Source of the DNA: Octopus sinensis | Lineage: Eukaryota | Assembly: GCF_006345805.1 (NCBI RefSeq) | Contig: NC_043003.1 | Coordinates: 100,254,001 to 100,318,000 of the forward strand | Length of the DNA stretch: 64,000 bases | Direction: 5' to 3' | In this document: piece by piece, positions 1 to 64,000 of the stretch | How positions within the stretch are numbered: position 1 is the stretch's first letter | How the letters are laid out: each line of letters begins with the position of its first letter | Notes under the pieces: generated by a model | Told to the model about the DNA's origin: nothing | Databases searched by the model: none | What the model saw: the letters and a program-made list of their open reading frames with translations, nothing else | Position numbers and translations under genes: made by a program

Positions 1-550
1 CTCAGGTTTTTGTCATCCCATGGTATATTACAAGGCTTTTGTCTAAAGTGCAACACACTGGGTTTGAATACAAGACAACATAGCTAGGAAACAAGCTTCT
101 TGATCACAGACATGCCTGTGCCTAGAAGATCGTTATAATCACAGTGTTTTGACCGTTGTACTCTCTTCAGGGGCCTTTTATATAATGTTCTTGGAATGAT
201 ATCATTATATATGACATTCAGAATAATACAGACGGCTTTTTTACATTTTCTAACCATTCTCTTCTAACAACCAAGATATTTAAATTGTGTTCTATGAAAA
301 ATATTTTGTCATTCAAATTTATCAGTACTTTCTTTTGTACCACAATAACACTAGCCTCTGCTCCTCATAGTTGGTTGCTTTGAATCCACCTCCATTCAGT
401 CATTTGCAACTCACTCATCTCTCATCACTCTTTATATTGTGTCCACCCTCCACCCAGGCACTGCACTAAACACAATGCCTAGTCCTTCCTTTCCAGGACA
501 CTGGCTCTCTGGAATTCCCTCCCTGCACATTATATCTGAAGCTGACTCAC

Positions 551-639
551 AACTGTTGAAGAGAGAGTATTAACAGTGTCAGACTGGGAGAGTCTATGAA
601 GGCCATGGACACAGCACTATTTCTACAGACCAAACCAAA
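551..639 (-). CDS. Putative exon of an unidentified minus-strand gene; candidate start codon at 606-604 (MAFIDSPSLTLLILSLQQ...)
   Basis: Minus strand shows a long polypyrimidine tract plus TAG acceptor (642-640) and a GTGAGT donor (550-545). ccATGg context; open frame to the donor. No recognisable homology. Confidence 0.4.
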
Positions 640-748
640 CTAAAAAATAAATAAACAAAATAGAATTAGAGTAAACCGCCTGCAAACAATACTTATATAT
701 AAAGCATCAGTTTGTGTATATGTGCATGTGTAAATCATTGTTTCTTAC

Positions 749-825
749 ATCAGAATCTGGTAGCAACAGAAATGGTTTTAAAATCAATGTAAACAAATAG
801 AGAGGCAGCATTATTGATTCTCAAA
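749..825 (-). other. Putative non-coding (5' UTR) exon of the same minus-strand gene
   Basis: Acceptor ctgtgttctttcattttcAG (828-826) and donor GTAAGA (748-743). Stops occur in all three frames, so non-coding if real. Confidence 0.35.
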
Positions 826-1079
826 CTGAAAATGAAAGAACACAGACTATTTTCTGATTTTGGAGTCGTGACATTTGGGGGAAAAAAACTACACACAAGC
901 TTGTCACAGAAACAATGACAATAACACAAACTGAATGATGTTGATGTTATTGTCTAGTTCCTGGGTCAACATTGATAGAGCAAATTAAATGTATTATAAC
1001 AGGTAACCATCTCGGCCTTTTCCAACGTACAAGAAAGCCAGAATCACATTAAATGAATCCGTTTTTATGACACGCTAAA

Positions 1080-1502
1080 TAAGTGGTTTGTGCGGTATTT
1101 GGCAGCTATTTCTAGCAAGTCATGGAATCACGAAGAATGAACATTAGGAGGCTTAGAACAAAGCACCAGATTAGTTATTATATTTGTTGCTGTTGTTGTT
1201 TAGACTAAAGTCAGCGCTGATTGAGCACACCTATGATTAAAGACATTCCACTCATAACTATCAAATTTTTTTTATGTATCAAGAACTAGTCTTCAACGAA
1301 ACCTACTATTTTTTAGGACGGCAGGGTGTGATTTGAAGGAATTAAGGGTGATTTTCTAGTAAGTCGATCGACCACGTAGAGGCTCCGTCGTAGTCTGGAC
1401 TGGTGAACAGCGTTAGTGGCCATAAACAAAAAAGCTCAGAGAAACGTTGATGTTTACGTCAAGAAGCTAGTAAACAGCGTTGCATTAGAAGTGAATACAT
1501 GC

Positions 1503-1558
<56 letters not shown>

Positions 1559-1910
1559 GATATATATATATATATAGTTCATGGTTAGAAGAGAAAGCAG
1601 ATTGTTATTTATGGAAGTATGTAGGCTTGGTGGCAGAAACACGACTAATAGACGAAGTTGCTTCTTTAATAACAGAATTTAGTGGGGCTCCCGTTGTTAG
1701 GTTTCTTGTTAAGGGCGACCATTTGTTTTGCTGCATATCGGCTCGGATCAAAAAGTATTTGCAGCCGTAACCGCCTTGTCTTTTGGTGATGAGAGTATGT
1801 CTAAGACTACATTATTCAATGCGTCATTTCTTAAATGAAGACACTGCTAGTATGATGCGATTTGAGGAATATCTGGCTACTTCTTCTAGCAGGTTAAACA
1901 ATCACCAACG
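1080..1910 (+). repeat. Three diverged copies of a short interspersed repeat (core ~gtgtgatttgaggaatatttggctgctatttctagcagg)
   Basis: Similar motifs at ~1090-1150, ~1325-1390 and ~1850-1900; reverse copies at ~30230-30290 and ~40930-41000. Confidence 0.4.
1507..1577. repeat. (TA)n microsatellite
   Basis: Direct reading. Confidence 0.95.
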
Positions 1911-2727
1911 TTGAACATAGAAATTTTGTACGTTACAGTTTAGATTTCAAAAACCTCATTGGGCCAAATAATTTAAATATAATTTTATACATTCATTATT
2001 GTTATTTAAACAAATCTCCAATTATAGACAACTGCTCACTTACTACAAGACCAAAAGTTTGTAGCTCATAAAACTAAAACGACTCCCAATACTTTACTTT
2101 CCATTCTTTCATGTAGTAATAGGCTAGAATGATCATAATTTAAGTCTAAGTTATCTGTGATCGTTGAACAGTCTGTATACAACAGTTCATCTCCCACAAA
2201 GACTGGAGTTGTCTAACTCCACAAACAAAAGAAAATCATTCGCCAGTAGGCAACAACGTTAAATTAAATAAAATTCATTTTAGTGTTTTGTTTGATAGCA
2301 ACATCCCTAACAGGGGACGATAAAATAAAGATCTGTGGTGTCCTATTCCAATTAGGTTTCGACTATGGCCTTGTGGCCAAACCACACAATTTATAGTTAA
2401 GACTGTGTTTATTGGAGACAGACTCAAAAAAACCTTCATAAGTACATATGGTCCTGTTTTGTAAATTTTTTAGACATTTTAAAATATATAATTAAGGAAT
2501 AAAATAAATCTTGTCGGGAGACAACAACCAGCCGCTACCAATCACAACAAACAGTGACTCGACGAAATCTCAACTTCATATTTAATAAAAATAACCAACA
2601 AGAGAAACAAACAAATACATATGACCGTATAATAATATACAGGGAAAAAACTTTTAAAATATTTCCTTTATGAAAATCGAGCAAAATTTACGAATTTATT
2701 ATGTAAAAAAAAAAACCCTTCACTCAC

Positions 2728-2742
2728 CAAATCCGTCGGCAT
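2728..2742 (-). other. 3' end of a putative first exon (ATG CCG ACG GAT TTG | GTGAGT)
   Basis: Perfect GTGAGT donor at 2727-2722 in a locally CpG-richer, non-repetitive segment. The ATG would be a uORF if spliced to 825-749. Confidence 0.35.
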
Positions 2743-3449
2743 TTTCCCCGAGTAATGCTCTCTACAGTTCATTGTTCACGTCTCGTCACGGCGAGATTTA
2801 TTTCCACATAACAGAAATTTCTTTTATTATTACACCCTTTTTTTAAATTTCTTTTTAAAATCAAAAATTTGCTTTCAATCTTAAAACTAGTTCGTATTTA
2901 TAAAAGTAATAACGTGAACTTGAAAAAAAAAAACTCTCATCTCTTAGCAACAGCATAACGTAAATATAATGGTTGTTAGAAAAGTTGGTGAATTTAGTTA
3001 AAGACATTCGCCTACCAAATATCAAATGTTGACTTTGAAATGTAGTTGATTTACCTCCAATTGGCTATTAGATTTGTTGTGTTATTTATTTCTTTGGTGT
3101 GTATATATTTATTGCATTCTAAGGCCAGTGTTAGAAACAATATTAGCACTTATTACCATGTTTATATTGTCCACTATACTCTGTCGTTGTTAATTAATTT
3201 TTACAATTGTTATTTAGCCTCTCGGTTAATTAAACAGATCGAAGGTATTCCAGATGCAACCACCTAGTCATTAAGGGAGTCAAATTGCTAGAATCATTTG
3301 AACGTCAAAACAAAATGATTTCGCTTTTTGAGTTCAAATTTAGCTTTCATTCTTCTGGGATCGATAAAATTAAAGTAGCAGACCTGGGCATTGGATCAGC
3401 GGAATTATTAAAGTTAAACAAAATATTGTTAGGTGTCATTTGTTATTTG

Positions 3450-3510
3450 TTCCGGTTTTTTACATTATGAGCAGCGAACTTGTCTCCGCAGCCAAGACGA
3501 GAAGATGGTG
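3450..3510 (+). promoter_or_regulatory. Possible promoter motifs (ETS-like TTCCGG, YY1-like AAGATGG)
   Basis: TTCCGG at 3450-3455 and AAGATGGTG at 3502-3510. Short motifs, weak evidence. Confidence 0.2.
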
Positions 3511-3578
3511 TCTTGTAAATAAAGAAAAAAGAAAGAAATTCCAAAAGGAAGGTAACGGAAAACAATTATTCATTCGTT

Positions 3579-4357
3579 GGATCTTTTCCTTTTGAACGGC
3601 ACATGTCAACACAATTTCTAGTTAACTAAACACTTTTAAACTTCGTATACTGGTAGAATGTGTTTATAAAACATCATTTTTTCTTGGCTTTATTGAGAAA
3701 ATTCTATAGTTTGTAAGATATTTCGTCTGAAATTTCGAGCATTTCGGCAATTTTAACCAATCGCTGACCTCCATTTGGGGTGAAAACATTCCGTGATGTA
3801 TGAATATGTCCATCGTTTAAGAAACAGATTGGGTTTATTTACATTTGCGAAGAAAAAAAGATACCCTTCCCCCACCCCTAACCCTAAATCTAAAATAGAT
3901 TGAAATGCAATAGATCGATACTAGGGTTATAATTATGGGTGACAATTTCATACAACACCGCTACGGAAAATGGGATTTTTTCCTAGCGGTGTCAAATGAA
4001 AATGTCACCCATAATTATAACCCTAGTATCGATCTATTGCATTTCAATCTATTTTAGATTTAGGGTTAGGGGTGGGGGAAGGGTATCTTTTTTTCTTCGC
4101 AAATGTAAATAAACCCAATCTGTTTCTTAAACGATGGACATATTCATACAGCACGGAATGTTTTCACCCCAAATGGTGGTCAGCGATTGGTTAAAATTGC
4201 CGAAATGCTCGAAATATCTTACAAACTATAGAATTTTCTCAATAAAGCCAAGAAAAAATGATGTTTTATAAACACATTCTACCAGTATACGAAGTTTAAA
4301 TGTGTTTAGTTAATCTAGAAATTGTATTGACATGTGCCGTTCAAAAGGAAAAGATCC
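3579..4357. repeat. Long palindrome: inverted dimer of a MITE-like element, arms ~390 bp
   Basis: ggatcttttccttttgaacggcac... mirrored by ...gtgccgttcaaaaggaaaagatcc, centre ~3973. Same family as the monomer at 6745-7150. Confidence 0.9.
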
Positions 4358-4589
4358 CATTCGTTTTATGATCAAAAAGTAAAAACGGAAATATTAACAC
4401 TTTTTCGCTATCTCAGAATAACCTGTCAAACTTGTATATCACTTTTATCTTTTGTTTCAAGCAATGGTTCGCGGACATGCTGGAGCAACGCCTTGAAGGT
4501 TTTAGTCGAACAAATCAATCACTGTTACTTATTTCTTTAAAGCTTGTTAGTTATTTTATCAAGTCCTCTTGCCAGACTGTTAAATTACG

Positions 4590-4810
4590 GAGACATAAAC
4601 AAGCCGACACCGGTTATCAAGCGGTGATGGAGGACAAACACACACACACACATACGTATGATAAGTTTCATTCAGTTTCCATTTACCAAATCCATTCACA
4701 CGGCTTTTGTCGGCACGGGACTATAATAAGAAACACTTGCCGAAGGTTCCACTCAGTGGGACAGAAATCTGTAGTTAGGAAGCAAACTTCGTTCCACACA
4801 TCCATACCTG
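4590..4810 (-). mobile_element. Degenerate tRNA-derived SINE (abundant family)
   Basis: Reverse-complement similarity to the copies at 22808 and 35205. Confidence 0.7.
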
Positions 4811-5410
4811 CACCATAAAAAGTAAAATTGTTGCATTCCTGTTTTTAGCAACGAAAATTATAATTTTTTCCAAAAACAAAAGAAAAGGAAATTTAAATCC
4901 ACACCATTTCAAATTTTTTATTCCACACCTCCCCACCCCCAAATTTTTGTCGTTGAATTATTTGATTTTGTTTTCTAATTTCTAACAGGAGATAAACCTC
5001 TGTACTTAAGCCTTTGACAGTGTCCCCCTTGTCTGGTGGTCAATGCGAAAACTAGGGATAGATGAGAGTTTGGTGAGAGCTATACAAGCTATGTACAGGA
5101 ATGCTACCAGTAAGGCGAGGGTTGGCTGTTTCGCACCTCTCCTTTAAAAATGCATTTTTTTAAAAATATTTTTCGGATTCTATCGTTTTAGATGTCGGAG
5201 ATTACGAATATATATTTTTTTTAATTTTACCCTTTTCCCCCTCCCCATTTAAATTTTTTTATTTTGTTTACTTTAAAGAGATCGTAGCGAATTGACGAAC
5301 ATATGCAAATCGAAATTAAATACAAAAACATTAAAGTGAAAAGAGTTTACGTTTTAATTGTGCTTGCCTTAAATAATCGTAAATAATAATAGTTTAATGT
5401 AAATTAAATA

Positions 5411-5774
5411 ACATCGTAAGGTGTACTAGCCATCTGAATGTGGCTAGCCACTTGGGGTGGGGTGTTACTGATGCTTTTAGCCCCAGGCGATCAACGTCAC
5501 CAGATGGACTTTAGACACAAAATTTCAGTGCCCTTGTGTTATTTGCAAAGGGAGGTCATCCTCCCTCGAAAACTTAAGTGATACATACTATAGTCCGTAT
5601 GTATCACTTAGGTTTTCGAGGGAGGATGACCTCCCTTTGCAAATAACACAAGGGCACTGAAATTTTGTGTCTAAAGTCCATCTGGTGACGTTGATCGCCT
5701 GGGGCTAAAAGCATCAGTAACACCCCACCCCCAGTGGCTAGCCACATTCAGATGGCTAGTACACCTTACGTTGT
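5411..5774. repeat. Near-perfect palindrome, arms ~178 bp, 8-nt loop (5589-5596)
   Basis: acatcgtaaggtgtactagcc...gatacatac / gtatgtatc...ggctagtacaccttacgttgt; only a few mismatches. Confidence 0.95.
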
Positions 5775-5949
5775 CGAGCGGTTACTGTTTATATCTCGTT
5801 CAGAGATTTATTAATGCTAAATACACATCATTTTATGAGAAACAAACATTGATATTTAATAATTGTTATAAAGTTTAATAAGGGGCTCAAGTTTCAGCCC
5901 TCCACCAATTTTAAATTTTGAACTTTTTCATCCATTTATCTATTTATCT

Positions 5950-6110
5950 TGTCAACTAAATGTGGCGGTCCTATAGAAGACGGCATTACTGTTCGCTAGT
6001 AGTACCCTTTGTATAAACCGTTTCCAGTTCTGAGCTACATTGCCTTCGAGATTAAGCTCATTAGGGCGATTATTCAATCCTACTTCTGACACCAAGTAAA
6101 TTGACACAAC
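5950..6110 (-). mobile_element. Ty3/gypsy LTR-retrotransposon 5' remnant (PBS plus gag N-terminus)
   Basis: TGGTGTCAGAAGTAGGATT (6094-6076) is complementary to a tRNA-Leu-type 3' end including CCA. It is followed by ELNLEGNVAQNWKRFIQR, which resembles metazoan gypsy gag starts. Confidence 0.6.
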
Positions 6111-6341
6111 ACAGGGCGCAGCCATTACTATGTGTTCATTTACACAATCTTGTGACGTCACACTTTTGTGTGCATATCTTAACGTAAAATCACTCTCATT
6201 ACACTATTTCGTTGCGTATTCTCATACAGATACGTAAAATGTACATAACTTATTTTCTCATTGTCTTCATCATCTATGATCCTTCGATGGCCTGCATACC
6301 CTCACAGTTTGAGTATAACTCAGTCGCTATTTCAGAAATGT

Positions 6342-6515
6342 TGGTACTACTTAAGAAGAGTACCCGGCTATAACGACTACCTAGCAAAGTAAATAGAAAA
6401 CAAAATAATTTTTTTACACAAAGTAAATAAAACAAAAACGCAAAGTAAGGATCGACTAGTCACGACTAGCTTGCGCGAGTGCACGCACCGGGACCACTCT
6501 TCTTAAGTAGTACCA
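6342..6515. mobile_element. Small element with 20-bp perfect terminal inverted repeats
   Basis: tggtactacttaagaagagt (6342-6361) / actcttcttaagtagtacca (6496-6515). Confidence 0.6.
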
Positions 6516-6744
6516 GAAAGGTTATATCTGGAAGATACTATATAGCTGGGTACCTGTAGAATCAGTCTGATGAGAGTTTTTTTGTAAACGAAATTATGAG
6601 ATTTTACTGTCGTTACTTCTAGTGCAGTTTACTTCTAATTTTTCAGTAGACCAAATTGCATGTTAACCATATATTATATGAACCGGTGATCCTTCGGTAT
6701 AGGTACACACGTAACATTGTTTACATTTCTGGACATAACAGAAA

Positions 6745-7150
6745 CCCTTTTCGGTTTGAACGGCAGTTTTTTAAAATAATTTCCACGTAACTAAACACTT
6801 CTAAACTTCGTATACTGGTAGAATGTGTTTATAAAACACCTTTTTCCCTTGGCTTTATTGAGAAAATTCTATAGTTTGTAAGATATTTGTTGTTTTTTCT
6901 TCAATTTCTGCAATTTCAACCAATCAATGACGTCTATTGAGGTGAAAACATTCTGTGCCGTATGAATATGTCCCTCGTTTAAGAAACAGATTGGGTTTAT
7001 TTACATTTCTGAAGAAAAAAGATACTCTTCTCCCCACCCCTAACCCTAAAACAGATTAAAATGCAATAGATCGATACTAGGGTCATAATTATGGGTGACA
7101 ATTTCATATGACACCGCTAGAAAAAACTGCTGTTCAAACCGAAAAGATCC
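6745..7150. mobile_element. MITE-like element with ~25-30-bp TIRs
   Basis: cttttcggtttgaacggcagtttt ... aaaactgctgttcaaaccgaaaag. Body matches the arms of 3579-4357. Confidence 0.75.
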
Positions 7151-7904
7151 CCCTTTTCTCCCACCCCTAACCCTATATAAAAAAAAAAGCACTTTCTTGA
7201 AATGTATCCAGTACTTATACCGAAGTTACGCCTATGAACCTAATAAATACCAGAGTCCGATGAAAGTTGAGGTGGTTTGCGTATACATACTTAAGAATAC
7301 TCGATGGAGTTTTAGAATAGCTGTCCTTCGAAGTCCCAAACTCCAAGGGAAACGAAGAGGGTAACGCAGTAGCGTTACCTTCTAATTGTTTTTCAAATTT
7401 CAATTTTTCAGAATCGCAATTTCCTTTGTACACAACATGAGAATGGTAAAAAAAAAACAAAATAGGCCAGAAATATCATTTTCCATCCCCGCCAAATATA
7501 TTAATGTAAAATGCCATATTCCGTAAACAATATATCAAATTTTTCATGCCTGACGCTTTAATAAAAGAATTTGCCTGGAACCATAAAGTACCGTTGTCAC
7601 AAACTGTATACGAATTTTATTGTATACACAGCATTTTACGTATGAAATCCCTCAGTATATTCACATAAAAGACGTTTAATAAAACATTTTATTGAAATGA
7701 ATGCAAAACATGTATTCCCTCACTATAGTGAACAACATTAAATATGTTAAAAAGAAAAAAATAAGAGCAAGTGGGCTGGGTTATACGAAAGTGAAGCTGT
7801 GATGTTGCTAGATTAGTTGAATGTGTTAAGACCTGACAGTCATCCATTCGGAGCAGTTGCCAAATATCGTTCTCCACAGGTGTTCACCAAGGTTAGTTAA
7901 TACC

Positions 7905-8049
7905 TATTTCTTTACTACCCACAAGGGGTTAAACAAAGAGGGGACAGACAAACGGATTAAGTCGATTACATCGACCCCAGTGCGTAACTGGTACTTAATT
8001 TATCGACCCCGAAAGGGTGAAAGGCAAAGTCGACCTCGGCGGAATTTGA
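7905..8049 (-). mobile_element. 5'-truncated SINE 3' part with 16-bp target-site duplication
   Basis: aaggttagttaatacc at 7889-7904 and 8050-8065 flanks a SINE-type central/3' domain (ggggtcgataaattaagtaccag). Confidence 0.75.
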
Positions 8050-8849
8050 AAGGTTAGTTAATACCGTTGTCGTTCAAATGTACCATTTTAGTTTATTCTG
8101 TGTTACCAATGAGTTTTCTCCACCAATATACTAGAAATACATGTCTGCTTAATACCTTCAGATAATGAGAAAATATATTCGAAAACTTGCAAAAGGATAC
8201 ATACGCCCAGTGTTTAGCGTTACAGTTAGGGTTTTTGTTACGCCGAAAACGGGTAGCGCACGTATTACCTCCGCCCGAAAACTAAGTTGGCCTGTTGTCA
8301 GTTTCTATTTGTTGATAGAAAACCTTTCTGCACGAAATGGTGCAGGCTTTTAACATCCTCAACTTACAAGGGAACATATTCAGTACTAGACCAAAAACAA
8401 TGTCAGCCACTATATCGTTGCATAGCTACAGAATCCTCACCCAGGAACAAAAAAAAATTAACCAGCCTGAGGTGGGGTGTTAACATGTATGTGCGCGCTG
8501 ACGACCCTGGAGTTGGGGAGGAGACTTTCGGAAAATCACAAGATCCGATTTTTCCGTCATAACTTCCGGTAAAATGGATATATATTGATCTTTTTTACGG
8601 AATCCCAAAGACCCCCACACACACACACACTTTCTCCCAAATTTGTGTATTTTTTTCTTTTTTTTTTTTTTTTGTCAAAAATCCCCGTTTTCGGATACGG
8701 AGGTTCCGGAAAATTGCCCAAAATCGGCATTGTGAAAATCTCCCACCCACCAACTTCTTCAATTTTTACTTTTTTCCCCAACACTAACCGTAAGTACAAA
8801 AATGGGTTAATATAGGGCGTAACAAATATCAGAAAATCAAAAAAAAAAT

Positions 8850-9320
8850 GTGTGTAATAGGCGTAAAACAACTTCCTATGAACGAATATGAAAAAAAAAA
8901 TTCGCGCACGCGAAAGGGGGGTGGGGGAGAGGCCTCGGAAAATTCACATCGGGAAGTTCCGAAAGCGTCTGAGGAGCTGACCCGGGCACCAAAACAAAAA
9001 AAAAATAGTGTAATATGTGTAAAACAACTTGCTCTAAACGAATATGACAAAAAAAAAATGCGCTCTCGCGAAAGAGGGGTGGGGGAGAGGCCTCGGAATA
9101 TTTATATCGGGAATTTCCGAAAGCGTCTGAACCGGGCACAAAAACAAAAACAGCGTAATAGGTGTAAAACAACTTGCTCTAAACGACTATCACGAAAAAA
9201 ATGCGCGCTCGCGAAAGGGGGGTGGGGGAGAGGCTTCGGAAATTTCACATCTTCAGTCCACGGCCTTTAAACTAAGAAAAAATAGTGTAATTGGTGTAAA
9301 ACTACTTGTTCTAAACGAGT
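8850..9320. repeat. Minisatellite, ~3.3 diverged units of ~130-155 bp, inside a larger repeat element
   Basis: gtaata(g/t)g(c/t)gtaaaacaact recurs at ~8855, ~9009, ~9156 and ~9287, with ggggg(t)gggggagaggc in the first three units. Confidence 0.85.
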
Positions 9321-9879
9321 ATCAAGAACACACACTCACACATGAATCATAAACTCCGTATTTCGCAAAAAAAAATAAATAAAGAGAAGAAATTCTGGAA
9401 AAAGTGAAGAAATGTTGGATCTCCGCCATGTGAATCAAAATACGTGTCAGAAACATCTTGAAATACTACAGAAATTATGTTACGAAAATGATAATGTATA
9501 CATACCTCTTTGAGTGGTCCATCGATAATGATGATAAGGAAACGAGTTGGATTTGAACTCAGAATATTGACTAACACAACTACATACTACAAGACTCAAA
9601 ATATTCAGCCAAGTCACCACCCTTTAACTAGCAATAATAATAACATAACAGCCAAAAGATTTGTTTTGAAATTTTTGTCAGAATCAAAATGACCGTATTT
9701 TTCTGCATATTTAGAAAAAAAAAATTTTGGGAAATTTTTTTTTCAGAATCATAATCTCTGTATTTTGCTGCATATTATGGAAAAAAAAATTTGATTTCAC
9801 GGAAGTATGATACAGTTTTGCAGTTATACAGGAGAGTATAGCTCAAGGAGGTGGTGGTAGTGGGGGTAATCTATTGGAT

Positions 9880-12720
9880 ATAAAAAATACCTTAATCAAC
9901 AAAGCTGAGGCATCAAACCTACTGAGTCATGAGAAAAAAAGGAAATAAAGAAACAACTCACCACTTGGAACATATTAGTAAAGATTTAAACCTTTTATGC
10001 ACAGCACCAAACTCAATTTTCACAAACAAACTAGACAATGAACAATTCCTAATAAAGAAAACTCACAAGTCCATCTAACAAAAAGGAAAATCAAAAACAT
10101 TTGGAACACAGATCTTAGAAACAGAAAATTCGCATTCTGGAACATGCTTAAAGATTCCAACAAGGTAGAAATTTACAAACGCTGGATGAGTTCAATACCG
10201 AGAGTTCTCCCCAACAAACTGCAAATAAAAATCCCAAATGAACTTGATGAACAGAGAGAAGTGAGAGAAAGATTTGCATTATATCAAATAAAAATAGAAA
10301 GAGAACTTACTTAGATTAAGAGCATCGAACAATGAAGAAAAATACAAAATCATCGACAATGCACAGGGAACTGAATAAACATGCCAAATGGACAACCTCT
10401 TGAAAACATTTCTAAACTTTGGATAGAAACATGTGAAGCTGAAGAAAGAAATTCCCTTCAATGCTGAATTTTTCTTCCAAGGCTATGAATCAAACTTCAA
10501 AAAAACAATTTAATTTGGATGATCCCTTATGAAGACAGTAAAAAATAATCATAAATAATTGAACAGAGAACAAACCACCCTTAATTATGGATACATAAGA
10601 AAACAATGACACAGAACTAACCACTCACCAGGAAAAAAACGGTTTACACACTAGAAATAGGGATCACTCACAACATAAAAATACTAGATCCATGCTTCAA
10701 AGTTCCCAGCCAACCATAAGCCTTGGAAAAACACAAAATAATACTAGAAATAAGATTTTCGGCAAGCCAGAAACTTCAGAAAAAACTGCAGCACAGTTAC
10801 GAATTTTAATTACCAAACAGGAATGAAAAAGACATAAAGCACTGTACCCAATGGCAATCAAAGGACCCTAAGACATGAACACAGACAACAGGTCGATAGA
10901 GCAATATCATCACTCTTTTAACTCAAATTCCAACAGACACATCAACAACCCAAACGTTTTTTATCCCCAGACCAGAGAAACAGGGACACACATTGGCACA
11001 TAACACACAGGAAAAGCCAAAGGTAATTAACCTATTAACTCCTATCAATAACGAAGATCAATATACTCTCAAAGGGGCTAAAATTCACCCCAACTCCACA
11101 AAGACCCAACCAAAATTAAATTAAAAATAGTATAATGGAATTCTGCAGAAAACTAAGACTTACAGAAGCACTAGTTAACTCTAATATCGAAGATGATTCA
11201 CTATTTAAAAACAAAAGCAACCACATTACATACAAAGAAATAAAACACTCGATGAGTTCTGTAACCACGTTGAAAACTTCCCCTACACAAACAAAAAATT
11301 AACTCAAGCTTCAGCACTCCTCAGTGGAAGGAGTTAATTGAATTACAAAATGATGAGGTATTAACTATTCAAGAAGCCAATAAAGGGAGTGCAGTAGTAG
11401 TGATGGATGTGGACTACTACAAAAACCTAGTAGTATTCATACTGAATAATGAAGACTACAATCCCCAAAGAATAATGAAAAGCCTCTCGATATTAGTTCA
11501 ACTACATGGAAAAGGCTTGATGAAAAAAGAAATAAGCTACATAACTAACTTTAAATGTAAACCCAACCTCTTTTATGGCTTACTGAAAATTCATAAAAGC
11601 CATATTATAAATGAAGCAATTAAAAAATCACTGAAGTCATATACATACATGTACCAACACCAGGAGACCTTAAACTAAGGCCCATTATAGCTGGACCATC
11701 CTGTGAAATGCACCGACTGAGTTACTTCATTGACACCCTCTTGAAACCACTTCTAAAATATATTAAGTTACATTAGAGATGATTTGGACATGATAACTTC
11801 CCAGAAAGAGTAAAGGAAAAAACACTGTCTCTTTTGATGTTGTAAACCTGTATATTAATATCTCCCATAATTATGGATTAGAAGCAACTCAATTCAGGCT
11901 GGGAAAATATCCAGAAGAAATACCAGAACATATTAAAATTCATTCTCCAGCAAAATCACTTCATGTTTGACACTACTGTATACCAACAAAAATTTAGAGT
12001 TGTGATGGGAACCAAGGCAGCCCCCGTTCTTTCAAACCTGACAATGGGCTATTTGGAACTAACAGTATATCAGGAGTCACTCAAAAAATTCGGAAATACA
12101 TAAAGGGAAATTGGAAAAGATATTTGGATGACTGTTTCATTCTATGGAATGAGAACATGAAGAATCTTTTGGAATTCAAGACTCCTCAATAGCATAAATA
12201 CAATTCACAATGGAACACAAGAAAAGGAACGCTTTTTCTAGATATACTAACCAAAAAAAGTAAATAGAAACCAACATATTTTACAAAACTATAGACTTGA
12301 AACAATATTTATTATTTAGCTCATGCCACCCGAGACATATTAAAATAAATATCCCATTCAAAGTTGTTGTAATCGAGTTCTCTGGTGTTTTTTTTTTTCC
12401 CAACACTATAGTGCAGATTCTTTTCACTAGATTCATCATCATCATCATCATCATCGTTTAAAACGGACGCTAAACGATGATGATGAATCTAGTGAGAAGA
12501 ATCTGCACTATAGTGTTGGAAAAAAACACCAGAGAACTCGATTACAACAACTTAAAAACATACTTGTCAACAGACACTACCCAACTTCACTTATAGTTGA
12601 TGGGATAAAATGTGCATAAAGAATTAATATACGAACACTAAGAGAGGTCAAACAAAACTACTCACGCACTCTAAAGATATCATTCAACCTGCCAGAAATA
12701 GCTCTGAAATTTTTCCCGTA
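9880..12720 (+). mobile_element. Degenerate Penelope-like element (RT; 3' truncated)
   Basis: Frameshifted RT motifs: ANKGSAVVVMD, FDVVNLY, MGTKAAP, KRYLDDCF (~12118), SCHPRHIKINIPF/NLVRRICTIV. Left boundary uncertain. Confidence 0.85.
12361..12553. repeat. Fold-back palindrome with an RTE/SINE 3' tail at its centre
   Basis: Left arm 12361-12460 is the reverse complement of 12471-12553 (the (ATC)n tract is longer). Loop aaacggacgc. Confidence 0.95.
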
Positions 12721-13650
12721 TCACAGCCTACAGGCTTTTAGGATACAGTAATAATACAGCCAAATAAAAAATAGTTGTGACAGGAATGTTTTTTAATCAC
12801 TGGTTTGTTCAGTCTGAGCTAATCTAAGATTGTACTACAACATGAGTCAGTACATGATATGAAAAATTAGATCAATTTCAACATTTATGACTGGGCGGGT
12901 TGCCTAGACTGTCAAAAGTTGAAGAGAAGTCATCCCTAATTGGTGGAAGCACCCCTTATAACCCCTCATAACTTTTTTTATTTTGGGGAATTTTCAGAAA
13001 ATTTTTGCAAATTTGTGCTCTACACAAGAATTCTTACGATTATGAAAAGAAAAAACAAATTTTTGTGTGTAATTTAAGGGATATTTAGTGCTATTTTTAG
13101 CACATCTCACAACCACCTGAAACTACCCTCCTCATTTCTTGTTACTCTGACATATTGATGTTCTTTTCTCCCCATAAACACATTTAATGGTCTATTGCTG
13201 AGATTTAAGCAAAAAATTCAGGCTCTCCATATTCTAAATTATGATTTTTAAAGAAATCCCCCCCCCCAAAAAAAAATTAAGAAAAAACTTTTTTTTCTTA
13301 ATTCGAAAAGTTTTCTTTTATGAGAGGTTATATGGGGTGTTACAGCAGAATTCCACCAAATAACCTTCTCTGATTAGAAGCAAGGGTGAGGACAATTTGG
13401 GGACTTGTTTGTTTTATAAATTATATAAAGCTTTTGTTTTTTCTATATCCAAAAGTGTTACTGTTAAATATTTATCATTGACAATTCCAGAAAATTCAAG
13501 CATTTTGTTGGTTTTGTTTTGACCAAAATAACATAATGATAGTCTGGAAGTGTAAGTCTTCTGCAAATTAATGAGATAAGGCCAACATCAATAATAATTC
13601 AGTGAACTAAGATATTGAAAGAGATAAGATAATATCACATGGTTTTACAG

Positions 13651-13699
13651 TTGTCTAAAATTTAGTCAAATGAGAATGAAGAATTACCATACTCAGGAG
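13651..13699 (+). other. Putative 5' exon of the zinc-finger gene
   Basis: ttttacAG acceptor at 13650 and CAGGAG|GTAAGT donor at 13700. A further acceptor ttgtttcAG lies at 13919. Confidence 0.4.
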
Positions 13700-14610
13700 G
13701 TAAGTCTACATTTTCCTGAAGAATTTGGACATTCTCAGAGAAAGTTTACATTTCACTCAGTTCTCATTCATTTCCACTACATGTCCATACTATTGAGGTT
13801 TTGTTTTGTAGATATTTTCCATTTCTTTCTTACTTACCTAACTTTTCATACTGGATCAATTTTATACTTACCAATAACTCCCGTTAACATTTGTTCTTTA
13901 TATTTTATACTTGTTTCAGAGTATCTGGTGACATTGAGATGGGAATTTATCACCCCAAGATGCCACAGTGAACTTATGAAATGATCAAGAACATATGTGA
14001 TGCTGTTTTTAAAACCTTGACTGTGAAATATTTTCAGTGAATTATAAATGGAAAGATTTCCTACCTTGACTGGAGATAATTTGTGTGACTTGAGAAATTT
14101 TCTCTAAATATTCAGTTGGATTGCATCTGAGGCAAAATGGTCTTTGGATATTCTTGGGTGGTTTGTTCATATCCTGCTGTTGGCATTTCATTGTGTGAAT
14201 AGTTAGAGAACTTGTATTAGGTATTCATTAGTAATATATTTCATGTCCCAGGTTGTAATTTATGTCTGTCCTCTTATCACACTAGAAACAGCACCTAGTC
14301 ACATGTCCTTTACTAACATGGAAGAGCCTAATGTGTTTGTTTTTGAAGTTTCATTTATAAAGTTTGATAGCTGGAGATTAGTTACTCTTTATTTGCTTTC
14401 TGATTATTACAATATTAAACCCAGCAGAGGAATCTAGCTTGTGTTTCCTTATGGCTGCACCAACACCAAATTTTGCCAATATTTTACAAATTTTTGCAAG
14501 TTTTACTTTTTAAGAAAATAGGATTTAATACATGTCATTTGTTAGAAATTTTTAATGTGAACCAACAAATAAGTCATTTGTAGTCTATTTTATAGACTAC
14601 AGTGGAAATT

Positions 14611-16212
14611 ATGGCAAATAAGCTATGTAAAAGCCATGTTCACAAAGAAACTAAATATAAGAATAAAGATTTATTTTGTGACACCTTGAAAGATTCAAAA
14701 GAGAGACCATACCCATGTGGTATCTGTGGGAAGATGTTCATAAAAAGCAGTCACCTTACTGAACACAAACGTACTCACACTGGAGAGAAACCATACTGCT
14801 GTGACATTTGTGCAAAGACATTTGCAAGAGTTAGTAACTTAATTCAACATAAACTAATTCACACAGGCTCAAAACCTTATCCTTGTGAAATCTGTGGTAA
14901 AAGATTTACTACAAATAATTCATTGAACTCTCATAGACGTATTCACACAGGAGAGAAACCATACCACTGTGATATCTGTGGTAAAACCTTCACATCAAAT
15001 AGTACACTGTATTCTCATAAACGTATTCACACTGGTGAAGAACCATTTCATTGTGATATCTGTGGCAAAACATTCTCTGCAAGTGGAAATTTGACAGCTC
15101 ATAAACGTACTCACACTGGAGAGAGACCATGTTCTTGTGATATTTGTGGCAAAAAATTCACTTGCAATGGTGAACTAGCTCGTCACAAACGAAAACACAC
15201 TGGAGACAAGCCATATCATTGTGATATCTGTAACAAAAGATTCTCTCAGAGTAGTAATTTATACAGTCATGAGAGGATACACACAGGGGACCGGCCATAC
15301 CACTGTGGTATCTGTGGTAAAACATTCTCTGTGAGTGGTAGTTTATCTCGCCATAAACGTATCCACACTGGTGACAGGCCCTACTACTGTGATATCTGTG
15401 GTAAAACATTCACCGCAAGCGGTAGCTTATCTAGTCATAAACGTATTCACACTGGAGAAAAACCATACCATTGTGATGTTTGTGGGGAAACGTTCTCTCG
15501 AAAGAATGCATTAACTTGTCACCAACACCTCCATACAGGTAAGAAACCACATTGCTGTGATATCTGTGGTAAAACATTCTCTCTTACTAATCAGTTAACT
15601 CGTCACAAACAAACCCATGCTGGAAAGGGTGAGCATCACTGTGATATCTGTGGCAAAACGTTTTCAATGAATGCTCATTTATTTCGTCACAGTCGCGTTC
15701 ACACTGGAGAGAAACCATATCACTGTGATATTTGTGGTAAAACATTTGCTCAGAATGGTGAGTTATCCAGCCATATACGTGTACACACAGGAGACAGACC
15801 ATACCACTGCGATATTTGTGGTAAAACATTCTCTAAGAGTGGTAGTTTAATTTGTCACAAACGTATTCATACAGGAGAAAAACCATACCATTGTGATATC
15901 TGCAATAAAGCATTTTCCATAAGTAGTGAACTATCTTGTCATAAACGTATTCACACAGGAGATAGACCATATCATTGTGATGTTTGTGGTAAAACATTCT
16001 CTCAGAGGGGTAATCTGTCTTGTCATAAACGTGTACACACAGGAGATAGACCATACCAATGTAATGTTTGTAGTAAAACATTCTCTCAGAATGTTCACTT
16101 ATCTAGTCATAAATGGAAACACACTCGTGATAGACCATACCATTGTGATATCTGTGGAAAATCATTTTCTCAAAAAGGTAATTTAACTACTCACACACAA
16201 ATGCATACCTGA
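14611..16212 (+). CDS. C2H2 zinc-finger protein, 18 tandem fingers, no recognisable effector domain
   Basis: Uninterrupted ORF of C-x2-C-x12-H-x3-H repeats with TGE/DK/RPY linkers. First ATG at 14611 (track start 14602 is GTG). AATAAA at 16728-16733. Confidence 0.95.
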   Translation: MANKLCKSHVHKETKYKNKDLFCDTLKDSKERPYPCGICGKMFIKSSHLTEHKRTHTGEKPYCCDICAKTFARVSNLIQHKLIHTGSKPYPCEICGKRFTTNNSLNSHRRIHTGEKPYHCDICGKTFTSNSTLYSHKRIHTGEEPFHCDICGKTFSASGNLTAHKRTHTGERPCSCDICGKKFTCNGELARHKRKHTGDKPYHCDICNKRFSQSSNLYSHERIHTGDRPYHCGICGKTFSVSGSLSRHKRIHTGDRPYYCDICGKTFTASGSLSSHKRIHTGEKPYHCDVCGETFSRKNALTCHQHLHTGKKPHCCDICGKTFSLTNQLTRHKQTHAGKGEHHCDICGKTFSMNAHLFRHSRVHTGEKPYHCDICGKTFAQNGELSSHIRVHTGDRPYHCDICGKTFSKSGSLICHKRIHTGEKPYHCDICNKAFSISSELSCHKRIHTGDRPYHCDVCGKTFSQRGNLSCHKRVHTGDRPYQCNVCSKTFSQNVHLSSHKWKHTRDRPYHCDICGKSFSQKGNLTTHTQMHT

Positions 16213-16839
16213 AGACAAACTTTACTGCAAAGATACATGTCATAAAAATACCTTCAGTAATAACACTGTCTGACAGATTGCTATGGAGGACATTCTTGCC
16301 ATTTCAGTTGTGTTTTCAAGGCAACCACTGGGTATTTCATAAATGAAACAGCTAAGTCTTCTAGCTATAAAGTGCAAAGAAGTTAGTGAGTAGATTGATA
16401 CCTTTAATATCCTGGTCTCTTTTCTTTCCATGGAACATTACTAGAAAAGACCATTGCCACAAATATAGGAAAACCAGATGAAAGTTTGTTATTGAGCTGT
16501 CATCCTGTTCTTTTTAATTCATATCTGTATATTACAGGAACAAGTTTCCAGACAATGATTCATGAGAAGTGCTTATAAATATTTTCAAGATGAGATTTGT
16601 AAATCAATGCTTTTATTTTAACCATAATTTTAATCTCATCATCCAAATGATTTTTTTATATGAACTACTGCATTTGTTATTATTAAAGTTAAATCATTGA
16701 AATAGAGTTATCTCTTTAAAAAAATCAAATAAAGCTATGAAATATCAATTTGAGTTGACTTCTAAAATATTTCATCGTTTCTATTGTATATTCTTTGTTT
16801 GATTTTCCTTTATCTGAAGTTCTAACTGAAATTGTATAA

Positions 16840-18730
16840 GGTATTCCATCGGTCTTGCGTGCTTCCTGTGTATGTGAGGCTAGACATCAGGTCTATCTAG
16901 CTAGAGTAGAAGCAGCAAAGAATAGGTTTGTCTATGTCCTACTGTGTGAAGATAAGAGACTTGAAATGTTCCAGATTGCTAGACAGTGTGTCTGTGAGAC
17001 TCAAAATATTGTAGGAGAGAAGTGTGTGCTGATAGATAATGGTATGCTTGCACTTAGTGATATGAGACAAAAAAGAGGCATGGAAAAGTTACTATGTGAG
17101 ACTGTTGAATGTAGAGAATGAATGGTATAAAGGAAGTCTCCCTCATGTTAACCCAACAGAGGGACCAGCTATCCTAGTGGACAACAGTATGATAGATAAG
17201 TCAATTAAAACACAAAAACCAGGAATGCCCCTGGTCCATCCAGAATCACAGCTGAGATACTCAAAATATCCAGTAAGGTAGGATATGGGCTAGTCACCTG
17301 CATAGTCAATCAGATCATTCAGAAAGATGTAATACCCAGTGACTGGCGTAGCAGCATAATTGTTAGCTGCAAGAGAAGTATTTAGCTAAGAATAAACTTT
17401 ATACTTGGCATTCGTTGATCTAGGGAAAGCCTTCAATAAAGTGCCCCACTGGGTGATATGGTGGGCTCTGAGGAGGCTAAGGATAGATGAGCATTTGGTG
17501 AAAGCTGTACAGGCTATGTACAAAGATGCTATCAGTAACGTGAGAGCTAACCACAAGTACAGCAAAGAATTTGGTGTACAGGTAGGGGTTCATTTAGGCT
17601 CAGTCCTTAGTCCCCTCCTTTTCATCACTGTCCTCCAGGCCATAATGGAGGAATTCAAGACCAGCAGCACCTGGGAACTGCTGATGATCTTGCCCTCATG
17701 ACAGAGTCGATATCAGAACTAGATGAGAAAATCTAGGTGTGGAAGCAAAATCTCGAATCTAAGGGCCTTAAGGTTAACTTAGCAAAGACTAAGGTGCTAC
17801 TAAGTAGGAAAACTGACAGGACACTACCCACCTTCAGGTAGGTGGCCCTGTTCGATTTGTAGGAAAGGTGTAAGTTGGAACTCCATACAGTGTAAGCTAT
17901 GGATACACAAGAGGTACAGTGGATTAATAAGAAGGTTATCAGAGAGGTTAGTTTTCATACGTGGAAGATGCACAGGATCCATAAAAACTTTAGAGACTCA
18001 GTAAATTGATTCTCTGAAATGCTCTAGTGGCTCATTAGAGCTAGTAGATAATTTCTGCTACCTAGGGGACCAAATTAGTAGTGGGGGAGGATGCATGGAG
18101 AGTGTGTAACTAGAATAAGGAAAGGATGGAGGATATTCAGAGAGTTGTTACCTCTGCTGGCACAAAAGGTTTCTTTTCTGAGTGAAAGAAAGATTGCATG
18201 ATGCATGTATATGGACAGCAATTCTACATGGTAGTGAGACATGGGCCCTGAATGTAGTGAACAAGTAAAGGTTAGAAAGGAATGGTGCTAATATGCTCCA
18301 TTGGATGTGTAATGTAAGCGTACATGTTCAGCAGAGTGCTAGTGTTTTGAGAGAGGAATTAGTTGCTGTGTACAAGAGAGAAGACTGGACTGGTTTGATC
18401 ATGTGATGCAGGTGGGTGCCAACAGCTCCAGAAAGAAGTACTGAGATCTCAAAGTAGATGGAAGACATGGTATGAAGAACAACCTTTCTAGGTGAGATGC
18501 CTGGGGCCATGTTGTGCTTAAGAAGACCCTACTCTGCAGCAGAAGTATTAAGACAGGTTCTTCTGGTGATGTAAAGCGTTTGTGGCAATGCCTGTACAGT
18601 GTCACGTAAAAGCACCCAGCATACTCTGTAAAGTGGTTGACGTTAGAAAGCCTGGAACAGTTTGCCAGCTCTGGTCAAACCATCCAATCCATGCCAGCAT
18701 GGACAACAGACATTAAATGATGATGATGAA
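16840..18730 (+). mobile_element. Degenerate RTE-clade LINE, 5' truncated, with (ATG)n tail
   Basis: RT remnants (AFVDLGKAFNKVPHWVIWWALRRL, VQVGVHLGSVLSPLLF); 3' end ...gacattaaatgatgatgatga. Confidence 0.85.
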
Positions 18731-18899
18731 AATATATATATATATATATAAGCATGTAGGCAGGTAAGTATATAGATATGTATGCATATTTGTGAGCATA
18801 TATATCTATATTCAAGCATTAGGTCTCACAGAGGCAATGACAAATGACCAGCACCTTTGGCAATATGCTATGTTTGAGTAGGAGACCCATTAAGTCAAG

Positions 18900-19150
18900 T
18901 GAAATTGTAGTCATGGCAGATATTGGTGTCACGCAACTGGCATCCATGCCAGTGACACATAAAAGCACCCATTACTCTCTCAGAATGAATGGCATCCAGC
19001 CATAGAAACTATGTTAAATCAGACTGGACTCTGGTGCAGCCCTGGTTGAACTGTTCAACCCATGCCAACATGAACAATGGATGTTGAATGATGATGATGA
19101 TCATCATCATTTAATGTCCGTTTTCCATGCTGACATGAGTTGGACTGTTT
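18900..19150. mobile_element. RTE-tailed SINE (+) joined tail-to-tail to a short antisense copy
   Basis: ...gttgaatgatgatgatga|tcatcatcatttaatgtccgttttccatgc. Confidence 0.75.
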
Positions 19151-19439
19151 GACCACTGATTTTTGCTTGGGGGCTCTTGCTTTTATAACTATCCAGAAGG
19201 ATAGACATATCGTTGAGAACAATAGAAAATATATTTTATTTATTATTTATGTTTTAGTTTATGTCTATCACTGTTTGAGTTGCATAATAGTGGTTTTAGC
19301 TTTACTTTATATTATATATATATAATATAATATAATATTATATAAATATATATATATAATATAATATTATATATATATATATATATAATGTATGTATGTA
19401 TGTATATATTATTTATTTATTTATTTAATTGAACATGAT

Positions 19440-20095
19440 GCATCCATTCCCAAGTTTATCTTCACCTATATCAAAATGTTTCCGGGCTAGTTCTGTAGTG
19501 TGCCCCTAGATGACAGATAAAGTTATGTGTGCAGTGAGAGCTAGCTATGACCTTCATGAGGCAGTGTGCTGAGTGATATCACTGTGTTTACTTCACAAGT
19601 CGTGAAATTTGTGTTTTTGTGATCATGTGAGATTTTGAGATTTTGTCATGGATAGGAACAAAGAGCCAACATGAAATTTTGCGTTTAACTTGGGAAGTCT
19701 GCTACAGAGACATTAAGCATGCTTTGGCAAGCTTACAATGACAATGCAATGGTTTGTGTGGCATGGGAACCTCAAAAACAGAAGAACCTTCCAGGAAGAT
19801 GATGAGCAATCTGGAAGACCTGCTACAAGCATCCCTAGAAATGTAGTATTGTGCTTTGAAAATTCATCCCCCAGTGTCAGACTATCAATCAAGATCCTGA
19901 GTGAATCGCAGAAGGTCCCTGATCTGCTTACAGAAAGCAACTTCCTGGCCAGATTCCAAAAGTGGCAGGAACACTGGGACCAGTGTATTGCCATGCAAGG
20001 TGACTATTTTGACGGTGATTATGTTAAAACTTAGGTAAATAAGTTATTCTTTATTAAACATAACTAGTCCAAGAACCTTTTGATACCACCTCGTA
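19440..20095 (+). mobile_element. Internally deleted mariner/Tc1 element
   Basis: N-terminal HTH remnant (ANMKFCV-LGKSATETL...EDDEQSGRP) fused to the C-terminus (FQKWQEHWDQCIAMQGDYF). Right TIR ...ttttgataccacctcgta followed by TA. Confidence 0.8.
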
Positions 20096-22261
20096 TATAT
20101 GTACACTACATACATACATGTTTGTGTGTGTACACATACATCTATATGTGTGTGTGTGTACACAAGCATAATATATGTGTGTGTGTGTACACAAGCATAA
20201 TATATATGTGTGTGTGTGTACACATGGCTGGACTTTGCATTGGCAGTCTACTGAAGGGGAGGAAAAACAAAGTGAAATGTTCCCTCTGTGTGTAGCCCCT
20301 TGTAGGCAGTAAAGAAATAACAAAGTTTTGAGCCATGCAGTGAGTATCCAGGAGACCAGCATAGTTTAATGATTTCATCACACCCTACCAGCCTTCCCAC
20401 TCTTGTTTCCCACCTCCTCCATCACATTCTAGGAAAATTAAATAATATCCCCTATCTCTCCCCCGTGGTATTAGTCCTGCTCATCCCTTTATTCACCCCA
20501 CAACTCCTATAATAACCAGCCTGCCACCATCGCCTCCTGTCTCCCCCCCCACCATCGCCTCCCTCACCAACCAATCCCCTTTCTCTAGTATTAACACTCT
20601 TCTTCAGCTCTCCTCTCTACTTCCATCGGTAACCTTCCTCCACCACCCCTTCTTCACCCCACCACTCTTGTTACAGGTAGTTGTGTAGAGAGGTAAGTAG
20701 TATAACATTCAGATCAACCAAAATATTCTGAAAATCTAGAAACTTTGCATGGTTGTTAATTTGTGGTTTCATATTAAAGCTCCATATGCTTCACAATTTT
20801 TTTTTATCAAAGATTGTAAATGCCAACATATTCATAAGTCACTCTTTCTATATATTAAGCTCATTGTCTTCAACTCCACACCTTCCATATGATTGATTCC
20901 AGTTTACATGCACCCTGTTTGATAAGGTTTGCATACTATTACCTTGATGCCTCAATTCTTAAATCATTTACATAAATGACCACTTATTGATGACAAATGA
21001 AATTCCAAGATCTAGAGGGTTCTTTGTGGGGAAAACTTTTTATGCATCATATCTCCTCTTTTCAGAAGTATTAAGGTAAACTAAGCATTTAAATCTAGTC
21101 TTGTACTGCCAGTCTTTGTAAAGCTACAACCATTTTAGCGACTTTTCTTTATGCATTTTCGACAAGAATCAAATTCGTGAAATGTAAACCCTCAAATCAT
21201 ATTGATATAATTTGGGGATAACATATGTGCATATGTAGTTTCACCTTACACTTAAAGAGTATTGAAAAGGAGTGTTTGACAACATACTTTTTATTCTCCT
21301 ACAAATGATGTTAAAATTTCCAGCCTTTATATTATTTCTTCTCCAGCTTTAAGGATAACATCTTTCCTTTGGTATGTCAGGTAAGCTAAAAATTTTCTAA
21401 ATTCAAATGTAACTGCAATTAATTAGATCAAGCATTCAGTTTACTCAAATAATGCAATGTTTTCATATTCTCATTGTTACCTGCAGCCTTGATTATCTTA
21501 GTCACTAGTAATCACATTGCACATTAACATTTGCAGTAATTTAGGAAAACAACAAACAACTTTGAACATCCTTGTGAATTGCTGCTCCTTAAAACCAAAT
21601 TTTCGGCCTTTATGCAAGGAACATACTAATCTACTTATGAATGTTCTACTATACTCCCTTAAGTCTAAAGCTTTGGTAAATGTCTAAGATGGAATCAGTT
21701 ACACAAAAGTTTGTATGTAGTTAAAATTAACAGTTTATATGACTCTAATATACAGAAGAAAGTCTGAGATACAAACAAAATTTGATAAAAGCCCACTTCA
21801 GAGAAAAATCTGTTACACACTACAATGTACACAAAACTAACAGTCCAAAGGATTACTGTTTATGATATTCATCTTTGAAATGGATTAGATCTCTAAGGAC
21901 ACTGCTAGAACTGTTTGCCTTGTTGGGTTGCAGTTAAAGGAGGTGTCCTTGTAATTAAAGAAAGGACAGAGTTAGGCTGTGCAATGCATGAACATATCTT
22001 TTACTTTTTGTTTGGTTATCTAGCAGGCTGAGAAAAAACAACAACAAAAAAACATTGGTTCGTCAACAAACTAATAGTGATACATATTCACCGTCAATTA
22101 TTTCGATGTTGAATGTTTTAAATAGAAATTTCCAACATAATTAACCTCATTCGTCTCTTTTTTTAAATTTATTTTACTTTCCACTTTCCCCGAAGTTGAG
22201 GGGAATTAGTATCAGTTATTTCCCTTGTTGGAAAATTTTCAAAAAGGAGAATTATTTCAAA

Positions 22262-22391
22262 ATGGCTAATCGGACCGTGAAAGATGCTCACTCAGTTAAA
22301 GGAACTAATCCACAGTATTTAGTAGAGAAAATTATACGAACTAGGATTTATGAAAGTCGTTATTGGAAAGAAGAATGTTTTGCATTAACTG
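22262..22391 (+). CDS. PRPF38A: Pre-mRNA-splicing factor 38A, coding exon 1
   Basis: MANRTVKDAHSVKGTNPQYLVEKIIRTRIYESRYWKEECFALT, G|GTAATT donor, phase 1. Confidence 0.97.
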
Positions 22392-22807
22392 GTAATTTGA
22401 AACTCCGCTAAATACCTTTTGTATATTTATACGCAACTTATTGAAATGATTTTTATTCTGCAATGGGAACGAGCGTGATTTATGTTTGTCTCATTTAATA
22501 ATTTTCTGTGTTAAATATGAGGCCACAGTTCATGTAGGCGCAAGGACTAATTGTTATGACGTTCCTTTGTCAAAAATATTAGCAACCAAAGTTATGTGAA
22601 ATACATTTAAATGATTACCAAAACTTTTCGTGCGAATTCAGATCACCGCTCTCAACGGTGCCTGTCTCTATTGTTATTATACTTTTTTAAAATTATGTAA
22701 TTTCAATTTATGTAGCGTGTTTTTCTCCTTATATTTATTGAAGCAATGCGACGTTCGTCACGTATATTCTTCAGACCATGTTCAGTAGTTTTGCAAACTG
22801 TGTATAT

Positions 22808-23196
22808 AGGAGTGGCTGTGTGGTAAGTAGCTTGCTTACCAACCACATGGTTCTGGGTTCAGTCCCACTGCGTGGCACCTTGGGCATGTGTCTTCTACTA
22901 TAGCCTCGGGCCGACCAAAGCCTTGTGAATGGATTTGGTCGACGGAAACTGAAAGAAGCCCGTTGTATATATGTATGTGTGTGTATGTTTGTGTGTCTGT
23001 GTTTGTCTTCCCAACATCGCTTGACAACCGATGCTGGTGTGTTTAGGTCCCCGTAACTTAGCGGTTTGGCAAAAGGATCGATAGAATAAGTACTAGGCTT
23101 ACAAAGAATAAGTCCTGTGGTCGATTTGCTCGACTAAAGGCGGTGCTCCAGCATGGCCACAGTCAAATGACTGAAACGAGTAAAAGAGTAAAGAGA
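22808..23196 (+). mobile_element. Full-length tRNA-derived SINE
   Basis: A-box-like TGGCTGTGTGG, B-box-like GGTTCAGTCCC, internal (TA/TG)n, (AGTAAAAG)n tail. Confidence 0.85.
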
Positions 23197-23739
23197 TATA
23201 TCTATTTATATATAATGTCAGTGTGAAAATAATTCCAAACATAGTAGACTCGGTAAACATTTTTCGTACAGTAGTTTCAAAACCACACACACACACATAT
23301 TTTCAAATATTAATTAGAAGTAGCACCAGTGTTGTACATACCATCCACCACAGGTACTCAACGTATGTGTTTTGCTAGTTTGCTGCAGGCTGCCGGTAAA
23401 CAAGCAAACGTATATATATTGAGTATGTGTGGTCGATGATACACATATATAGAAATAGAGAGAGAGAGAGAGGTAGACAAAATAAACATCAAATACGCTT
23501 TGCATTCAGTAGAAACTGCGGTCAATATAAAGACCTTCACCAGGGAACAAAAAAAAATAAAATAACCAGCCTGAGGGGTGGTGAAAAGTGAAGGTGGGGT
23601 CGAAATTTTGAAAATGCGATTCTTGAAATTTTTTTTTCAGAATCGGAGCCTCAAAAAAATCAATATATATCCATTTTACCCGAAGTTCAGAGTGCAAAGA
23701 ACTGCTCCACGTCGCTTGCACGACAGGTCTCCTTCTTTG

Positions 23740-24280
23740 CCTTAGATTTTAAGGTTATTTGAAGTTAGCAGGAGGTCGGCAACAGACAACTTTTCTTGGT
23801 TAGTGCTCCAGAGTTCTCTCCAGCACAGTGGTAACTTGAATGCATGGGCCCACTGTCCCTTAGTGAACCCTACTGCTTTTACATAATGATCTTATGCTAC
23901 CTCTTGAACTTTCTGCACTATCAGCCCTCTCTTGCCTCTAACATTGATATTTCTCCACCTCTTAATGCTTTAATTATCAAGTCCTAGCTGTAATTGAAAG
24001 ACTACTTCAACAATCTACTGGGGTACATTTCCACTTCTTTCAAAGCTTTGTGGGGCTTCCATTTCCTGCCACTTTCAACAGTCTTGTTAGTGTGTCTCAC
24101 ACTTTCATCCTCAGATGTATTGATTGTTCTTACTTTAGTGGCTTCAAATTCCTCCACCATTGATAGAATTAGAAAGTAGAGGATGTACAGGATGACCAAG
24201 CTGAAAGTTGGAGGAACACCAAGCCTTCTTTGCATGAATTTTCTGCACAATCTCTCCATTGCCTCCACCTGAATCATGTT
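23740..24280 (-). mobile_element. Diverged HERO-like RLE retrotransposon fragment
   Basis: MERLCRKFMQRRLGVP...ESGRKWKPHKAL parallels the KWLGLP...RTGRKWKAEEAV region of the 26507-27058 ORF. Confidence 0.6.
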
Positions 24281-24499
24281 AAAATCATAAAGCTGGTGTG
24301 GCCACTGCAGTCAGTTAGAGTAAGAAACACCATACCTTAAACCTTCTAAGTAATTAGCTATTGTCATTGAAACTATTGCACAAAATTATATATGTACTAT
24401 AGTTTCAAAAGACAATTATATATATATCATTTAATGTCCGTTTTCCTTGCTGGCATGGGTTGGACAGTTTAATAAGATCTGGCAGGTTGCATAGGAATC

Positions 24500-24912
24500 C
24501 AATATCAGCAAGGATGTTTGATCGAATACTAAGAAATTAGAACTTTTTATAATACAATTGAAGAGTGGAGAAATCGTACATTTTCAGAATTTATCTAAAA
24601 GAATTTCCTGTCAACTTTGAAAAATACACTAAATTATGTGAAGCTTTGTTAGATTTTACGACCAGATTTTCTGACTTCAGAAAGACAGAAATTGAACTAA
24701 AATTGTTGAGTGATCCATTTTCATTTATTTATGTGGAAGTCCCAGCCAAATACCAGTTAGAACTCATTGAGCTTCAAAGTAGAGAATTTTTGAAAACTTA
24801 TAGAAAACATGGCCTTCTTGACTTTTACAAGAAATTGCATTCTTTCAATGAATTTGATCAAATTGCTAATTTAGCTAGAAAACTATTGTGCATGTGGGGT
24901 AGTACATACTGA
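24500..24912 (+). mobile_element. hAT (Charlie/SPIN, GTF2IRD2-like) transposase C-terminal fragment
   Basis: RFSDF...DPF...QLELIELQ...F(Y)KKL...LLCMWGSTY is characteristic of the hAT dimerisation region. Stops at the palindrome. Confidence 0.75.
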
Positions 24913-24915
24913 ACT

Positions 24916-25341
24916 CTAATATATCATTTAAAGGGACTTTGAAATCATCACCATCGGTTAACGTCTGTTTTCCATGCTGGCATGGGTTGGACGGTTTGAC
25001 TGAGGACTGGCAAGCCAGTAGGCTGCACCAGGCTCCAATTTTACCACGATTTCTACAGCTGGATGCCCTTCCTAACACCAACCACTCTGAGAGTGTGGTG
25101 GGTGCTTTTTACATGTCACTGGCACAGAAGCAAGCCAGTGACATGTAAAAAGCACCCACCACACTCTCAGAGTGGTTGGTGTTAGGAAGGGCATCCAGCT
25201 GTAGAAATCGTGGTAAAATTGGAGCCTGGTGCAGCCTACTGGCTTGCCAGTCCTCAGTCAAACCGTCCAACCCATGCCAGCATGGAAAACAGACATTAAC
25301 CGATGGTGATGATTTCAAAGTCCCTTTAAATGATATATTAG
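24916..25341. repeat. Fold-back palindrome of a 5'-truncated RTE-tailed SINE plus ~30 nt of flank; arms 208 bp, 10-nt loop
   Basis: Arms 24916-25123 and 25134-25341 are reverse complements with one mismatch seen (acgtc vs acatt). Confidence 0.97.
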
Positions 25342-25648
25342 GTTTTCGATATTGTTAATACTTTCTTTCTATATACATATGTATTGTAATATGTTTCTTC
25401 CAACCACATGATTTTGTGTTCAGTCCCACCATGTGGTAACTTTAGCAAATATCTTCTATAGCCCCAGACTAACCAAAACCTTGTGAGTGGATTTGTTTAA
25501 TGAAAGCTGAAAGAAGTCCATGTGTGTGTGTGTCTCTCTCTTTGTCTTGACATCAGGTGATTGTTGTAAATGAATGTCATATTCTGCAAAAAAGGAAGGG
25601 CATAGCAAGTGCAAGTATCAAATGTAATCCAAGCAGCTAACAGGAAGG

Positions 25649-27240
25649 AATTCCAACCATGTTTTGTGGTTCGCTACCTCAACTGGATCCAGTGGCTAAA
25701 GACATCATCAGGAGGAACCACGTCCAGTTTCAGCCCCTACTCCTCTACTGTTTTCCACGTGATGGGCCCCTTACTTTTGGAGGTGTCGTCAGCTCTGGTG
25801 TTGAGTGCGTTTCTTCTTTCTCCTTTTTCCTTCTGTTCTTTGGTTTCTTTGATGCAGCGTCAACGAATGTCAGCAGGTGACTGATCATCCTCCCAAATTT
25901 CCCTTTAAATACTTACCGGTAGCAGCCAATACCAGCTAACTGTCACTGACACTGTCTAAACTTCAACTGACTAATGGAGGGGAAGGGTGCGTGTTCCATA
26001 GGGTTAAGTCCAGTCTTTTTGTTGTTTTTATGAGTGGAAATATTAACAGTCTTTCCAAATCCGTAGCCAGTTCTCAGTATCCCTTCCATCTTCTGTCTGT
26101 CTTGTATATTTTATTTGAAGGCCTGGCTTTATATCCTTTTCCCTCCTTCTAGAAGTATATTTTTCTGTGCTTTTCCACTTTTGGGTATTTTCCCCTATTA
26201 TATCCCTCAATCTTCTCCTTGAGTACTGTTCTTATGTCACCGAGAACTTGATTGTGATGCCATGTATATCTGTCTAGTGCTAGCCTGCAATTTGACAAAA
26301 CATCTCTCACCGTCGCTTTCTCTCTGCATCTACATTCATCAGTTGTTTGTATGTTCCAGCGGACTAAATTCGCCAGTGAAGGTAAAACATCGAAGGTAGA
26401 CTTGATCAGGAAGGATGTTCTTGCTTGTTCCCAAGCCCAAAGTTCCTTCCTTGAGATTCTGCAACTGACCACATATTCCTCCCATCTTGGGCACTGTCCC
26501 TGTTAACTACATTGCACCAAATGTACATTTCTCCTCCTTTCTCACTTTATACACCACTGCCTCTTTCATTTCTTTTACACTGCTCATGCAAAATGGCTTG
26601 AAATTATGCAACCCTAGACCGGCTCTTGCTTCTTGCTTCGCTCCGACTATATCTGCATGCCTTAGTTTTCCGATTGCCCTGTTTACTGCCTCTTCCGCCT
26701 TCCATTTCCTCCCTGTTCGTACCTTTGGAGGGTTTTCCCAGATGCTCTGATCTTTAGAATACCTTTGCATCATTACTGTCCTTGCCTTTCCTACCTTATA
26801 TTCTTCAGCGATTGATGTTATCGGTAGTTGCACCACGGGTTTTCCATATAGTGCAGTTGTAGTCAGTGGTTTCGGCAGACCAAGCCATTTTCTGATAAAC
26901 ACACTGCATCTTTGTTCCATCCTTTCTACTCTACTCGAGGCTACTTTGTACATTTGCAATGGCCACATTATCCTTGGATACAGTCCAAATTGCAGTATCC
27001 AACATTTGAATTTCCCCACTAATGTTGTTCTGTCAACTGCCTTTAGTCCTTGTTCCACTAAATCGTGTGTTTCTTTGCTTTGCTTCTTGTCATTTAGTAA
27101 ATCTCTGTACTATCTACTGAGACTCTTTACTGGTTGTTCTTTCACTGTTAGTATGTCTTCACTTCCTATCATGATTTCACTTCTTTTTGGATTCCTTTCA
27201 CAAAAGCCACACTTTGAGATTTTTTGGTTTTGAATTTCAT
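25649..27240 (-). mobile_element. HERO/NeSL-like RLE non-LTR retrotransposon, 5' truncated
   Basis: WILQFGLYPRIMWPL..KWLGLP (RT thumb), zf-RVT region, CCHC knuckle CRC...VLSNC, start of the RLE domain (deleted), then a 3' UTR shared with 42107-42460. Confidence 0.85.
25697..25750 (-). ncRNA. Candidate non-circularly permuted hammerhead ribozyme (copy 1)
   Basis: CAG-UA-GAGGAG UAGGGGCU-GAAA-CUG GACGUGG UUCCUC-CUGAUGA-UGUCUUUA. Core strands intact and three stems can form; pair 10.1/11.1 is U-U. Confidence 0.6.
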
Positions 27241-27639
27241 TCTTGCCTATCCTAATAGCAAGTTCAAGTATCAAATGTGGTTCAAACAACTGACAATATG
27301 AACAGCAGGGAAATTGTTCTCCTGGAATCCCTGAGCCATGGCGACCGAAGTGGAGATTAGGGTTTAAAAGGGTTTCATAGATTTATTGGAGAGGTGGATG
27401 AAGGTTGTGGGGAGAATGTGATAAGTGAGAAGAAGGATAGAAAGAGAGAAAGTCAAACATGCATTAAGAAGCTCTATTAACTTTGGTTGTTAGTAGGTTT
27501 ATATTTGAGTCACCTTGTAGAAGAAAACACAAAAATGATTTTTAAATGTATTTGCATATAATTAACATATTTTTCAGCCTTGTGCTGAACTGTAGGGTTC
27601 AGGAAACTGTGTAAAAAGAACACACTAGGCAACATAGTC

Positions 27640-27840
27640 TTTTATTCTTTTACTTGTTTCAGTCATTTTACTGTGGTCATGCTGGGGCACCATCTTTAGT
27701 CGAGCAAATTGACCCCAGAGACTTATTCTTTGTAAGCCTAGTACTTATTCTATCATTCTCTCTTGCTGAACTGTTAAGTTACAGGGATGGAAACACACCA
27801 GCATTGGTTGTTAAGTGATGTTGGGGAACAAACACAGACA
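27640..27840 (-). mobile_element. 3' half of tRNA-derived SINE
   Basis: Reverse complement of the 23000-23190 sequence. Confidence 0.75.
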
Positions 27841-27876
27841 CATAAACATATACATACATATATATGTGTATATATA

Positions 27877-28204
27877 TGGCTCAGTGGTTAGAGCATCGAG
27901 CTTACGATCGTGAGGTTGTGAGCTCGAATCCCGGACCAGGCTGCGTGTTGTGTTCTTGAGCAAGACACTTTATTTCACGTTGCTCCAGTTCACTCAGCTG
28001 TAGAAATGAGTTGCGACGTCACTGGTGCCAAGCTGTATCGACCTTTGTCTTTCCCTTGGATAACACTGGTGGCGTGGAGAGGGGAGGCCGGTATGCATGG
28101 GCGACTGCTGGTCTTCCATAAAACCACCTTGCCCAGACTTGTGACTAGGAAGGTAACTTTCTAGGTGCAATCCTATGGTCAGTGTCGTGACCGAAGGGGG
28201 TCCC
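27877..28204 (+). mobile_element. Second tRNA-derived SINE family
   Basis: A box TGGCTCAGTGG (27877-27887), B-box-like GAGCTCGAATCC (~27920-27931), then tgttgtgttcttgagcaagacacttt central domain. Confidence 0.8.
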
Positions 28205-28229
28205 AGATCCCAGATATATATATATATAT

Positions 28230-28299
<70 letters not shown>

Positions 28300-28304
<5 letters not shown>

Positions 28305-28455
28305 GCTTCATTCAGTTTCTGTCTGCCAAATCCACTCACAAGGCTTTAGTTGGCCCGTAGCTATAGTAGAAGTCCCAAGGTACCATATAGTGGGACTGAA
28401 CCTGGAGCCATGTGGTCGGTAAGCAAGCTACTTACCACACAGCCACTCCTGCACC
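28300..28455 (-). mobile_element. SINE head (5' part), same family as 22808
   Basis: Reverse complement aggtgcaggagtggctgtgtggtaagtagc... Confidence 0.8.
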
Positions 28456-28470
28456 TAAAAGTCTGAGACA

Positions 28471-28575
28471 CTTACAGCACCTAAGTTTCCCAAGCAGTCA
28501 CCCATCTAGGCTCAACGTTGCTTAACTTCGGTGATTGGATGAGAACCAGTGCTTTCATCGTGATATGGCCGTATA
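28471..28575 (-). pseudogene. 5S rRNA pseudogene with ~11-nt internal deletion
   Basis: TACGGCCATATCACGATGAAAGCACTGGTTCTCATCCAATCACCGAAGTTAAGCAACGTTGAGCC-TAGATGGGTGACTGCTTGGGAAACTTAGGTGCTGTAAG matches metazoan 5S but lacks GGTTAGTACTT. Confidence 0.9.
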
Positions 28576-29843
28576 TAAAAAAAAAAGTATATGATGGTCA
28601 GAAATGGAATGCTTTTGGCCACAGTTCTCTTCTGTCAGAACTAACGTTGAAGTTAATCAACTATAAAAACTTACATGATTAGTGTCTCTCATATTACAAG
28701 AAATATCAGAAATCATTTTACAGAAAGGTTTTTACTATATTAAAAAAATGGAATGATGCTTTTGATAATAAAATTGTAGATCCCACTAAAAAGATGGAAT
28801 GAACATAGTTGAACTGTCTTTGACCATGGGTCTACTTGATTATGTTTGACTTGGGGTGCTGAACAACTACAATCTGCTGGTCATGACCACTATCATGTTT
28901 GGAACTATCTCTACAATTTGATGATGTTGCTCAATACTAAGACATAGCAAAGTACATGCTAAGTGTTTACATATCCTCCTTATTATCATCATCATTGAAA
29001 TGTCAATTTCTTTATACTAGTATTGACAAGTCTTCTGTTCAATCTTGCGTCATCTGGACGTGTAGCTCGATATTTCTCAGTATCACGTCACTACTTTTAC
29101 CCCTTTTACTATTGGTTGCTCACATCATGTTTTCACTCAGCATTCATATCATACATCCATTGTTAGTTGGTTCATTTCTTACACATAGCGGGTATGTTTA
29201 TTGTCTGCTCATCTGCTCAGTATCTGATCATCTTTTTTCTCTAGCTTTCATGCAAATTAACATTACTCATTCAATGGATCCTACTTAACTATTTTCTCCA
29301 TCTAGAAATCTAATACATTTAACATCAAGTTTTGTTATTAAGCTGTGAGTCATACATCTTTCTTAAATTTTTGCATAGTGTAAGAAATCCTTTATTGCTA
29401 ACATATGCAACAACGTTTTGAAAGTCTTTAACTTCTTTTTACATTCTCTACTACATATTTTTTTCAACCACTTCCATCAGTAATGAACTCATCCCAGCAA
29501 CCACATACACATCATTGTTATTTAATTTCCCTGTTCCATACAAACATGCATTGGACAGTTTGATAGCATCTGATGGGCCCAAGTATTGCTCCAGTGTCTG
29601 CTATGATGTGGTTTCTGTAACTGGATGCCCTTTCCAATACCAACTGTTTTACAGTGTGCACAGAATGCTTGCTTTTTATATGGTACCAGCAGTTGTGAGG
29701 TTGCTATGCAGCTTGCAAGACTGCTAACACTGGAGGAGGCAGCCTTATGCTAGATGATGAGAGGGGTTTAGTAAAGAAATTGTTTTGTTTCCATTATGAG
29801 TGAGAGGTTTCAACTCAACTAATTTAATATTTATGTATTGCAG

Positions 29844-30003
29844 CAGAACTGATGGTTGACAAAGCAATGGAACTGAAGTATATTGGTGGAGTTTTTGGTG
29901 GAAACATTAAGCCAACACCGTTTTTATGTTTAGTATTGAAAATGTTACAGATTCAACCTGAGAAAGATATTGTTGTTGAATTCATCAGAAATGAAGATTT
30001 CAA
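29844..30003 (+). CDS. PRPF38A: PRPF38A coding exon 2
   Basis: (A)ELMVDKAMELKYIGGVFGGNIKPTPFLCLVLKMLQIQPEKDIVVEFIRNEDF(K); ttgCAG acceptor, GTAAGT donor; phases match exons 1 and 3. Confidence 0.97.
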
Positions 30004-32143
30004 GTAAGTAAAAACAAGCAGTTTCTGTTGGTGGACAACAATGAGCCTATAAAGAGGCCTAAATGTTGTGGCTCAGATCTACTAATCTTGCATTGGATAA
30101 GTTAATCCTTGATTAACTATTCTTGTAAACAAGTTGTGTCACATTTGGAACACTTCTGATCTGGTCTGGTCAATCAAAGTTTGCCTAAAGATAAAAGCAA
30201 CTACTATTACTATTGTGGGGCCAACAAGGAAATCTCTACATGATTGATCAATCTGTTAGAAATAACTGTCAGGTCCCCATAAAATCACATTCTGTAGGGC
30301 TGACCTGAAGGTGAAAAAAACTATTATCTTTCTTCAACGATGGGTTCTGCATAAAACAAAACTTTTCTTATTAGTCATTGTTTGATCTTTTTCTTTTTTT
30401 TTTCTCCATCATATAACTATTTCTGGTTATCTTAATTCTTCTTTTCTTTCTCAAATCACACTGTATCATCTTAAAGTGGAAAGGACACATTAGATAAAAT
30501 AGCCCTCAGTAGTCTGTCTAAAGATAAAACAAAGTCAAGGTTGGTACCTATAATCAGATCTGGCTCAAGAGTCAGATAAGAATTTGTTTCAAAAATTAAC
30601 GTAGTTATGTCCCCTTATCTTGCCTAATAAATTAGTGAAGCTATTTTGTAACAAATGAAAATAAAAAAAAACCTTTTTCCTCATTAGTTAATGGATTAAC
30701 AGTAAAGCAAAGAGAATTCTTTGATCTCAATTTCTGTTCATTAAAAATGAATTTTAAAACTATTTCTTGCCTTAACTTCCTCTAAAAACTCAGTAACCTC
30801 ATTAAGTGAAAAATTTAAAACCCTCCTTCTCCTCTACATGTCTAAACTATTTAGATGTTTGTGTTTGTTTCTTTATTTAGTCTCCCTGTTGGCAGGATGG
30901 AGGTATGTGGTCTATCACCCGAAATTCTATGGATATAAGCAAAAAAAATCAATCTTAAATTCTGTTACATTATCTTGGTTTACTGTGATTTTCTATCATA
31001 TCAATCTTTCATCATCATTAAGATGTGAGGTCAATCAGATGCAAAGCAGGATTATAATTAATTTGTTGTGCTGTTTTCCTGTAACACTCTCCCAGAGTTG
31101 ATAAAATGCCCACTCACTGTAGTCACCCTTATGCACCCTACATTTATCCCTTCACTGTTCCTACACCTTGCATATCATTCCCCTACTTCAGATCTATACT
31201 TCCCGAGCTATTATCTCTCCCACCTTATGTCTCTCCATACTGATATTTCCTATTAGCCACACCTCCACTCTTGTTCATCAGTCACTACATTCACCTCTAC
31301 CCCCATTGCTATGCATCTGTTACTCTCCCCTTACACTCTTATAAAAGCAACCACTCTCTCCTTCCCTCCCATGAAACACTGTCCATATCCTCACTTACAC
31401 TCACCTTCTTGTACCTTGGGAGTTTGCTTTGGAATTCCATCACTGCCTTCTTTTACCTTCTTCCCAATTACTCCCACTTGCCCCTATATAATGTGAGGTA
31501 ACTCTCTCTCTCTCTACACACACACATATATATATATATATACTACTACTACTAAAACTCTGTGATTGCTTGCTTGTGTGCATGCTTGTTTGTAATTTAA
31601 TTCAGCCAAACTGGTGCATAATGGGAAAATATTCTGAAAGTAAGGTACCCCTGAAATGTGAAAACAAACAGAATAAAACGAGTTTCGTGTAAATCGGACC
31701 ATGGATTCCCAAAATACGTGGTTTTTTGGGGGGGTACCTTCATAAATAGCCAGAATGGCACATAATGGGAATATACTTCAAAAGTAACATAACCTTGAAA
31801 TGGGAATATAAAATACTGTGAAAATGGTTTCATTAATTTTATGTTTACGTTATATTACAATTCCTTTTGCATTTTTGTAGATGTATGCACATATGCCATA
31901 AATAAATGCTGTTACTGGAGTTCAAGTTTATCCTGGAAGTTCTGTTTCTATTAGATGCTGTAAATAATCAATAAAACCTTAAATATGAACTTGTAAACCA
32001 GAAATATTTAACTGAATCATCATAAAATTAACTTTCATTTCAATACAAGATTGAAATCAGCTTCCATTCTTCATAACCTGAACTGTCAGTGACCCAATGG
32101 TTCATGGGTAGTCTACTATATATATATATATATATATATATAT

Positions 32144-32311
32144 GAGGGAATATTATTCCAAACTTACAGAGAAAAATTCAATTTAGAAATACTAAATCAA
32201 ATTTCACAAAATATAATATATATATATATATGAGGGAATATTATTCCAAACTTACAGAGAAAAATTCAATTTAGAAATACTAAATCAAATTTCACAAAAT
32301 ATAATATATAT
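32144..32311. repeat. Perfect tandem duplication, 88-bp period, embedded in (TA)n
   Basis: gagggaatattattccaaac...ttcacaaaatataata starts at 32144 and 32232. Confidence 0.9.
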
Positions 32312-32314
32312 ATA

Positions 32315-34301
32315 CTAGCTTAAGGTGACCAGCTCTACGCACGGGTAAGAGTGTGGTTGTTACTTTCTGTTGCTTCCTTTCAGCATGTAAAAAGCACCAT
32401 CCGAACGTGGCCGATTGCAGCGCCACCTTGACTGGCTTCTGTGCCGGGGGCATGTAAAAAGCACCAACCGATCGTAGCCGCTGCCAGCCCCCCTGGCACC
32501 TGTGCTGGTGGCACGAAAAAAGCACCCACTACACTCACAGAGTGGTTGGCGTTAGGAAGGGCATCCACCTGTAGAAACACTGCCGGATCAGACTGGAGCC
32601 TGGTGCAGCCTCCTGGCTTCCCAGACCCCGGTCAAACTGTCCAACCCGTGTTAGCACGGAAAACGGACGTTAAACGATGATGATGATTCTCCCTCTTTGT
32701 TTCTCTCTCCTTTCTCTCTCACTTTCTCACTCTCTTACTTTTCTTTTCTCTCGGACTCTCCCTCGCTTTCTCTTACTCTCTATCTTTATCTATCTCTCTC
32801 CCATTTATAAACAACAAAAGATCTTGAGTAAGTTGAGAAATAAAATATTTTGAAAGATCAATCATAAATATCAGGCAGTGACAACGGAAAGGTCTGCTTC
32901 AAGGCAGACAGCAAAACACTAACATTTAAAAGGGACAGACGAACTTGCGAGCTGAATAAAAATAATAAAATATTGGAAACCAAAGTTTGAAGGGATAGAA
33001 TCTGAGGATAGTAGAGTCACCCTGGCTGGCATTTCTTAACGACGGACAGCAACGTATTGACAGTTTAACGGCTGGCGTAAAATTTTGAACTTGATGTAAA
33101 AGAAAATTCCTAAACACCAAGTTTTGAAGTGATTGTTTCTTACGACAGTAGACTCACGATGGCAAGCATTCAAAACTTCTTCGTCATGGACGGCAACACA
33201 TTGGCGGTTAAAAGGCTGGCGCAAATTTTTTAGCTTGATGTAACAGAGAATTCCTAAACACCCACTCCTTTAAATTTTAATCCCCTTCCAGTCCCATTTA
33301 GACCCCTTTTCACATTTTGGTTAATATAACCCGATTTCATTCGGGTCTACTGGGGCCAAATTTTACAAGATGAGGAATTTTGTCCAGCACTTTTAACATA
33401 GGTGTGCATATTTTCAGCTCAACCGACCACATAATGCACACATTATATATATATGTATGTATATATATGTGTGTGTGTGTGTGTGCGCACGCATTATATA
33501 TACAAATGTATACAATTTATATATATATGTATAAATTAAATTAGAGATAAAACCACTAATAGGCAAATCAAACAGTGAAAAACATAAACCAAAACAAAAA
33601 TTAAAATATAATATACAAAATATATAAAATATAAAATTGAAAAATTTAAATTATTTATATTTAAAATTAAAATTATTAATTTATATTTATAATTTTAAAA
33701 AAAATATATATAACTATCGAACAGTATTAAAAAGTTTAATATGCATAAATACAGATATATACACTTTGTATATATACATTATATATACATATTTATATAT
33801 AGAACACACACACATATATAAATTAACCCAATAAATATCTGATTCATAAATTTGTTCTCATGATTGTGTGGTGGTGGTGGTGCTGGTGGCGATGATAATT
33901 CCCTCTATGAATGCAGCGCTGTCGAAGGCGGGGAGGGGGGAGATATAGAACGCCGTGACACGACGTTATAAAGAGAAAGTGAAGGTAAGAGAGTTAGACG
34001 CCATGAAACGACGTTATATATAGAAAGTGATGGGAAGGGAAGAAAGAGAGTGAGTGACGGAGGAAGACAGATGCATAAAAATATGAGAGTAGACTTGTCA
34101 AAGTGCGCTTTTGGCCCTAGCAACGACACCTTTTAAGATGGGGATTTCTAACCTAGCCCACTAACATCCTCACCTCATTTTACATGTCCCTGTAAAATTT
34201 TGGAGTCAATCCGACGGGATCTAGTGGCCTTTAACCCGTTCTCAATGCCAAAACCAGACAAACAAACAAACTTTTCGCATTTCAGATTTATAATATAGAG
34301 A
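32315..34301 (-). mobile_element. Non-autonomous Helitron
   Basis: Minus strand begins A|TCTCTATATTATAAATC (34301) and ends with a GC-rich subterminal segment plus CTAG|T (32318-32315): canonical TC...CTAG termini in an AT target. Confidence 0.7.
32380..32690 (+). mobile_element. RTE-tailed SINE nested in the Helitron
   Basis: Internal ~65-bp repeats (aaaagcacc...) and 3' tail aaaacggacgttaaacgatgatgatga. Confidence 0.85.
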
Positions 34302-35204
34302 TAAGATTAGAAAAAACCCCACCTTTTATCAATTCAATAATGAAAAATTAAATTATACCATTTAGAAAAATTAAATATAGAAAGATTAAATATAAGATAA
34401 AACATATAACAATGATTAATTAATTTGCAAAAAAAGTAAATAAAACGTATATATTTGGTAGAATGACACATGATTCATGGCTATATTTAAGAAATGATAA
34501 TAGTAATAATAATAGTAAAATCACTTCAATATAAATATAGCCACTCTTCAGGTTAAAGAAAAAAACAATAAAATAATTAATTAGATAAATTAATAAATAT
34601 ATATAAATAATCTTGTAAAATACGAAATATCTTAACAAATATATTCTTGTTTAAATAAAAAAAATAGAAAAAAAATAAGATACAATTAAAATATTTAAAA
34701 CAAATATATATATATATAAATAAAATACAAAATATACATTAATTGAAAACTAAATACTATAATTTAATCTATGTACATTAAATTAAATTATTAATTAATT
34801 TATTTATTTAATAAACATCTAAATAAAATCTTATACTCATTAAGTAATTTATACCAAAAACCTTAATGTTAAGTAATATACATAATGTTAGTACAAGCTA
34901 TAAATATTAGAATTAATAATAGGAAATGGTTTAAATATATACACACTTATTAGATAAACTAACTATATTATAAATATATGTGTAGTATATATAGATTTAA
35001 CTTCTTACTCAATTATATAGTTGACCAAAATATCAATTAATATTAAACTAATTTACTTAAACGTGATACTACATAATAAATAGACCACCTAACTCTTAAT
35101 ATATTGTCTTACAAAACTAACTCTCAAATTAAATTATATGTAATTTGTAAAATCACATTATAAAATTAATAATAATCATAAAAACATAATAAATAAATAG
35201 ATAT

Positions 35205-35603
35205 AGGCGCAGGAGTGGCTGTGTGGTAAGTAGCTTGCTAACCAACCACATGGTTCCGGGTTCAGTCCCACTGCGTGGCATCTTGGGCAAGTGTCTTCTG
35301 CTATAGCTCCGGGCCGACCAATGCCTTGTGAGTGGATTTGGTAGACGGAAACTGAAAGAAGCCTGTCGTATATATGTATATATATGTGTTTGTGTGTCTG
35401 TGTTTGTCCCCCTAGCATTGCTTGACAACCGATGCTGGTGTGTTTACGTCCCCGTCACCTAGCAGTTCGGCAAAAAGAGACCGATAGAATAAGTACTGGG
35501 CTTACAAAGAATAAGTCCCGGGGTCGATTTGCTCAACTAAAGGCGGTGCTCCAGCATGGCCGCAGTCAACTGACTGAAACAAGTAAAAGAGAGTAAAAGA
35601 GAG
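35205..35603 (+). mobile_element. Full-length tRNA-derived SINE
   Basis: Colinear with the 22808 copy. Confidence 0.85.
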
Positions 35604-35779
35604 AAAGATATACATATCGTAACTAATAATTATCAAGAAATTATATATAGATTAATGTGTTAACAACAATAATAATCACAATAATAATAATAATAATCAA
35701 ACTTAATACAATTCAAAAGTTAAATAATATTGTTAAATAAAAAAAGTTACTTAGCTTGTTGATGAAAATAATATAATAT

Positions 35780-36111
35780 AAAATTATTTACATCAAAAAC
35801 GTGCTTTTTTCTATGAAAATCCTTATTTTTTTACGATTTTTTCACTGCTGTGTTGCCACTTTTCGGTGTATTTCAACCAGAAAAATGTTCACTTGAAGAG
35901 AATAACAAGCTACATAATGCAAAATTTTTACGACCCGCTGGAATTGGAATTTTTGAAAAGTAAAAATTTTGCATTATGTAACTTGTTATTCTCTTCAAGT
36001 GAAAATTTTTCTGGTTGAAATACACCGAAAAGTGGCGACACAGCAGTGAAAAAATCGTAAAAAAATAGGTATTTTCATAGAAAAAAGCACGTTTTTGATG
36101 TAAATAATTTT
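35780..36111. repeat. Fold-back palindrome, arms ~152 bp, 28-nt loop
   Basis: aaaattatttacatcaaaaacgtgc...aaaatttttac / gtaaaaatttt...gcacgtttttgatgtaaataatttt; about 5 mismatches. Confidence 0.93.
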
Positions 36112-36284
36112 TGGTGTTAACATGGTCCGATTTGAATTTTATCTTCTACGGAAGGAAAAGCAACCCTTCTATCATACTCTCAATTTTGGTCAACTTGCGC
36201 CGCAGGGTCTCGGAGGAGATAGTGTTAGTTGAAGGTTACCAAACCTGGTGCACACAGACAACTTCAGCTTTATATAGAGAGAGA
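35932..36284 (-). mobile_element. Helitron 5' fragment
   Basis: A|TCTCTCTCTATATAAAGCTGAAGTTGTCTGTGTG start at 36284, similar in style to the 34301 and 43852 ends. Confidence 0.55.
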
Positions 36285-36849
36285 TAACACACACACATTA
36301 ATACACATACACACACACACGTATGTATGTATATATGTACATGAACCCAGGACCATGTGTTTGGAATGTAGTTTGTTACCACACAGCCACACCTGCCCCT
36401 ATGTATGTGTGTGTGCGTATGTGTGTATGGTTAGATATATTATGCATGTATATATGTGTATATATATGTGTACATATTACATGTACATCTATATATATAC
36501 ATCTACACATAAAATACAAAATACAAAGTTATATCTTGATATCGCTAGTGATAACAATACTCAAAATATATAACAGACTGGAATTGTAGGCCCGTCTCTT
36601 GCAATTTCGATCAGTTGGATCTTGTCCACCCTGCAGCGAAATTCATTTTTGGACTTTCTTCTATCGAAGGCATTTTAACAAAAATGCTTCCGTAAAGACG
36701 GTAAAGATATTGTCAATTTTCCCAAACAGGGACACAATTCAATTTTTAAACAATAACCAAAGCCCCGAAAGGGGGAGGGTTACGGTTTACAATTATTTAA
36801 CAAATGCAACACGTTTCCCTGGCGCAGAACCAACAAACGTGATTACAAT

Positions 36850-37281
36850 AGTCAAACAGTAATAATACTAACAACAAACCTTTTTGATTTATCCCCATTT
36901 ATGTGAAACCACTTATTCAAGTTCAAGTCATTGATGCAATTTTATACGAATTGCTAATACACACACACACACACTCACATAATAAGGGAATACTTTCACT
37001 TTAATAGTTTCACACTTGCAAAGAGAAAGTAGGAGAAAGTGTGGTGGTAATAGCAGGAGTAAACCACTTGAAATGTGAGAGGCAAATCGTAAAATATTGA
37101 ATTTTCTCAAATTTTTGCTTAATTGGGGGTCAAATTGAAAAAACTTGATATACCATGACCCAATCGAATCTATTTGGAAAAATCATAGGTAAATTCCAAT
37201 TGAAGAAATTCTATATTGTAGAATTGTATTAAAAAGAAACATGGGAACAGGCAGAGAAAATCTGCCTTTTATCATAAGAGA
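36850..37281 (-). mobile_element. Helitron-like 5' fragment
   Basis: A|TCTCTTATGATAAAAGGCAG start at 37281; left boundary uncertain. Confidence 0.45.
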
Positions 37282-37467
37282 TATATTTATTTATTTATTT
37301 CTGTAAGAGTTACAGGTTGGGAAGCCAACCAACTAAGGGATAGTACCTATCCAATATAGTGCTGGTAGTGTGCCCAATTATTAATACCCAAGTGCTAGTT
37401 ATTGCGTGACAATTTCGCAATCGAGTGTCATTTATGAGCAGGGGTAAAAAGTGGTTTACCCTTAATT

Positions 37468-37707
37468 TATATGGCAAAAAGAAAATGGAGAGGATGCAAA
37501 AATAACATACATCAGCTGATAGACATTCTGCTATGTCTATTTATTCCAAAACAAAAGGGAGTATTATAAGAATACATACACATGCAATGACTGTGTGCTG
37601 CACAGATCTTTTACTCCTTTATGTATTGGAATAAATAGACATAGTAGAATGTCTACTGGCTGATGTATGTCATTTTTGTATATCCTCCATTTTCTTTTTG
37701 CCATATA
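37468..37707. repeat. Older, diverged palindrome, arms ~95 bp, ~48-nt spacer
   Basis: tatatggcaaaaagaaaatggag...gggagta / tactccttt...ctccattttctttttgccatata. Confidence 0.85.
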
Positions 37708-39629
37708 TATATATAGCAAGACATCTGTGCTGTACCATACTTTAGCTTTTCAACACCTGACATAAAGCCACTACCCTCTCAAATCTATCTCCCTTTTTAG
37801 TTGCAGGAGCTTTTTCCTTTTCTGTTTTTTCCCCGTTTTCTGTTTTGCAAGTTACTTGGCAACCACACTAATATCAATGGTACGAAAAAAAAGCACCCAG
37901 CACACATTGTATTCTGGTTAGCATTTGGAAGGGTGTTCAGCCACAGAAATTATGTCAGAGCTGACACTGGAACTTGGCACAGCCCTCCAGCTTGGCAGAT
38001 GATGTTGTTGATGATATTACATCCCTTGTTAAACTTAGAGGAAATGTTTTTCTACACTTGGATACCTTCACTACAACTACTATTATTACTGCCACCACCA
38101 CTGAATTATAAATTCAGATAAAAATTTTCTTACATAAAGAATATAGGTTAACAGTGTCATTGTATAATACCCATAGAGTATATTTGGGAATTTTTATTGC
38201 ATAAAAACAATCTTATCCAGTATGCCAAGTACATGTATATACTGTGTAAAATAGAGGTTTATGAGTCCAATGTCACCTCAAGTGTATGTATGTATATATG
38301 TGTGTGTGTGTGTACATACACACATGGAACCTGGTAATAACCAGATTAAGGTATTATTTAAAAACCAGAGAACATATATTTCAAAACTTAGACACATAAT
38401 AACCCAAGTTATGCAGGCTGGCTGTGATAGGTGCAGACATCGTTGTATGGTTAAGAAGTCCACTTTGCAACCACATGCTTTCAAGTTCAGTTTCATGTAC
38501 TGCACCTTGGACATTTGTCTTCTGTTTCAGTCTTGGCTTTCTGAGTGAATTTGGTCAGTGGAAACTGTAGGAAGCCAAAAGTTGACAATGACATCAACAT
38601 TTCTGCTTTCATCAGACTGCTTTACTTGAGTACTTTTTTGGTTTTATATATTCTTATTTAGTAAGTTGGATCTTTTTGTGGGTGGGGGTAGCCATGTGAA
38701 AGATAATTAAGTGTGGTGTATGTAGACAGGGGAAGTAGTTGTGTAGGAAGTGGGTGTAGCAGAAGGTGTGAGTTGATAGAAAGTTATGATGAGAAGACTT
38801 ATTTCAATTTGATGTAGGAATTTTGTTATTGTTGAGGGTTTTGGCTGTCACTGCCAACTTTTTCCTTGTAAAAGTTTATATGTACTCTACTAAGGGTATT
38901 GAATAATCCTTCAGTTTGTTGTTTTTATATATAACTTGACATAGAAGCAAACATTTAATTCTGTGTGAACATGTGTATATGCTTCCTTGAAAATTGAGAG
39001 CTCGTGGATTTACTTGAATGAAACTGAACGATGTTTATATTTCTTGTTGACATTATAACTAGTTGCTTTTTGCTTTTAAAGATTTATGAAATAAAAATAA
39101 ATCTCATACTTGAAATCCAAGTAAAGAGTTTGACAGGAAGATTATCTGGCTGTAAAATCCTGGCTCAAGTACACCCCTCATCCAGTCTTGGCTTGCATGC
39201 AAAATTGGTGTCAAGTAAATGGAGGCTTGAACCAAGAGATCATTGTTCCAGCTTGTTCATTTCAAGGCTATTTTACCATTTATTCAGTTAGGGACAAAAG
39301 GCCATTAAACATGCTCAAAAATTTCCATAGGCCATCACCAAACATCACCATCATCGTTTAACGTGATCTGAAATCATTGGAAGATTAAATAACACAGTTC
39401 AACTAGGAACTGAGTCCACACCATTGGCATTTATCTTGCCACCATAACTATGCTATAGTGCTAATATTCTAGAGTAATTCAATATGACACTCTGTTGCTT
39501 CTATCATTAATGTTTCTTTAGTAAAATATGAAACTTTGATGATTCCTCTCAGTTCCAAGCATTTATAGAGAAAGAAGAGTACAGTTGATTGTATGATAAA
39601 TTCTATAAGGATTTAGTACCACCAAACTG

Positions 39630-39810
39630 GCCCTCGTGCTGGTGGCACGTAAAAGCACCTACTATACTCTCGGAGTAGTTGGCATTAGGAAGGGCATCCA
39701 GCTGTAGAAACTCTGCCAGATCAAATTGGAGCCTGGTTCGCCAGACCTCAGTCAAATCGTCCAACTCATGCTAGCATGGAAAGCGGATGTTAAATGATGA
39801 TGATGATGAA
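39630..39810 (+). mobile_element. RTE-tailed SINE 3' part
   Basis: ggtggcacgtaaaagcacc...gatgttaaatgatgatgatgatga. Confidence 0.8.
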
Positions 39811-40155
39811 GTGCAAGTTCAGTTTTGCAGTAGATTGAAACTCTTGCACTGTACTAAATCTTATTGACTCCAGAAGGATGAAAGACAAGACTGACCCTCA
39901 AAAGTATTGAAGAGTGAAATTAAAAACTGTTATAGGAGATTTACATAATAGAGTATATGATGTAATGAATTCTGTATGTCAGTAAAACTAAAAATATATT
40001 TTAAAATGGTTCTACATTTATACTGATATTCCACGGTCTCAGCCTTCTCACTTCTAAAGGTTTTAATTGAACTAATTAATTTATTTATTTTATAGATTGT
40101 CTGATGATGAATTGTCTCTACTTGAACCACTTTTACTTTGCTATTTTGTCTTTAG

Positions 40156-40277
40156 ATATGTGCGTGCCCTAGGAGCAATGTATATGAGACTTGTTGGAAC
40201 ATCTTTAGACTGCTTCAAATATCTGGAGCCTTTGTATAACGATTACAGGAAGTTGAGGAGACAAAATAAATCTGGAG
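40156..40277 (+). CDS. PRPF38A: PRPF38A coding exon 3
   Basis: YVRALGAMYMRLVGTSLDCFKYLEPLYNDYRKLRRQNKSG; tttAG / GTAAGA; phases match. Confidence 0.97.
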
Positions 40278-42106
40278 GTAAGAGAAGAATTCTTTATTTG
40301 CTTGTTTTGTGCGTAATATAAATAATTTCACTATCATTATGTATTAGTGGTCCTCAACATCACCATCAACTTATTGTCTTTTCCATACTGTCCAGTATGT
40401 GACTACTTGTTCCCTCTGTAAAGCCCAGTATAGTCACACATCTAACACTACTTCTACTTTCCAGTCATATTGGTCTCCTTCCACAAATACCCTCTACAGA
40501 TAAAGTGTACAACATTTTTTTCACCCCAAACTCATCATCCATTCACATTGTTATTGCATGTTTGTACCCATCAGGTGTAAAATAGCACTATCCAAATAAA
40601 ATCACAGAATTATGTTCACACAGAATGCACTCCATACTACTCAAACGTAAGTACGATATTAAACCAACACACATTGCACTAACACAGTAACCAATGTGGC
40701 CAACCAACACTCAACTGTCTTGACAGTTCACACAGTTCTTGTTTATTGAAATCCATTAGTCCACTTTCAGTCACATGGGGGGAATTCAGGATCCTCCCAC
40801 AACACACATCAGTTGTCTATACCATTACAAGTATTTTTCCTGCCCAGCCAGTCTCTCAGATTACATCTGCACAATTTTTCATATAGTTTAGCATTACAAA
40901 TCCTATGCCTCATTTAATGAGCTAATAAAGAAGTCTCTATATAGAAATTTGATCTGCTAGAAATATCCAAATTTCTTAAAATCACACCCTTTCATCTTAA
41001 AAAAAATGGATGAATACATGTAGTCCAAAATATACAAAATAATGAGATGGTCACTGCTGCTACACCTTCGATCATAAGTCTGAAGCTAAACAACAAAACA
41101 ATAACTTTAAATTAATGATGTGTGTAGCAATAACATAGTCATTACTGAATGCTAATCAGCATATGTAAGCTGTTAATTTTTACAAAGTTAAAATAACTAA
41201 TTGGTTTTGCCAGTAGCTTTAAACTAGTTCTTTTGCAGATTGCTGTAGAGTATTGTTCCATCTTATTCTTAATGGTTTATGCATGTACAAATATTCATCA
41301 CCATGTGAAATGACCAGCTAAACTAAGAAATTTCCCTAATTTCAATCGCTCATCATTCATTCATCTAACTTGTGTGCTTTGATTTAAAATAACCTTCAAA
41401 ATTTGTATTACTTCAATTCTTTAAATAACTTTCAAAACTCGTAATTCCTTAAATGCTTTGCAATATTCTCTCCCAGTTTCATAACCCATGTGTTCCCATA
41501 CTTTGCCATGATTTCCTCAGCGATCTCTCCCTCTCTCTAAAATTCATAAACATTCTTGCCTTGTTTTATAACTTATGTCTTTCTCATACTTGCCATGATT
41601 CCCTCCAGCAATAAAGTCTTTCAAGTCTCTCTCTCTCCCTCTCTGCCTGCCTTACTAGTCTCTTCTTACTGATATTTCCTGAGGTGAAGCTGGCCATTGC
41701 TTGTCTGCGATGTGCCCACCCATTCCTGCTCCCACCACCTATACCAGAAATCTCTTATACCAAAAGCCCTTAAGTAAGTCGATCTATGTGTTGTACTGCA
41801 GTCTCTGAAGCTCGAGCAGCAGTAGAGGAAGAATTTTTTGTTCGGCGTTCTGAATGTTGCACAGCAATACATGCTAACCAATCACAATGCTGCTCTTCAT
41901 TTTCCCTTCTTTGTGCTGAGCCAGCCTAAGTTCATTGAGGGAGTTCCTCCTGGCAGCATCCTTGACAGATTCATTTGCACGCATACGTTTACTTTTCTTT
42001 GCAGCATTTGTTTGCCGACCTATATTGGATCTTTTGCGTCGAGGCATGGTGGAAAATTATAAGTTTACACAATAGAAGTCCTAAGAAAAACGCGGTGAAT
42101 GGGGGG

Positions 42107-43388
42107 GAATTTCAACCGTGTTTCGTGGTCTGCTACCACAACAGCTCCTTTATAGGATCCAGTTAGCTCAAGACATCATCAGGAGGAACCACATCCGGTT
42201 TCGGCCCCTACTCCTCTACTGTTTTGACGTAGTGGGACCAACCCCCTTTCAAAAGTGTCTTCAGCTCTGGTGTTGGGTGCATGTCTCCTTTCTTCTTCTT
42301 TCTTCTGTTCCCTGGCCTCTTCAATGTAGCGTCAACGAGTGTCAGCGGGCGACTGACTGACTTGTCAAAGTTTTTCCCTTTAAATACTTGCTGCTAGGCT
42401 CCAGCAGGCAGCCCCAGCAAGTTGTCACGTGACACTGTCTCAACTTTAACTGACCAATGAAGGCGCGTAGTCTTAGCCCACGCATTCTCTAAACGACCGT
42501 CACCTGTCAGTCAGCGAAGCTAATTCAGTGTCAGCTTGCCTCACCTAGTGATGTTATTTTCCGCTGGCATGTTATGACTTTCAAACCATTTTTGGTCTTC
42601 TCACTTCAGCATATATAGAAGCTGGCTTTTTCGACCGCCTCCTGTACTCTCCTTATTAGTTTTCTCAGCTCCAAGCTAGAAAAAACAAATCTTCTTTTGA
42701 ATAGAGTTGTCATTTTTCTTTCAATGAAGCCCCTAGCCCCCACTGCTAGGTGGTAATACTCGACATTTCATCCCTGTTCTCTGCACTCTTCGATTAGTTT
42801 TTCGTACCTCTTCTCCTTTCGTACCTCTGCATTGCCGATGTTCTCTTCCCATGGCACTGTCAGTTCTAGCAAAATTCCTATTCTCCGTTCCCTGTTCCAT
42901 AGGACTAAATCTGGTCTTTTTGTCATTTTTATTAGTGGAAATATTACTTGTCTTTCCAAATCCGTGGCCACCTCCCAGTATCCCTTCTATCTTTTGTCTA
43001 TCTCGTATATTTTATTTGTAGGCCTGGTTTTATATCCTTTTCCCTCCTTCTGGAAGTATACTTTCCTAAGCTTTTCCACTTTTGGGTACTTTCCCCTATT
43101 GTACCTCTCGATCTTCTCCTTGAGTGCTGTGCTTATGCTGCCAAGGACTTGATTATGATGCCATGTGTACCTTTCTAGTGCTAGTCTGCAGTTTGACAGA
43201 ACATGTCTAACCGTCGCTTTCTCTCTGCATCTACACTCATCGGTTGTTTTTATGTTCCACTGGACTAAGTTCGCCGGTGAGGGTAGAACGTCGAAGGTAG
43301 ACTTGATCAGGAAGGATGTTCTTGCTTGTTCCCAAGCCCAAAGTTCCTTCTATGATATTCTGCGGTTGATCACATATTCCTCCCATCT
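42107..43388 (-). mobile_element. HERO/NeSL-like RLE retrotransposon, 5' truncated (copy 2)
   Basis: CCHC knuckle and PD-(D/E)xK endonuclease KRPDLVLW...LLELTVPWEE...KEKRYEKL, followed by the 3' UTR. Confidence 0.88.
42168..42221 (-). ncRNA. Candidate non-circularly permuted hammerhead ribozyme (copy 2)
   Basis: CAG-UA-GAGGAG UAGGGGCC-GAAA-CCG GAUGUGG UUCCUC-CUGAUGA-UGUCUUGA. Core intact; one mismatch each in stems II and III. Confidence 0.55.
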
Positions 43389-43852
43389 CAATAGTAAAAT
43401 GTAGCTGGCAAAAATGTTAATCAAACAGACTGAACAAAGGATTTTTAATTTTGGGTAAGAGCTTTGAAGTGGCTAGTTTAAGTTGGAATAATTATATGAA
43501 AAAGAGCGCTCATGTGAAAACAGGCAAATCGTAACTCACAAGTGAATACTACTGGCAGTACTGTGCAAGCAGTCGATAAGAGCTCGCCACAGCTGACAAA
43601 GTACATTATTGATGTTTTCCAGCTGGGTGTGTGTCACATTTTTTCGCTGGCTCAATCCAAATCCTAGGCAAATTGAGAGTAGTCTATTTAAGTTGGGGGT
43701 GCAGAATTTCAAGGAAAAAATTACAAGAAAAAGCATCCTTAGTGGAAGAGAGCACACACCAAATTTGGTGAAATTCGGTTGAAAATTCTAAGAATAGAAG
43801 TGGTTCACACAACACACAGACAGACACTAAACTTGCCTTTTAATATGTAAGA

Positions 43853-44859
43853 TATATCAGTTTGGTAGGAAAGTTTTTCGACACTTTTAACATAATAACT
43901 TTATTAACAATTAAAAAAAACAACAAAGAACAATCAATCCAAACGGTAATCACCCTTGTTATCGATCACCTTTTGTCATCTTTCAGGCAAAGTTTTGAAT
44001 TCTTTCATCCAGAAATCGCATGGCTTTGAATCAATAAAGTTGTAAAAGAATGATTTCCCATCTTCGTTTACGAACACTGTATCGCCAATCATGCGTTACA
44101 AGGAAGAGAATAAGTGGTAGTCAGAAGGGGCAAGTCAGGAGAATATGGTGAGTGCACCATAATCTCCCAGCCCGCCTCCTTCAGCTTCTCTGACATCTTC
44201 TTTGCATGATGTGCTGCCACGTTGTCTTGGTGGTAAATTATCTTCTTCAAATTTGAGTGTTTTTCGGCCAGCACAACTGTCGATTTGTTTGCAGTAGCCA
44301 TCTTGTCAATGGTGGTATTGCGTGGGAGAAGATCCAACATGATCACATCACGGCAATACCACCAAACTGAGATCATAACCTTCTTTTGTACAAGCGGTCC
44401 TTTTGGCGAAGGTTTTAGCTGTTGAGCGTTGCTGCATCTGGATCGTCTGCACCTCACGTTAGAGTACAGTACCCACTTTTCATCCATAGTGATTATTGAC
44501 TCCAACCAATCAAGTCTTCGGCTTCACCATGGCAGACTTTGGACATGCAGTGACACGTGCTTGTTTGTTCACTTCAGTCAATTCATGTGGCACCCATTTT
44601 CCAAGCTTGCTGACCTTGCCGAGACAATGCAGGTGGTTGATGATTGTGACATGGGAGACGCCAAACTGTATCGCCAAGTTGACGTGCAGTTTGCATTGGA
44701 TCAGCTTCAGTGACTTACAACAATGCATCATCATCAATCACTTCTGGGCGCCCACCTCGAGGTTGATCTTCCAGGGAATAATTAACAGATTCAATGCGCT
44801 GATACCAATTACCACAAGTACTTTTCAAGGCAGTGCAAGGGCCAAACACTTCACAGATT
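43853..44859 (-). mobile_element. Mariner transposon, degenerate, 5' end lost
   Basis: IITMDEKWVLY, KKVMISVWW, HQDN, HSPYSPDL, LEDQPRGGRP. TIR-like tatcagtttggtaggaaag next to TA at the left end. Confidence 0.9.
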
Positions 44860-47800
44860 AGTTCAACTGCATCATGCACAGATGTAGCGGTGGGGAGAGA
44901 TATAGGATAGTAAAAGAGGGTGAGAAATGGGGAGAGTGAGAGAGGGTATGTGTCTGTGTATCTGAAAGGAGTGTCAATGGAAAAGAGAAGGAAAGAAAGA
45001 AGGAAGAGAGAAGAAAAAATGCGTTTACATCTTTACAGCTGGTCATCTTTATTCACAAACCAAAAACCCGCTCTTTACACTGCCAAACCCCCTAATAAAC
45101 TGACACACACAATATGAAATACGACCATCGACCCAAAACCCCACAAAGACAGCAAGACAAACACGACTCATACAACCAACAACCTATAACACTTGGAGAG
45201 AACAAACAGAATATGAACAACCACCAACACATAACGCTGGACATTCTAAATGGATACACACATGGAGCAATAGACAAGTAGATATAAATCAACACATAAC
45301 CTACAACAAACATTGAGGAAATCCAAACCATACAAACATCAACCCCAAGCGACCCAACAAATTTGCAAGATGGATAGAAAACAACCTCCACTATCAAAAC
45401 AATACAAACACACAATATGAACCATTCAACTACCCACAAAGAAACCTGAATCCCAGGAATGGAAATTGGCCCAACAAACACAGAAGATGGGAAGAAAACA
45501 ACTACCACAGACAAAACAACCCATACAGACCATATAGACCACTCCTACCTCTACAAGAAAATCCAAGACCTGAAAATGGAATTTGGAGACGCAACAACAC
45601 AACCCCTTTTTTAGGGAAAGGATACTTCAACCATACTCCAGACCCAACACACCAAAAATTCCGAATGAACGCTCAAAGCACATAGACGCCAAAATATTAA
45701 ACCTATCTAAAAGAGAACTTAGCGAAAATGAAATGAACCTACTACTAAAAGGCCTCAAATTTACACCCACACCCACTCCAAATCTCATAGAACTAAAAAC
45801 TGATATAGACAACTTTAGCTGCTGCCTCTGCCTTATGGAATTCTTTGAAAATAAGGAAACAGAAGATAGCTCAATCAGAAGAAAACAATCCCATTTCACC
45901 CCTTACAAGGGAAGTGACAAACACCTAGACTCATACATAGAGACAATTTCCAAATTCCCTCTCAACACACATAAATGCAAACAGAGAAAGCAACATTAAA
46001 AAAAATTGGAACATTAGTTGATGAATACCAGGACTCTTTTACAGACAAGGAGAAAGACTATTTATGCAACTCAAGAACCAAAGAAAGCAACTTTTATGGA
46101 TTACCTAAAGTTCATAAAAGCTCTGAAATACTGAGAGCCATAAAGGAACAGAGGAACCATTATATAAGAATACAAAGACCTGAAGACCTCACAATGAGAC
46201 CAATAGTAGCAAGGCCCCAGGCGCCGACACAGCAACTAAGCCACTTCATAGATATACTCATCAAACTTTTATGCTCACTGATACCAAGCTACATAAGGGG
46301 TGACATAGACTTCCTCACACACATTCCAAATATGGTTCCGGAAAACACCATACTTGCAAGCTTATACACAAACTTATACACAAACATACCACACACCCTG
46401 GATCTGGAAGCGATAAAACAATGGGTAGAAAGATACAGGGCACTCATAGATAAACGTTTCAAAATAGACTTTATCACCAAAGCCACCCAATTAATTCTTG
46501 AAGAAAACACATTCTCATTTAACAAGACATACTGACAGATAAAGGGCACGGCTATGGGTACAAAATTTGCATCGTCATATGCCAACTTAGTGATGGGTTT
46601 CCTTGAGAACAAACTATATAAGATGAAATAGGGAAAGTCTTTGAACACGACTTCAGAGAAGACATCAAGAAAAAGTGGAAATGCTACCTCGATGACTGTT
46701 TTATCTTTTGAAACAGTTCAGAAGAAGATCTACGAACATTCCACAACATCCTCAACATACTGCACCCATCTATTAACTTCATGATAGATACCAGCCACAA
46801 CAAACTTCCCTTCCTAGACATCAACATCAAGATACATAACTCCATCGTCACAACAGACATCTACTACTACAAAACACCGACACACACCAATATTTAAATT
46901 TCTACTCCTGCCACCCATCCCACATAAAAAGAAACATTCCATATAGTATTGCAAGACACATATGCAACTTAGTGACCGACTCACAAACATGCCAAATGAA
47001 CTTAAAAACTTCCAACTAGAACAGAAATACCCACTCAAATTAATAAAAAATGGAATCTCAAAGAGCAATGAAACTGGACATCACACAACTCAGAACTCCA
47101 AAAACGAAAAACAAAGAAAACATCATTCCTTTCATAAACACACACAACCCTGGAGTAACCAACATGTTTCAAATAATACATCCAAACTTACAAATAGTCC
47201 TACAAAGCCTCAAAATGGGAAACATATTAAACAGATATTGCATAAAAAACAGTAAACGCCAAGAGAAAAACCTGAAGAAACAACTAATAGGGCAAAATTC
47301 TCATCAGAAACTAAAACTGAATTCTTTGTAAACGAGTGTGGAGATGGTAGATGTGGGATCTGCAGTAACCCCATCTATAAATATATAGGGGGAAACAAAC
47401 AAATAAAATTTAAGAGTGGTCACACATTCAAAGTAAATGCAGACATGAATTGCAAGCCGCAGAACGTAATATACTGCATAACCTGCCCCACATGCAAGGA
47501 GAATTATATAGGCGAAACTGGAAATTCTTTATGCCAATGAATCAGAATTCACCGACAACATATCCGACAGGAGAAACTGCGAAAGATTCCACTGAGTAAA
47601 CACTTAGATACATGTGGAGAATGAAAATTTAAGACCTTTCCCTTCTATGAATGTCCAAGGAATGACACCTTCTTCAGAAAAAAATATGGAAAAATACTTC
47701 ATAACAAAGTTCTCCCCCAAACTGAATGGCTGAAAATATTTCTGTAATGATTTGTACTGGATTAAGGACTAATTTTGTAAAGTAAATTGTATTAAACACA

Positions 47801-48420
47801 CACACACTACTTTACATATGTGCATATACATAAATAGAAACAATCTTACATCCAGATTCTCCAACCCATACCAGCATGGGAATCAAACATTGGACTGAAA
47901 GAACTGAACAGCTGTATAGATGTAAATACAATTTTTTTCTTCTTTCTTTCTTCCTTCTCTTTTCTGTTGACACTCCTTTCAGATACACAGGCACCCACAC
48001 ACACACTCTCTCACTGGACAATGATGAAAAGAAATCCAGACAATTTTTTGAAAAATAACTTTTATCAAAACAAGAACCCCACTCCCTTGGAGTAGCCACC
48101 TGGTTTTGCCATTTTCAAAGGCCAAGAATCACTTTCTATTGAAAGAACTGACCAGCTGTATAGATGTAAACACATTTTTTCTTCTTCTCTCTTCCTTCTT
48201 TTTTTTCCTTCTCTTTTCCATTGACACTCCTTTCAGATACACAGACACACACTCTCTCTCACTTTCTCCCCATTCCTCACCCTCTTTTACTATCCTATAT
48301 CTCTCTCCACCCCTACACACTCAATAATACTATAAAAAGAGATGAATCTTCTCAAAAAATTCAAATCTGAAGAATCCACTAGAGTGGATGTAAGCGCTAA
48401 TATATGATTTATAAAAATAT
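44860..48420 (+). mobile_element. Penelope-like element (RT + GIY-YIG) with tandem 3' pseudo-LTRs and an inverted 5' pseudo-LTR copy
   Basis: RT motifs FYGLPKVHK, MRPIV, SYIRGDIDFL, GTAMGTKFA, YLDDCF. GIY-YIG NVIYCITCPTCKENYIGETG (~47464-47520). 44870-45060 is the reverse complement of 48130-48320; another partial copy at 47890-48020. Confidence 0.9.
48367..48399 (+). ncRNA. Probably inactivated minimal hammerhead in the Penelope pseudo-LTR
   Basis: CTGAAGA-ATCCAC/taga/GTGGAT-GTAA-GCGC-TA. GAAA is mutated to GTAA; palindromic GCGC typical of PLE mini-hammerheads. Confidence 0.5.
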
Positions 48421-48713
48421 GTTACATATTAATAAAAATCTGTAATTATAAAACCATCCAGATTTCTGAGTACCTTATTTCATCTAATATATAATACCTG
48501 TACATCACCTCCAAACCTTCTAATATATGTGTTTGTATATGTATATATATGTATATGTGTATATATATATATGTGTGTGTGTGTGTGAATATATATATAT
48601 ATATGTATGTATATATATATTTAGTTAATCCAAACAAGAAAGCACAAAAAAACACAACAACGCGAGGACGTGGAACAAATATAGTATTATTGGATGCTCA
48701 GAAAAGAAGGAGG

Positions 48714-48748
48714 GTTTAACGTTTCGAGCGAAGCTCTTCGTCAGAAAC
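48714..48748 (-). ncRNA. Minimal type I hammerhead ribozyme in a ~200-bp PLE-like pseudo-LTR fragment (~48620-48820)
   Basis: GUUU-CUGACGA-A-GAGC/uuc/GCUC-GAAA-CG-UU-AAAC; palindromic AACGUU in place of helix III. Confidence 0.7.
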
Positions 48749-50083
48749 ATAGAAGGAAAGATCCAGAGAAGGGAAGACAGAGGGAAGAAAAATCGCCAAC
48801 GGTACACACTAGGTCACATTGTATATTTATGTATATATAGGTATATAATATATATGCATATATAGGTATATAATATTTATATGTATATATGTATATATCA
48901 CAGCTGCATCCTCGTTACACAAGAAAGGCCTTTGCCAAGAAGACTTACTGAAATGAATCATGATTGTTGCCATGTGGATGCCCTTATATGACTTTTAAGC
49001 CCGGCCAAGCTTTTATATATATATATATACATGTATATGTGTGTGTGTGCAGCTGTGTACATATGTATATACATAATATATATGTTATGTATGTGAGGTA
49101 TATATGAGATAATAGTTTCAGTATTAATAGCAAAACTATTAAATTGTCTTGTCAAAAAGTGATGGATGGATTTCCATTTGACCTCCGGCCTGAGCTGTGT
49201 TACTGAAGATTCAGCTGGACAGCAGGTGACCTAGATAAGTAGAAACTACTCCTATGCATCTATTCTACTACTCTAGGATGACTGTTATAAATACGGTTTC
49301 CTTAGGCACAAGATAAGCAGTCAGCTTGCAACAGCCAACAGAGAGCCACTTAGCGAACAATGATAGCCAATGACACAACACAGTAGCAGAACACAAACAG
49401 ACAGAATAGAAAAGCAACATGACCCTACCAAATGACCAACGCATACACAGACACAAAATATGCCATGTATTTTCTCATCAAATCAACATTCTACTTCTGT
49501 TGTTTTTTTTTTACTTTGCCAACTTGAAGCAGTTGGTAACTTTATGTAGCAGCCTTCATTGATATTGTAAATCAAACTTTGTGTATCCAAAATGTAAATG
49601 CAAGTGTTGATCAAGTGAATTATTTAAACTATATTCTGATGCTTTCCTCATTGTCCTTTGATGTTGTCCAGCATGCCTTTCTCCATCTGCTACACCCGAC
49701 AACGTACACTTAATTATCAACAAAACCTTTTGCTACCTATCCCATTACAAATCTATCCAATGCAGTTGAGGGTATGAAAAAGAAGTAGTGAGATGAAGAG
49801 TTGAAGGATGTTGAGCCTCTTTAACATGATGATACAGGATTTTAAAATCAAATTGTGTAAAGCACCATCATTTAACTCATCTTTTTTTTCTCTTTTTATA
49901 AAGTTGAAGTAAAGTTGATGAGACAACACTGGCAACTTGGTTTTGTCACTCACAGTTTTAACTTCAAATACCTTCATATTACAATAGCAATTAGAACCAA
50001 ATTGAGAAAAATTTTATTTCCCATATTTCATATCATTTATTTTTATTTCTTGTTCATTTAAATTTCATTTTATATTTTATTAG

Positions 50084-50169
50084 AATTTGAAATTGTGCAC
50101 ATGGATGAATTCATAGATGAACTTTTGAGAGAAGAGAGAATTTATGACATTATTTTGCCCCGCATTCAG
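50084..50169 (+). CDS. PRPF38A: PRPF38A coding exon 4
   Basis: (E)FEIVHMDEFIDELLREERIYDIILPRIQ; ttattAG / GTAATC. Confidence 0.97.
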
Positions 50170-50173
50170 GTAA

Positions 50174-50330
50174 TCATCATCAGCATCATTTAATTACCAT
50201 TTTCCATGCTGGTATGGGTTGGAGAGTTTGACAGGAGCCAGCAAGTCTGAAGACATCATGCTCCAGCTAGATACCCTTACATATGCCAATGCCAACCATT
50301 TTACTGCATCTACTGAGTACTTTTTTGTAG
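50174..50330 (-). mobile_element. Degenerate RTE-tailed SINE 3' part abutting the exon 4 donor
   Basis: atcatcatcagcatcatttaattaccattttccatgctggtatgggttgg is the antisense family tail. Confidence 0.65.
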
Positions 50331-51229
50331 TATCATCACTAGTGAAGTTGTTATGCAGCCTGAAAGACTAGAATCTTCTTTGACTAAGTAGAGCTACAGT
50401 AGGGACCTAAACGGTTTTATGCTATGGAATGAGGGACTAAAGTGTGAGTGAAGGGGCCAGAACAAAACAGGTTTCTTGCTTCTGAGAAGGTATATGGCTA
50501 CTCACATTATAGAAGAGAGGGTGAAGTGCCTGAGATGGATCTGGAAAGAGATGAAAATATAGCTTCTTGATAAATAATTAAAGTCTAAATATCATCATTG
50601 TTTTTCATCCACATTTCTTTGCTTGCATGAGTTAGATGGAATTTATTAAGGCAGATTTTCTGCAGTCAAATGCCCTTCATGCTGTCAATTCACAGCTGTT
50701 TCCCCATAGCCAGAAGATTAGAAATAAGGACACCACTTCTATGACAAGGACACTCATTTTTAACTGTTGTGCAATGTCAAGGCAAGAAGGCACACACATA
50801 TATGTATATATATGTAATGGAGTTCTTTCAGTTTTAGTCTCCTATATCCACTCTTATGAATTTCATCAACTGGAGGCCATAATAGAAGAGACACTTGTTC
50901 AAGTATCATGCAGAGAGACTGAAGCAAAAACCATGTGGCAGTGGAAATCTTTTATCTTGTTTCAGTCATTAGACTGTAGCCATACTGGGGCCCTACCTTG
51001 AAGAATTTTAGTTGAATGAATTGATCCCAGTACTTATTTTTTTTAAAGTACTGGTACTTATTCTATTGGTGCAAACTTATCTAACTCTTTAGCATTTAAT
51101 CTGGTCATATCTGGCCCAAATATTCCACCCACTAATATCCTTCTAAAATTAAACCATTGCATCATTGAAGTCTCAAAACTACAAGTTAATACATGATTAA
51201 TTCAAAACAATGAATAAATATGCATAACA

Positions 51230-54200
51230 TCATCATCGTTTAACATCCGTTTTCCATGCTAGCATGGGTTGGATGGTTTGACCGGGGTGTGGGAAGCCAG
51301 GAGGCTGTGCCAGGCTCCAGTCTGATCTGGCAGTGTTTCTACAGCTGGATGCCCTTCCTAACACCAACCACTCCAAGAGTGTAGTGGGTGCTTTTTACAT
51401 GCCACCGACACGGGTATCATAACTTCAATTTCCATTTGATTTTTACTTTGATGTTGATGTTGACATACTTGACTCAATAGGTCTCCTCAAGTACAGCAGG
51501 TCACTCTACAACCCAAGGTTAGCACAGCAGGTTGTCCTGCGAGCCATGAACTCACTTCATTTGTCAGGTCTTCACAGTCACAGCATATCTCCAGGGGTCT
51601 TGGTCTTTTGTCATAGGCTCTGTGAGGCCCAGCGTTCAAAGGTCATGCTTGACCACCTCGTCCCATGTCATCCTGGGTCTACCTCTTTTAGAGTGGCACT
51701 TCTTCACATATTTCTCCTCATCCATCCGTAGTACATGACCATACCAACGCAAACGTCACTCCTGCATGCTGCATCCGATGCTTCTTATGTCCAACATTTC
51801 TTTCAGGGCACTTACACTCTGTTGTGCATGGACACTGACATTACTCATCCAGTGGATCATGCTAGCTTCATTTCTTTCGAGCTTACACATGTCCTCCATA
51901 GTCACAGACCATGTTTCACTGCCATGAAGCATGGCATTTCACACACATGCGTCGTGCAATCTACCTTTCACTCTGAGCAAGAGACCCTTTGTTGCCAGTA
52001 GGGGATAAAGCTTTCTAAACTTTGCCCAGGCTATTCTTATTCTGGTGGTAACACTCTCTGAGCATCCACCCCCACTACAAACTTGGTCACCTAGGTAGTG
52101 GAAACTATCAACTACTTTGAGTTTATCCCTCTGGAGTGTAATGGAATCTGTTTTCTGTGTATCTGTGGTGTCTATTGCCCCTGTGCATCTGCCACACACG
52201 AAAGCTATCTTCTCGATTAATTTTCCTTTGATGTTGCTGCACATCTTATGGAGTTTCTACCTACACATTTTCTACAGATTGAGCAGGGCCACCTACCTAA
52301 GGGGGTGTGTGGTGAGTTTGCCTTCCTACTTACTAGAACTTTGGTCTTTGCTACTCTAAGGCCTTTTGATTCTAAACCTAGCTTCCACACCCGAAATTTC
52401 TTTTCTAGTTCTGGTAGTGATTCTGCTATGAGGGCCAGGTCATCCACATAGAGAAGTTCCTAGAGGCAACCCGTTATTCCTCTGTTATTGCCTGGAGGAC
52501 TATGATGAATAAAAGGGAACTGAGGGCTGAACCTTGGTGGACGCCTACTTCTACCAGGAATTCTTCACTATACTCATTGCCAATCCTAACCTTACTAACA
52601 GCCTCTCTGTAAAGGGCCTGTACAGCCCTTATTAACCATTCGTCAATCTCCAGTTTCTGCATCGCCCACCAGATAAGGGATCAGGGGACCCTGTCAAAGG
52701 CTTTCTCCAAGTTCACAAAAGCTAAGTATAGGGGTTTATCTTTAGCTAGGTATTTCTCCTGCAGTTGTCGAACCAGGAATATGGCATCAGTGGTGCTTCT
52801 ACCCGGAACAAAACCGAACTGCATCTCATCTAAGCAGACTCTCTCCCTAATGAGATGGGCTATGACCCTCTCCGTGACCTGCATCACCTGATCCAGCAGT
52901 TTGATACCCCTGTAGTTATTTCTATCTAGAGCATCACCTTTACCTTTGTAGCAGTTGACTATGGTGCTGCTACGCCAGTCATTGGGTATGACTCCATTAT
53001 GAACTACCTAGTTTACAATGCAGCTGACTAGGCCATAGCCCACATAGCCAGCTGTTTTAAGCATCTCAGCATTGATTCCTGATGGGCCGGAGGCTTTACC
53101 TGGTTTCATACCCTTAATTGCCTTAACTACAAAGGAGCTGTCTATTCGGATGGCTGGTCCTTCTTCTGGGTCAAAATTTGGCAGGCTCTCCTCCTCCCAT
53201 TCATTCTCCACATTCAGCAGTCTTTCATAATGGCTTCTCCAAGCCTCTTTCTTTTCAGAATCATTAAAAGCAAGTGCCCCATCATTCATTCAGACACATT
53301 TCTCTCCTATGACATCGTAATTTTCTCTCACACACTGTCTTGCAATCTGAAATACCTCAGTTCTTTGGTCCTCACATCGCTAGACATTGGCAAACTTCTT
53401 TTCCGCTTCGCTCTTGGCTATGTATACCTGCCACCCAGCCTCCCTTTTGGCTACCTTGTACAGTTCCCTGCTACCCCCATCCTTCCAGGCTTTCCAGGCC
53501 TGTTTCTTTGCTCTAATGGCCTTGTCTACTGTACTATTCCACCACCACGTAACTCTAGGTCTGGAAGGGACTTTGCACCAGCCACAGACTTGGTCTGTGG
53601 CACTCAGCAAGCTGTACCGTAGGAATTTACAGCTACCTTCTATGTCCGATGTCTGTAGCTCCTCCCTCTCCTCAAATTTCTTGATGAGGATGTCCCTAAA
53701 TCTCTGACCATGTGAAGGGTTCTTTAGCTTCCAAATACTTTTCTGGATTGGTCTGCTTCTTGGTATCCTTCTGGCCTCGAGCCTAAAGTCACTAATGACT
53801 AGCCTATGCTTGGAGGTACATTCTTCACCCGGCAGGGTCTTTGTATTTAAAAGCAACCCTGCGTCCCGCTGTCTGGTGAGGATGAAATCAATCTGGCTAG
53901 CAGAGTCCCCTGATTGATAGGTTATCAGGTGGCTGTCTGGCTTCCTGAAGTTAGTGTTGCAGATTAAAAGGTTACATGCATCACAGAATTCCAATAGCCT
54001 GGTTCCCTCATCGTTTCAGGTGCCAATACCATGGCCACCGTGTACTCCAGTGAAGATACCCGATTCCTGCCTGACATGCCCATTAAAGTCTCCAGCCACA
54101 AAGATGAGGTCACTGCTACTCGTCTTTCAGGTAGCCTGTAGAAGGGTATCATAAAAGTGGTCCTTCTGATCATTTGGTAGCCCCACATGTGGGGTGTAGG

Positions 54201-54830
54201 TGGAGATAATAGCTGTGCTATTCTGCAGGACTAGCCTGAGCTGAAACACTCTATCATATACTGTAACAACCTCTATAACCTTATCCACCCATTTCTTTGT
54301 GAGGTGTATGCTTACACCCCTGACACCATCCATGTTACCTTGCCAGAAGACTTTATACCTATGTGCCTTGCCTGTGAGGACCCTAGCTGAAGCTCCTCTC
54401 CAGCTTACCTCTTGTACGCAGCATACATCAACCCATCTCCTTTCAAGCATCTCTACAATCTCACTAGACCTACCTTTCATTGTGCCAACTCTGAAAACTG
54501 GGAAGGGAATGTGGGGTGAAGTTTGGGGAGGAGGGATGTTGTTCAGCACCTGAAAAGAAGAGATTTGTTGTGGTGGTGTTCGTTTGTTAGGCATGTTTCA
54601 TCTGTTCTCTCTTCCGACCTGACAACATTCAAGCATTCAGGCATGTTAAGATTGTTGCCCTTACTGGAGGTAGGAGCTGGTGTTAGCAGTGTTGTAAGCA
54701 TAAGTATTATGGTCATCGAATGATAAGCATTCAGGCGTGTTAAGATTGTTACCCTTACTGGAGGTAGGAGCTGGTGTTAGCAGTGTTGTAAGCATAAGCA
54801 TTATGGTCATGGAATGATGTAGATTCAAGT
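51230..54830 (-). mobile_element. Near full-length degenerate RTE LINE (APE + RT)
   Basis: APE motifs (VGTMKGR..E, VDVCCVQE, SQIDFIL), RT motifs (NNYRGIKLLD, QFGFVPGRST, EKAFDRVP, GVHQGSALS, LLYVDDL), (ATG)n tail at ~51230. Confidence 0.92.
54631..54818. repeat. Tandem duplication, 94-bp period, in the RTE 5' region
   Basis: aagcattcaggc(a/g)tgttaagattg... starts at 54631 and 54725. Confidence 0.9.
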
Positions 54831-56456
54831 GGGGTAGCAAAATATGGATATTCCAATGTTAGATTAGGAGGGAGTCAGCTGAAACTGGTTGCGTTTGCCC
54901 GGGTAGAGGGGGATTGCAAGAATAATGGAGAGTACCACCAGCGGGGAAGGGTTCAGACAGAGAGAGGAAACATGCTCATTCCTATATATACACAAGCACA
55001 CCCACACACAGGAATAAGCACACATGGGCAACCAAATAGCTTCTCCTTCACTTCATAATGCCAAGGAAAATTCCTGGGTAGTAGTTGACGTGTTTCTATA
55101 CAGAATGAAAATGGAACGAAAGATAACCGGTTAAGTAGGTGGGCAGATACCTGGTTGCATTAGTAGAGAAATGAGGGAGAGAGATAAGAGAGAGTGCAGG
55201 AATATAGGGAACAGCACCAGTGAAGAGGGGGAATTGGGAGAAGAGATAACTGGAAGGGGTGGTAACAAATTTCTCAACAGAACGAAACCTAAGATAGTCA
55301 GTGAAATATGTGTGAGAATAGACACCGGTAATGGTGATGGGAGAAGGGATATCTGGTGTAGATGGTGGGACAATAGGATAGAGATATCCGGTATTGGTGG
55401 TGGGGGTGGGAAAGGGCTGGTGCACCACGAACAAACAAAGTTTTGTTTGGGGACAGAAGAACGAGATATGGTAATAAAGATGAGATTAAAAAGGTGGAGA
55501 AACAAGTAATTAACTTAACGAAATTATGAGATAGAATTAAAAATTATATTTTGAGGGGACATTTTCAATGGTTAGCTCATGAAAAATAACAAGCTGTTAG
55601 TAAATAATACATTTAAGGTGTTAAAGGCAAATGCATACAAGAATGGAAAATGAGAGAGAAAGACTTTTAGCTTAGCTTCTCGGACATCGTTTGGCGAAGG
55701 AATGGAAAGAGATGACATGAGACGAGAGTTTTTAAACAGATAAGCTGCAACTGGAAGTGAGTTTAGTTTGGGGACAGAGAGACAAAAATATGGTGATAGA
55801 ATTAAATTGAACAGACTGGGAAGTGAGGAGAAACGAGTAAGCAAAGTTTTGTTTGGGACAGAAGGACGAGATATGATAATAAAGACGAGATTAAACAGGG
55901 GAAGAAACGAGTAATTAACTTAACAAAATTATATGAGATAGAACATCTGACAGTAATCTGAACACTAAAGGGTTAAAAAATTTTTTAGAATTCTTCATTG
56001 TTGAATTGTTTTATTTGTTGGAATGGTTTTATGGCTGGATGCTCTGTCTGCCTATTATAACTGAATGTCCTACATACAGTAAAGTAAGACAAACTGGAAA
56101 AGAGTCAGGTGGCTGTATTGTGCCAATGGCCAATGGCTGCATATATATACATGAAAATTTATACAATGGCTGCATATGTATACACGAAAAAAAAAATGGA
56201 AAAATTCAACAATTGAAGATACTTTAAAATTAATCTGAATAAATTTTATATTTAAATCTCTGAGGTATGTTATTACAAAGAAAATTAAAATTTTCATGTA
56301 GATGTAAATGATGACATTAAATTGTGTAGAAAATTGAAATTGTCCTTTGATGAAGTAAGCAATTGCAAGTTTTATTAATGAATTGACTAAATTATAATGT
56401 TTTGAAACTTGACTTGAGAAAAAATACATGACAGAATTGTTATTTGTATTTCACAG

Positions 56457-56558
56457 AAAAGGAGTGTGCTAGAAGATACGAATCAATTAGAACCACGAAT
56501 AAGTGCTTTAGAGGAAGACATTGAAGATGTAGAGTCTTCAGAAGAAGAAGAAATTATT
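56457..56558 (+). CDS. PRPF38A: PRPF38A coding exon 5
   Basis: KRSVLEDTNQLEPRISALEEDIEDVESSEEEEII; ttcacAG / GTAAGT; phase 0. Confidence 0.96.
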
Positions 56559-56729
56559 GTAAGTAATTGTTTCAGTTGTTATCTAAAAATAACATATGGT
56601 TGCTTACAACCATATCATGTTCTCATCTAGTCACCAAAGTTAAGCAACATTCAGCCTTGTTAGTTCTTTAGATGGATGAACATTTAAGAAACCTAAATGC
56701 TGTAAAGTATCACTTTTTAGACATAGACA

Positions 56730-56960
56730 TGCCTCAGTGGTTAAAAAGTTTGGTTTCCAACTACATGGTTTCAGGTTCAGTCCCACTGTCTGGTATCTTG
56801 GGCAAGTGTCTTCTACTATAGCTCCGAGTTGCCCAAAGCCTTGTGAGTGGATATGGTTGGCAAAAACTGAAAGAAGCATGTTGCATACATATATATATAT
56901 GTATGTGTGTGTGTCCTTGTCTTGACATTGTATGTTACTTGTAAATGTGTCACTGTCATA
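56730..56960 (+). mobile_element. Degenerate tRNA-derived SINE
   Basis: ggttcagtcccactg...cttgggcaagtgtcttctactatagc. Confidence 0.75.
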
Positions 56961-57744
56961 CAAGCATTGTCATTCATTTCCAATAGTCCACCCACACTTA
57001 ACACGAAAAATTTCTCACACACTCTACCACAGTAAACCAACTTACATCTCTTCTCTTCCTCACATTTCCACTTCATTCCCCAATCCTGTCCTCTTGGCCC
57101 TGTGCCACTGTGTCATTGCTCTCTGCTAGTTCTGACTTGTGTGTTTTACCTATGCTCCTCTCATTGTATCATTGCGTATGCCTGGCACTTTGCCACCATC
57201 TCTATCCTGCCGTTTCTCTCTCTCTCTCTCTCTCCTGCACTTCCCTCAGGTTGGGTAACCATGTATTTCCTTTGCGGTAGCACACCTGTTTCTGTCTTCA
57301 TTCCTGATCTCTTTCTCCCTAGCTGGGTAACCTTGTACATCTTCTACAGCAAGACACCTGTTTCTGTCTCTCTGCCTCACTATAACCTTTCAACATCTGA
57401 TACAAGATCACCTTCTCCAATGCCCCCTCTCCTCTCAAAAGAGTTTCTATTTTTTTCTTGCAAGTACTTGGTGACCCTGTCAGTGCAGGTGCTACTTAAA
57501 AGCATCCAGTCCACATTGTAAAGTGGTTCGTGTTCAGAAGAGCATCCAGCTGTAAAAACTTTGCCTAAACTGACCTCTCCTGTGCTTGTGCCATGTGAAA
57601 AGCACTCAGTCCACTCTGCTGAGTGATTGGTGTTAGGAAGGGTATCCAGCTGTAAAAATCCTGTGAAAACAGTTACAGAAGTCTGGTATTTTTATTCACA
57701 AAGAAGAATTTCCCTAACTTAATTTTTTGATTTTAAGACTATTC

Positions 57745-60610
57745 ATCATCGTTTAACGTCCGCTTTCCATGCTAGCATGGGTTGGACAGTTCAACTGGGG
57801 TCTGGGAAGCCAGAAGGCTGCGCCAGGCCCAGTCTGATCTGGCAGTGTTTCTACAGCTGGATGCCCTTCCTAACGCCAACCACTCCATTTGTGTAGTGGG
57901 TGCTTTTTACGTGCCACCTGCACAGGTGCCAGACAAGGCTGGCAAACGGCCACAATCGGATGGTGCATTTTACGTGCCACCGGCACGGAGGCCAGTCGGG
58001 GCAGCACTGGCAACGGCCACATTCGGATGGTTCTCTTACGTGCCATCGGCACTGGTATCACTGCTACAATTTCCATTGATGTTGATCGATTTCGATTTTG
58101 ATTTTCACTTGTCTCAACAGGTCTACACAAGTAGGGTTTGTGTCATAAGAAGGAAAGGTATGCATAATTGGACTGGCTACGTCACAGGTAGAGGCCACGG
58201 GTTATGGTCTCACTTGTCCTGCCGGGTCTTCCCACGCACAGCATACTTCCAAGGTTTCGGTCTCTGGTCATTTCCTCGGTGAGACCTAATGTTCGAAGGT
58301 CGTGCTTCACCACCTCGTCCCAGGTTTTCCTGGGTCTACCTCTTCCACAGGTTCCCTCAACCGCTAGGGTGTGGCACTTTTTCACACAACTATCCTCATC
58401 CATTCTCGCTACATGACCATACCAGCGCAAACGTCTCTCTTGCACACCACAACTGATGCTTCTTAGGTCCAACTTTTCTCTCAGGGTACTTACACTCTGT
58501 CGAGTATGAACACTGACATTACACATCCATCGGAGCATACTGGCTTCATTTCTTGCGAGCTTACGCATGTCTTCAGCAGTCACGGCCCAAGTTTCACTGC
58601 CATGTAGCATGGCTGTTCATACACATGTGTCATACAGTCTGCCTTTTATTCTGAGCGAGAGGCCTTTTGTCACCAGCAGAGGTAATAGCTCTCTGAACTT
58701 TGCCCAGGCTATTCTAACTCTAGCAGTTACACTTTCAGCACACCCGCCCCCGCTACTGGCTTGGTCACCTAGGTAACGGAAACTATCAACTATTTCTAGT
58801 TTTTCTCCCTGGAATGTAGCAGAAGTTGGTCTCTGAGCATTTTCAGTGTTTATTGCTCCTGAGCAACTGCCACATACAAAAACTATCTTCCTAGTTAACC
58901 TTCCTTTGATATTGCTGCACCTCTTATGTGTCCATAGTTTACACTTGGTGCATCTTATAGAGTTTCTACCTACGCCTTTTCTACAGATCGAGCAGGGCCA
59001 TCTACCTGAAGGTGTTTGTGATTTCTCTGCCTTCCTACATATTAGGACTTTGGTTTTAGCTAGGTTGATTTTAAGGCCCTTCGATTCTAATCCTTGTCTC
59101 CACACTTGAAACTTTGCCTCTAGTTCTGATAGTGACTCAGCAATTAGAGCAAGGTCATCAGCATATAGGAGCTCCCAGGGGCATCCTGTCTTGAATTCCT
59201 CCGTTATCGCCTTAGAGAAGCTCCTAGAGGCAACCCGTTATTCCTCTGTTATTGCCTGGAGGACTATGATGAATAAAAGGGGACTGAGGGCTGAACCTTG
59301 GTGGACGCCTACTTCTACCAGGAATTCTTCACTATACTCATTGCCAATCCTAACCTTACTAACAGCCTCTCTGTAAAGGGGCTGTACAGCCCTTATTAAC
59401 CATTCGTCAATCTCCAGTTTCTGCATCGCCCACCAGATAAGGGATCAGGGGACCCTGTCAAAGGCTTTCTCCAAGTTCACAAAAGCTAAGTATAGGGGTT
59501 TATCTTTAGCTAGGTATTTCTCCTGCAGCTGTCTCACCAGAAATATGGCATCGTAGGTGCTTTTCCCTGGCATGAAACCAAACTGCATCTCATCCAAGCT
59601 GACTCTCTCCCTAATAAGTTGGGCTATGATCCTCTCCGTAACCTTCATTACCTGATCCAAAAGCTTGATACCTCTGTAATTATTTGTATCTAATGCGTCA
59701 CCTTTACCTTTGTAACAGTTGACTATGGTGCTGCTACACCAGTCATTGGATATGACTCCTTCGTATATCACCTGGTTAACTATACGGGTGACTAGGCTAT
59801 AGCCGACACTACCAGATATTTTAAGCATCTCTGCAGTAATTCCTGATGGGCCTGGGGCTTTCCCTGTCTTCATGCTTCTAATTGCTTTAACTACTAAGGA
59901 ACCGTCAACTCGGATAGCTGGTCCCTCTGTTGGGTCGACATTAGGCAGACTCTCTTTATCCCATTCATTTTCTTTATTTAGCAGCCTCTCATAATGGTGT
60001 CTCCATACCTCTCTCTTTGCATCCTCATTCAGCGCAAGTGAGCCATCATCCATGCGAATACATTTCTCTCCTACCACATCACGATTCTCTCTCACACACT
60101 GTCTTGCAACAATACCTCAAGTCTTTGGTCCTCACGGCGCAGAACATTGGCAAATTTTTTCTTATCTGCTTCCCCTCTGGCTAAATAAACCTGTCTCCTA
60201 GCTTCTCTTTTGGCAGTCTAATACAACTCCCTGCTACCACCATTTTCCCAGTCCTTCCAAGCCTGTCTCTTTTCTCTAATAGCCCTGTCTACAACATTGT
60301 TCCACCACCACGTTATTTTGGGTCGAGAGGCGACTTTGCACCAGCCACAGATCTGGTCAATGGCTCTCAGCAGGTTGTCCCTTAGAGACCTCCAGTTGTC
60401 TTCTACCCCATGTGAAGCTATATCCCCTTCTACTTCGTCAAAGGCTTCAAGTAATATGTCCCTAAGTCTCTGTCCATTCGCAGGATCTTTAAGCTTCCAG
60501 ATCCTTCTTCTCCACGTTGGTCGTCTTCTGGTCATTCTCTTAGTCCTGATCCTAAAGTCATTAACTACCAGTCTATGTTGTGAGGTAAATTCTTCGCCTG
60601 GGAAGGTTAA
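57745..60610 (-). mobile_element. 5'-truncated RTE LINE with SINE-like 3' tail
   Basis: ORF fragments 60218-60625, 59445-60095, 58617-59105 and 58182-58610 (LHGSETW, LRWYGHV, GRPRKTW); tail at 57745. Confidence 0.92.
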
Positions 60611-60639
60611 ATGTGGAAATGGCATGAGAGCAAGGGAGT

Positions 60640-61850
60640 CTCTCTAACATTGACCCAATAGAGAGAGGGATCAGCTATCCTAGTTAATGATAGATAGGGC
60701 AATTAAGGGTAACACAACAAGTCCATCAAGAATTACCACTGAGATACTTAAAGTATCTGGCAGAGTGGGATACAGCCTAGAACAAGCCATATACATGGGT
60801 GCAGTCAGTAAAGTAAGAGTTAACAAGTTCAGTAATGAATTTAGAATACAAGTAGAAATTCATCAGGCCTCAATTCTCAGTCCCTTCCTATTCATTATTG
60901 TCCTCTAGGCCATAATGGAGGAGAAAGGAATTTAAGACAGGTTGCCCCTGGGAATAACTATATGGTGATGATCTCTCTTATACTAGAATCTGTAACAGAA
61001 TTCGAAAAGAAATTCCAGAATTAAAGGGCCTTAAAGTTAACTTAACAAAGACCCAAATTCTAGTAAGCAGGAAATCAGACTGGTCTCTATCCCCTTCAGG
61101 TCAATAGCCCTGCTCAATATGTAGGAAAGGTGTTGGCAAGAACCCCATATAGTGTACCCAGCGCAAACTATGGACACATAAGTGGTGCGGTGGAATAACA
61201 GGAAAGCTAATGGATAATGTAGACTATATGTGGATGATGCACAAGAGCAATAAATACTAAGAAAACATGGGAAATAGATTTCCTCAAATACCCTGGAGGT
61301 GGTTGATAGTTTCTGTACCTGGGTAATATAATTAGCAGTGATGGGGGATGTTCTAACAGTTCTCATTGCTAGAATAAGAATAGGATGGAGGAAGTTCAGA
61401 GAGCTATTATCCTGGTTGGCAACAAACATCTTTCTCTTGCTCTAAGTGAATGGTAGATTGTATGATACTTGTGTATGTACAACAATGCTCTGTGGTCATG
61501 AGATGTAGTATCTGAATAGAAAGGGCATGTGGAAACTAGAGGAATGAAACTAGTATTCTCCAAGTGATGTGCAATGTCAGTGTGCTTGTGTGACAAAGTG
61601 CTAATGTACTGAGAGAGAAATTATGCACAATCAGATGTAGTGTGCAAAAGAGAAGACTGCATTGATTTGGTCATGTGATGTGTTTGAATGAAGACAGCTG
61701 AGTAAAGAAATACTAGTTGCTTAAAGTGGTTGGATGTTCTAGAAGAGGGAGACCCCAGGAAGACATGGAATGAAGTAAAAATGCAGAGCTTCATGGATGC
61801 AATAACAAAGAACCAAGCTGATTTGTGATTTGCCATGTTTGAGAAGACCC
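60640..61850 (+). mobile_element. Highly degenerate RTE LINE fragment
   Basis: VEIHQASILSPFLFIIVL and downstream RT remnants, opposite in orientation to the neighbour. Confidence 0.75.
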
Positions 61851-62670
61851 AATCATAAGAGCAAATATGAGGTTCTAAAAAATTTTGCCTATGCTTGTAT
61901 GTGCTGGACCTTGTCCCTACACCCATACCACCTTCACATCTCATCTCCTTACTCATCCTCCTTTCCCCATATGCTGAGTGCTGTCCCTACACTCATACTT
62001 CTTCAAGCATTCACCACATCTCATCTCCCTGCTCCTTTCACCCAAAAACCACCCCTCCTTGACACACATTACATCCCCTAGTTTTTTGTACTGCCAGTTC
62101 CTTCCTTCTCTCCACTTCCAGCTTTCATTCTTATTATCATCCTTTCTCACATGCTATTCCTCCTCTTCTTTTCTTCTGCCATCTTCATCTTGAATCTACT
62201 ATCATTCCCAGTGCCCTCTTTTGACCTTCACTATGCCTATTCACTATAGCTACCCCTTACGTACCTCTACATCTCCCTCCCCACTGTTCCTATACCTTGC
62301 TCATCGTCTCTCCCCGAACTATCATCCCTGAGCCACTCTTATCTCTTTCTTCTTTCCCCCTCCCATATTGATATTTCCCATCAAACTGCACCTCCATTCC
62401 TGTCCATCACTCTCTACCTTCTGCTCTACCTCCATCTGTCGCTATCCCCTCTTGATCCACCACCTGTATCATCTCTTGCTTCTTAAATAACATACAGCAT
62501 AGTGCTTGTGCAGATCTCTCTCCCTCTAGCTGTTACAGCTTGGATCTCCTACTGGGCCAGGCTACTAGTCATCCTCAGCCATATTAGTTATGTTTAATAC
62601 AACCTTCCCTTCATGCCCTCCATGCTTACAAAACAGGAATAAAAATGCATTGTCGTTTTTGTGAATTCAG

Positions 62671-62786
62671 GAGCCTCGCCGTAGTCCAACACCAGAAAGG
62701 AAACGAGGGAGTCACAAAGAAGATAAAAGTTACAGAAGCCCATCCCCACGAGGGAGAAGAAACAGAAGTCGCTCTCCACACAGAAG
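62671..62786 (+). CDS. PRPF38A: PRPF38A coding exon 6 (start of RS-rich tail)
   Basis: EPRRSPTPERKRGSHKEDKSYRSPSPRGRRNRSRSPHR; attcAG / GTACTG; phase 0 start matches exon 5; RS-rich as expected for the PRPF38A C-terminus. Confidence 0.85.
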
Positions 62787-63344
62787 GTACTGCTTGTCAT
62801 TTGTTGACTACAGATTTTTAGATTGGAAAATAAATTTGAATTCCTAACCAGAGGAATTAAGTTCAGTTATGTGGCTTCTTAACCTCAAAGCTAGATTAGG
62901 TCTCCTCTGGGTTAACATTATGTCTGTGTGCACAGGCTTAAGCAAGTTTTAAAAGAATTTTTTTTTTTTCTATATTTGAAGATTAGCAGTTGCCTACACT
63001 AGCAAGTCTCCACTCCTCCCAACAGAATTGTCACTGCTTTTGGGTTGCTACAACTACTGTTGTTACAGTAGTTGCTATCAAAACACAAGGGCTACAACAG
63101 ATACCACAACGTATCTTGCCTAGTACTCTAACAGTTCCATCAATTCACTACCCTAGGTCGGTGATTTATTTTTTTATTCCTCAATCTACAAAAGGGCAAA
63201 GTAACCAGTTTAATATCAACAAGGGATGTTAACATCATAAAACTAAGTTTCACTCAAGTACTGACTGCTGTGGAATATCAACTTTCATACACATGCGCAC
63301 ATGTATACATACACACATATACATATCATCGCCATCATCATTAT

Positions 63345-64000
63345 ATCATCATTTAACGTCTGTTCTCCATGCTGGCATGGGTTCGATGGTTTGACAGAAG
63401 CTAACCAGCTGAAGGGCTGTTCAGGTTTCATGCCTATTTTGGCATGGTCTCTACAGCTGGATACCCTTCCCAATGCCAGCCACTTTACAAAGTGTACTGG
63501 GTGCTTTTATGCAGCACCAACACAGGTGCTTTTTACATGCCACCAGCACCTATGAGCCCTCAAGATTAGAGATGCTCAACTGGGAAGGTTGCAGGGGACA
63601 AGGCTGTATGCAAGGGCAACCACACTTTTACTTAGCTTGATGTCTTTTCTAGCACAGCAAGCCACCAGGTGTCTTAATCCTCTGTCATCCTTGCTGTGAG
63701 TCCCAACACCTGTAGATCCTTTCTCACCACTTCATCCCACTTCTTCTTGAGTCTGCCTGTTCCACATGTTTCCTCTACAATTAGAGATAATGACCTTTTG
63801 ATGCAATTGTCTTCATTCATATGCATTACATGGCCATACCAGCGCAGTCTTCTCTCTTGCACACTACATCTGATTCTGATTATACCCAGTTTTTCTCTCA
63901 GATCACTTACATTCTGTTGTATATGCACACTGACATTACCCATCCAGCGAAGCATACTAGCTTCATTTCTTTCAAGTCTTCACATTTCCTCAATAATCAC
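63345..64000 (-). mobile_element. RTE LINE 3' end
   Basis: MLRWMGNVSV...RRLRWYGHV...KKKWDEVVRKDL plus family tail. Confidence 0.88.

What the first reader, a model, noticed from the sequence alone, without database searches (positions are those of the whole stretch)
3579..37707. Unusual density of local fold-back palindromes (six in ~34 kb) of different ages and substrates
Seen: palindromes at 3579-4357, 5411-5774, 12361-12553, 24916-25341, 35780-36111 and 37468-37707, with arms ~90-390 bp, loops 8-48 nt, and identity from ~99% to clearly diverged. The substrates differ (MITE, SINE tail, Helitron, unknown). Inference: an ongoing snap-back/templated-inversion process, with tolerance of long palindromes. 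Three lie in PRPF38A introns and the others possibly in the zinc-finger 5' region, giving intramolecular dsRNA. Established: coleoid cephalopods have extensive ADAR editing that needs dsRNA.
Basis: partly seen in the sequence, partly recalled or inferred. Interest (0 to 1): 0.7.

Follow-up and report, generated by a model that had tools for sequence, protein, structure and literature searches.

The report
Six hairpin palindromes, mixed origins, octopus
Six hairpin-forming palindromes in 34 kb of Octopus sinensis DNA are real, but they have more than one origin: one is a small palindromic transposon, two look like LINE retrotransposon insertions whose new DNA copy folded back on itself, and three are unexplained inverted duplications.

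Summary
All six palindromes sit at the stated coordinates (±4 nt), with arms of 86-390 nt, spacers of 6-48 nt and arm divergence of 0.5-12%. Ten shuffled windows gave none.

The window is Octopus sinensis chromosome CM016865.1. P4-P6 lie in PRPF38A introns. P1-P3 lie 2-11 kb upstream of a C2H2 zinc-finger gene.

The origins are mixed.
- **P1** is a palindromic derivative of a TIR element. It has a perfect 8-bp target-site duplication, and a monomer relative lies 2.4 kb away.
- **P2-P6** have no target-site duplication.
Their arms run through the (GAT)n tail into 32-72 nt of unique flank. This fits cDNA snap-back during target-primed reverse transcription, which has been seen experimentally for R2.
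- **P2, P5 and P6** have no relatives in the sequence I could reach, so their origin is open.

A published dsRNA-potential measure gives 2.4% for this window against 0.44% for the O. bimaculoides genome, about 5-fold. That is enriched but not extraordinary.

Not tested: RNA editing, orthologous empty sites and read support. No Helitron feature was seen, but no formal Helitron scan was run.

The parts
3579..4357 (.). P1: 779-bp palindrome, arms about 390 nt, 6-nt spacer. It is a fold-back derivative of a TIR element (MITE).
   Evidence: The arms match a monomer relative at 6747-7124 at 84-86%. No tandem sub-repeats.
3571..3578 (.). Left copy of the 8-bp target-site duplication CATTCGTT of P1. 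The right copy is at 4358-4365.
   Evidence: Read directly. It was the best and only perfect TSD in the scan of all six palindromes.
4358..4365 (.). Right copy of the 8-bp target-site duplication CATTCGTT of P1.
6745..7160 (+). Monomer member of the P1 family. It has one arm-equivalent body bounded by terminal inverted repeats of about 24 nt (CCCTTTTCGGTTTGAACGGCAG ... CTGCTGTTCAAACCGAAAAGATCC).
5411..5774 (.). P2: 364-bp palindrome, arms 178-180 nt, 8-nt spacer. No TSD and no other copy found.
   Evidence: The metagenome scan found nothing.
12361..12553 (.). P3: 193-bp palindrome. Centre to edge, each arm holds LINE 3'-end sequence and then 67-72 nt of unique flank.
12460..12486 (+). A 27-nt 5'-truncated copy of the LINE 3' end (positions 168-194 of the 195-nt unit, 26/27 identical), at the centre and right arm of P3. 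Its last 18 nt recur inverted at 12444-12461 (18/18).
24912..25344 (.). P4: 433-bp palindrome, arms about 212 nt, 10-nt spacer, one internal substitution and one indel. Arms are 31-32 nt of unique flank (24912-24943 and 25314-25344) plus LINE 3'-end sequence, tails outward (24944-25127 minus strand, 25134-25313 plus strand).
   Evidence: Both arms share private changes, including a 4-nt deletion that other copies lack.
24527..24911 (+). Fragment of a hAT-type (FAM200/GTF2IRD2-like) transposase gene. Its homology stops at ...GSTY, exactly at the left edge of P4; the rest of the gene is not seen downstream.
35780..36111 (.). P5: 332-bp AT-rich palindrome, arms 152 nt, 28-nt spacer. No TSD and no other copy found. 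Lies in PRPF38A intron 2.
37465..37710 (.). P6: 246-bp palindrome, arms about 100 nt, 48-nt spacer, 12% diverged. No clear TSD; the TA-rich edge is ambiguous. Lies in PRPF38A intron 2.
57743..60607 (-). LINE copy A (RT domain). Its 3'-terminal 190-290 nt is the unit found in P3 and P4. Copy B at 51230-53838 (minus strand) is colinear with it.
   Evidence: colinear alignment; Pfam RVT_1; list of 3'-end copies of varying length.
22262..62800 (+). PRPF38A, exons at about 22262-22399, 29837-30010, 40151-40276, 50083-50163, 56436-56519 and 62665-62800. The gene continues beyond the window. It hosts P4, P5 and P6 in its introns.
   Evidence: (tblastn), (annotated PRP38 gene in the same record).
14611..16212 (+). 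C2H2 zinc-finger gene (533 aa), exactly as annotated in GCA_006345805.1. P1-P3 lie 2-11 kb upstream.

Best explanation
The cluster is real but has more than one origin. (1) P1 is a palindromic MITE. It is a member of a TIR-transposon family in which the body of the element has been copied in inverted orientation up to the terminal repeat. It lies between the two copies of an 8-bp target-site duplication, so it either transposed as a unit or arose in place from an inserted monomer. (2) P2-P6 are local inverted duplications made in place, without target-site duplication. For P3 and P4 the most likely mechanism is snap-back during target-primed reverse transcription (TPRT) of a LINE. The LINE endonuclease nicks the target, and reverse transcription starts at the (GAT)n tail and stops early, after 27 nt in P3 and about 185 nt in P4. 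In P4 the stop is at a short inverted repeat in the LINE 3' UTR. The free 3' end of the cDNA then folds back and primes synthesis on the cDNA itself. Synthesis runs back through the tail and 32-72 nt into the flanking DNA to which the cDNA is attached. The end is then joined to the upstream side of the break, in P4 with loss of the rest of a hAT gene fragment. This gives a palindrome whose axis is the retro-copy's 5' end, with tails outward and arms ending in unique flank. P2, P5 and P6 have the same outward form. Either they arose by the same route with no recognisable retro-copy, or by DNA-level fold-back; this is not resolved. (3) Consequence (inferred): in PRPF38A pre-mRNA, P4-P6 would form near-perfect hairpins of 100-210 bp, which are the kind of substrate ADAR hyper-edits. 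Shown: the structures, the TSD, the composition of the arms and the LINE relationship. Inferred: the snap-back mechanism, its timing and any RNA consequence.
For: P1: perfect 8-bp TSD CATTCGTT and a monomer relative with 24-nt TIRs. P2-P6: no TSD of 4 nt or more at or near the boundaries. P4: both arms share private variants against five other copies, and both include 31-32 nt not found next to any other copy, so they are copies of each other and not independent insertions. P3: 26/27 match to the LINE 3' end at the centre, and an 18/18 inverted copy of its tail. The unit is the 3' end of a LINE with an RT domain, and it occurs as copies truncated at 27, 57, 68, about 190 and about 290 nt, as expected of TPRT products. 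In both P3 and P4 the axis coincides with the 5' truncation point and the tails point outward. About 13 other copies cover only about 2.5% of the window, so two of five axes landing there by chance is unlikely. The left edge of P4 is a rearrangement junction, because hAT homology stops at 24911. Snap-back cDNA synthesis before 5' junction formation, sometimes onto nearby target DNA, was directly sequenced for R2-mediated insertion in human cells (PMC11371274). L1-induced foldbacks and local inverted duplications are reported in PMC11702581. Hairpin potential was computed.
Against: No ancestral or empty-site sequence could be obtained, so the order of events (LINE copy first and duplication later, or both at once) is not shown. 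P4's axis lies at a short inverted repeat intrinsic to the LINE 3' UTR (CTGGCAC..GTGCCAG), which could equally nucleate a DNA-replication template switch in a pre-existing copy. The reported R2 snap-backs mostly end within the cDNA, and extension 32-72 nt into duplex flank is my extrapolation. P2, P5 and P6 carry no recognisable retroelement sequence. Copy numbers of P2, P5 and P6 in the genome are unknown, because only about 120 kb of cephalopod DNA was available. P6's TA-rich edges could hide a TA duplication. The palindromes were not checked against reads.
Confidence: 0.5

Rival explanations
1. P2-P6 arise by DNA-level fold-back or template switching, independent of retrotransposition. During replication or break repair, a nascent 3' end anneals to a short inverted repeat on its own strand or on the opposite strand. 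It copies 100-200 nt backwards and then returns to the original template. P3 and P4 involve LINE ends only because those ends carry hairpin-prone sequence or microsatellite tails that stall forks.
For: No TSD on five palindromes. P4's axis lies at an intrinsic short inverted repeat of the LINE 3' UTR. P2, P5 and P6 show no retroelement sequence. Foldback-templated inverted insertions at breaks and expansion of inverted repeats by template switching are documented (PMC11724301 and PMC13100816; PMC7954356). A TSD-less 146-bp palindrome also exists in O. bimaculoides locus L003.
Against: P3's axis has no intrinsic inverted repeat, yet it sits exactly at the end of a 27-nt retro-copy. Two of five axes coincide with LINE 5' truncation points although such copies cover only about 2.5% of the window. 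The documented short-range template switches and break-site foldbacks are mostly under 100 nt, compared with arms of 86-213 nt here.
Confidence: 0.3
2. All six are ordinary members of palindromic or long-TIR transposon families (MITEs or foldback elements), and the local density simply reflects a transposon-rich region.
For: P1 clearly is such an element. Palindromic MITEs explain high dsRNA potential in Xenopus (PMC5625713). The window is transposon-rich, with LINE, hAT, mariner and tRNA-derived SINE sequences. Too little genome was available to exclude low-copy families.
Against: P2-P5 are young (0.5-5% arm divergence) yet lack any TSD. The arms of P3 and P4 are a LINE end plus unique flank, not a transposon body. 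None of P2-P6 has another copy in the window or in the other loci.
Confidence: 0.12
3. Some of the near-perfect palindromes, especially P4 and P2, are artefacts of the PacBio-based assembly, for example chimeric fold-back reads.
For: The assembly GCA_006345805.1 is long-read based (Li et al. 2020, as cited in PMC10700109). P4's arms are 99.5% identical. Read support was not checked.
Against: All six carry substitutions and indels between the arms. Arms of 90-390 nt with short asymmetric spacers do not resemble read-scale adapter-skipping chimeras. Both edges of P1 are confirmed by a TSD. A similar palindrome exists in an independent short-read-based O. bimaculoides assembly.
Confidence: 0.05
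4. The palindromes are maintained because the hairpin RNAs have a function, such as regulating PRPF38A or the zinc-finger gene, acting as ADAR sponges, or serving as endo-siRNA or miRNA precursors.
For: Strong predicted hairpins. Three lie in the introns of one gene. Octopus shows exceptional hyper-editing and dsRNA potential (PMC5625713).
Against: No match to any Rfam family reaches the gathering score; there are only generic sub-threshold hairpin hits. The arms decay with apparent age, up to 12% in P6, as expected of neutral sequence. No conservation or expression data were available.
Confidence: 0.05

Closest known systems
Snap-back 5' junctions in target-primed reverse transcription (R2-mediated PRINT insertions, PMC11371274; L1-associated foldbacks and local inverted duplications, PMC11702581)
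   Same: As in P3 and P4, the 3' end of the cDNA primes synthesis complementary to the cDNA, and sometimes to nearby target DNA, before the 5' junction forms. This puts antisense element sequence next to upstream DNA. The event occurs after full-length or truncated cDNA synthesis, and no regular TSD results.
   Different: Those are experimental events in human cells, with R2 at rDNA or with over-expressed L1. Here they would be germline-fixed events of an octopus LINE. The inverted copy runs through the tail into 32-72 nt of flank and forms a complete short-spacer palindrome. The mechanism is inferred from structure only.
Palindromic MITEs, for example the ~200-bp palindromic Harbinger repeat of Xenopus tropicalis (PMC5625713)
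   Same: P1 is small and non-coding, is palindromic over its whole length, is flanked by a TSD, belongs to a family and would fold into tight dsRNA on its own.
   Different: The TSD is 8 bp (compatible with hAT, P or Merlin; the superfamily is not determined), not the 3 bp of Harbinger. The family's monomer has only 24-nt TIRs, so P1 is a fold-back derivative and not the family's standard form. P2-P6 do not meet the MITE criteria.
Short-range template-switch mutations and foldback-templated inverted insertions at breaks (PMC7954356, PMC11724301, PMC13100816)
   Same: An adjacent sequence is copied in reverse complement, creating or extending a hairpin, with no TSD.
   Different: The reported events are mostly 5-100 nt, and here the arms are 86-213 nt (P2-P6). 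Two axes coincide with retro-copy ends, which those models do not predict.
L1 twin priming and 5' inversions (from my own knowledge: Ostertag and Kazazian 2001)
   Same: An aberrant TPRT outcome that places part of the element in inverted orientation at the 5' side.
   Different: Twin priming inverts a different segment of the element and does not duplicate it or the flank. In P3 and P4 the same segment plus flank is present twice. Two ends priming on two RNAs could give head-to-head copies, but it could not give palindromic flanks.

Membership tests
MITE / non-autonomous TIR DNA transposon (P1) | Terminal inverted repeats | tested here: met
   P1 is palindromic throughout. The monomer relative at 6745-7160 has TIRs of about 24 nt.
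MITE / non-autonomous TIR DNA transposon (P1) | Target-site duplication of fixed length directly flanking the element | tested here: met
   Perfect 8-bp CATTCGTT at 3571-3578 and 4358-4365.
MITE / non-autonomous TIR DNA transposon (P1) | Multiple dispersed copies, and an autonomous partner that encodes the transposase | tested here: inconclusive
   There are two copies in the window. Genome-wide copy number and the partner could not be searched.
MITE / TIR DNA transposon (P2-P6) | Target-site duplication flanking the palindrome | tested here: not met
   No direct repeat of 4 nt or more, or 8 nt or more with one mismatch, at boundaries shifted by up to 12 nt that is consistent with the palindrome ends. 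P6's TA-rich edge leaves a 2-bp TA duplication undecidable.
MITE / TIR DNA transposon (P2-P6) | Family of related copies | tested here: inconclusive
   No other copy in the 64-kb window or in about 55 kb of other cephalopod loci. That is far too little sequence to exclude a family.
Drosophila-type Foldback elements | Long terminal inverted repeats built from tandem sub-repeats | tested here: not met
   Tandem Repeats Finder found nothing in 3400-6000.
Snap-back TPRT product (P3, P4) | A retroelement 3' end with its tail abutting genomic flank | tested here: met
   LINE 3'-end unit with (GAT)n tail. The unit is colinear with the 3' ends of LINE copies A and B.
Snap-back TPRT product (P3, P4) | The inverted copy starts at the cDNA 3' end, so the palindrome axis is the element's 5' truncation point and the tails point outward | tested here: met
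   P3's axis is at the 5' end of a 27-nt copy. P4's axis is at unit positions 8-12.
Snap-back TPRT product (P3, P4) | The two arms are copies of each other, not independent insertions | tested here: met
   Shared private substitutions, a shared 4-nt deletion and duplicated unique flank.
Snap-back TPRT product (P3, P4) | The retro-copy and its inverted duplicate arose in one event, so the pre-insertion site is empty | not testable with these tools
   Orthologous loci of other octopus species could not be retrieved.
   No formal Helitron scan was run. By eye, the ends of P2, P5 and P6 (ACATCG.., AAAATT.., ATTTAT..) do not begin with TC, and no Rep/helicase-like ORF stands out in the ORF list. 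Pfam was run on only ten selected ORFs.
Known structured RNA families (Rfam) | Score at or above the family's gathering threshold | tested here: not met
   The only such hit in the window is a 5S rRNA-like sequence at 28469-28576. The palindromes give only sub-threshold generic miRNA-hairpin matches.

The most novel reading that the evidence does not exclude
The octopus LINE whose 3' end sits at the centre of P3 and P4 may snap back frequently during target-primed reverse transcription. Two of about 15 copies in this window are of that kind. If so, retrotransposition itself would seed thousands of near-perfect, short-spacer hairpin loci in introns. TSD-less palindromes such as P2, P5 and P6 would be the extreme of the same process, with little or no cDNA. 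That would give a mechanistic source for the exceptionally high dsRNA potential and hyper-editing load reported for octopus, which was left unexplained in PMC5625713. It would also imply unusual tolerance of long palindromes in the germline.
Probability: 0.2. Interest if true: 0.7.

Novelty: new member of a known kind. Interest (0 to 1): 0.4.

Why it matters
Octopus has one of the highest measured loads of long, near-perfect dsRNA-forming loci and of ADAR hyper-editing (PMC5625713). In Xenopus the source is known to be a palindromic MITE, but in octopus no source has been named.

This window shows that short-spacer palindromes are locally about 5 times denser than the published genome average, and that most of them are not classical MITEs. 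If the retrotransposition-coupled snap-back reading of P3 and P4 holds genome-wide, three things would follow:
- LINE activity would be directly tied to the creation of ADAR substrates.
- There would be natural, germline-fixed examples of a TPRT side reaction so far seen mainly in engineered systems.
- It would raise the question of how 200-400-bp palindromes survive replication in this lineage.

If it does not hold, the finding reduces to an ordinary transposon-rich region with one palindromic MITE and a few inverted duplications.

Tried and rejected
**Searches that gave nothing useful**
- **Orthologous loci.** A PRPF38A protein search returned no cephalopod orthologue. A search with the zinc-finger ORF was swamped by vertebrate zinc fingers. 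The cluster look-up of the zinc-finger protein found nothing. The look-up of encoding contigs returned only the window's own record. No empty-site test was therefore possible.
- **Family membership of P2 and the LINE unit outside the window.** Two metagenome scans found nothing. Loci from O. bimaculoides (L002, L003) and an unidentified ENA cephalopod assembly (L001) contain no relative of any arm, and not even the LINE 3'-end unit.
- **Loops.** The spacers of P1, P2, P5 and P6 match nothing else in the window. A 16-nt resemblance between P1's centre and its own terminus has E = 0.13 and was dropped.
- **Rfam.** There were only sub-threshold generic hairpin hits.

**Ideas considered and rejected**
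- **The 31-32 nt outer segment of P4 continues the hAT reading frame.** I thought so at first. Protein and DNA alignments to paralogues show that homology ends at 24911.
- **"SINE-A" as a discrete SINE.** I first treated it this way, with a full-length 5' end at P4's axis and a TSD on the 51.2-kb copy. One search showed that the unit is the 3' end of a LINE and that the 51.2-kb copy continues into the LINE. P4's axis is therefore a truncation point, not a full-length end.
- **Two TPRT events priming from both ends of a break.** This could give head-to-head copies but cannot explain the palindromic unique flanks.
- **Independent adjacent insertions for P4.** This is excluded by the shared private variants.
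- **Palindromes lying near tRNA-derived SINE copies.** Three of the six lie within 56-180 bp of such a copy. The pattern was noticed after the fact and the orientations are inconsistent, so I did not pursue it.

Full report
**Where the window comes from**

The 533-aa zinc-finger ORF at 14611-16212 is an exact annotated protein of Octopus sinensis assembly GCA_006345805.1, chromosome CM016865.1. The returned locus is identical to window 4611-26212, so window position 1 is about 100,254,001.

The same record annotates a PRP38 gene starting there.

P4 therefore lies in intron 1, and P5 and P6 lie in intron 2. P1-P3 lie 2-11 kb upstream of the zinc-finger CDS. It is not known whether P1-P3 are transcribed.

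**Check of the observation**

All six palindromes are present.

| Palindrome | Coordinates | Arm length (nt) | Spacer (nt) | Arm substitution divergence |
|---|---|---|---|---|
| P1 | 3579-4357 | ~390 | 6 | 2.1% (+4 indels) |
| P2 | 5411-5774 | 178-180 | 8 | 1.7-2.8% |
| P3 | 12361-12553 | 86-99 | ~10 | 4.7% |
| P4 | 24912-25344 | ~212 | 10 | 0.5-1.4% |
| P5 | 35780-36111 | 152 | 28 | 3.3% |
| P6 | 37465-37710 | ~100 | 48 | 12.3% |

- A BLAST census of the window finds these six, plus a tail-to-tail pair of LINE-end copies at 19043-19155 and looser pairs at 57.5-57.9 kb. Ten block-shuffled windows gave none.
- Each palindrome folds as RNA into one long hairpin, with uninterrupted stems of 30-161 bp.

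**Is the density unusual?**

Porath et al. 2017 measured how often a random 50-nt region has a reverse-oriented match of at least 40 nt at more than 95% identity within 2 kb. They reported 4.4 x 10^-3 for O. bimaculoides and called it exceptionally high among 19 species.

- My ungapped re-implementation gives 2.4 x 10^-2 for this window, about 5.6-fold higher.
- About 55 kb of other cephalopod DNA that I could fetch holds one comparable palindrome, at O. bimaculoides L003 4173-4313. It has perfect arms of about 60 nt, and I saw no obvious TSD by eye.
- The window is therefore enriched. The comparison crosses species and assembly types, and short-read assemblies tend to lose palindromes. I treat it as a local enrichment within a genome already known to be rich in such loci.

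**P1**

- The palindrome is flanked by a perfect 8-bp direct repeat, CATTCGTT, at 3571-3578 and 4358-4365.
- Each arm is 84-86% identical to a single-copy relative at 6747-7124. That relative ends in terminal inverted repeats of about 24 nt.
- The arms follow the monomer up to the point just before its right terminal repeat. P1 is therefore a fold-back derivative of a TIR element.
- There are no tandem sub-repeats, so it is not a Drosophila-type Foldback element.
- An 8-bp duplication is compatible with hAT, P or Merlin. I did not determine the superfamily.

**P4**

Alignment of both arms with five other copies of the embedded repeat shows three things:
- The arms share private substitutions and a 4-nt deletion.
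- Each arm carries 31-32 nt (24912-24943 and 25314-25344) that no other copy has next to it.
- The repeat's (GAT)n tails point outward, and its 5' part meets at the axis.

The arms are therefore copies of each other, and the duplicated block is "unique flank plus repeat".

The left edge is a rearrangement junction. The ORF at 24565-24912 is a hAT-type (FAM200/GTF2IRD2-like) transposase fragment, 79% identical to O. bimaculoides proteins. Both protein and DNA homology stop at 24909-24911 (...GSTY), although intact paralogues continue with CCEQFFS....

**P3**

- Positions 12460-12486 match the last 27 nt of the same repeat (26/27).
- Positions 12444-12461 are the inverted copy of its last 18 nt (18/18).
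- Outside these, each arm is 67-72 nt of sequence that is unique in the window.
- P3 therefore has the architecture of P4 with a much shorter repeat part.

**What the repeat is**

I first treated it as a SINE. One search shows that it is the 3'-terminal 190-290 nt of a LINE.
- Copy A (57743-60607, minus strand) and copy B (51230-53838, minus strand) are colinear from the RT-containing ORFs (Pfam RVT_1) through this unit to the tail. A third copy at 63345-64000 has the same layout.
- Isolated copies are truncated at many lengths: 27, 57, 68, about 190 and about 290 nt. This is expected of 5'-truncated products of target-primed reverse transcription (TPRT).
- In both P3 and P4 the palindrome axis is therefore the 5' truncation point of a retro-copy.

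**Mechanism for P3 and P4**

In TPRT the first-strand cDNA is covalently joined to the DNA on the tail side of the nick.
- If the cDNA's 3' end folds back and primes on the cDNA, synthesis runs back through the tail and into that flank.
- The predicted product is a palindrome with its axis at the retro-copy's 5' end, tails outward and arms ending in unique flank. It would have no regular TSD and an irregular junction on the other side. This is what P3 and P4 show.
- In P4 the axis lies at a short inverted repeat in the LINE 3' UTR (consensus CTGGCAC..GTGCCGG; in the P4 copy CTGGC-N10-GCCAG). That repeat would give the cDNA end a built-in snap-back primer.
- Snap-back synthesis before 5' junction formation, onto the cDNA and less often onto nearby target DNA, has been sequenced directly for R2-mediated insertions in human cells. 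L1-associated foldbacks and local inverted duplications have also been described.
- The main rival is a later DNA-level template switch nucleated at the same short repeat. P4 alone cannot exclude it. P3, whose axis has no intrinsic repeat, argues mildly against it.
- Two independent TPRT events from the two ends of a break could give head-to-head copies, but they could not give palindromic flanks.

**P2, P5 and P6**

- None has a TSD. P6's TA-rich edge leaves a 2-bp TA duplication undecidable.
- None has another copy in the window or in the other loci.
- Their spacers match nothing.
- I saw no Helitron features.
- They are either in-place fold-back duplications (RT-driven with no recognisable cDNA, or DNA-level) or low-copy palindromic repeats. 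The data do not decide between these.

**Consequences**

- If transcribed, all six would form long dsRNA, and P4-P6 would do so within PRPF38A pre-mRNA. A link to ADAR editing is plausible, given what is published on hyper-editing and dsRNA in octopus. It was not tested here.
- No palindrome reaches the threshold of any Rfam family.
- The accumulated substitutions show that palindromes with arms of 180-390 nt and spacers of 6-10 nt have persisted for some time. This is compatible with, but does not prove, unusual tolerance of palindromes.

**Verdict**

P1 is a palindromic MITE, a known kind of element. P3 and P4 are best read as natural snap-back TPRT products; the mechanism is known experimentally, and here it is inferred from structure. 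P2, P5 and P6 are unresolved.
- The decisive tests could not be run with these tools: orthologous empty sites, read support, genome-wide copy number and census, and editing data.

Noticed in passing
window 28469-28576 (- strand): A full-length 5S rRNA match (Rfam RF00001, 62.8 bits against a gathering score of 38) inside PRPF38A intron 1. It lies next to a (TA)n tract and a fragment of the tRNA-derived SINE. It could be a 5S pseudogene or retro-copy, or the head of a 5S-derived SINE.
   Followed up: no
window 19043-19155: Tail-to-tail junction of two LINE-3'-end copies. An older plus-strand copy (18937-19101, 70% to consensus) abuts a 57-nt minus-strand copy (19097-19153, 88%) exactly at the (GAT)n tail. 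The arms are 76-77% alike. This suggests that existing tails are used as insertion targets.
   Followed up: partly
window 50163-50232: PRPF38A exon 4 ends at about 50163, and the intron begins GTAATCATCATC... This is the (ATC)n tail of a minus-strand LINE-3'-end copy (50176-50232) lying within a few nucleotides of the splice donor.
   Followed up: no
window 4435-4814, 22808-23188, 25400-25516, 27638-27864, 28282-28460, 35204-35600, 50948-51070, 56737-56912: A tRNA-derived SINE (GGCGCAGGAGTGGCTGTGTGGTAAG...GGTTCAGTCCCACTGCGTGGC...) occurs at least 8 times and is shared with O. bimaculoides (81% to L002). Three palindromes (P1, P4, P5) lie 56-180 bp from a copy. The pattern was noticed after the fact and the orientations are inconsistent.
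   Followed up: partly
window 24426-24484 and 24527-24911: The 385-bp hAT (FAM200/GTF2IRD2-like) gene fragment is bounded on the left by another LINE-3'-end fragment (unit positions 127-186, minus strand) and on the right by P4. Retro-copies or breaks appear to have cut it on both sides.
   Followed up: partly
L003 4173-4313 (O. bimaculoides CM046603.1, about 158.33 Mb): A 146-bp palindrome with perfect arms of about 60 nt, a 21-nt spacer and no obvious TSD by eye. It shows that orphan short-spacer palindromes also occur in another Octopus species and in another assembly type.
   Followed up: partly
L002, L003 (about 35 kb non-N, O. bimaculoides) compared with the window: The LINE 3'-end unit occurs about 15 times in the 64-kb O. 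sinensis window but is absent from the two O. bimaculoides loci. The tRNA-derived SINE and the hAT fragment are shared. This hints that the LINE lineage expanded after the split about 34 Mya, or that the sample is simply too small.
   Followed up: no
window 44089-44505 (-), 19738-20034 (+), 45583-47331 (+), 11400-11678 (+): Other transposon remnants: a mariner-type transposase fragment (Pfam Transposase_1, E = 3e-11) and two ORF groups with a YGLPKVHKS-type motif. The motif resembles Penelope-like or other RT N-terminal motifs, but there was no Pfam hit.
   Followed up: no
(database behaviour): The PRPF38A query returned no cephalopod protein at all; the best hit was 86% (Mytilus). Yet the O. 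sinensis record carries an annotated 337-aa PRP38 protein. The window's own 90% cluster appears to be missing from, or hidden in, the protein search.
   Followed up: no

Follow-up and report, generated by a model that had tools for sequence, protein, structure and literature searches.

Snap-back 5' junctions are a defined category of product in TPRT by R2 proteins in human cells (PMC11371274, PMC11331408). In such junctions, reverse-complemented element or target sequence is fused to the upstream DNA, and the insert that we describe here from the genome of Octopus sinensis fits this definition. The snap-backs of R2 PRINT were made by engineered proteins at the rDNA of cultured cells and were detected in reads, whereas the octopus insert is fixed in the germline and stems from an RTE-type LINE/SINE. 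It differs further in that its cDNA is only ~25 nt long, in that the copying extends ~67 nt past the nick, and in that the target is not duplicated. Inverted duplications of neighbouring DNA that rest on 2 bp of homology are known from L1 insertions as well (bioRxiv 10.1101/2024.12.14.628481). They share with the octopus insert the inverted genomic DNA beside a TPRT insertion, the small hairpin and the microhomology-primed synthesis, but it is mostly the reciprocal end that is duplicated, and the host is held responsible, by remodelling break ends after resection.

Other known systems resemble the octopus insert in single traits. Twin priming also leaves an inverted segment on the 5' side of a truncated non-LTR insertion, but it produces neither a palindrome nor a copy of the flank, and its two segments are different parts of the element. 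In the snap-back reactions of polymerase theta and of group II intron-like RT (PMC11761039), a 3' end likewise folds on 0-2 nt of homology and copies itself; these reactions, however, act on double-strand breaks, contain no RNA-templated segment, and give inserts that are usually much shorter than the one in octopus. MITE and foldback transposons, such as the one at 3579-4357 in the DNA studied here, have the long arms, the short loop and the strong hairpin, but they also have terminal repeats, an 8-bp duplication and other copies, all of which are lacking in the octopus insert, where one arm is host sequence. A term search of PMC13282606, which deals with octopus repeat annotation, gave no mention of palindromes or hairpins.

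The insert lies in a stretch of 64,000 nt of O. sinensis DNA that was analysed as a whole (hereafter the window), and it forms the greater part of a near-perfect palindrome, or hairpin, at 12361-12553. As single-stranded DNA, this segment folds at -86.6 kcal/mol, compared to -18.5 +/- 3.2 kcal/mol for 200 shuffles (z = -21.6). An earlier note on this DNA, made from the sequence alone, had described the insert as a reverse complement of the downstream flank, followed by an inverted tail and by a ~25-nt sense tail, and these parts are directly visible. The left outer arm (12361-12433) repeats the native downstream flank, 12486-12553, in reverse-complemented form, and the left inner arm (12434-12460) reads (CAT)7CGTTTA, the reverse complement of a retrotransposon tail. 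The loop of 10 nt (12461-12470, plus strand) is AAACGGACGC, RTE/SINE sequence in sense that is contiguous with the sense tail and would mark where the RNA-templated cDNA has its 3' end. It leads into the right inner arm (12471-12485, plus strand), TAAACG(ATG)3, which is the sense 3' tail of an RTE-type LINE/SINE, and this in turn adjoins the right outer arm (12486-12553, plus strand), native Penelope-like coding sequence that reads NLVRRICTIVLEKNTRELDYNNL. The target DNA in the arms amounts to about 67-68 nt. Reverse-complemented tail and target sit between the 5' end of the element and the upstream DNA, which is the arrangement of a TPRT snap-back. Further copies of the arms were found neither in the window nor in three other octopus sequences, L002-L004 (127 kb together with the window).

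The two arms differ in three respects. The homopolymer reads T11CCC on the left and A7 plus GG on the right (complement T7CC), the left arm has (CAT)7 where the right arm has (ATG)3, and there is a single substitution between them. The earlier note had correctly seen that the arms differ in run length, although its counts were slightly off (the T run is 11). It was also right that the trinucleotide repeat differs, with 7 versus 3 units, but its preference for slippage or age over an artefact goes further than the lengths permit, which by themselves are also compatible with a long-read consensus error.

The palindrome interrupts the decayed RT gene of a Penelope-like element, which extends over window positions ~11040-12703 on the plus strand. 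Its upstream part (11040-12360, plus strand) is a pseudogene with several frameshifts and stops, read here as a three-frame translation, and ends in ...SCHPRHIKINIPF and the first base of the N codon; the remainder of the RT homology (12554-12703, plus strand) reads ..VNRHYPTSLIVDGIKCA... The conceptual translation matches its best relative with E = 8e-58, has homologs with the domains PF00078/PF26215, and shows the features of a Penelope-like RT, including the SCHP..K.NIP..LARRICTIV block. Relatives come from Octopus sinensis, O. vulgaris, O. bimaculoides, Argonauta and bivalves, and many of them possess a GIY-YIG domain (PF01541). In the host copy, no GIY-YIG domain was detected, and the RT homology stops near 12703. 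Judging by its sequence, the host copy is a truncated or decayed fragment of a Penelope-like element.

The reading frame of this host is interrupted exactly between NIPF and NLVRRICTIV, as the earlier note had stated; the F codon of NIPF (...KINIPF) ends at 12359. The native junction given there, between 12360 and 12487, is one of two equivalent placements, because the a at 12360 equals the a at 12486 and the breakpoint is ambiguous by 1 nt. All of the 13 relatives that cover the breakpoint run across it ungapped (SCHP.H.K.NIP[FY]NLARRICTIV), as does a diverged second Penelope-like copy in the window (46840-47025, NIPYSIARHIC). When intact relatives were compared to the window DNA by tblastn, a gap of 42 codons (126 nt) opened exactly at the breakpoint. 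The alignment to intact family members that had been proposed as a check therefore yields an exact empty site in 13 proteins and in the in-window copy, and the inverted segment, whose presence in intact members would have spoken against an insertion, is absent from all 13 relatives. Together, the ungapped relatives and the 42-codon gap show that the insert measures 126 nt, or 42 codons, and that the target was neither duplicated nor deleted. Without the insert, the site would read ...CCATTCAATCTAGTG....

The host frame also discriminates between the arms. In the right arm, both the family-consensus RR and the frame (LEKNTRE) are intact, whereas the minus-strand translation of the left arm is a derived version, NLVKRICTIVLGKKK (also given as MMMMMMMNLVKRICTIVLGKKKTPENS), in which an R has become K and the longer homopolymer shifts the frame. 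Since the ancestral states are found on the right and the derived states on the left, the right arm is, by these characters, the template and the left arm the copy, in agreement with the claim that the right arm is native.

The apex of the hairpin can be traced to a repeat family. Loop and inner right stem match 32660-32690 at 29 of 31 positions (E = 1e-7 within the window), which corresponds to the last ~27-31 nt of a repeat. The longest SINE-like copy of this repeat in the window (32330-32690, plus strand), used here as reference, has the same tail (...GGAAAACGGACGTTAAACGATGATGATGA), and about 12 other tails in the window match the apex tail as well. The loop matches the SINE consensus AAACGGACGT in sense, which bears out the idea that it is element sequence, contiguous with the native arm. 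A LINE copy at 57743-60700 on the minus strand, with endonuclease-like and RT-like ORFs, has its 3' ~300 nt and its tail in common with the SINE: window 58043-57743, which follows the LINE ORFs immediately on their 3' side, matches SINE positions 54-354. This copy thus represents the source family of the tail in the loop. The tail of the source family is a short tandem repeat, (GATG)/(GAT)n, and there is no poly(A). Because LINE and SINE have a common 3' end and a tandem-repeat tail without poly(A), the apex tail can be assigned, at the level of sequence, to an RTE-type LINE/SINE pair. RTE LINEs have been reported to be active in octopus (PMC9115989).

The polarity of the tail is informative as well. 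About 12 canonical tails in the window end in ...TAAA[CT]GATGATGATG and are followed by flank that usually starts with A. The junction between 12485 and 12486, where TAAACG(ATG)3 meets AATCTAG, is of this canonical tail-to-flank type. The tail stands in sense and adjoins the native right arm, the polarity that would be expected if a bottom-strand 3' OH had primed reverse transcription.

We consider it highly probable that the insert arose by an aborted RTE/SINE retrotransposition with snap-back of the cDNA. Along the minus strand, the native bottom strand is followed by cDNA made from the final ~25 nt of the RNA, the 10-nt turn, the copy of the cDNA, the copy of ~67 nt of bottom strand, and finally the upstream DNA. 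We infer from this layout the order of the enzymatic steps, the possible polymerases of the return strand and the processing of the top strand, which may have been displaced or resected. An RTE-type endonuclease would have nicked the bottom strand of the resident Penelope-like pseudogene, between 12359/12360 and 12486/12487, and the bottom-strand 3' OH would have primed reverse transcription of RTE-type LINE/SINE RNA from its (GAUG)n-type tail. The cDNA would have left the RNA after only ~25 nt, whereupon its 3'-terminal T could have paired with an A 11 nt upstream on the same strand, giving the 10-nt loop. This self-primed end would have been extended by the RT of the element or by a host enzyme. 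Return synthesis would have copied the nascent cDNA, with slippage from 3 to 7 repeat units, and then crossed the nick to copy ~67 nt of the target bottom strand, with homopolymer slippage and one misincorporation. The new 3' end would have been joined directly to upstream DNA, without microhomology, and second-strand synthesis would have fixed the 126-nt insert. The length differences between the arms can be explained by slippage during return synthesis, by later microsatellite or homopolymer mutation, or by consensus error.

Some findings speak against the snap-back model. Just 1 nt of complementarity was available to start the fold-back. Canonical copies of the family appear to be target-duplicated (by about 8-9 nt in the copy at 51228-51406, and with (TA)n in an O. 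vulgaris copy, L002), but the insert is not, which a simple model would not predict. Finally, before 67 nt of duplex target could be copied, a strand had to be displaced or the target resected, and the sequence shows no sign of either.

The architecture recurs. A second palindrome in the window, at 24916-25341 on the minus strand, contains a ~180-nt 3' part of the SINE and 28 nt of flank, and sits in the first intron of PRPF38A, a gene whose octopus exons gave no cephalopod orthologue in a homolog search. The SINE part and the flank make up arms of 208 nt that differ by one mismatch and enclose a loop of 10 nt (25124-25133), which is SINE-sense on the minus strand. The earlier note had applied the same logic here on the opposite strand, and this stands: on the minus strand, the SINE consensus (...GGCTTCTGTGCC...) runs on through the loop (TTGCTTCTGT) and into the left arm, which marks the left arm as the presumptive primary cDNA and the element as being in minus orientation. 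At the turn, up to 6-7 nt could be due to the SINE being naturally self-complementary. Homology to a hAT-type transposase stops at GSTY (24909), where hAT-type homologs continue ...GSTY-[FC]CEQ[LF]FS.MKNIK... This continuation is absent under either candidate empty site, so that polarity at 24916 is read from loop orientation only.

A third case comes from an O. vulgaris assembly (GCA_951406725.2; L002:13268-13348), where the turn forms the 5' end of a LINE copy. This copy is 1.46 kb long, 5'-truncated, and 91.6% identical to window 57743-59167, which makes it a member of the same RTE-type LINE. The turn has 34-nt arms with 1 nt of complementarity at the terminus, and the LINE sequence carries on into its loop of 11 nt; (TA)n lies on both sides of the copy, and the turn runs into the (TA)n flank. 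The loop is element-sense and contiguous with the arm leading to the tail in all three cases. Among RTE/SINE copies with bona fide 3' ends in the 127 kb, which come from three octopus assemblies, 3 of 14 have a turn at the 5' end (loops of 10, 10 and 11 nt), a small sample with a wide interval and with a random control that is heavy-tailed from (TA)n and other palindromes. The sequences thus support recurrence of RTE/SINE snap-back, which the earlier note had suggested from two cases.

The short-loop palindromes of the window are, however, not all snap-backs. The palindrome at 3579-4357 was rejected as a candidate, being a foldback dimer of a MITE between duplicated 8-bp target sites (CATTCGTT); the corresponding monomer, at 6747-7125, has 20-bp terminal repeats. 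The candidate at 19043-19155 was rejected as well. It consists of two independent tails, inserted tail-to-tail and 77% complementary, which meet at the centre, whereas a snap-back would put them outside. No RTE tail was found in the palindromes at 5411-5774, 35780-36111 and 37465-37710. Window palindromes are therefore heterogeneous, and the snap-back class is restricted to palindromes whose apex is the 5' end of an RTE/SINE copy. Among the neighbours of the interrupted Penelope-like gene is a C2H2 zinc-finger ORF (533 aa, 14611-16212), for which the homolog search was dominated by vertebrate zinc-finger proteins.

Could the structure at 12361-12553 have been built in another way? A ~25-nt, 5'-truncated tail-only insertion might have been followed by a later, unrelated inverted duplication at the DNA level that happened to be centred there, through a replication template switch or polymerase-theta-type snap-back in break repair. 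Tail-only insertions do exist, as illustrated by one of ~20 nt in the window (39346-39364), flanking inverted duplications at L1 sites have been ascribed to host break-end remodelling (bioRxiv 10.1101/2024.12.14.628481), and the return strand could have been made by a polymerase other than that of the element. Nevertheless, we regard two such events as improbable, since the turn is located exactly at the 3' end of the cDNA, as it is in two other independent RTE/SINE copies with loops of 10-11 nt, the tail offers no pre-existing inverted repeat that could have nucleated a later event, and on its outer side the copy meets the position of the original nick precisely. Twin priming in the style of L1, where the 3' end of the top strand starts synthesis at an internal site of the RNA and thereby creates an inverted 5' segment, is the classical route to inverted LINE 5' parts (cited as reference 47 in PMC11371274). 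It is scarcely credible here, because the part that it inverts is another one, lying further 5' in the element, and because it can neither copy the downstream target in register with the tail nor make a perfect palindrome, whereas the arms of the octopus hairpin are mutually complementary, target included.

An artefact, too, is conceivable, namely a local palindromic consensus error in the O. sinensis assembly, which is based on PacBio and Hi-C data, as cited in PMC13282606. Most of the difference between the arms lies in the length of homopolymers and microsatellites, the typical type of long-read error, and exact look-ups with three short ORFs that span the insert junctions found no independent contig on record. 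Fold-back chimeras at the read level, on the other hand, lack colinear unique sequence on both sides, and the apex coincides with a meaningful retrotransposon 3' end in the correct polarity. The host frame resumes exactly on both sides of the insert, and O. vulgaris, assembled independently, shows the same architecture. An artefact of the reads is therefore unlikely, and we give a consensus error a very small chance. Still less can be said for insertion of a foldback or MITE-type DNA transposon. Such elements are abundant in the O. sinensis genome, and the window does contain other short-loop palindromes, such as the MITE dimer at 3579-4357. Yet the right arm is host coding sequence that the Penelope-like frame requires, the target is not duplicated, an RTE/SINE tail occupies the centre, and the 193-nt unit has no additional copies in 127 kb, which makes an origin of this kind barely conceivable.

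In sum, the observation of a hairpin insert is confirmed at the sequence level, and the snap-back interpretation that the earlier note gave to it is supported. The mechanism is less new than that note implied, since snap-back 5' junctions have already been published (PMC11371274, PMC11331408). What the octopus locus provides is a clean natural record of a TPRT side reaction that has so far been documented mainly in engineered R2 and L1 systems. It contributes an RTE-type case from the germline of a cephalopod, where the polarity can be read from the broken host frame and integration is seen to be base-exact. The case also suggests that synthesis of the return strand can go beyond the nick and copy DNA of the host.

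Taken together, the three cases invite a wider reading, which we put forward tentatively and consider rather doubtful as a whole. In octopus, cDNA snap-back may be a frequent outcome of germline RTE/SINE insertion, affecting ~1 in 5 insertions; the turn may be set by the enzyme, with a loop of 10-11 nt on 1 nt or little more of homology; and return synthesis may enter host DNA and integrate without target duplication. If this is true, snap-back would mass-produce perfect hairpins in genes and introns, a ready-made form of double-stranded RNA, and the hairpins would be candidate ADAR substrates or fragile sites. Octopuses belong to a lineage known for extreme RNA editing. Should the proportion of ~20% in 127 kb hold genome-wide, RTE/SINE activity would systematically supply cephalopod genomes with long perfect hairpins. 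This would affect repeat annotation, because snap-back hairpins resemble MITEs and foldbacks, and would also bear on genome stability and on the supply of double-stranded RNA.

The snap-back turn, in which the 3' end of the cDNA probably folds back and copies itself, is seen in further RTE/SINE copies. A second RTE/SINE snap-back palindrome (window 24916-25341; arms of 208 nt with 1 mismatch, loop of 10 nt, flank copy of 28 nt) sits within intron 1 of PRPF38A, and homology to hAT-type transposases upstream of it ends at GSTY (24909), only about 6 nt short of the palindrome. At an O. vulgaris locus (L002:11857-13348, OX597819.1), a 5'-truncated LINE copy of 1.46 kb folds back at its 5' end, with arms of 34 nt and a loop of 11 nt; the (TA)n tract on both sides of this copy is its insertion site.

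PRPF38A itself lies on the forward strand at 22262-56519 (exons 22262-22399, 29837-30013, 40151-40276, 50083-50163 and 56436-56519). Oddly, a cephalopod orthologue was absent from the best 120 matches of a word-indexed search in a set of 5.8 billion proteins. An intact C2H2 zinc-finger ORF of 533 aa (14611-16212, forward strand), an annotated gene in GCA_006345805.1, lies 2 kb downstream of the main hairpin. The Penelope-like pseudogene that hosts this hairpin shares about 40% amino-acid identity with a second, diverged copy (45583-47025, forward strand), which is without the insert.

Other palindromes are present as well. Three with short loops, at 5411-5774 (arms 178 nt, loop 8 nt), 35780-36111 (152 and 28 nt) and 37465-37710 (99 and 48 nt), were found to contain no RTE tail and to have no second copy in the 127 kb formed by the window and L002-L004. 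A MITE of about 390 nt with 20-bp terminal repeats (CTTTTCGGTTTGAACGGCAG) occurs as one inverted foldback dimer with a 6-nt loop (3579-4357) and one monomer (6747-7125); the 8-bp duplication CATTCGTT at both flanks of the dimer suggests a hAT-type element. The arm (about 147 nt) of an O. sinensis palindrome at L004:5130-5417 matches, at 91%, a single copy at the unrelated O. vulgaris locus (L002:13484-13630), and this is another repeat family with monomer and inverted-dimer forms.

Two SINE tails meet tail-to-tail at a (GATG)n/(CATC)n junction (19043-19155) with a complementarity of only 77%, which looks like one SINE copy inserted independently into the tail repeat of another. Finally, the reverse-strand fragment at 39346-39364 (ACGTTAAACGATGATGGTG) consists of about 20 nt of tail only and shows that extreme 5' truncation without snap-back occurs in the RTE/SINE family.

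What the first reader, a model, noticed from the sequence alone, without database searches (positions are those of the whole stretch)
24916..25341. Snap-back retro-insertion: SINE plus target flank duplicated as a near-perfect 426-bp hairpin
Seen: left arm = ~30 nt of non-SINE flank + (ATC)n tail + antisense SINE. The loop (acagaagcaa) continues the antisense SINE. The right arm mirrors everything including the flank. The antisense SINE here naturally contains ACTGGC...GCCAGT, a 6-bp inverted microhomology at the turn (compare cttctgtgcc in the 32430 copy). Inference: first-strand cDNA primed from the flank folded back, copied itself and ran ~30 nt into the target DNA before joining. This differs from ordinary TSD formation and from twin priming. 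Alternative: polymerase-theta-type templated fold-back repair. It sits in PRPF38A intron 1, forming a 208-bp dsRNA.
Basis: partly seen in the sequence, partly recalled or inferred. Interest (0 to 1): 0.8.

Follow-up and report, generated by a model that had tools for sequence, protein, structure and literature searches.

The report
Fold-back SINE insertion in octopus intron
A 426-base near-perfect hairpin in intron 1 of the octopus PRPF38A gene is a truncated SINE plus 28 bases of its flank copied back on itself, most likely a retrotransposition by-product already known from laboratory systems but here fixed in a wild genome, with a second, older example 12 kb away.

Summary
Arms 24916-25123 and 25134-25341 (208 nt) differ at one CpG site, and the spacer is 10 nt. 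Each arm holds 28 nt that no other copy has, an imperfect (ATC)n tail and a 5'-truncated antisense retroposon. The spacer continues the left-arm element, and the turn sits on the element's own CTGGC/GCCAG inverted repeat. The window is Octopus sinensis (GCA_006345805.1), PRPF38A intron 1.

New finding: a second palindrome of the same build lies at 12361-12553. It has about 70 nt of flank, the tail and only about 17 nt of the same element, a 10-nt loop continuous with one arm, and slightly diverged arms. Two tail-outward palindromes centred on a family that covers about 2-3% of the window favour a link to integration (first-strand cDNA snap-back) over a random later fold-back. A later fold-back is not excluded, because I could obtain no empty site, orthologue or reads.

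Unexplained: homology to a hAT-like element stops at 24911, 4-5 nt outside the palindrome, and the "flank" carries a SINE-3'-end-like motif.

cDNA snap-back junctions are already described for R2 and L1 in cultured cells. This is therefore a natural member of a known kind, of moderate interest.

The parts
24514..24911 (+). Context: fragment of a FAM200/GTF2IRD2-like (hAT/Buster-type) ORF, ending ...LLCMWGSTY. Homology to paralogous copies stops at 24910-24911.
   Evidence: Protein hits to Octopus bimaculoides at 78-79% identity. Intact homologues continue ...GSTY(C/S)CEQFFSS.... DNA homology to L001-L005 ends at 24910-24911.
24912..24915 (.). Four bases (AACT) between the end of hAT homology and the outer edge of the palindrome.
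24916..24943 (+). Left-arm 'flank', 28 nt beyond the element's tail, mirrored at 25314-25341. It contains ATATATCATTTAA, which equals the 3' end and tail of the fragment at 24422-24434.
   Evidence: Not present after the tail of any other copy. No homology to the hAT continuation (p>0.1).
24944..24955 (-). Tail of the retroposon, read on the + strand as ATCATCACCATC (imperfect (GAT)n).
24956..25123 (-). Antisense body of the retroposon, left arm. It is 5'-truncated by at least 125 nt relative to the copies at 32383-32688 and 57743-58043.
25124..25133 (-). Spacer/loop ACAGAAGCAA. It continues the antisense element of the left arm (antisense of GCTTCTGT plus a 4-nt AAGC repeat).
25134..25139 (.). 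GCCAGT: last bases of the continuous antisense element and first bases of the fold-back copy. It pairs with ACTGGC at 25118-25123 (6-bp microhomology at the turn).
25134..25341 (+). Right arm: self-templated reverse-complement copy of 24916-25123. It comprises sense element 25134-25301, tail 25302-25313 and flank copy 25314-25341. The single difference is at 25295 (CpG to CpA).
25342..25346 (+). Second junction: the right arm is joined to GTTTT..., with no evident microhomology, no direct repeat of the left flank (no TSD) and no hAT homology.
12361..12553 (.). Second palindrome of the same architecture. The arms are 12361-12460 and 12471-12553, with a 10-nt loop at 12461-12470 (AAACGGACGC). 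Each arm holds about 70 nt of non-element flank, the tail ((ATC)7 on the left, (GAT)3 on the right) and the element's last bases. Loop plus right arm read as the continuous sense 3' end AAAACGGACGCTAAACGATGATGATG.
   Evidence: The flank parts differ by one substitution and a T12/A7 run.
22262..22391 (+). PRPF38A exon 1 (context).
   Evidence: annotated PRP38 gene start in L006
29844..30003 (+). PRPF38A exon 2 (context).

Best explanation
This is a real inverted duplication made while a (GAT)n-tailed, non-autonomous retroposon (SINE) was being integrated by target-primed reverse transcription.

Shown by the sequence:
- The + strand runs without a break through left flank, tail complement, antisense element and loop to GCCAGT at 25139.
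- From there on it is the exact reverse complement of itself back to 24916.
- It is then joined to unrelated DNA at 25342.

Inferred:
- The + strand of the left flank primed first-strand cDNA.
- Just after the enzyme had copied the element's own CUGGC...GCCAG inverted repeat, the cDNA 3' end left the RNA. It paired with ACTGGC 10 nt upstream and primed DNA-templated synthesis along the cDNA, through the tail and 28 nt further.
- Those 28 nt were single-stranded primer-strand DNA (exposed by a staggered second cut or by resection), or were reached by strand displacement, or were themselves cDNA from an abortive first initiation.
- The new 3' end was then joined to the other side of the break without a TSD.

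The palindrome at 12361-12553 is the same accident on the opposite strand, after only about 17 nt of cDNA. One consequence is that PRPF38A pre-mRNA carries a 208-bp perfect hairpin in intron 1.
For: (1) The anatomy fits point by point. The tail is at the outer end of each arm and the element is 5'-truncated exactly at the turn. The loop is continuous with one arm only, and in the polarity expected for a cDNA 3' end. The turn comes immediately after the element's natural inverted repeat.

(2) A second palindrome has the same build, the same element, tail outward, and a 10-nt loop continuous with one arm. The family covers only about 2-3% of the window, and the other large palindromes look like MITEs. 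Two element-centred, tail-outward cases among a handful of palindromes are expected by chance at roughly the 10^-3 level (my estimate).

(3) In the second case only about 17 nt of element lie at the centre. That is a very small target for a random later fold-back but an ordinary abortive cDNA.

(4) The arms of the second case have diverged (1 substitution, homopolymer and tail-length differences). The one mismatch in the first case is a CpG transition. Both are as expected of real, ageing genomic DNA.

(5) cDNA snap-back, copying the cDNA and less often nearby target DNA, is a documented 5'-junction class for R2 (PMC11371274). Small-hairpin-primed inverted duplications are documented at L1 insertion sites.

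(6) There is no TSD, no TIR-type family and no other copy of the 28-nt flank in 136 kb examined.
Against: - Nothing dates the fold-back relative to the insertion. The element copy differs from the window consensus by about 10%, including three decayed CpGs and a mutated tail shared by both arms, while the arms differ by only 0.5%. Taken at face value this says the duplication is much younger than the insertion. The argument is weak, because several of these differences are shared with other copies (subfamily variants) and only about 10 copies were available.
- The end of hAT homology 4-5 nt outside the palindrome is not explained by the simple version of the model.
- The copy extends 28 nt and about 70 nt into the flank, longer than usual TSDs, so resection or strand displacement must be assumed.
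- The only assembly obtained is the one the window comes from (L006 is 100% identical), so there is no independent confirmation.
Confidence: 0.55

Rival explanations
1. Post-insertional DNA-level fold-back. An ordinary, older antisense copy of the element sat here. Later a break or stalled fork left a + strand 3' end at the element's short inverted repeat. The end snapped back on the 6-bp microhomology and a DNA polymerase (polymerase-theta-type end joining, or a replicative template switch) copied 202 nt. The end was then joined downstream, deleting the element's 5' part and some flank.
For: - It gives exactly the same sequence.
- The arm boundary ignores the element's boundary (it runs 28 nt past the tail), which is natural if the element played no role.
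- Both arms share decayed CpGs, a mutated tail and a 4-nt deletion relative to the window consensus, while the arms differ by 0.5%, as if an old copy were duplicated recently.
- A long perfect palindrome is expected to be short-lived, so it should be young (established knowledge).
Against: - Two palindromes in 64 kb are centred on the same sparse family, both with the tail outward, one with only about 17 nt of element at the centre.
- Templated snap-back inserts of the polymerase-theta type are usually tens of bases, not 208 (own knowledge).
- A break would have to fall exactly at the end of the inverted repeat, or a flap would have to be trimmed.
- There is no microhomology at the second junction.
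- The age argument is undermined by subfamily variation.
Confidence: 0.3
2. Sequencing or assembly artefact: a fold-back chimera in long-read data that survived into the consensus of GCA_006345805.1.
For: The arms are nearly identical. The only copy of the locus I could obtain is the same assembly.
Against: - The palindrome is internal, with unique and different sequence on both sides. Missed-adapter or fold-back reads are palindromic over the whole read (own knowledge).
- The 10-nt centre is element sequence, not adapter-like.
- The arms differ by a CpG transition.
- The sister structure at 12361-12553 has diverged arms, and MITE-type palindromes with TSDs assemble normally nearby.
Confidence: 0.07
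3. The whole stretch 24912-25341 is new DNA inserted into the hAT-like element with loss of its downstream part. The 28-32 nt next to the tail are not old target. They are cDNA of an abortive first initiation on another element RNA, or of a read-through 3' extension, and the fold-back copy simply ran to the start of the cDNA. This is a variant of the best explanation with a different priming site.
For: - hAT homology ends at 24910-24911 in five paralogues, 4-5 nt from the palindrome edge.
- The 28 nt contain ATATATCATTTAA, an element 3' end plus an AT tail as at 24422-24434.
- Very short cDNAs do occur (about 17 nt in the second example).
- No strand displacement is needed.
Against: - The right flank is not the hAT continuation, so a target deletion of at least 200 bp must be added.
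- 12 nt (AGGGACTTTGAA) remain unassigned.
- The roughly 70-nt flank of the second example has no such explanation.
- The coincidence could be chance, about 5% by my rough estimate.
Confidence: 0.08

Closest known systems
cDNA 'snap-back' 5' junctions of R2 target-primed reverse transcription (PRINT experiments; PMC11371274)
   Same: [quoted passage not shown] This gives antisense element sequence joined to the target.
   Different: Those are somatic events seen in sequencing reads from cultured human cells, with an R2 protein at rDNA. Here the structures are germline-fixed, involve a cephalopod (GAT)n-tailed SINE at non-rDNA sites, and the self-copy runs the full length of the cDNA and on into the flank.
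Inverted duplications and inversions at L1 insertion sites by self-annealing of ORF2p-generated break ends (bioRxiv 10.1101/2024.12.14.628481)
   Same: A small hairpin with 2-bp microhomology primes synthesis, giving an inverted duplication next to a TPRT insertion, followed by end joining.
   Different: The reported inverted duplications are of genomic DNA on the reciprocal end. Here the duplicated unit is the primary RT end itself (cDNA plus primer-side flank). Those cases come from cancer genomes and cell clones.
Twin priming (L1 5' inversion; Ostertag and Kazazian 2001, own knowledge)
   Same: An inverted element segment is produced at integration.
   Different: Twin priming joins two different parts of the element, with an internal deletion or small duplication and normal TSDs. 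It does not duplicate the same segment, the tail or the flank. This was tested here and not met.
Polymerase-theta snap-back templated insertions and replicative template-switch mutations (own knowledge)
   Same: A 3' end folds back on microhomology and copies its own strand, producing an inverted repeat at a repair junction.
   Different: These are usually tens of bases and have no relation to retroelement tails. Here the copy is 208 nt, and two cases share the tail-outward geometry.
Hairpin-primed second-strand synthesis in classical cDNA cloning (own knowledge)
   Same: The first-strand cDNA 3' end loops back and primes its own copying.
   Different: That is an in-vitro reaction whose loop is cut by S1 nuclease. 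Here the loop and both arms are retained in the chromosome.

Membership tests
TPRT cDNA snap-back (hairpin-primed) insertion | The retroelement 3' end with its tail abuts the flank that served as primer. | tested here: met
   The tail complement at 24944-25955 region (24944-24955) follows the flank directly. The element's 3' end was defined from five other copies.
TPRT cDNA snap-back (hairpin-primed) insertion | The 5'-truncated element is followed at once by its own reverse complement, and the loop is continuous with the strand that has cDNA polarity. | tested here: met
   left arm, loop and GCCAGT form a continuous antisense element. The same holds, mirrored, at 12361-12553.
TPRT cDNA snap-back (hairpin-primed) insertion | The fold-back formed in the same event as the insertion (an empty site lacks both; there is no intermediate plain insertion). 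| not testable with these tools
   No orthologous or allelic locus was obtainable. The age comparison of arms against the family was inconclusive.
TPRT cDNA snap-back (hairpin-primed) insertion | Recurrence with a tail-outward bias among element-centred palindromes. | tested here: inconclusive
   Two of two cases in this window are tail-outward. A sample of 64 kb is too small, and no further O. sinensis sequence was available.
Twin-priming inversion | The inverted and direct segments are different parts of the element, and TSDs flank the whole. | tested here: not met
   The arms are the same segment at 207 of 208 positions and include the tail and flank. There is no TSD.
Foldback/MITE DNA transposon | Terminal inverted repeats, a target-site duplication, and other copies of the family. 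| tested here: not met
   There is no TSD at 24915/25342. The arms are a retroposon plus unique flank, and the flank has no other copy in the window or in L001-L005. By contrast, 3583-4353 has an 8-bp TSD, CATTCGTT.
Polymerase-theta-type or replicative templated fold-back | Microhomology at both junctions and a short templated tract. | tested here: inconclusive
   The first junction has 6 bp of microhomology. The second junction has none evident, though the pre-event sequence is unknown. The tract is 208 nt.
Library or assembly fold-back artefact | Absent from independent reads; arms identical; adapter or nothing at the centre. | not testable with these tools
   Only the same assembly was retrieved. 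Indirect evidence is against it: a CpG mismatch between the arms, an element-derived loop, and the diverged sister structure.
   The (GAT)n tail and many 5'-truncated copies are met. The element is at least 300 nt, with about 60-nt tandem units at its 5' end. No tRNA-like head was found. The partner LINE was not looked for.

The most novel reading that the evidence does not exclude
Snap-back during SINE/LINE integration is a frequent, lineage-typical outcome in Octopus. Two cases in 64 kb would scale to tens of thousands genome-wide. It would continually seed long, perfect hairpins inside introns of expressed genes, and so supply dsRNA substrates for the unusually active cephalopod ADAR editing and small-RNA systems.
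Probability: 0.15. Interest if true: 0.75.

Novelty: new member of a known kind. Interest (0 to 1): 0.5.

Why it matters
How the first cDNA strand of a non-LTR retroelement acquires its second strand and its 5' junction is still unsettled. Snap-back products have so far been seen mainly in reads from engineered R2 or L1 systems and in tumours. Fixed, natural examples that keep the whole intermediate (primer flank, tail, cDNA, loop, self-copy, second junction) are a fossil record of that step. They show how far self-copying can run, how little microhomology is needed (6 bp in one case, about 1 bp in the other) and how the end is resolved (no TSD). If they are common in octopus genomes, they would also be a steady source of long intronic dsRNA in a lineage known for heavy A-to-I editing. 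For PRPF38A itself nothing suggests a function. The hairpin is most likely a neutral, probably unstable, passenger.

Tried and rejected
**Orthologous or independent locus**
- A PRPF38A protein search returned nothing closer than 86% identity.
- Exact look-ups of four window ORFs found nothing.
- The zinc-finger ORF look-up returned only the window's own assembly.
- A homology search with that zinc-finger ORF was swamped by vertebrate ZNFs and wasted.
- A cluster look-up failed.
- The full PRPF38A protein could not be rebuilt, because its last ~97 codons lie beyond the window.
- Two metagenome scans for junction strings were empty.

**Rebuilding the empty site from paralogous hAT-like copies (L001-L005)**
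- This showed only that hAT homology stops at 24911.
- Neither the 28-nt flank nor the right flank continues the element.

**Dating the insertion against the duplication**
- I compared divergence from the family consensus. The result was inconclusive, because the few copies in the window fall into subfamilies that share several of the 'private' changes.
- The element is absent from 72 kb of O. bimaculoides and other cephalopod loci.

**Readings rejected**
- MITE or foldback transposon: no TSD and no family.
- Twin priming: the same segment is duplicated and the flank is included.
- Two independent insertions head to head, or dual priming from both break ends: neither can mirror the flank.
- Right arm as the original copy: the loop is in the wrong orientation for it.

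**Search for TSDs of other copies, to define the target motif**
- None was recognisable.

Full report
**What is there**

Arms 24916-25123 and 25134-25341 are reverse complements over 208 nt, with a 10-nt spacer ACAGAAGCAA. A base-by-base mirror check finds one mismatch, 24962 C against position 25295, and an abrupt loss of symmetry outside both arms. The mismatch lies at a CpG that the element family's consensus also has. The left arm keeps GACGTT and the right arm reads GACATT. As RNA the region folds into one uninterrupted stem at -429 kcal/mol, z = -48 against shuffles.

**Where it is**

An exact look-up of the zinc-finger ORF at 14611-16212 returned Octopus sinensis assembly GCA_006345805.1, chromosome CM016865.1. 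The returned locus is 100% identical to window 4611-26212. It therefore identifies the source but is not independent evidence.

PRPF38A exons lie on the + strand at 22262-22391, 29844-30003, 40156-40277, 50084-50169 and from 56457 and about 62671 onward.

**What the arms are made of**

The window holds five longer copies and several 3' fragments of one short retroposon. In the sense orientation it ends ...GGAAAACGGACGTTAAACGATGATGATGATT.
- Longer copies start at least 125 nt further 5', with two or three tandem units of about 60 nt. Each unit contains CTGGC-N6-GC(C/T/A)GG.
- Literature context: in the sister species O. vulgaris, SINEs make up 11.6% of the genome. A SINE/LINE burst is dated to about 18 My, after the split from O. 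bimaculoides (PMC13282606). This fits the element's absence from 72 kb of O. bimaculoides and other cephalopod loci.

In the palindrome the left arm reads as follows:
- 24916-24943: 28 nt found after no other copy's tail.
- 24944-24955: ATCATCACCATC, the tail complement with one substitution.
- 24956-25123: antisense element.

The spacer's first 8 nt, ACAGAAGC, are the antisense of GCTTCTGT in the unit at 32432-32447, followed by a 4-nt AAGC repeat. The next six bases, GCCAGT, are both the natural continuation of the element and the complement of ACTGGC at 25118-25123. Read the other way, the spacer does not fit the element. So the + strand is continuous from left flank to 25139, and from there it copies itself backwards. 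The right arm is the copy.

**A second case**

Scanning the window for inverted repeats with short spacers turned up 12361-12460 / 12471-12553 with a 10-nt loop, AAACGGACGC.
- Its arms are about 70 nt of non-element sequence, then the tail ((ATC)7 on the left, (GAT)3 on the right), then the last bases of the same element.
- Loop plus right arm read AAAACGGACGCTAAACGATGATGATG, the element's sense 3' end with one change.
- The left arm matches the element only through GTTTAA.

This is the mirror image of the finding. The continuous strand is the - strand, about 17 nt of element were made before the turn, the microhomology is about 1 nt, and the self-copy again runs through the tail and into the flank. 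The flank parts differ by one substitution and a T12/A7 run, so this one is older.

The other large palindromes look different.
- 3583-4353 has an 8-bp TSD, CATTCGTT, and a single-arm relative at 6747-7125.
- 37465-37710 is flanked by TA.
- 5411-5774 and 35776-36113 have no tails and are unclassified.

**Mechanism**

The structure requires a 3' end at 25139 on the + strand that folded back and was extended on its own strand for 202 nt, then joined to 25342. Three features point to first-strand cDNA.
- The tails are outward in both cases.
- The element is truncated exactly at the turn in both.
- Both cases involve one family that occupies only about 2-3% of the window. Among the few palindromes present, I estimate the chance expectation for two element-centred, tail-outward cases at about 10^-3.

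In the main case the turn comes immediately after the enzyme would have finished copying the element's inverted repeat. That is the moment at which the nascent strand first becomes self-complementary.

Such snap-back 5' junctions are an explicit category in R2-mediated insertions in human cells. [quoted passage not shown] Small-hairpin-primed inverted duplications also accompany L1 insertions in clones and tumours (bioRxiv 10.1101/2024.12.14.628481). Copying of the flank can be explained in two ways. The primer strand may have been left single-stranded by a staggered second cut or by resection. Alternatively, the polymerase may have displaced the opposite strand. No TSD is expected, and none is seen.

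**What does not fit, or cannot be settled**

1. *Timing.* A later fold-back at a break or stalled fork inside a resident copy gives the same sequence.
   - The copy differs from the window consensus by about 10%. This includes three decayed CpGs, a 4-nt deletion and a mutated tail, all shared by both arms, whereas the arms differ by 0.5%.
   - That pattern would favour the later event. However, several of these differences recur in other copies (GCCAGC, ACAGAC, AAATC.TG), so they are at least partly subfamily markers. About ten copies are too few to decide.
2. *The hAT boundary.* The ORF at 24565-24912 is the C-terminal part of a FAM200/GTF2IRD2-like hAT protein.
   - DNA homology to five paralogous copies ends at 24910-24911, 4-5 nt outside the palindrome.
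   - Neither the 28 nt nor the right flank continues the element.
   - The 28 nt also contain ATATATCATTTAA, identical to the 3' end and AT tail of the fragment at 24422-24434.
   - One reading is that priming occurred at about 24911, the 28-32 nt are cDNA from an abortive first initiation, the self-copy ran to the start of the cDNA, and the rest of the hAT element was lost. The other reading is coincidence (about 5% by my rough estimate). I could not discriminate between them.
3. *Independent data.* All attempts to obtain an orthologue, an allele or reads failed.

An artefact is unlikely, for four reasons. The palindrome is internal and flanked by different unique sequence on each side. The loop is element sequence. 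The arms differ by a CpG transition. The sister structure has diverged arms. Still, an artefact is not excluded.

**Verdict**

- Snap-back of first-strand cDNA during integration is the best explanation: about 0.55, or about 0.63 including the variant with a different priming site.
- A post-insertional DNA fold-back is the main rival, at about 0.3.
- An artefact is at about 0.07.

The kind of event is already known from experimental R2 and L1 systems. What is new is a pair of natural, germline-fixed, complete examples in a cephalopod, and the hint that they may be common there. Interest is moderate.

Noticed in passing
window 12361-12553: A second palindrome with the same architecture as the finding: about 70 nt of flank, the (ATC)n/(GAT)n tail and the last bases of the same retroposon, with a 10-nt loop continuous with the right arm. 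The arms are slightly diverged.
   Followed up: yes
window 3583-4353: A roughly 770-bp palindromic element (arms about 385 nt, about 94-95% identical, 6-nt spacer) flanked by an 8-bp direct repeat, CATTCGTT. This looks like a hAT-type foldback MITE. A single-arm relative lies at 6747-7125 (86%).
   Followed up: partly
window 5411-5774 and 35776-36113: Two more near-perfect palindromes: 178-nt arms at 98% with an 8-nt spacer, and 152-nt arms at 97% with a 28-nt spacer. They have no retroelement tail, no obvious TSD and no other copy in the sequence examined. Their nature is unknown.
   Followed up: partly
window 37465-37710: An inverted-repeat element with termini TGGCAAAAAG.../...CTTTTTGCCA, flanked by TA-rich sequence. 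It looks like a Tc1/mariner-type MITE.
   Followed up: no
window 19043-19155: Two copies of the same retroposon joined tail to tail (...GATGATGATGAT|CATCATCATTTAATG...), 77% complementary. This looks like an insertion into the tail of an older copy in the opposite orientation.
   Followed up: no
window 24421-24911: The 400-bp hAT-like ORF fragment (24514-24911) is bounded on both sides by antisense 3' ends of the same retroposon with AT-rich tails (24421-24475, and the motif inside 24916-24943). Both of its truncation points may stem from retroposon insertions accompanied by deletion.
   Followed up: partly
window 50164-50232: An antisense 3' fragment of the retroposon starts within the first bases of PRPF38A intron 4. 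The 5' splice site reads CAG|GTAATCATCATCAGCATCATTTAATTACC, so the element's tail supplies positions +4 onward of the intron.
   Followed up: no
window 14611-16212: An intact single-exon ORF of 533 aa with about 17 C2H2 zinc fingers lies 6 kb upstream of PRPF38A. It is annotated as a gene in the O. sinensis assembly and belongs to the expanded octopus ZNF family.
   Followed up: partly
(protein database): No cephalopod PRPF38A appeared among the best 120 hits (the best was 86%, Mytilus), although the O. sinensis gene is on record as a 337-aa product. The octopus proteins may be ranked lower as partial models, or may be missing from the word index.
   Followed up: no
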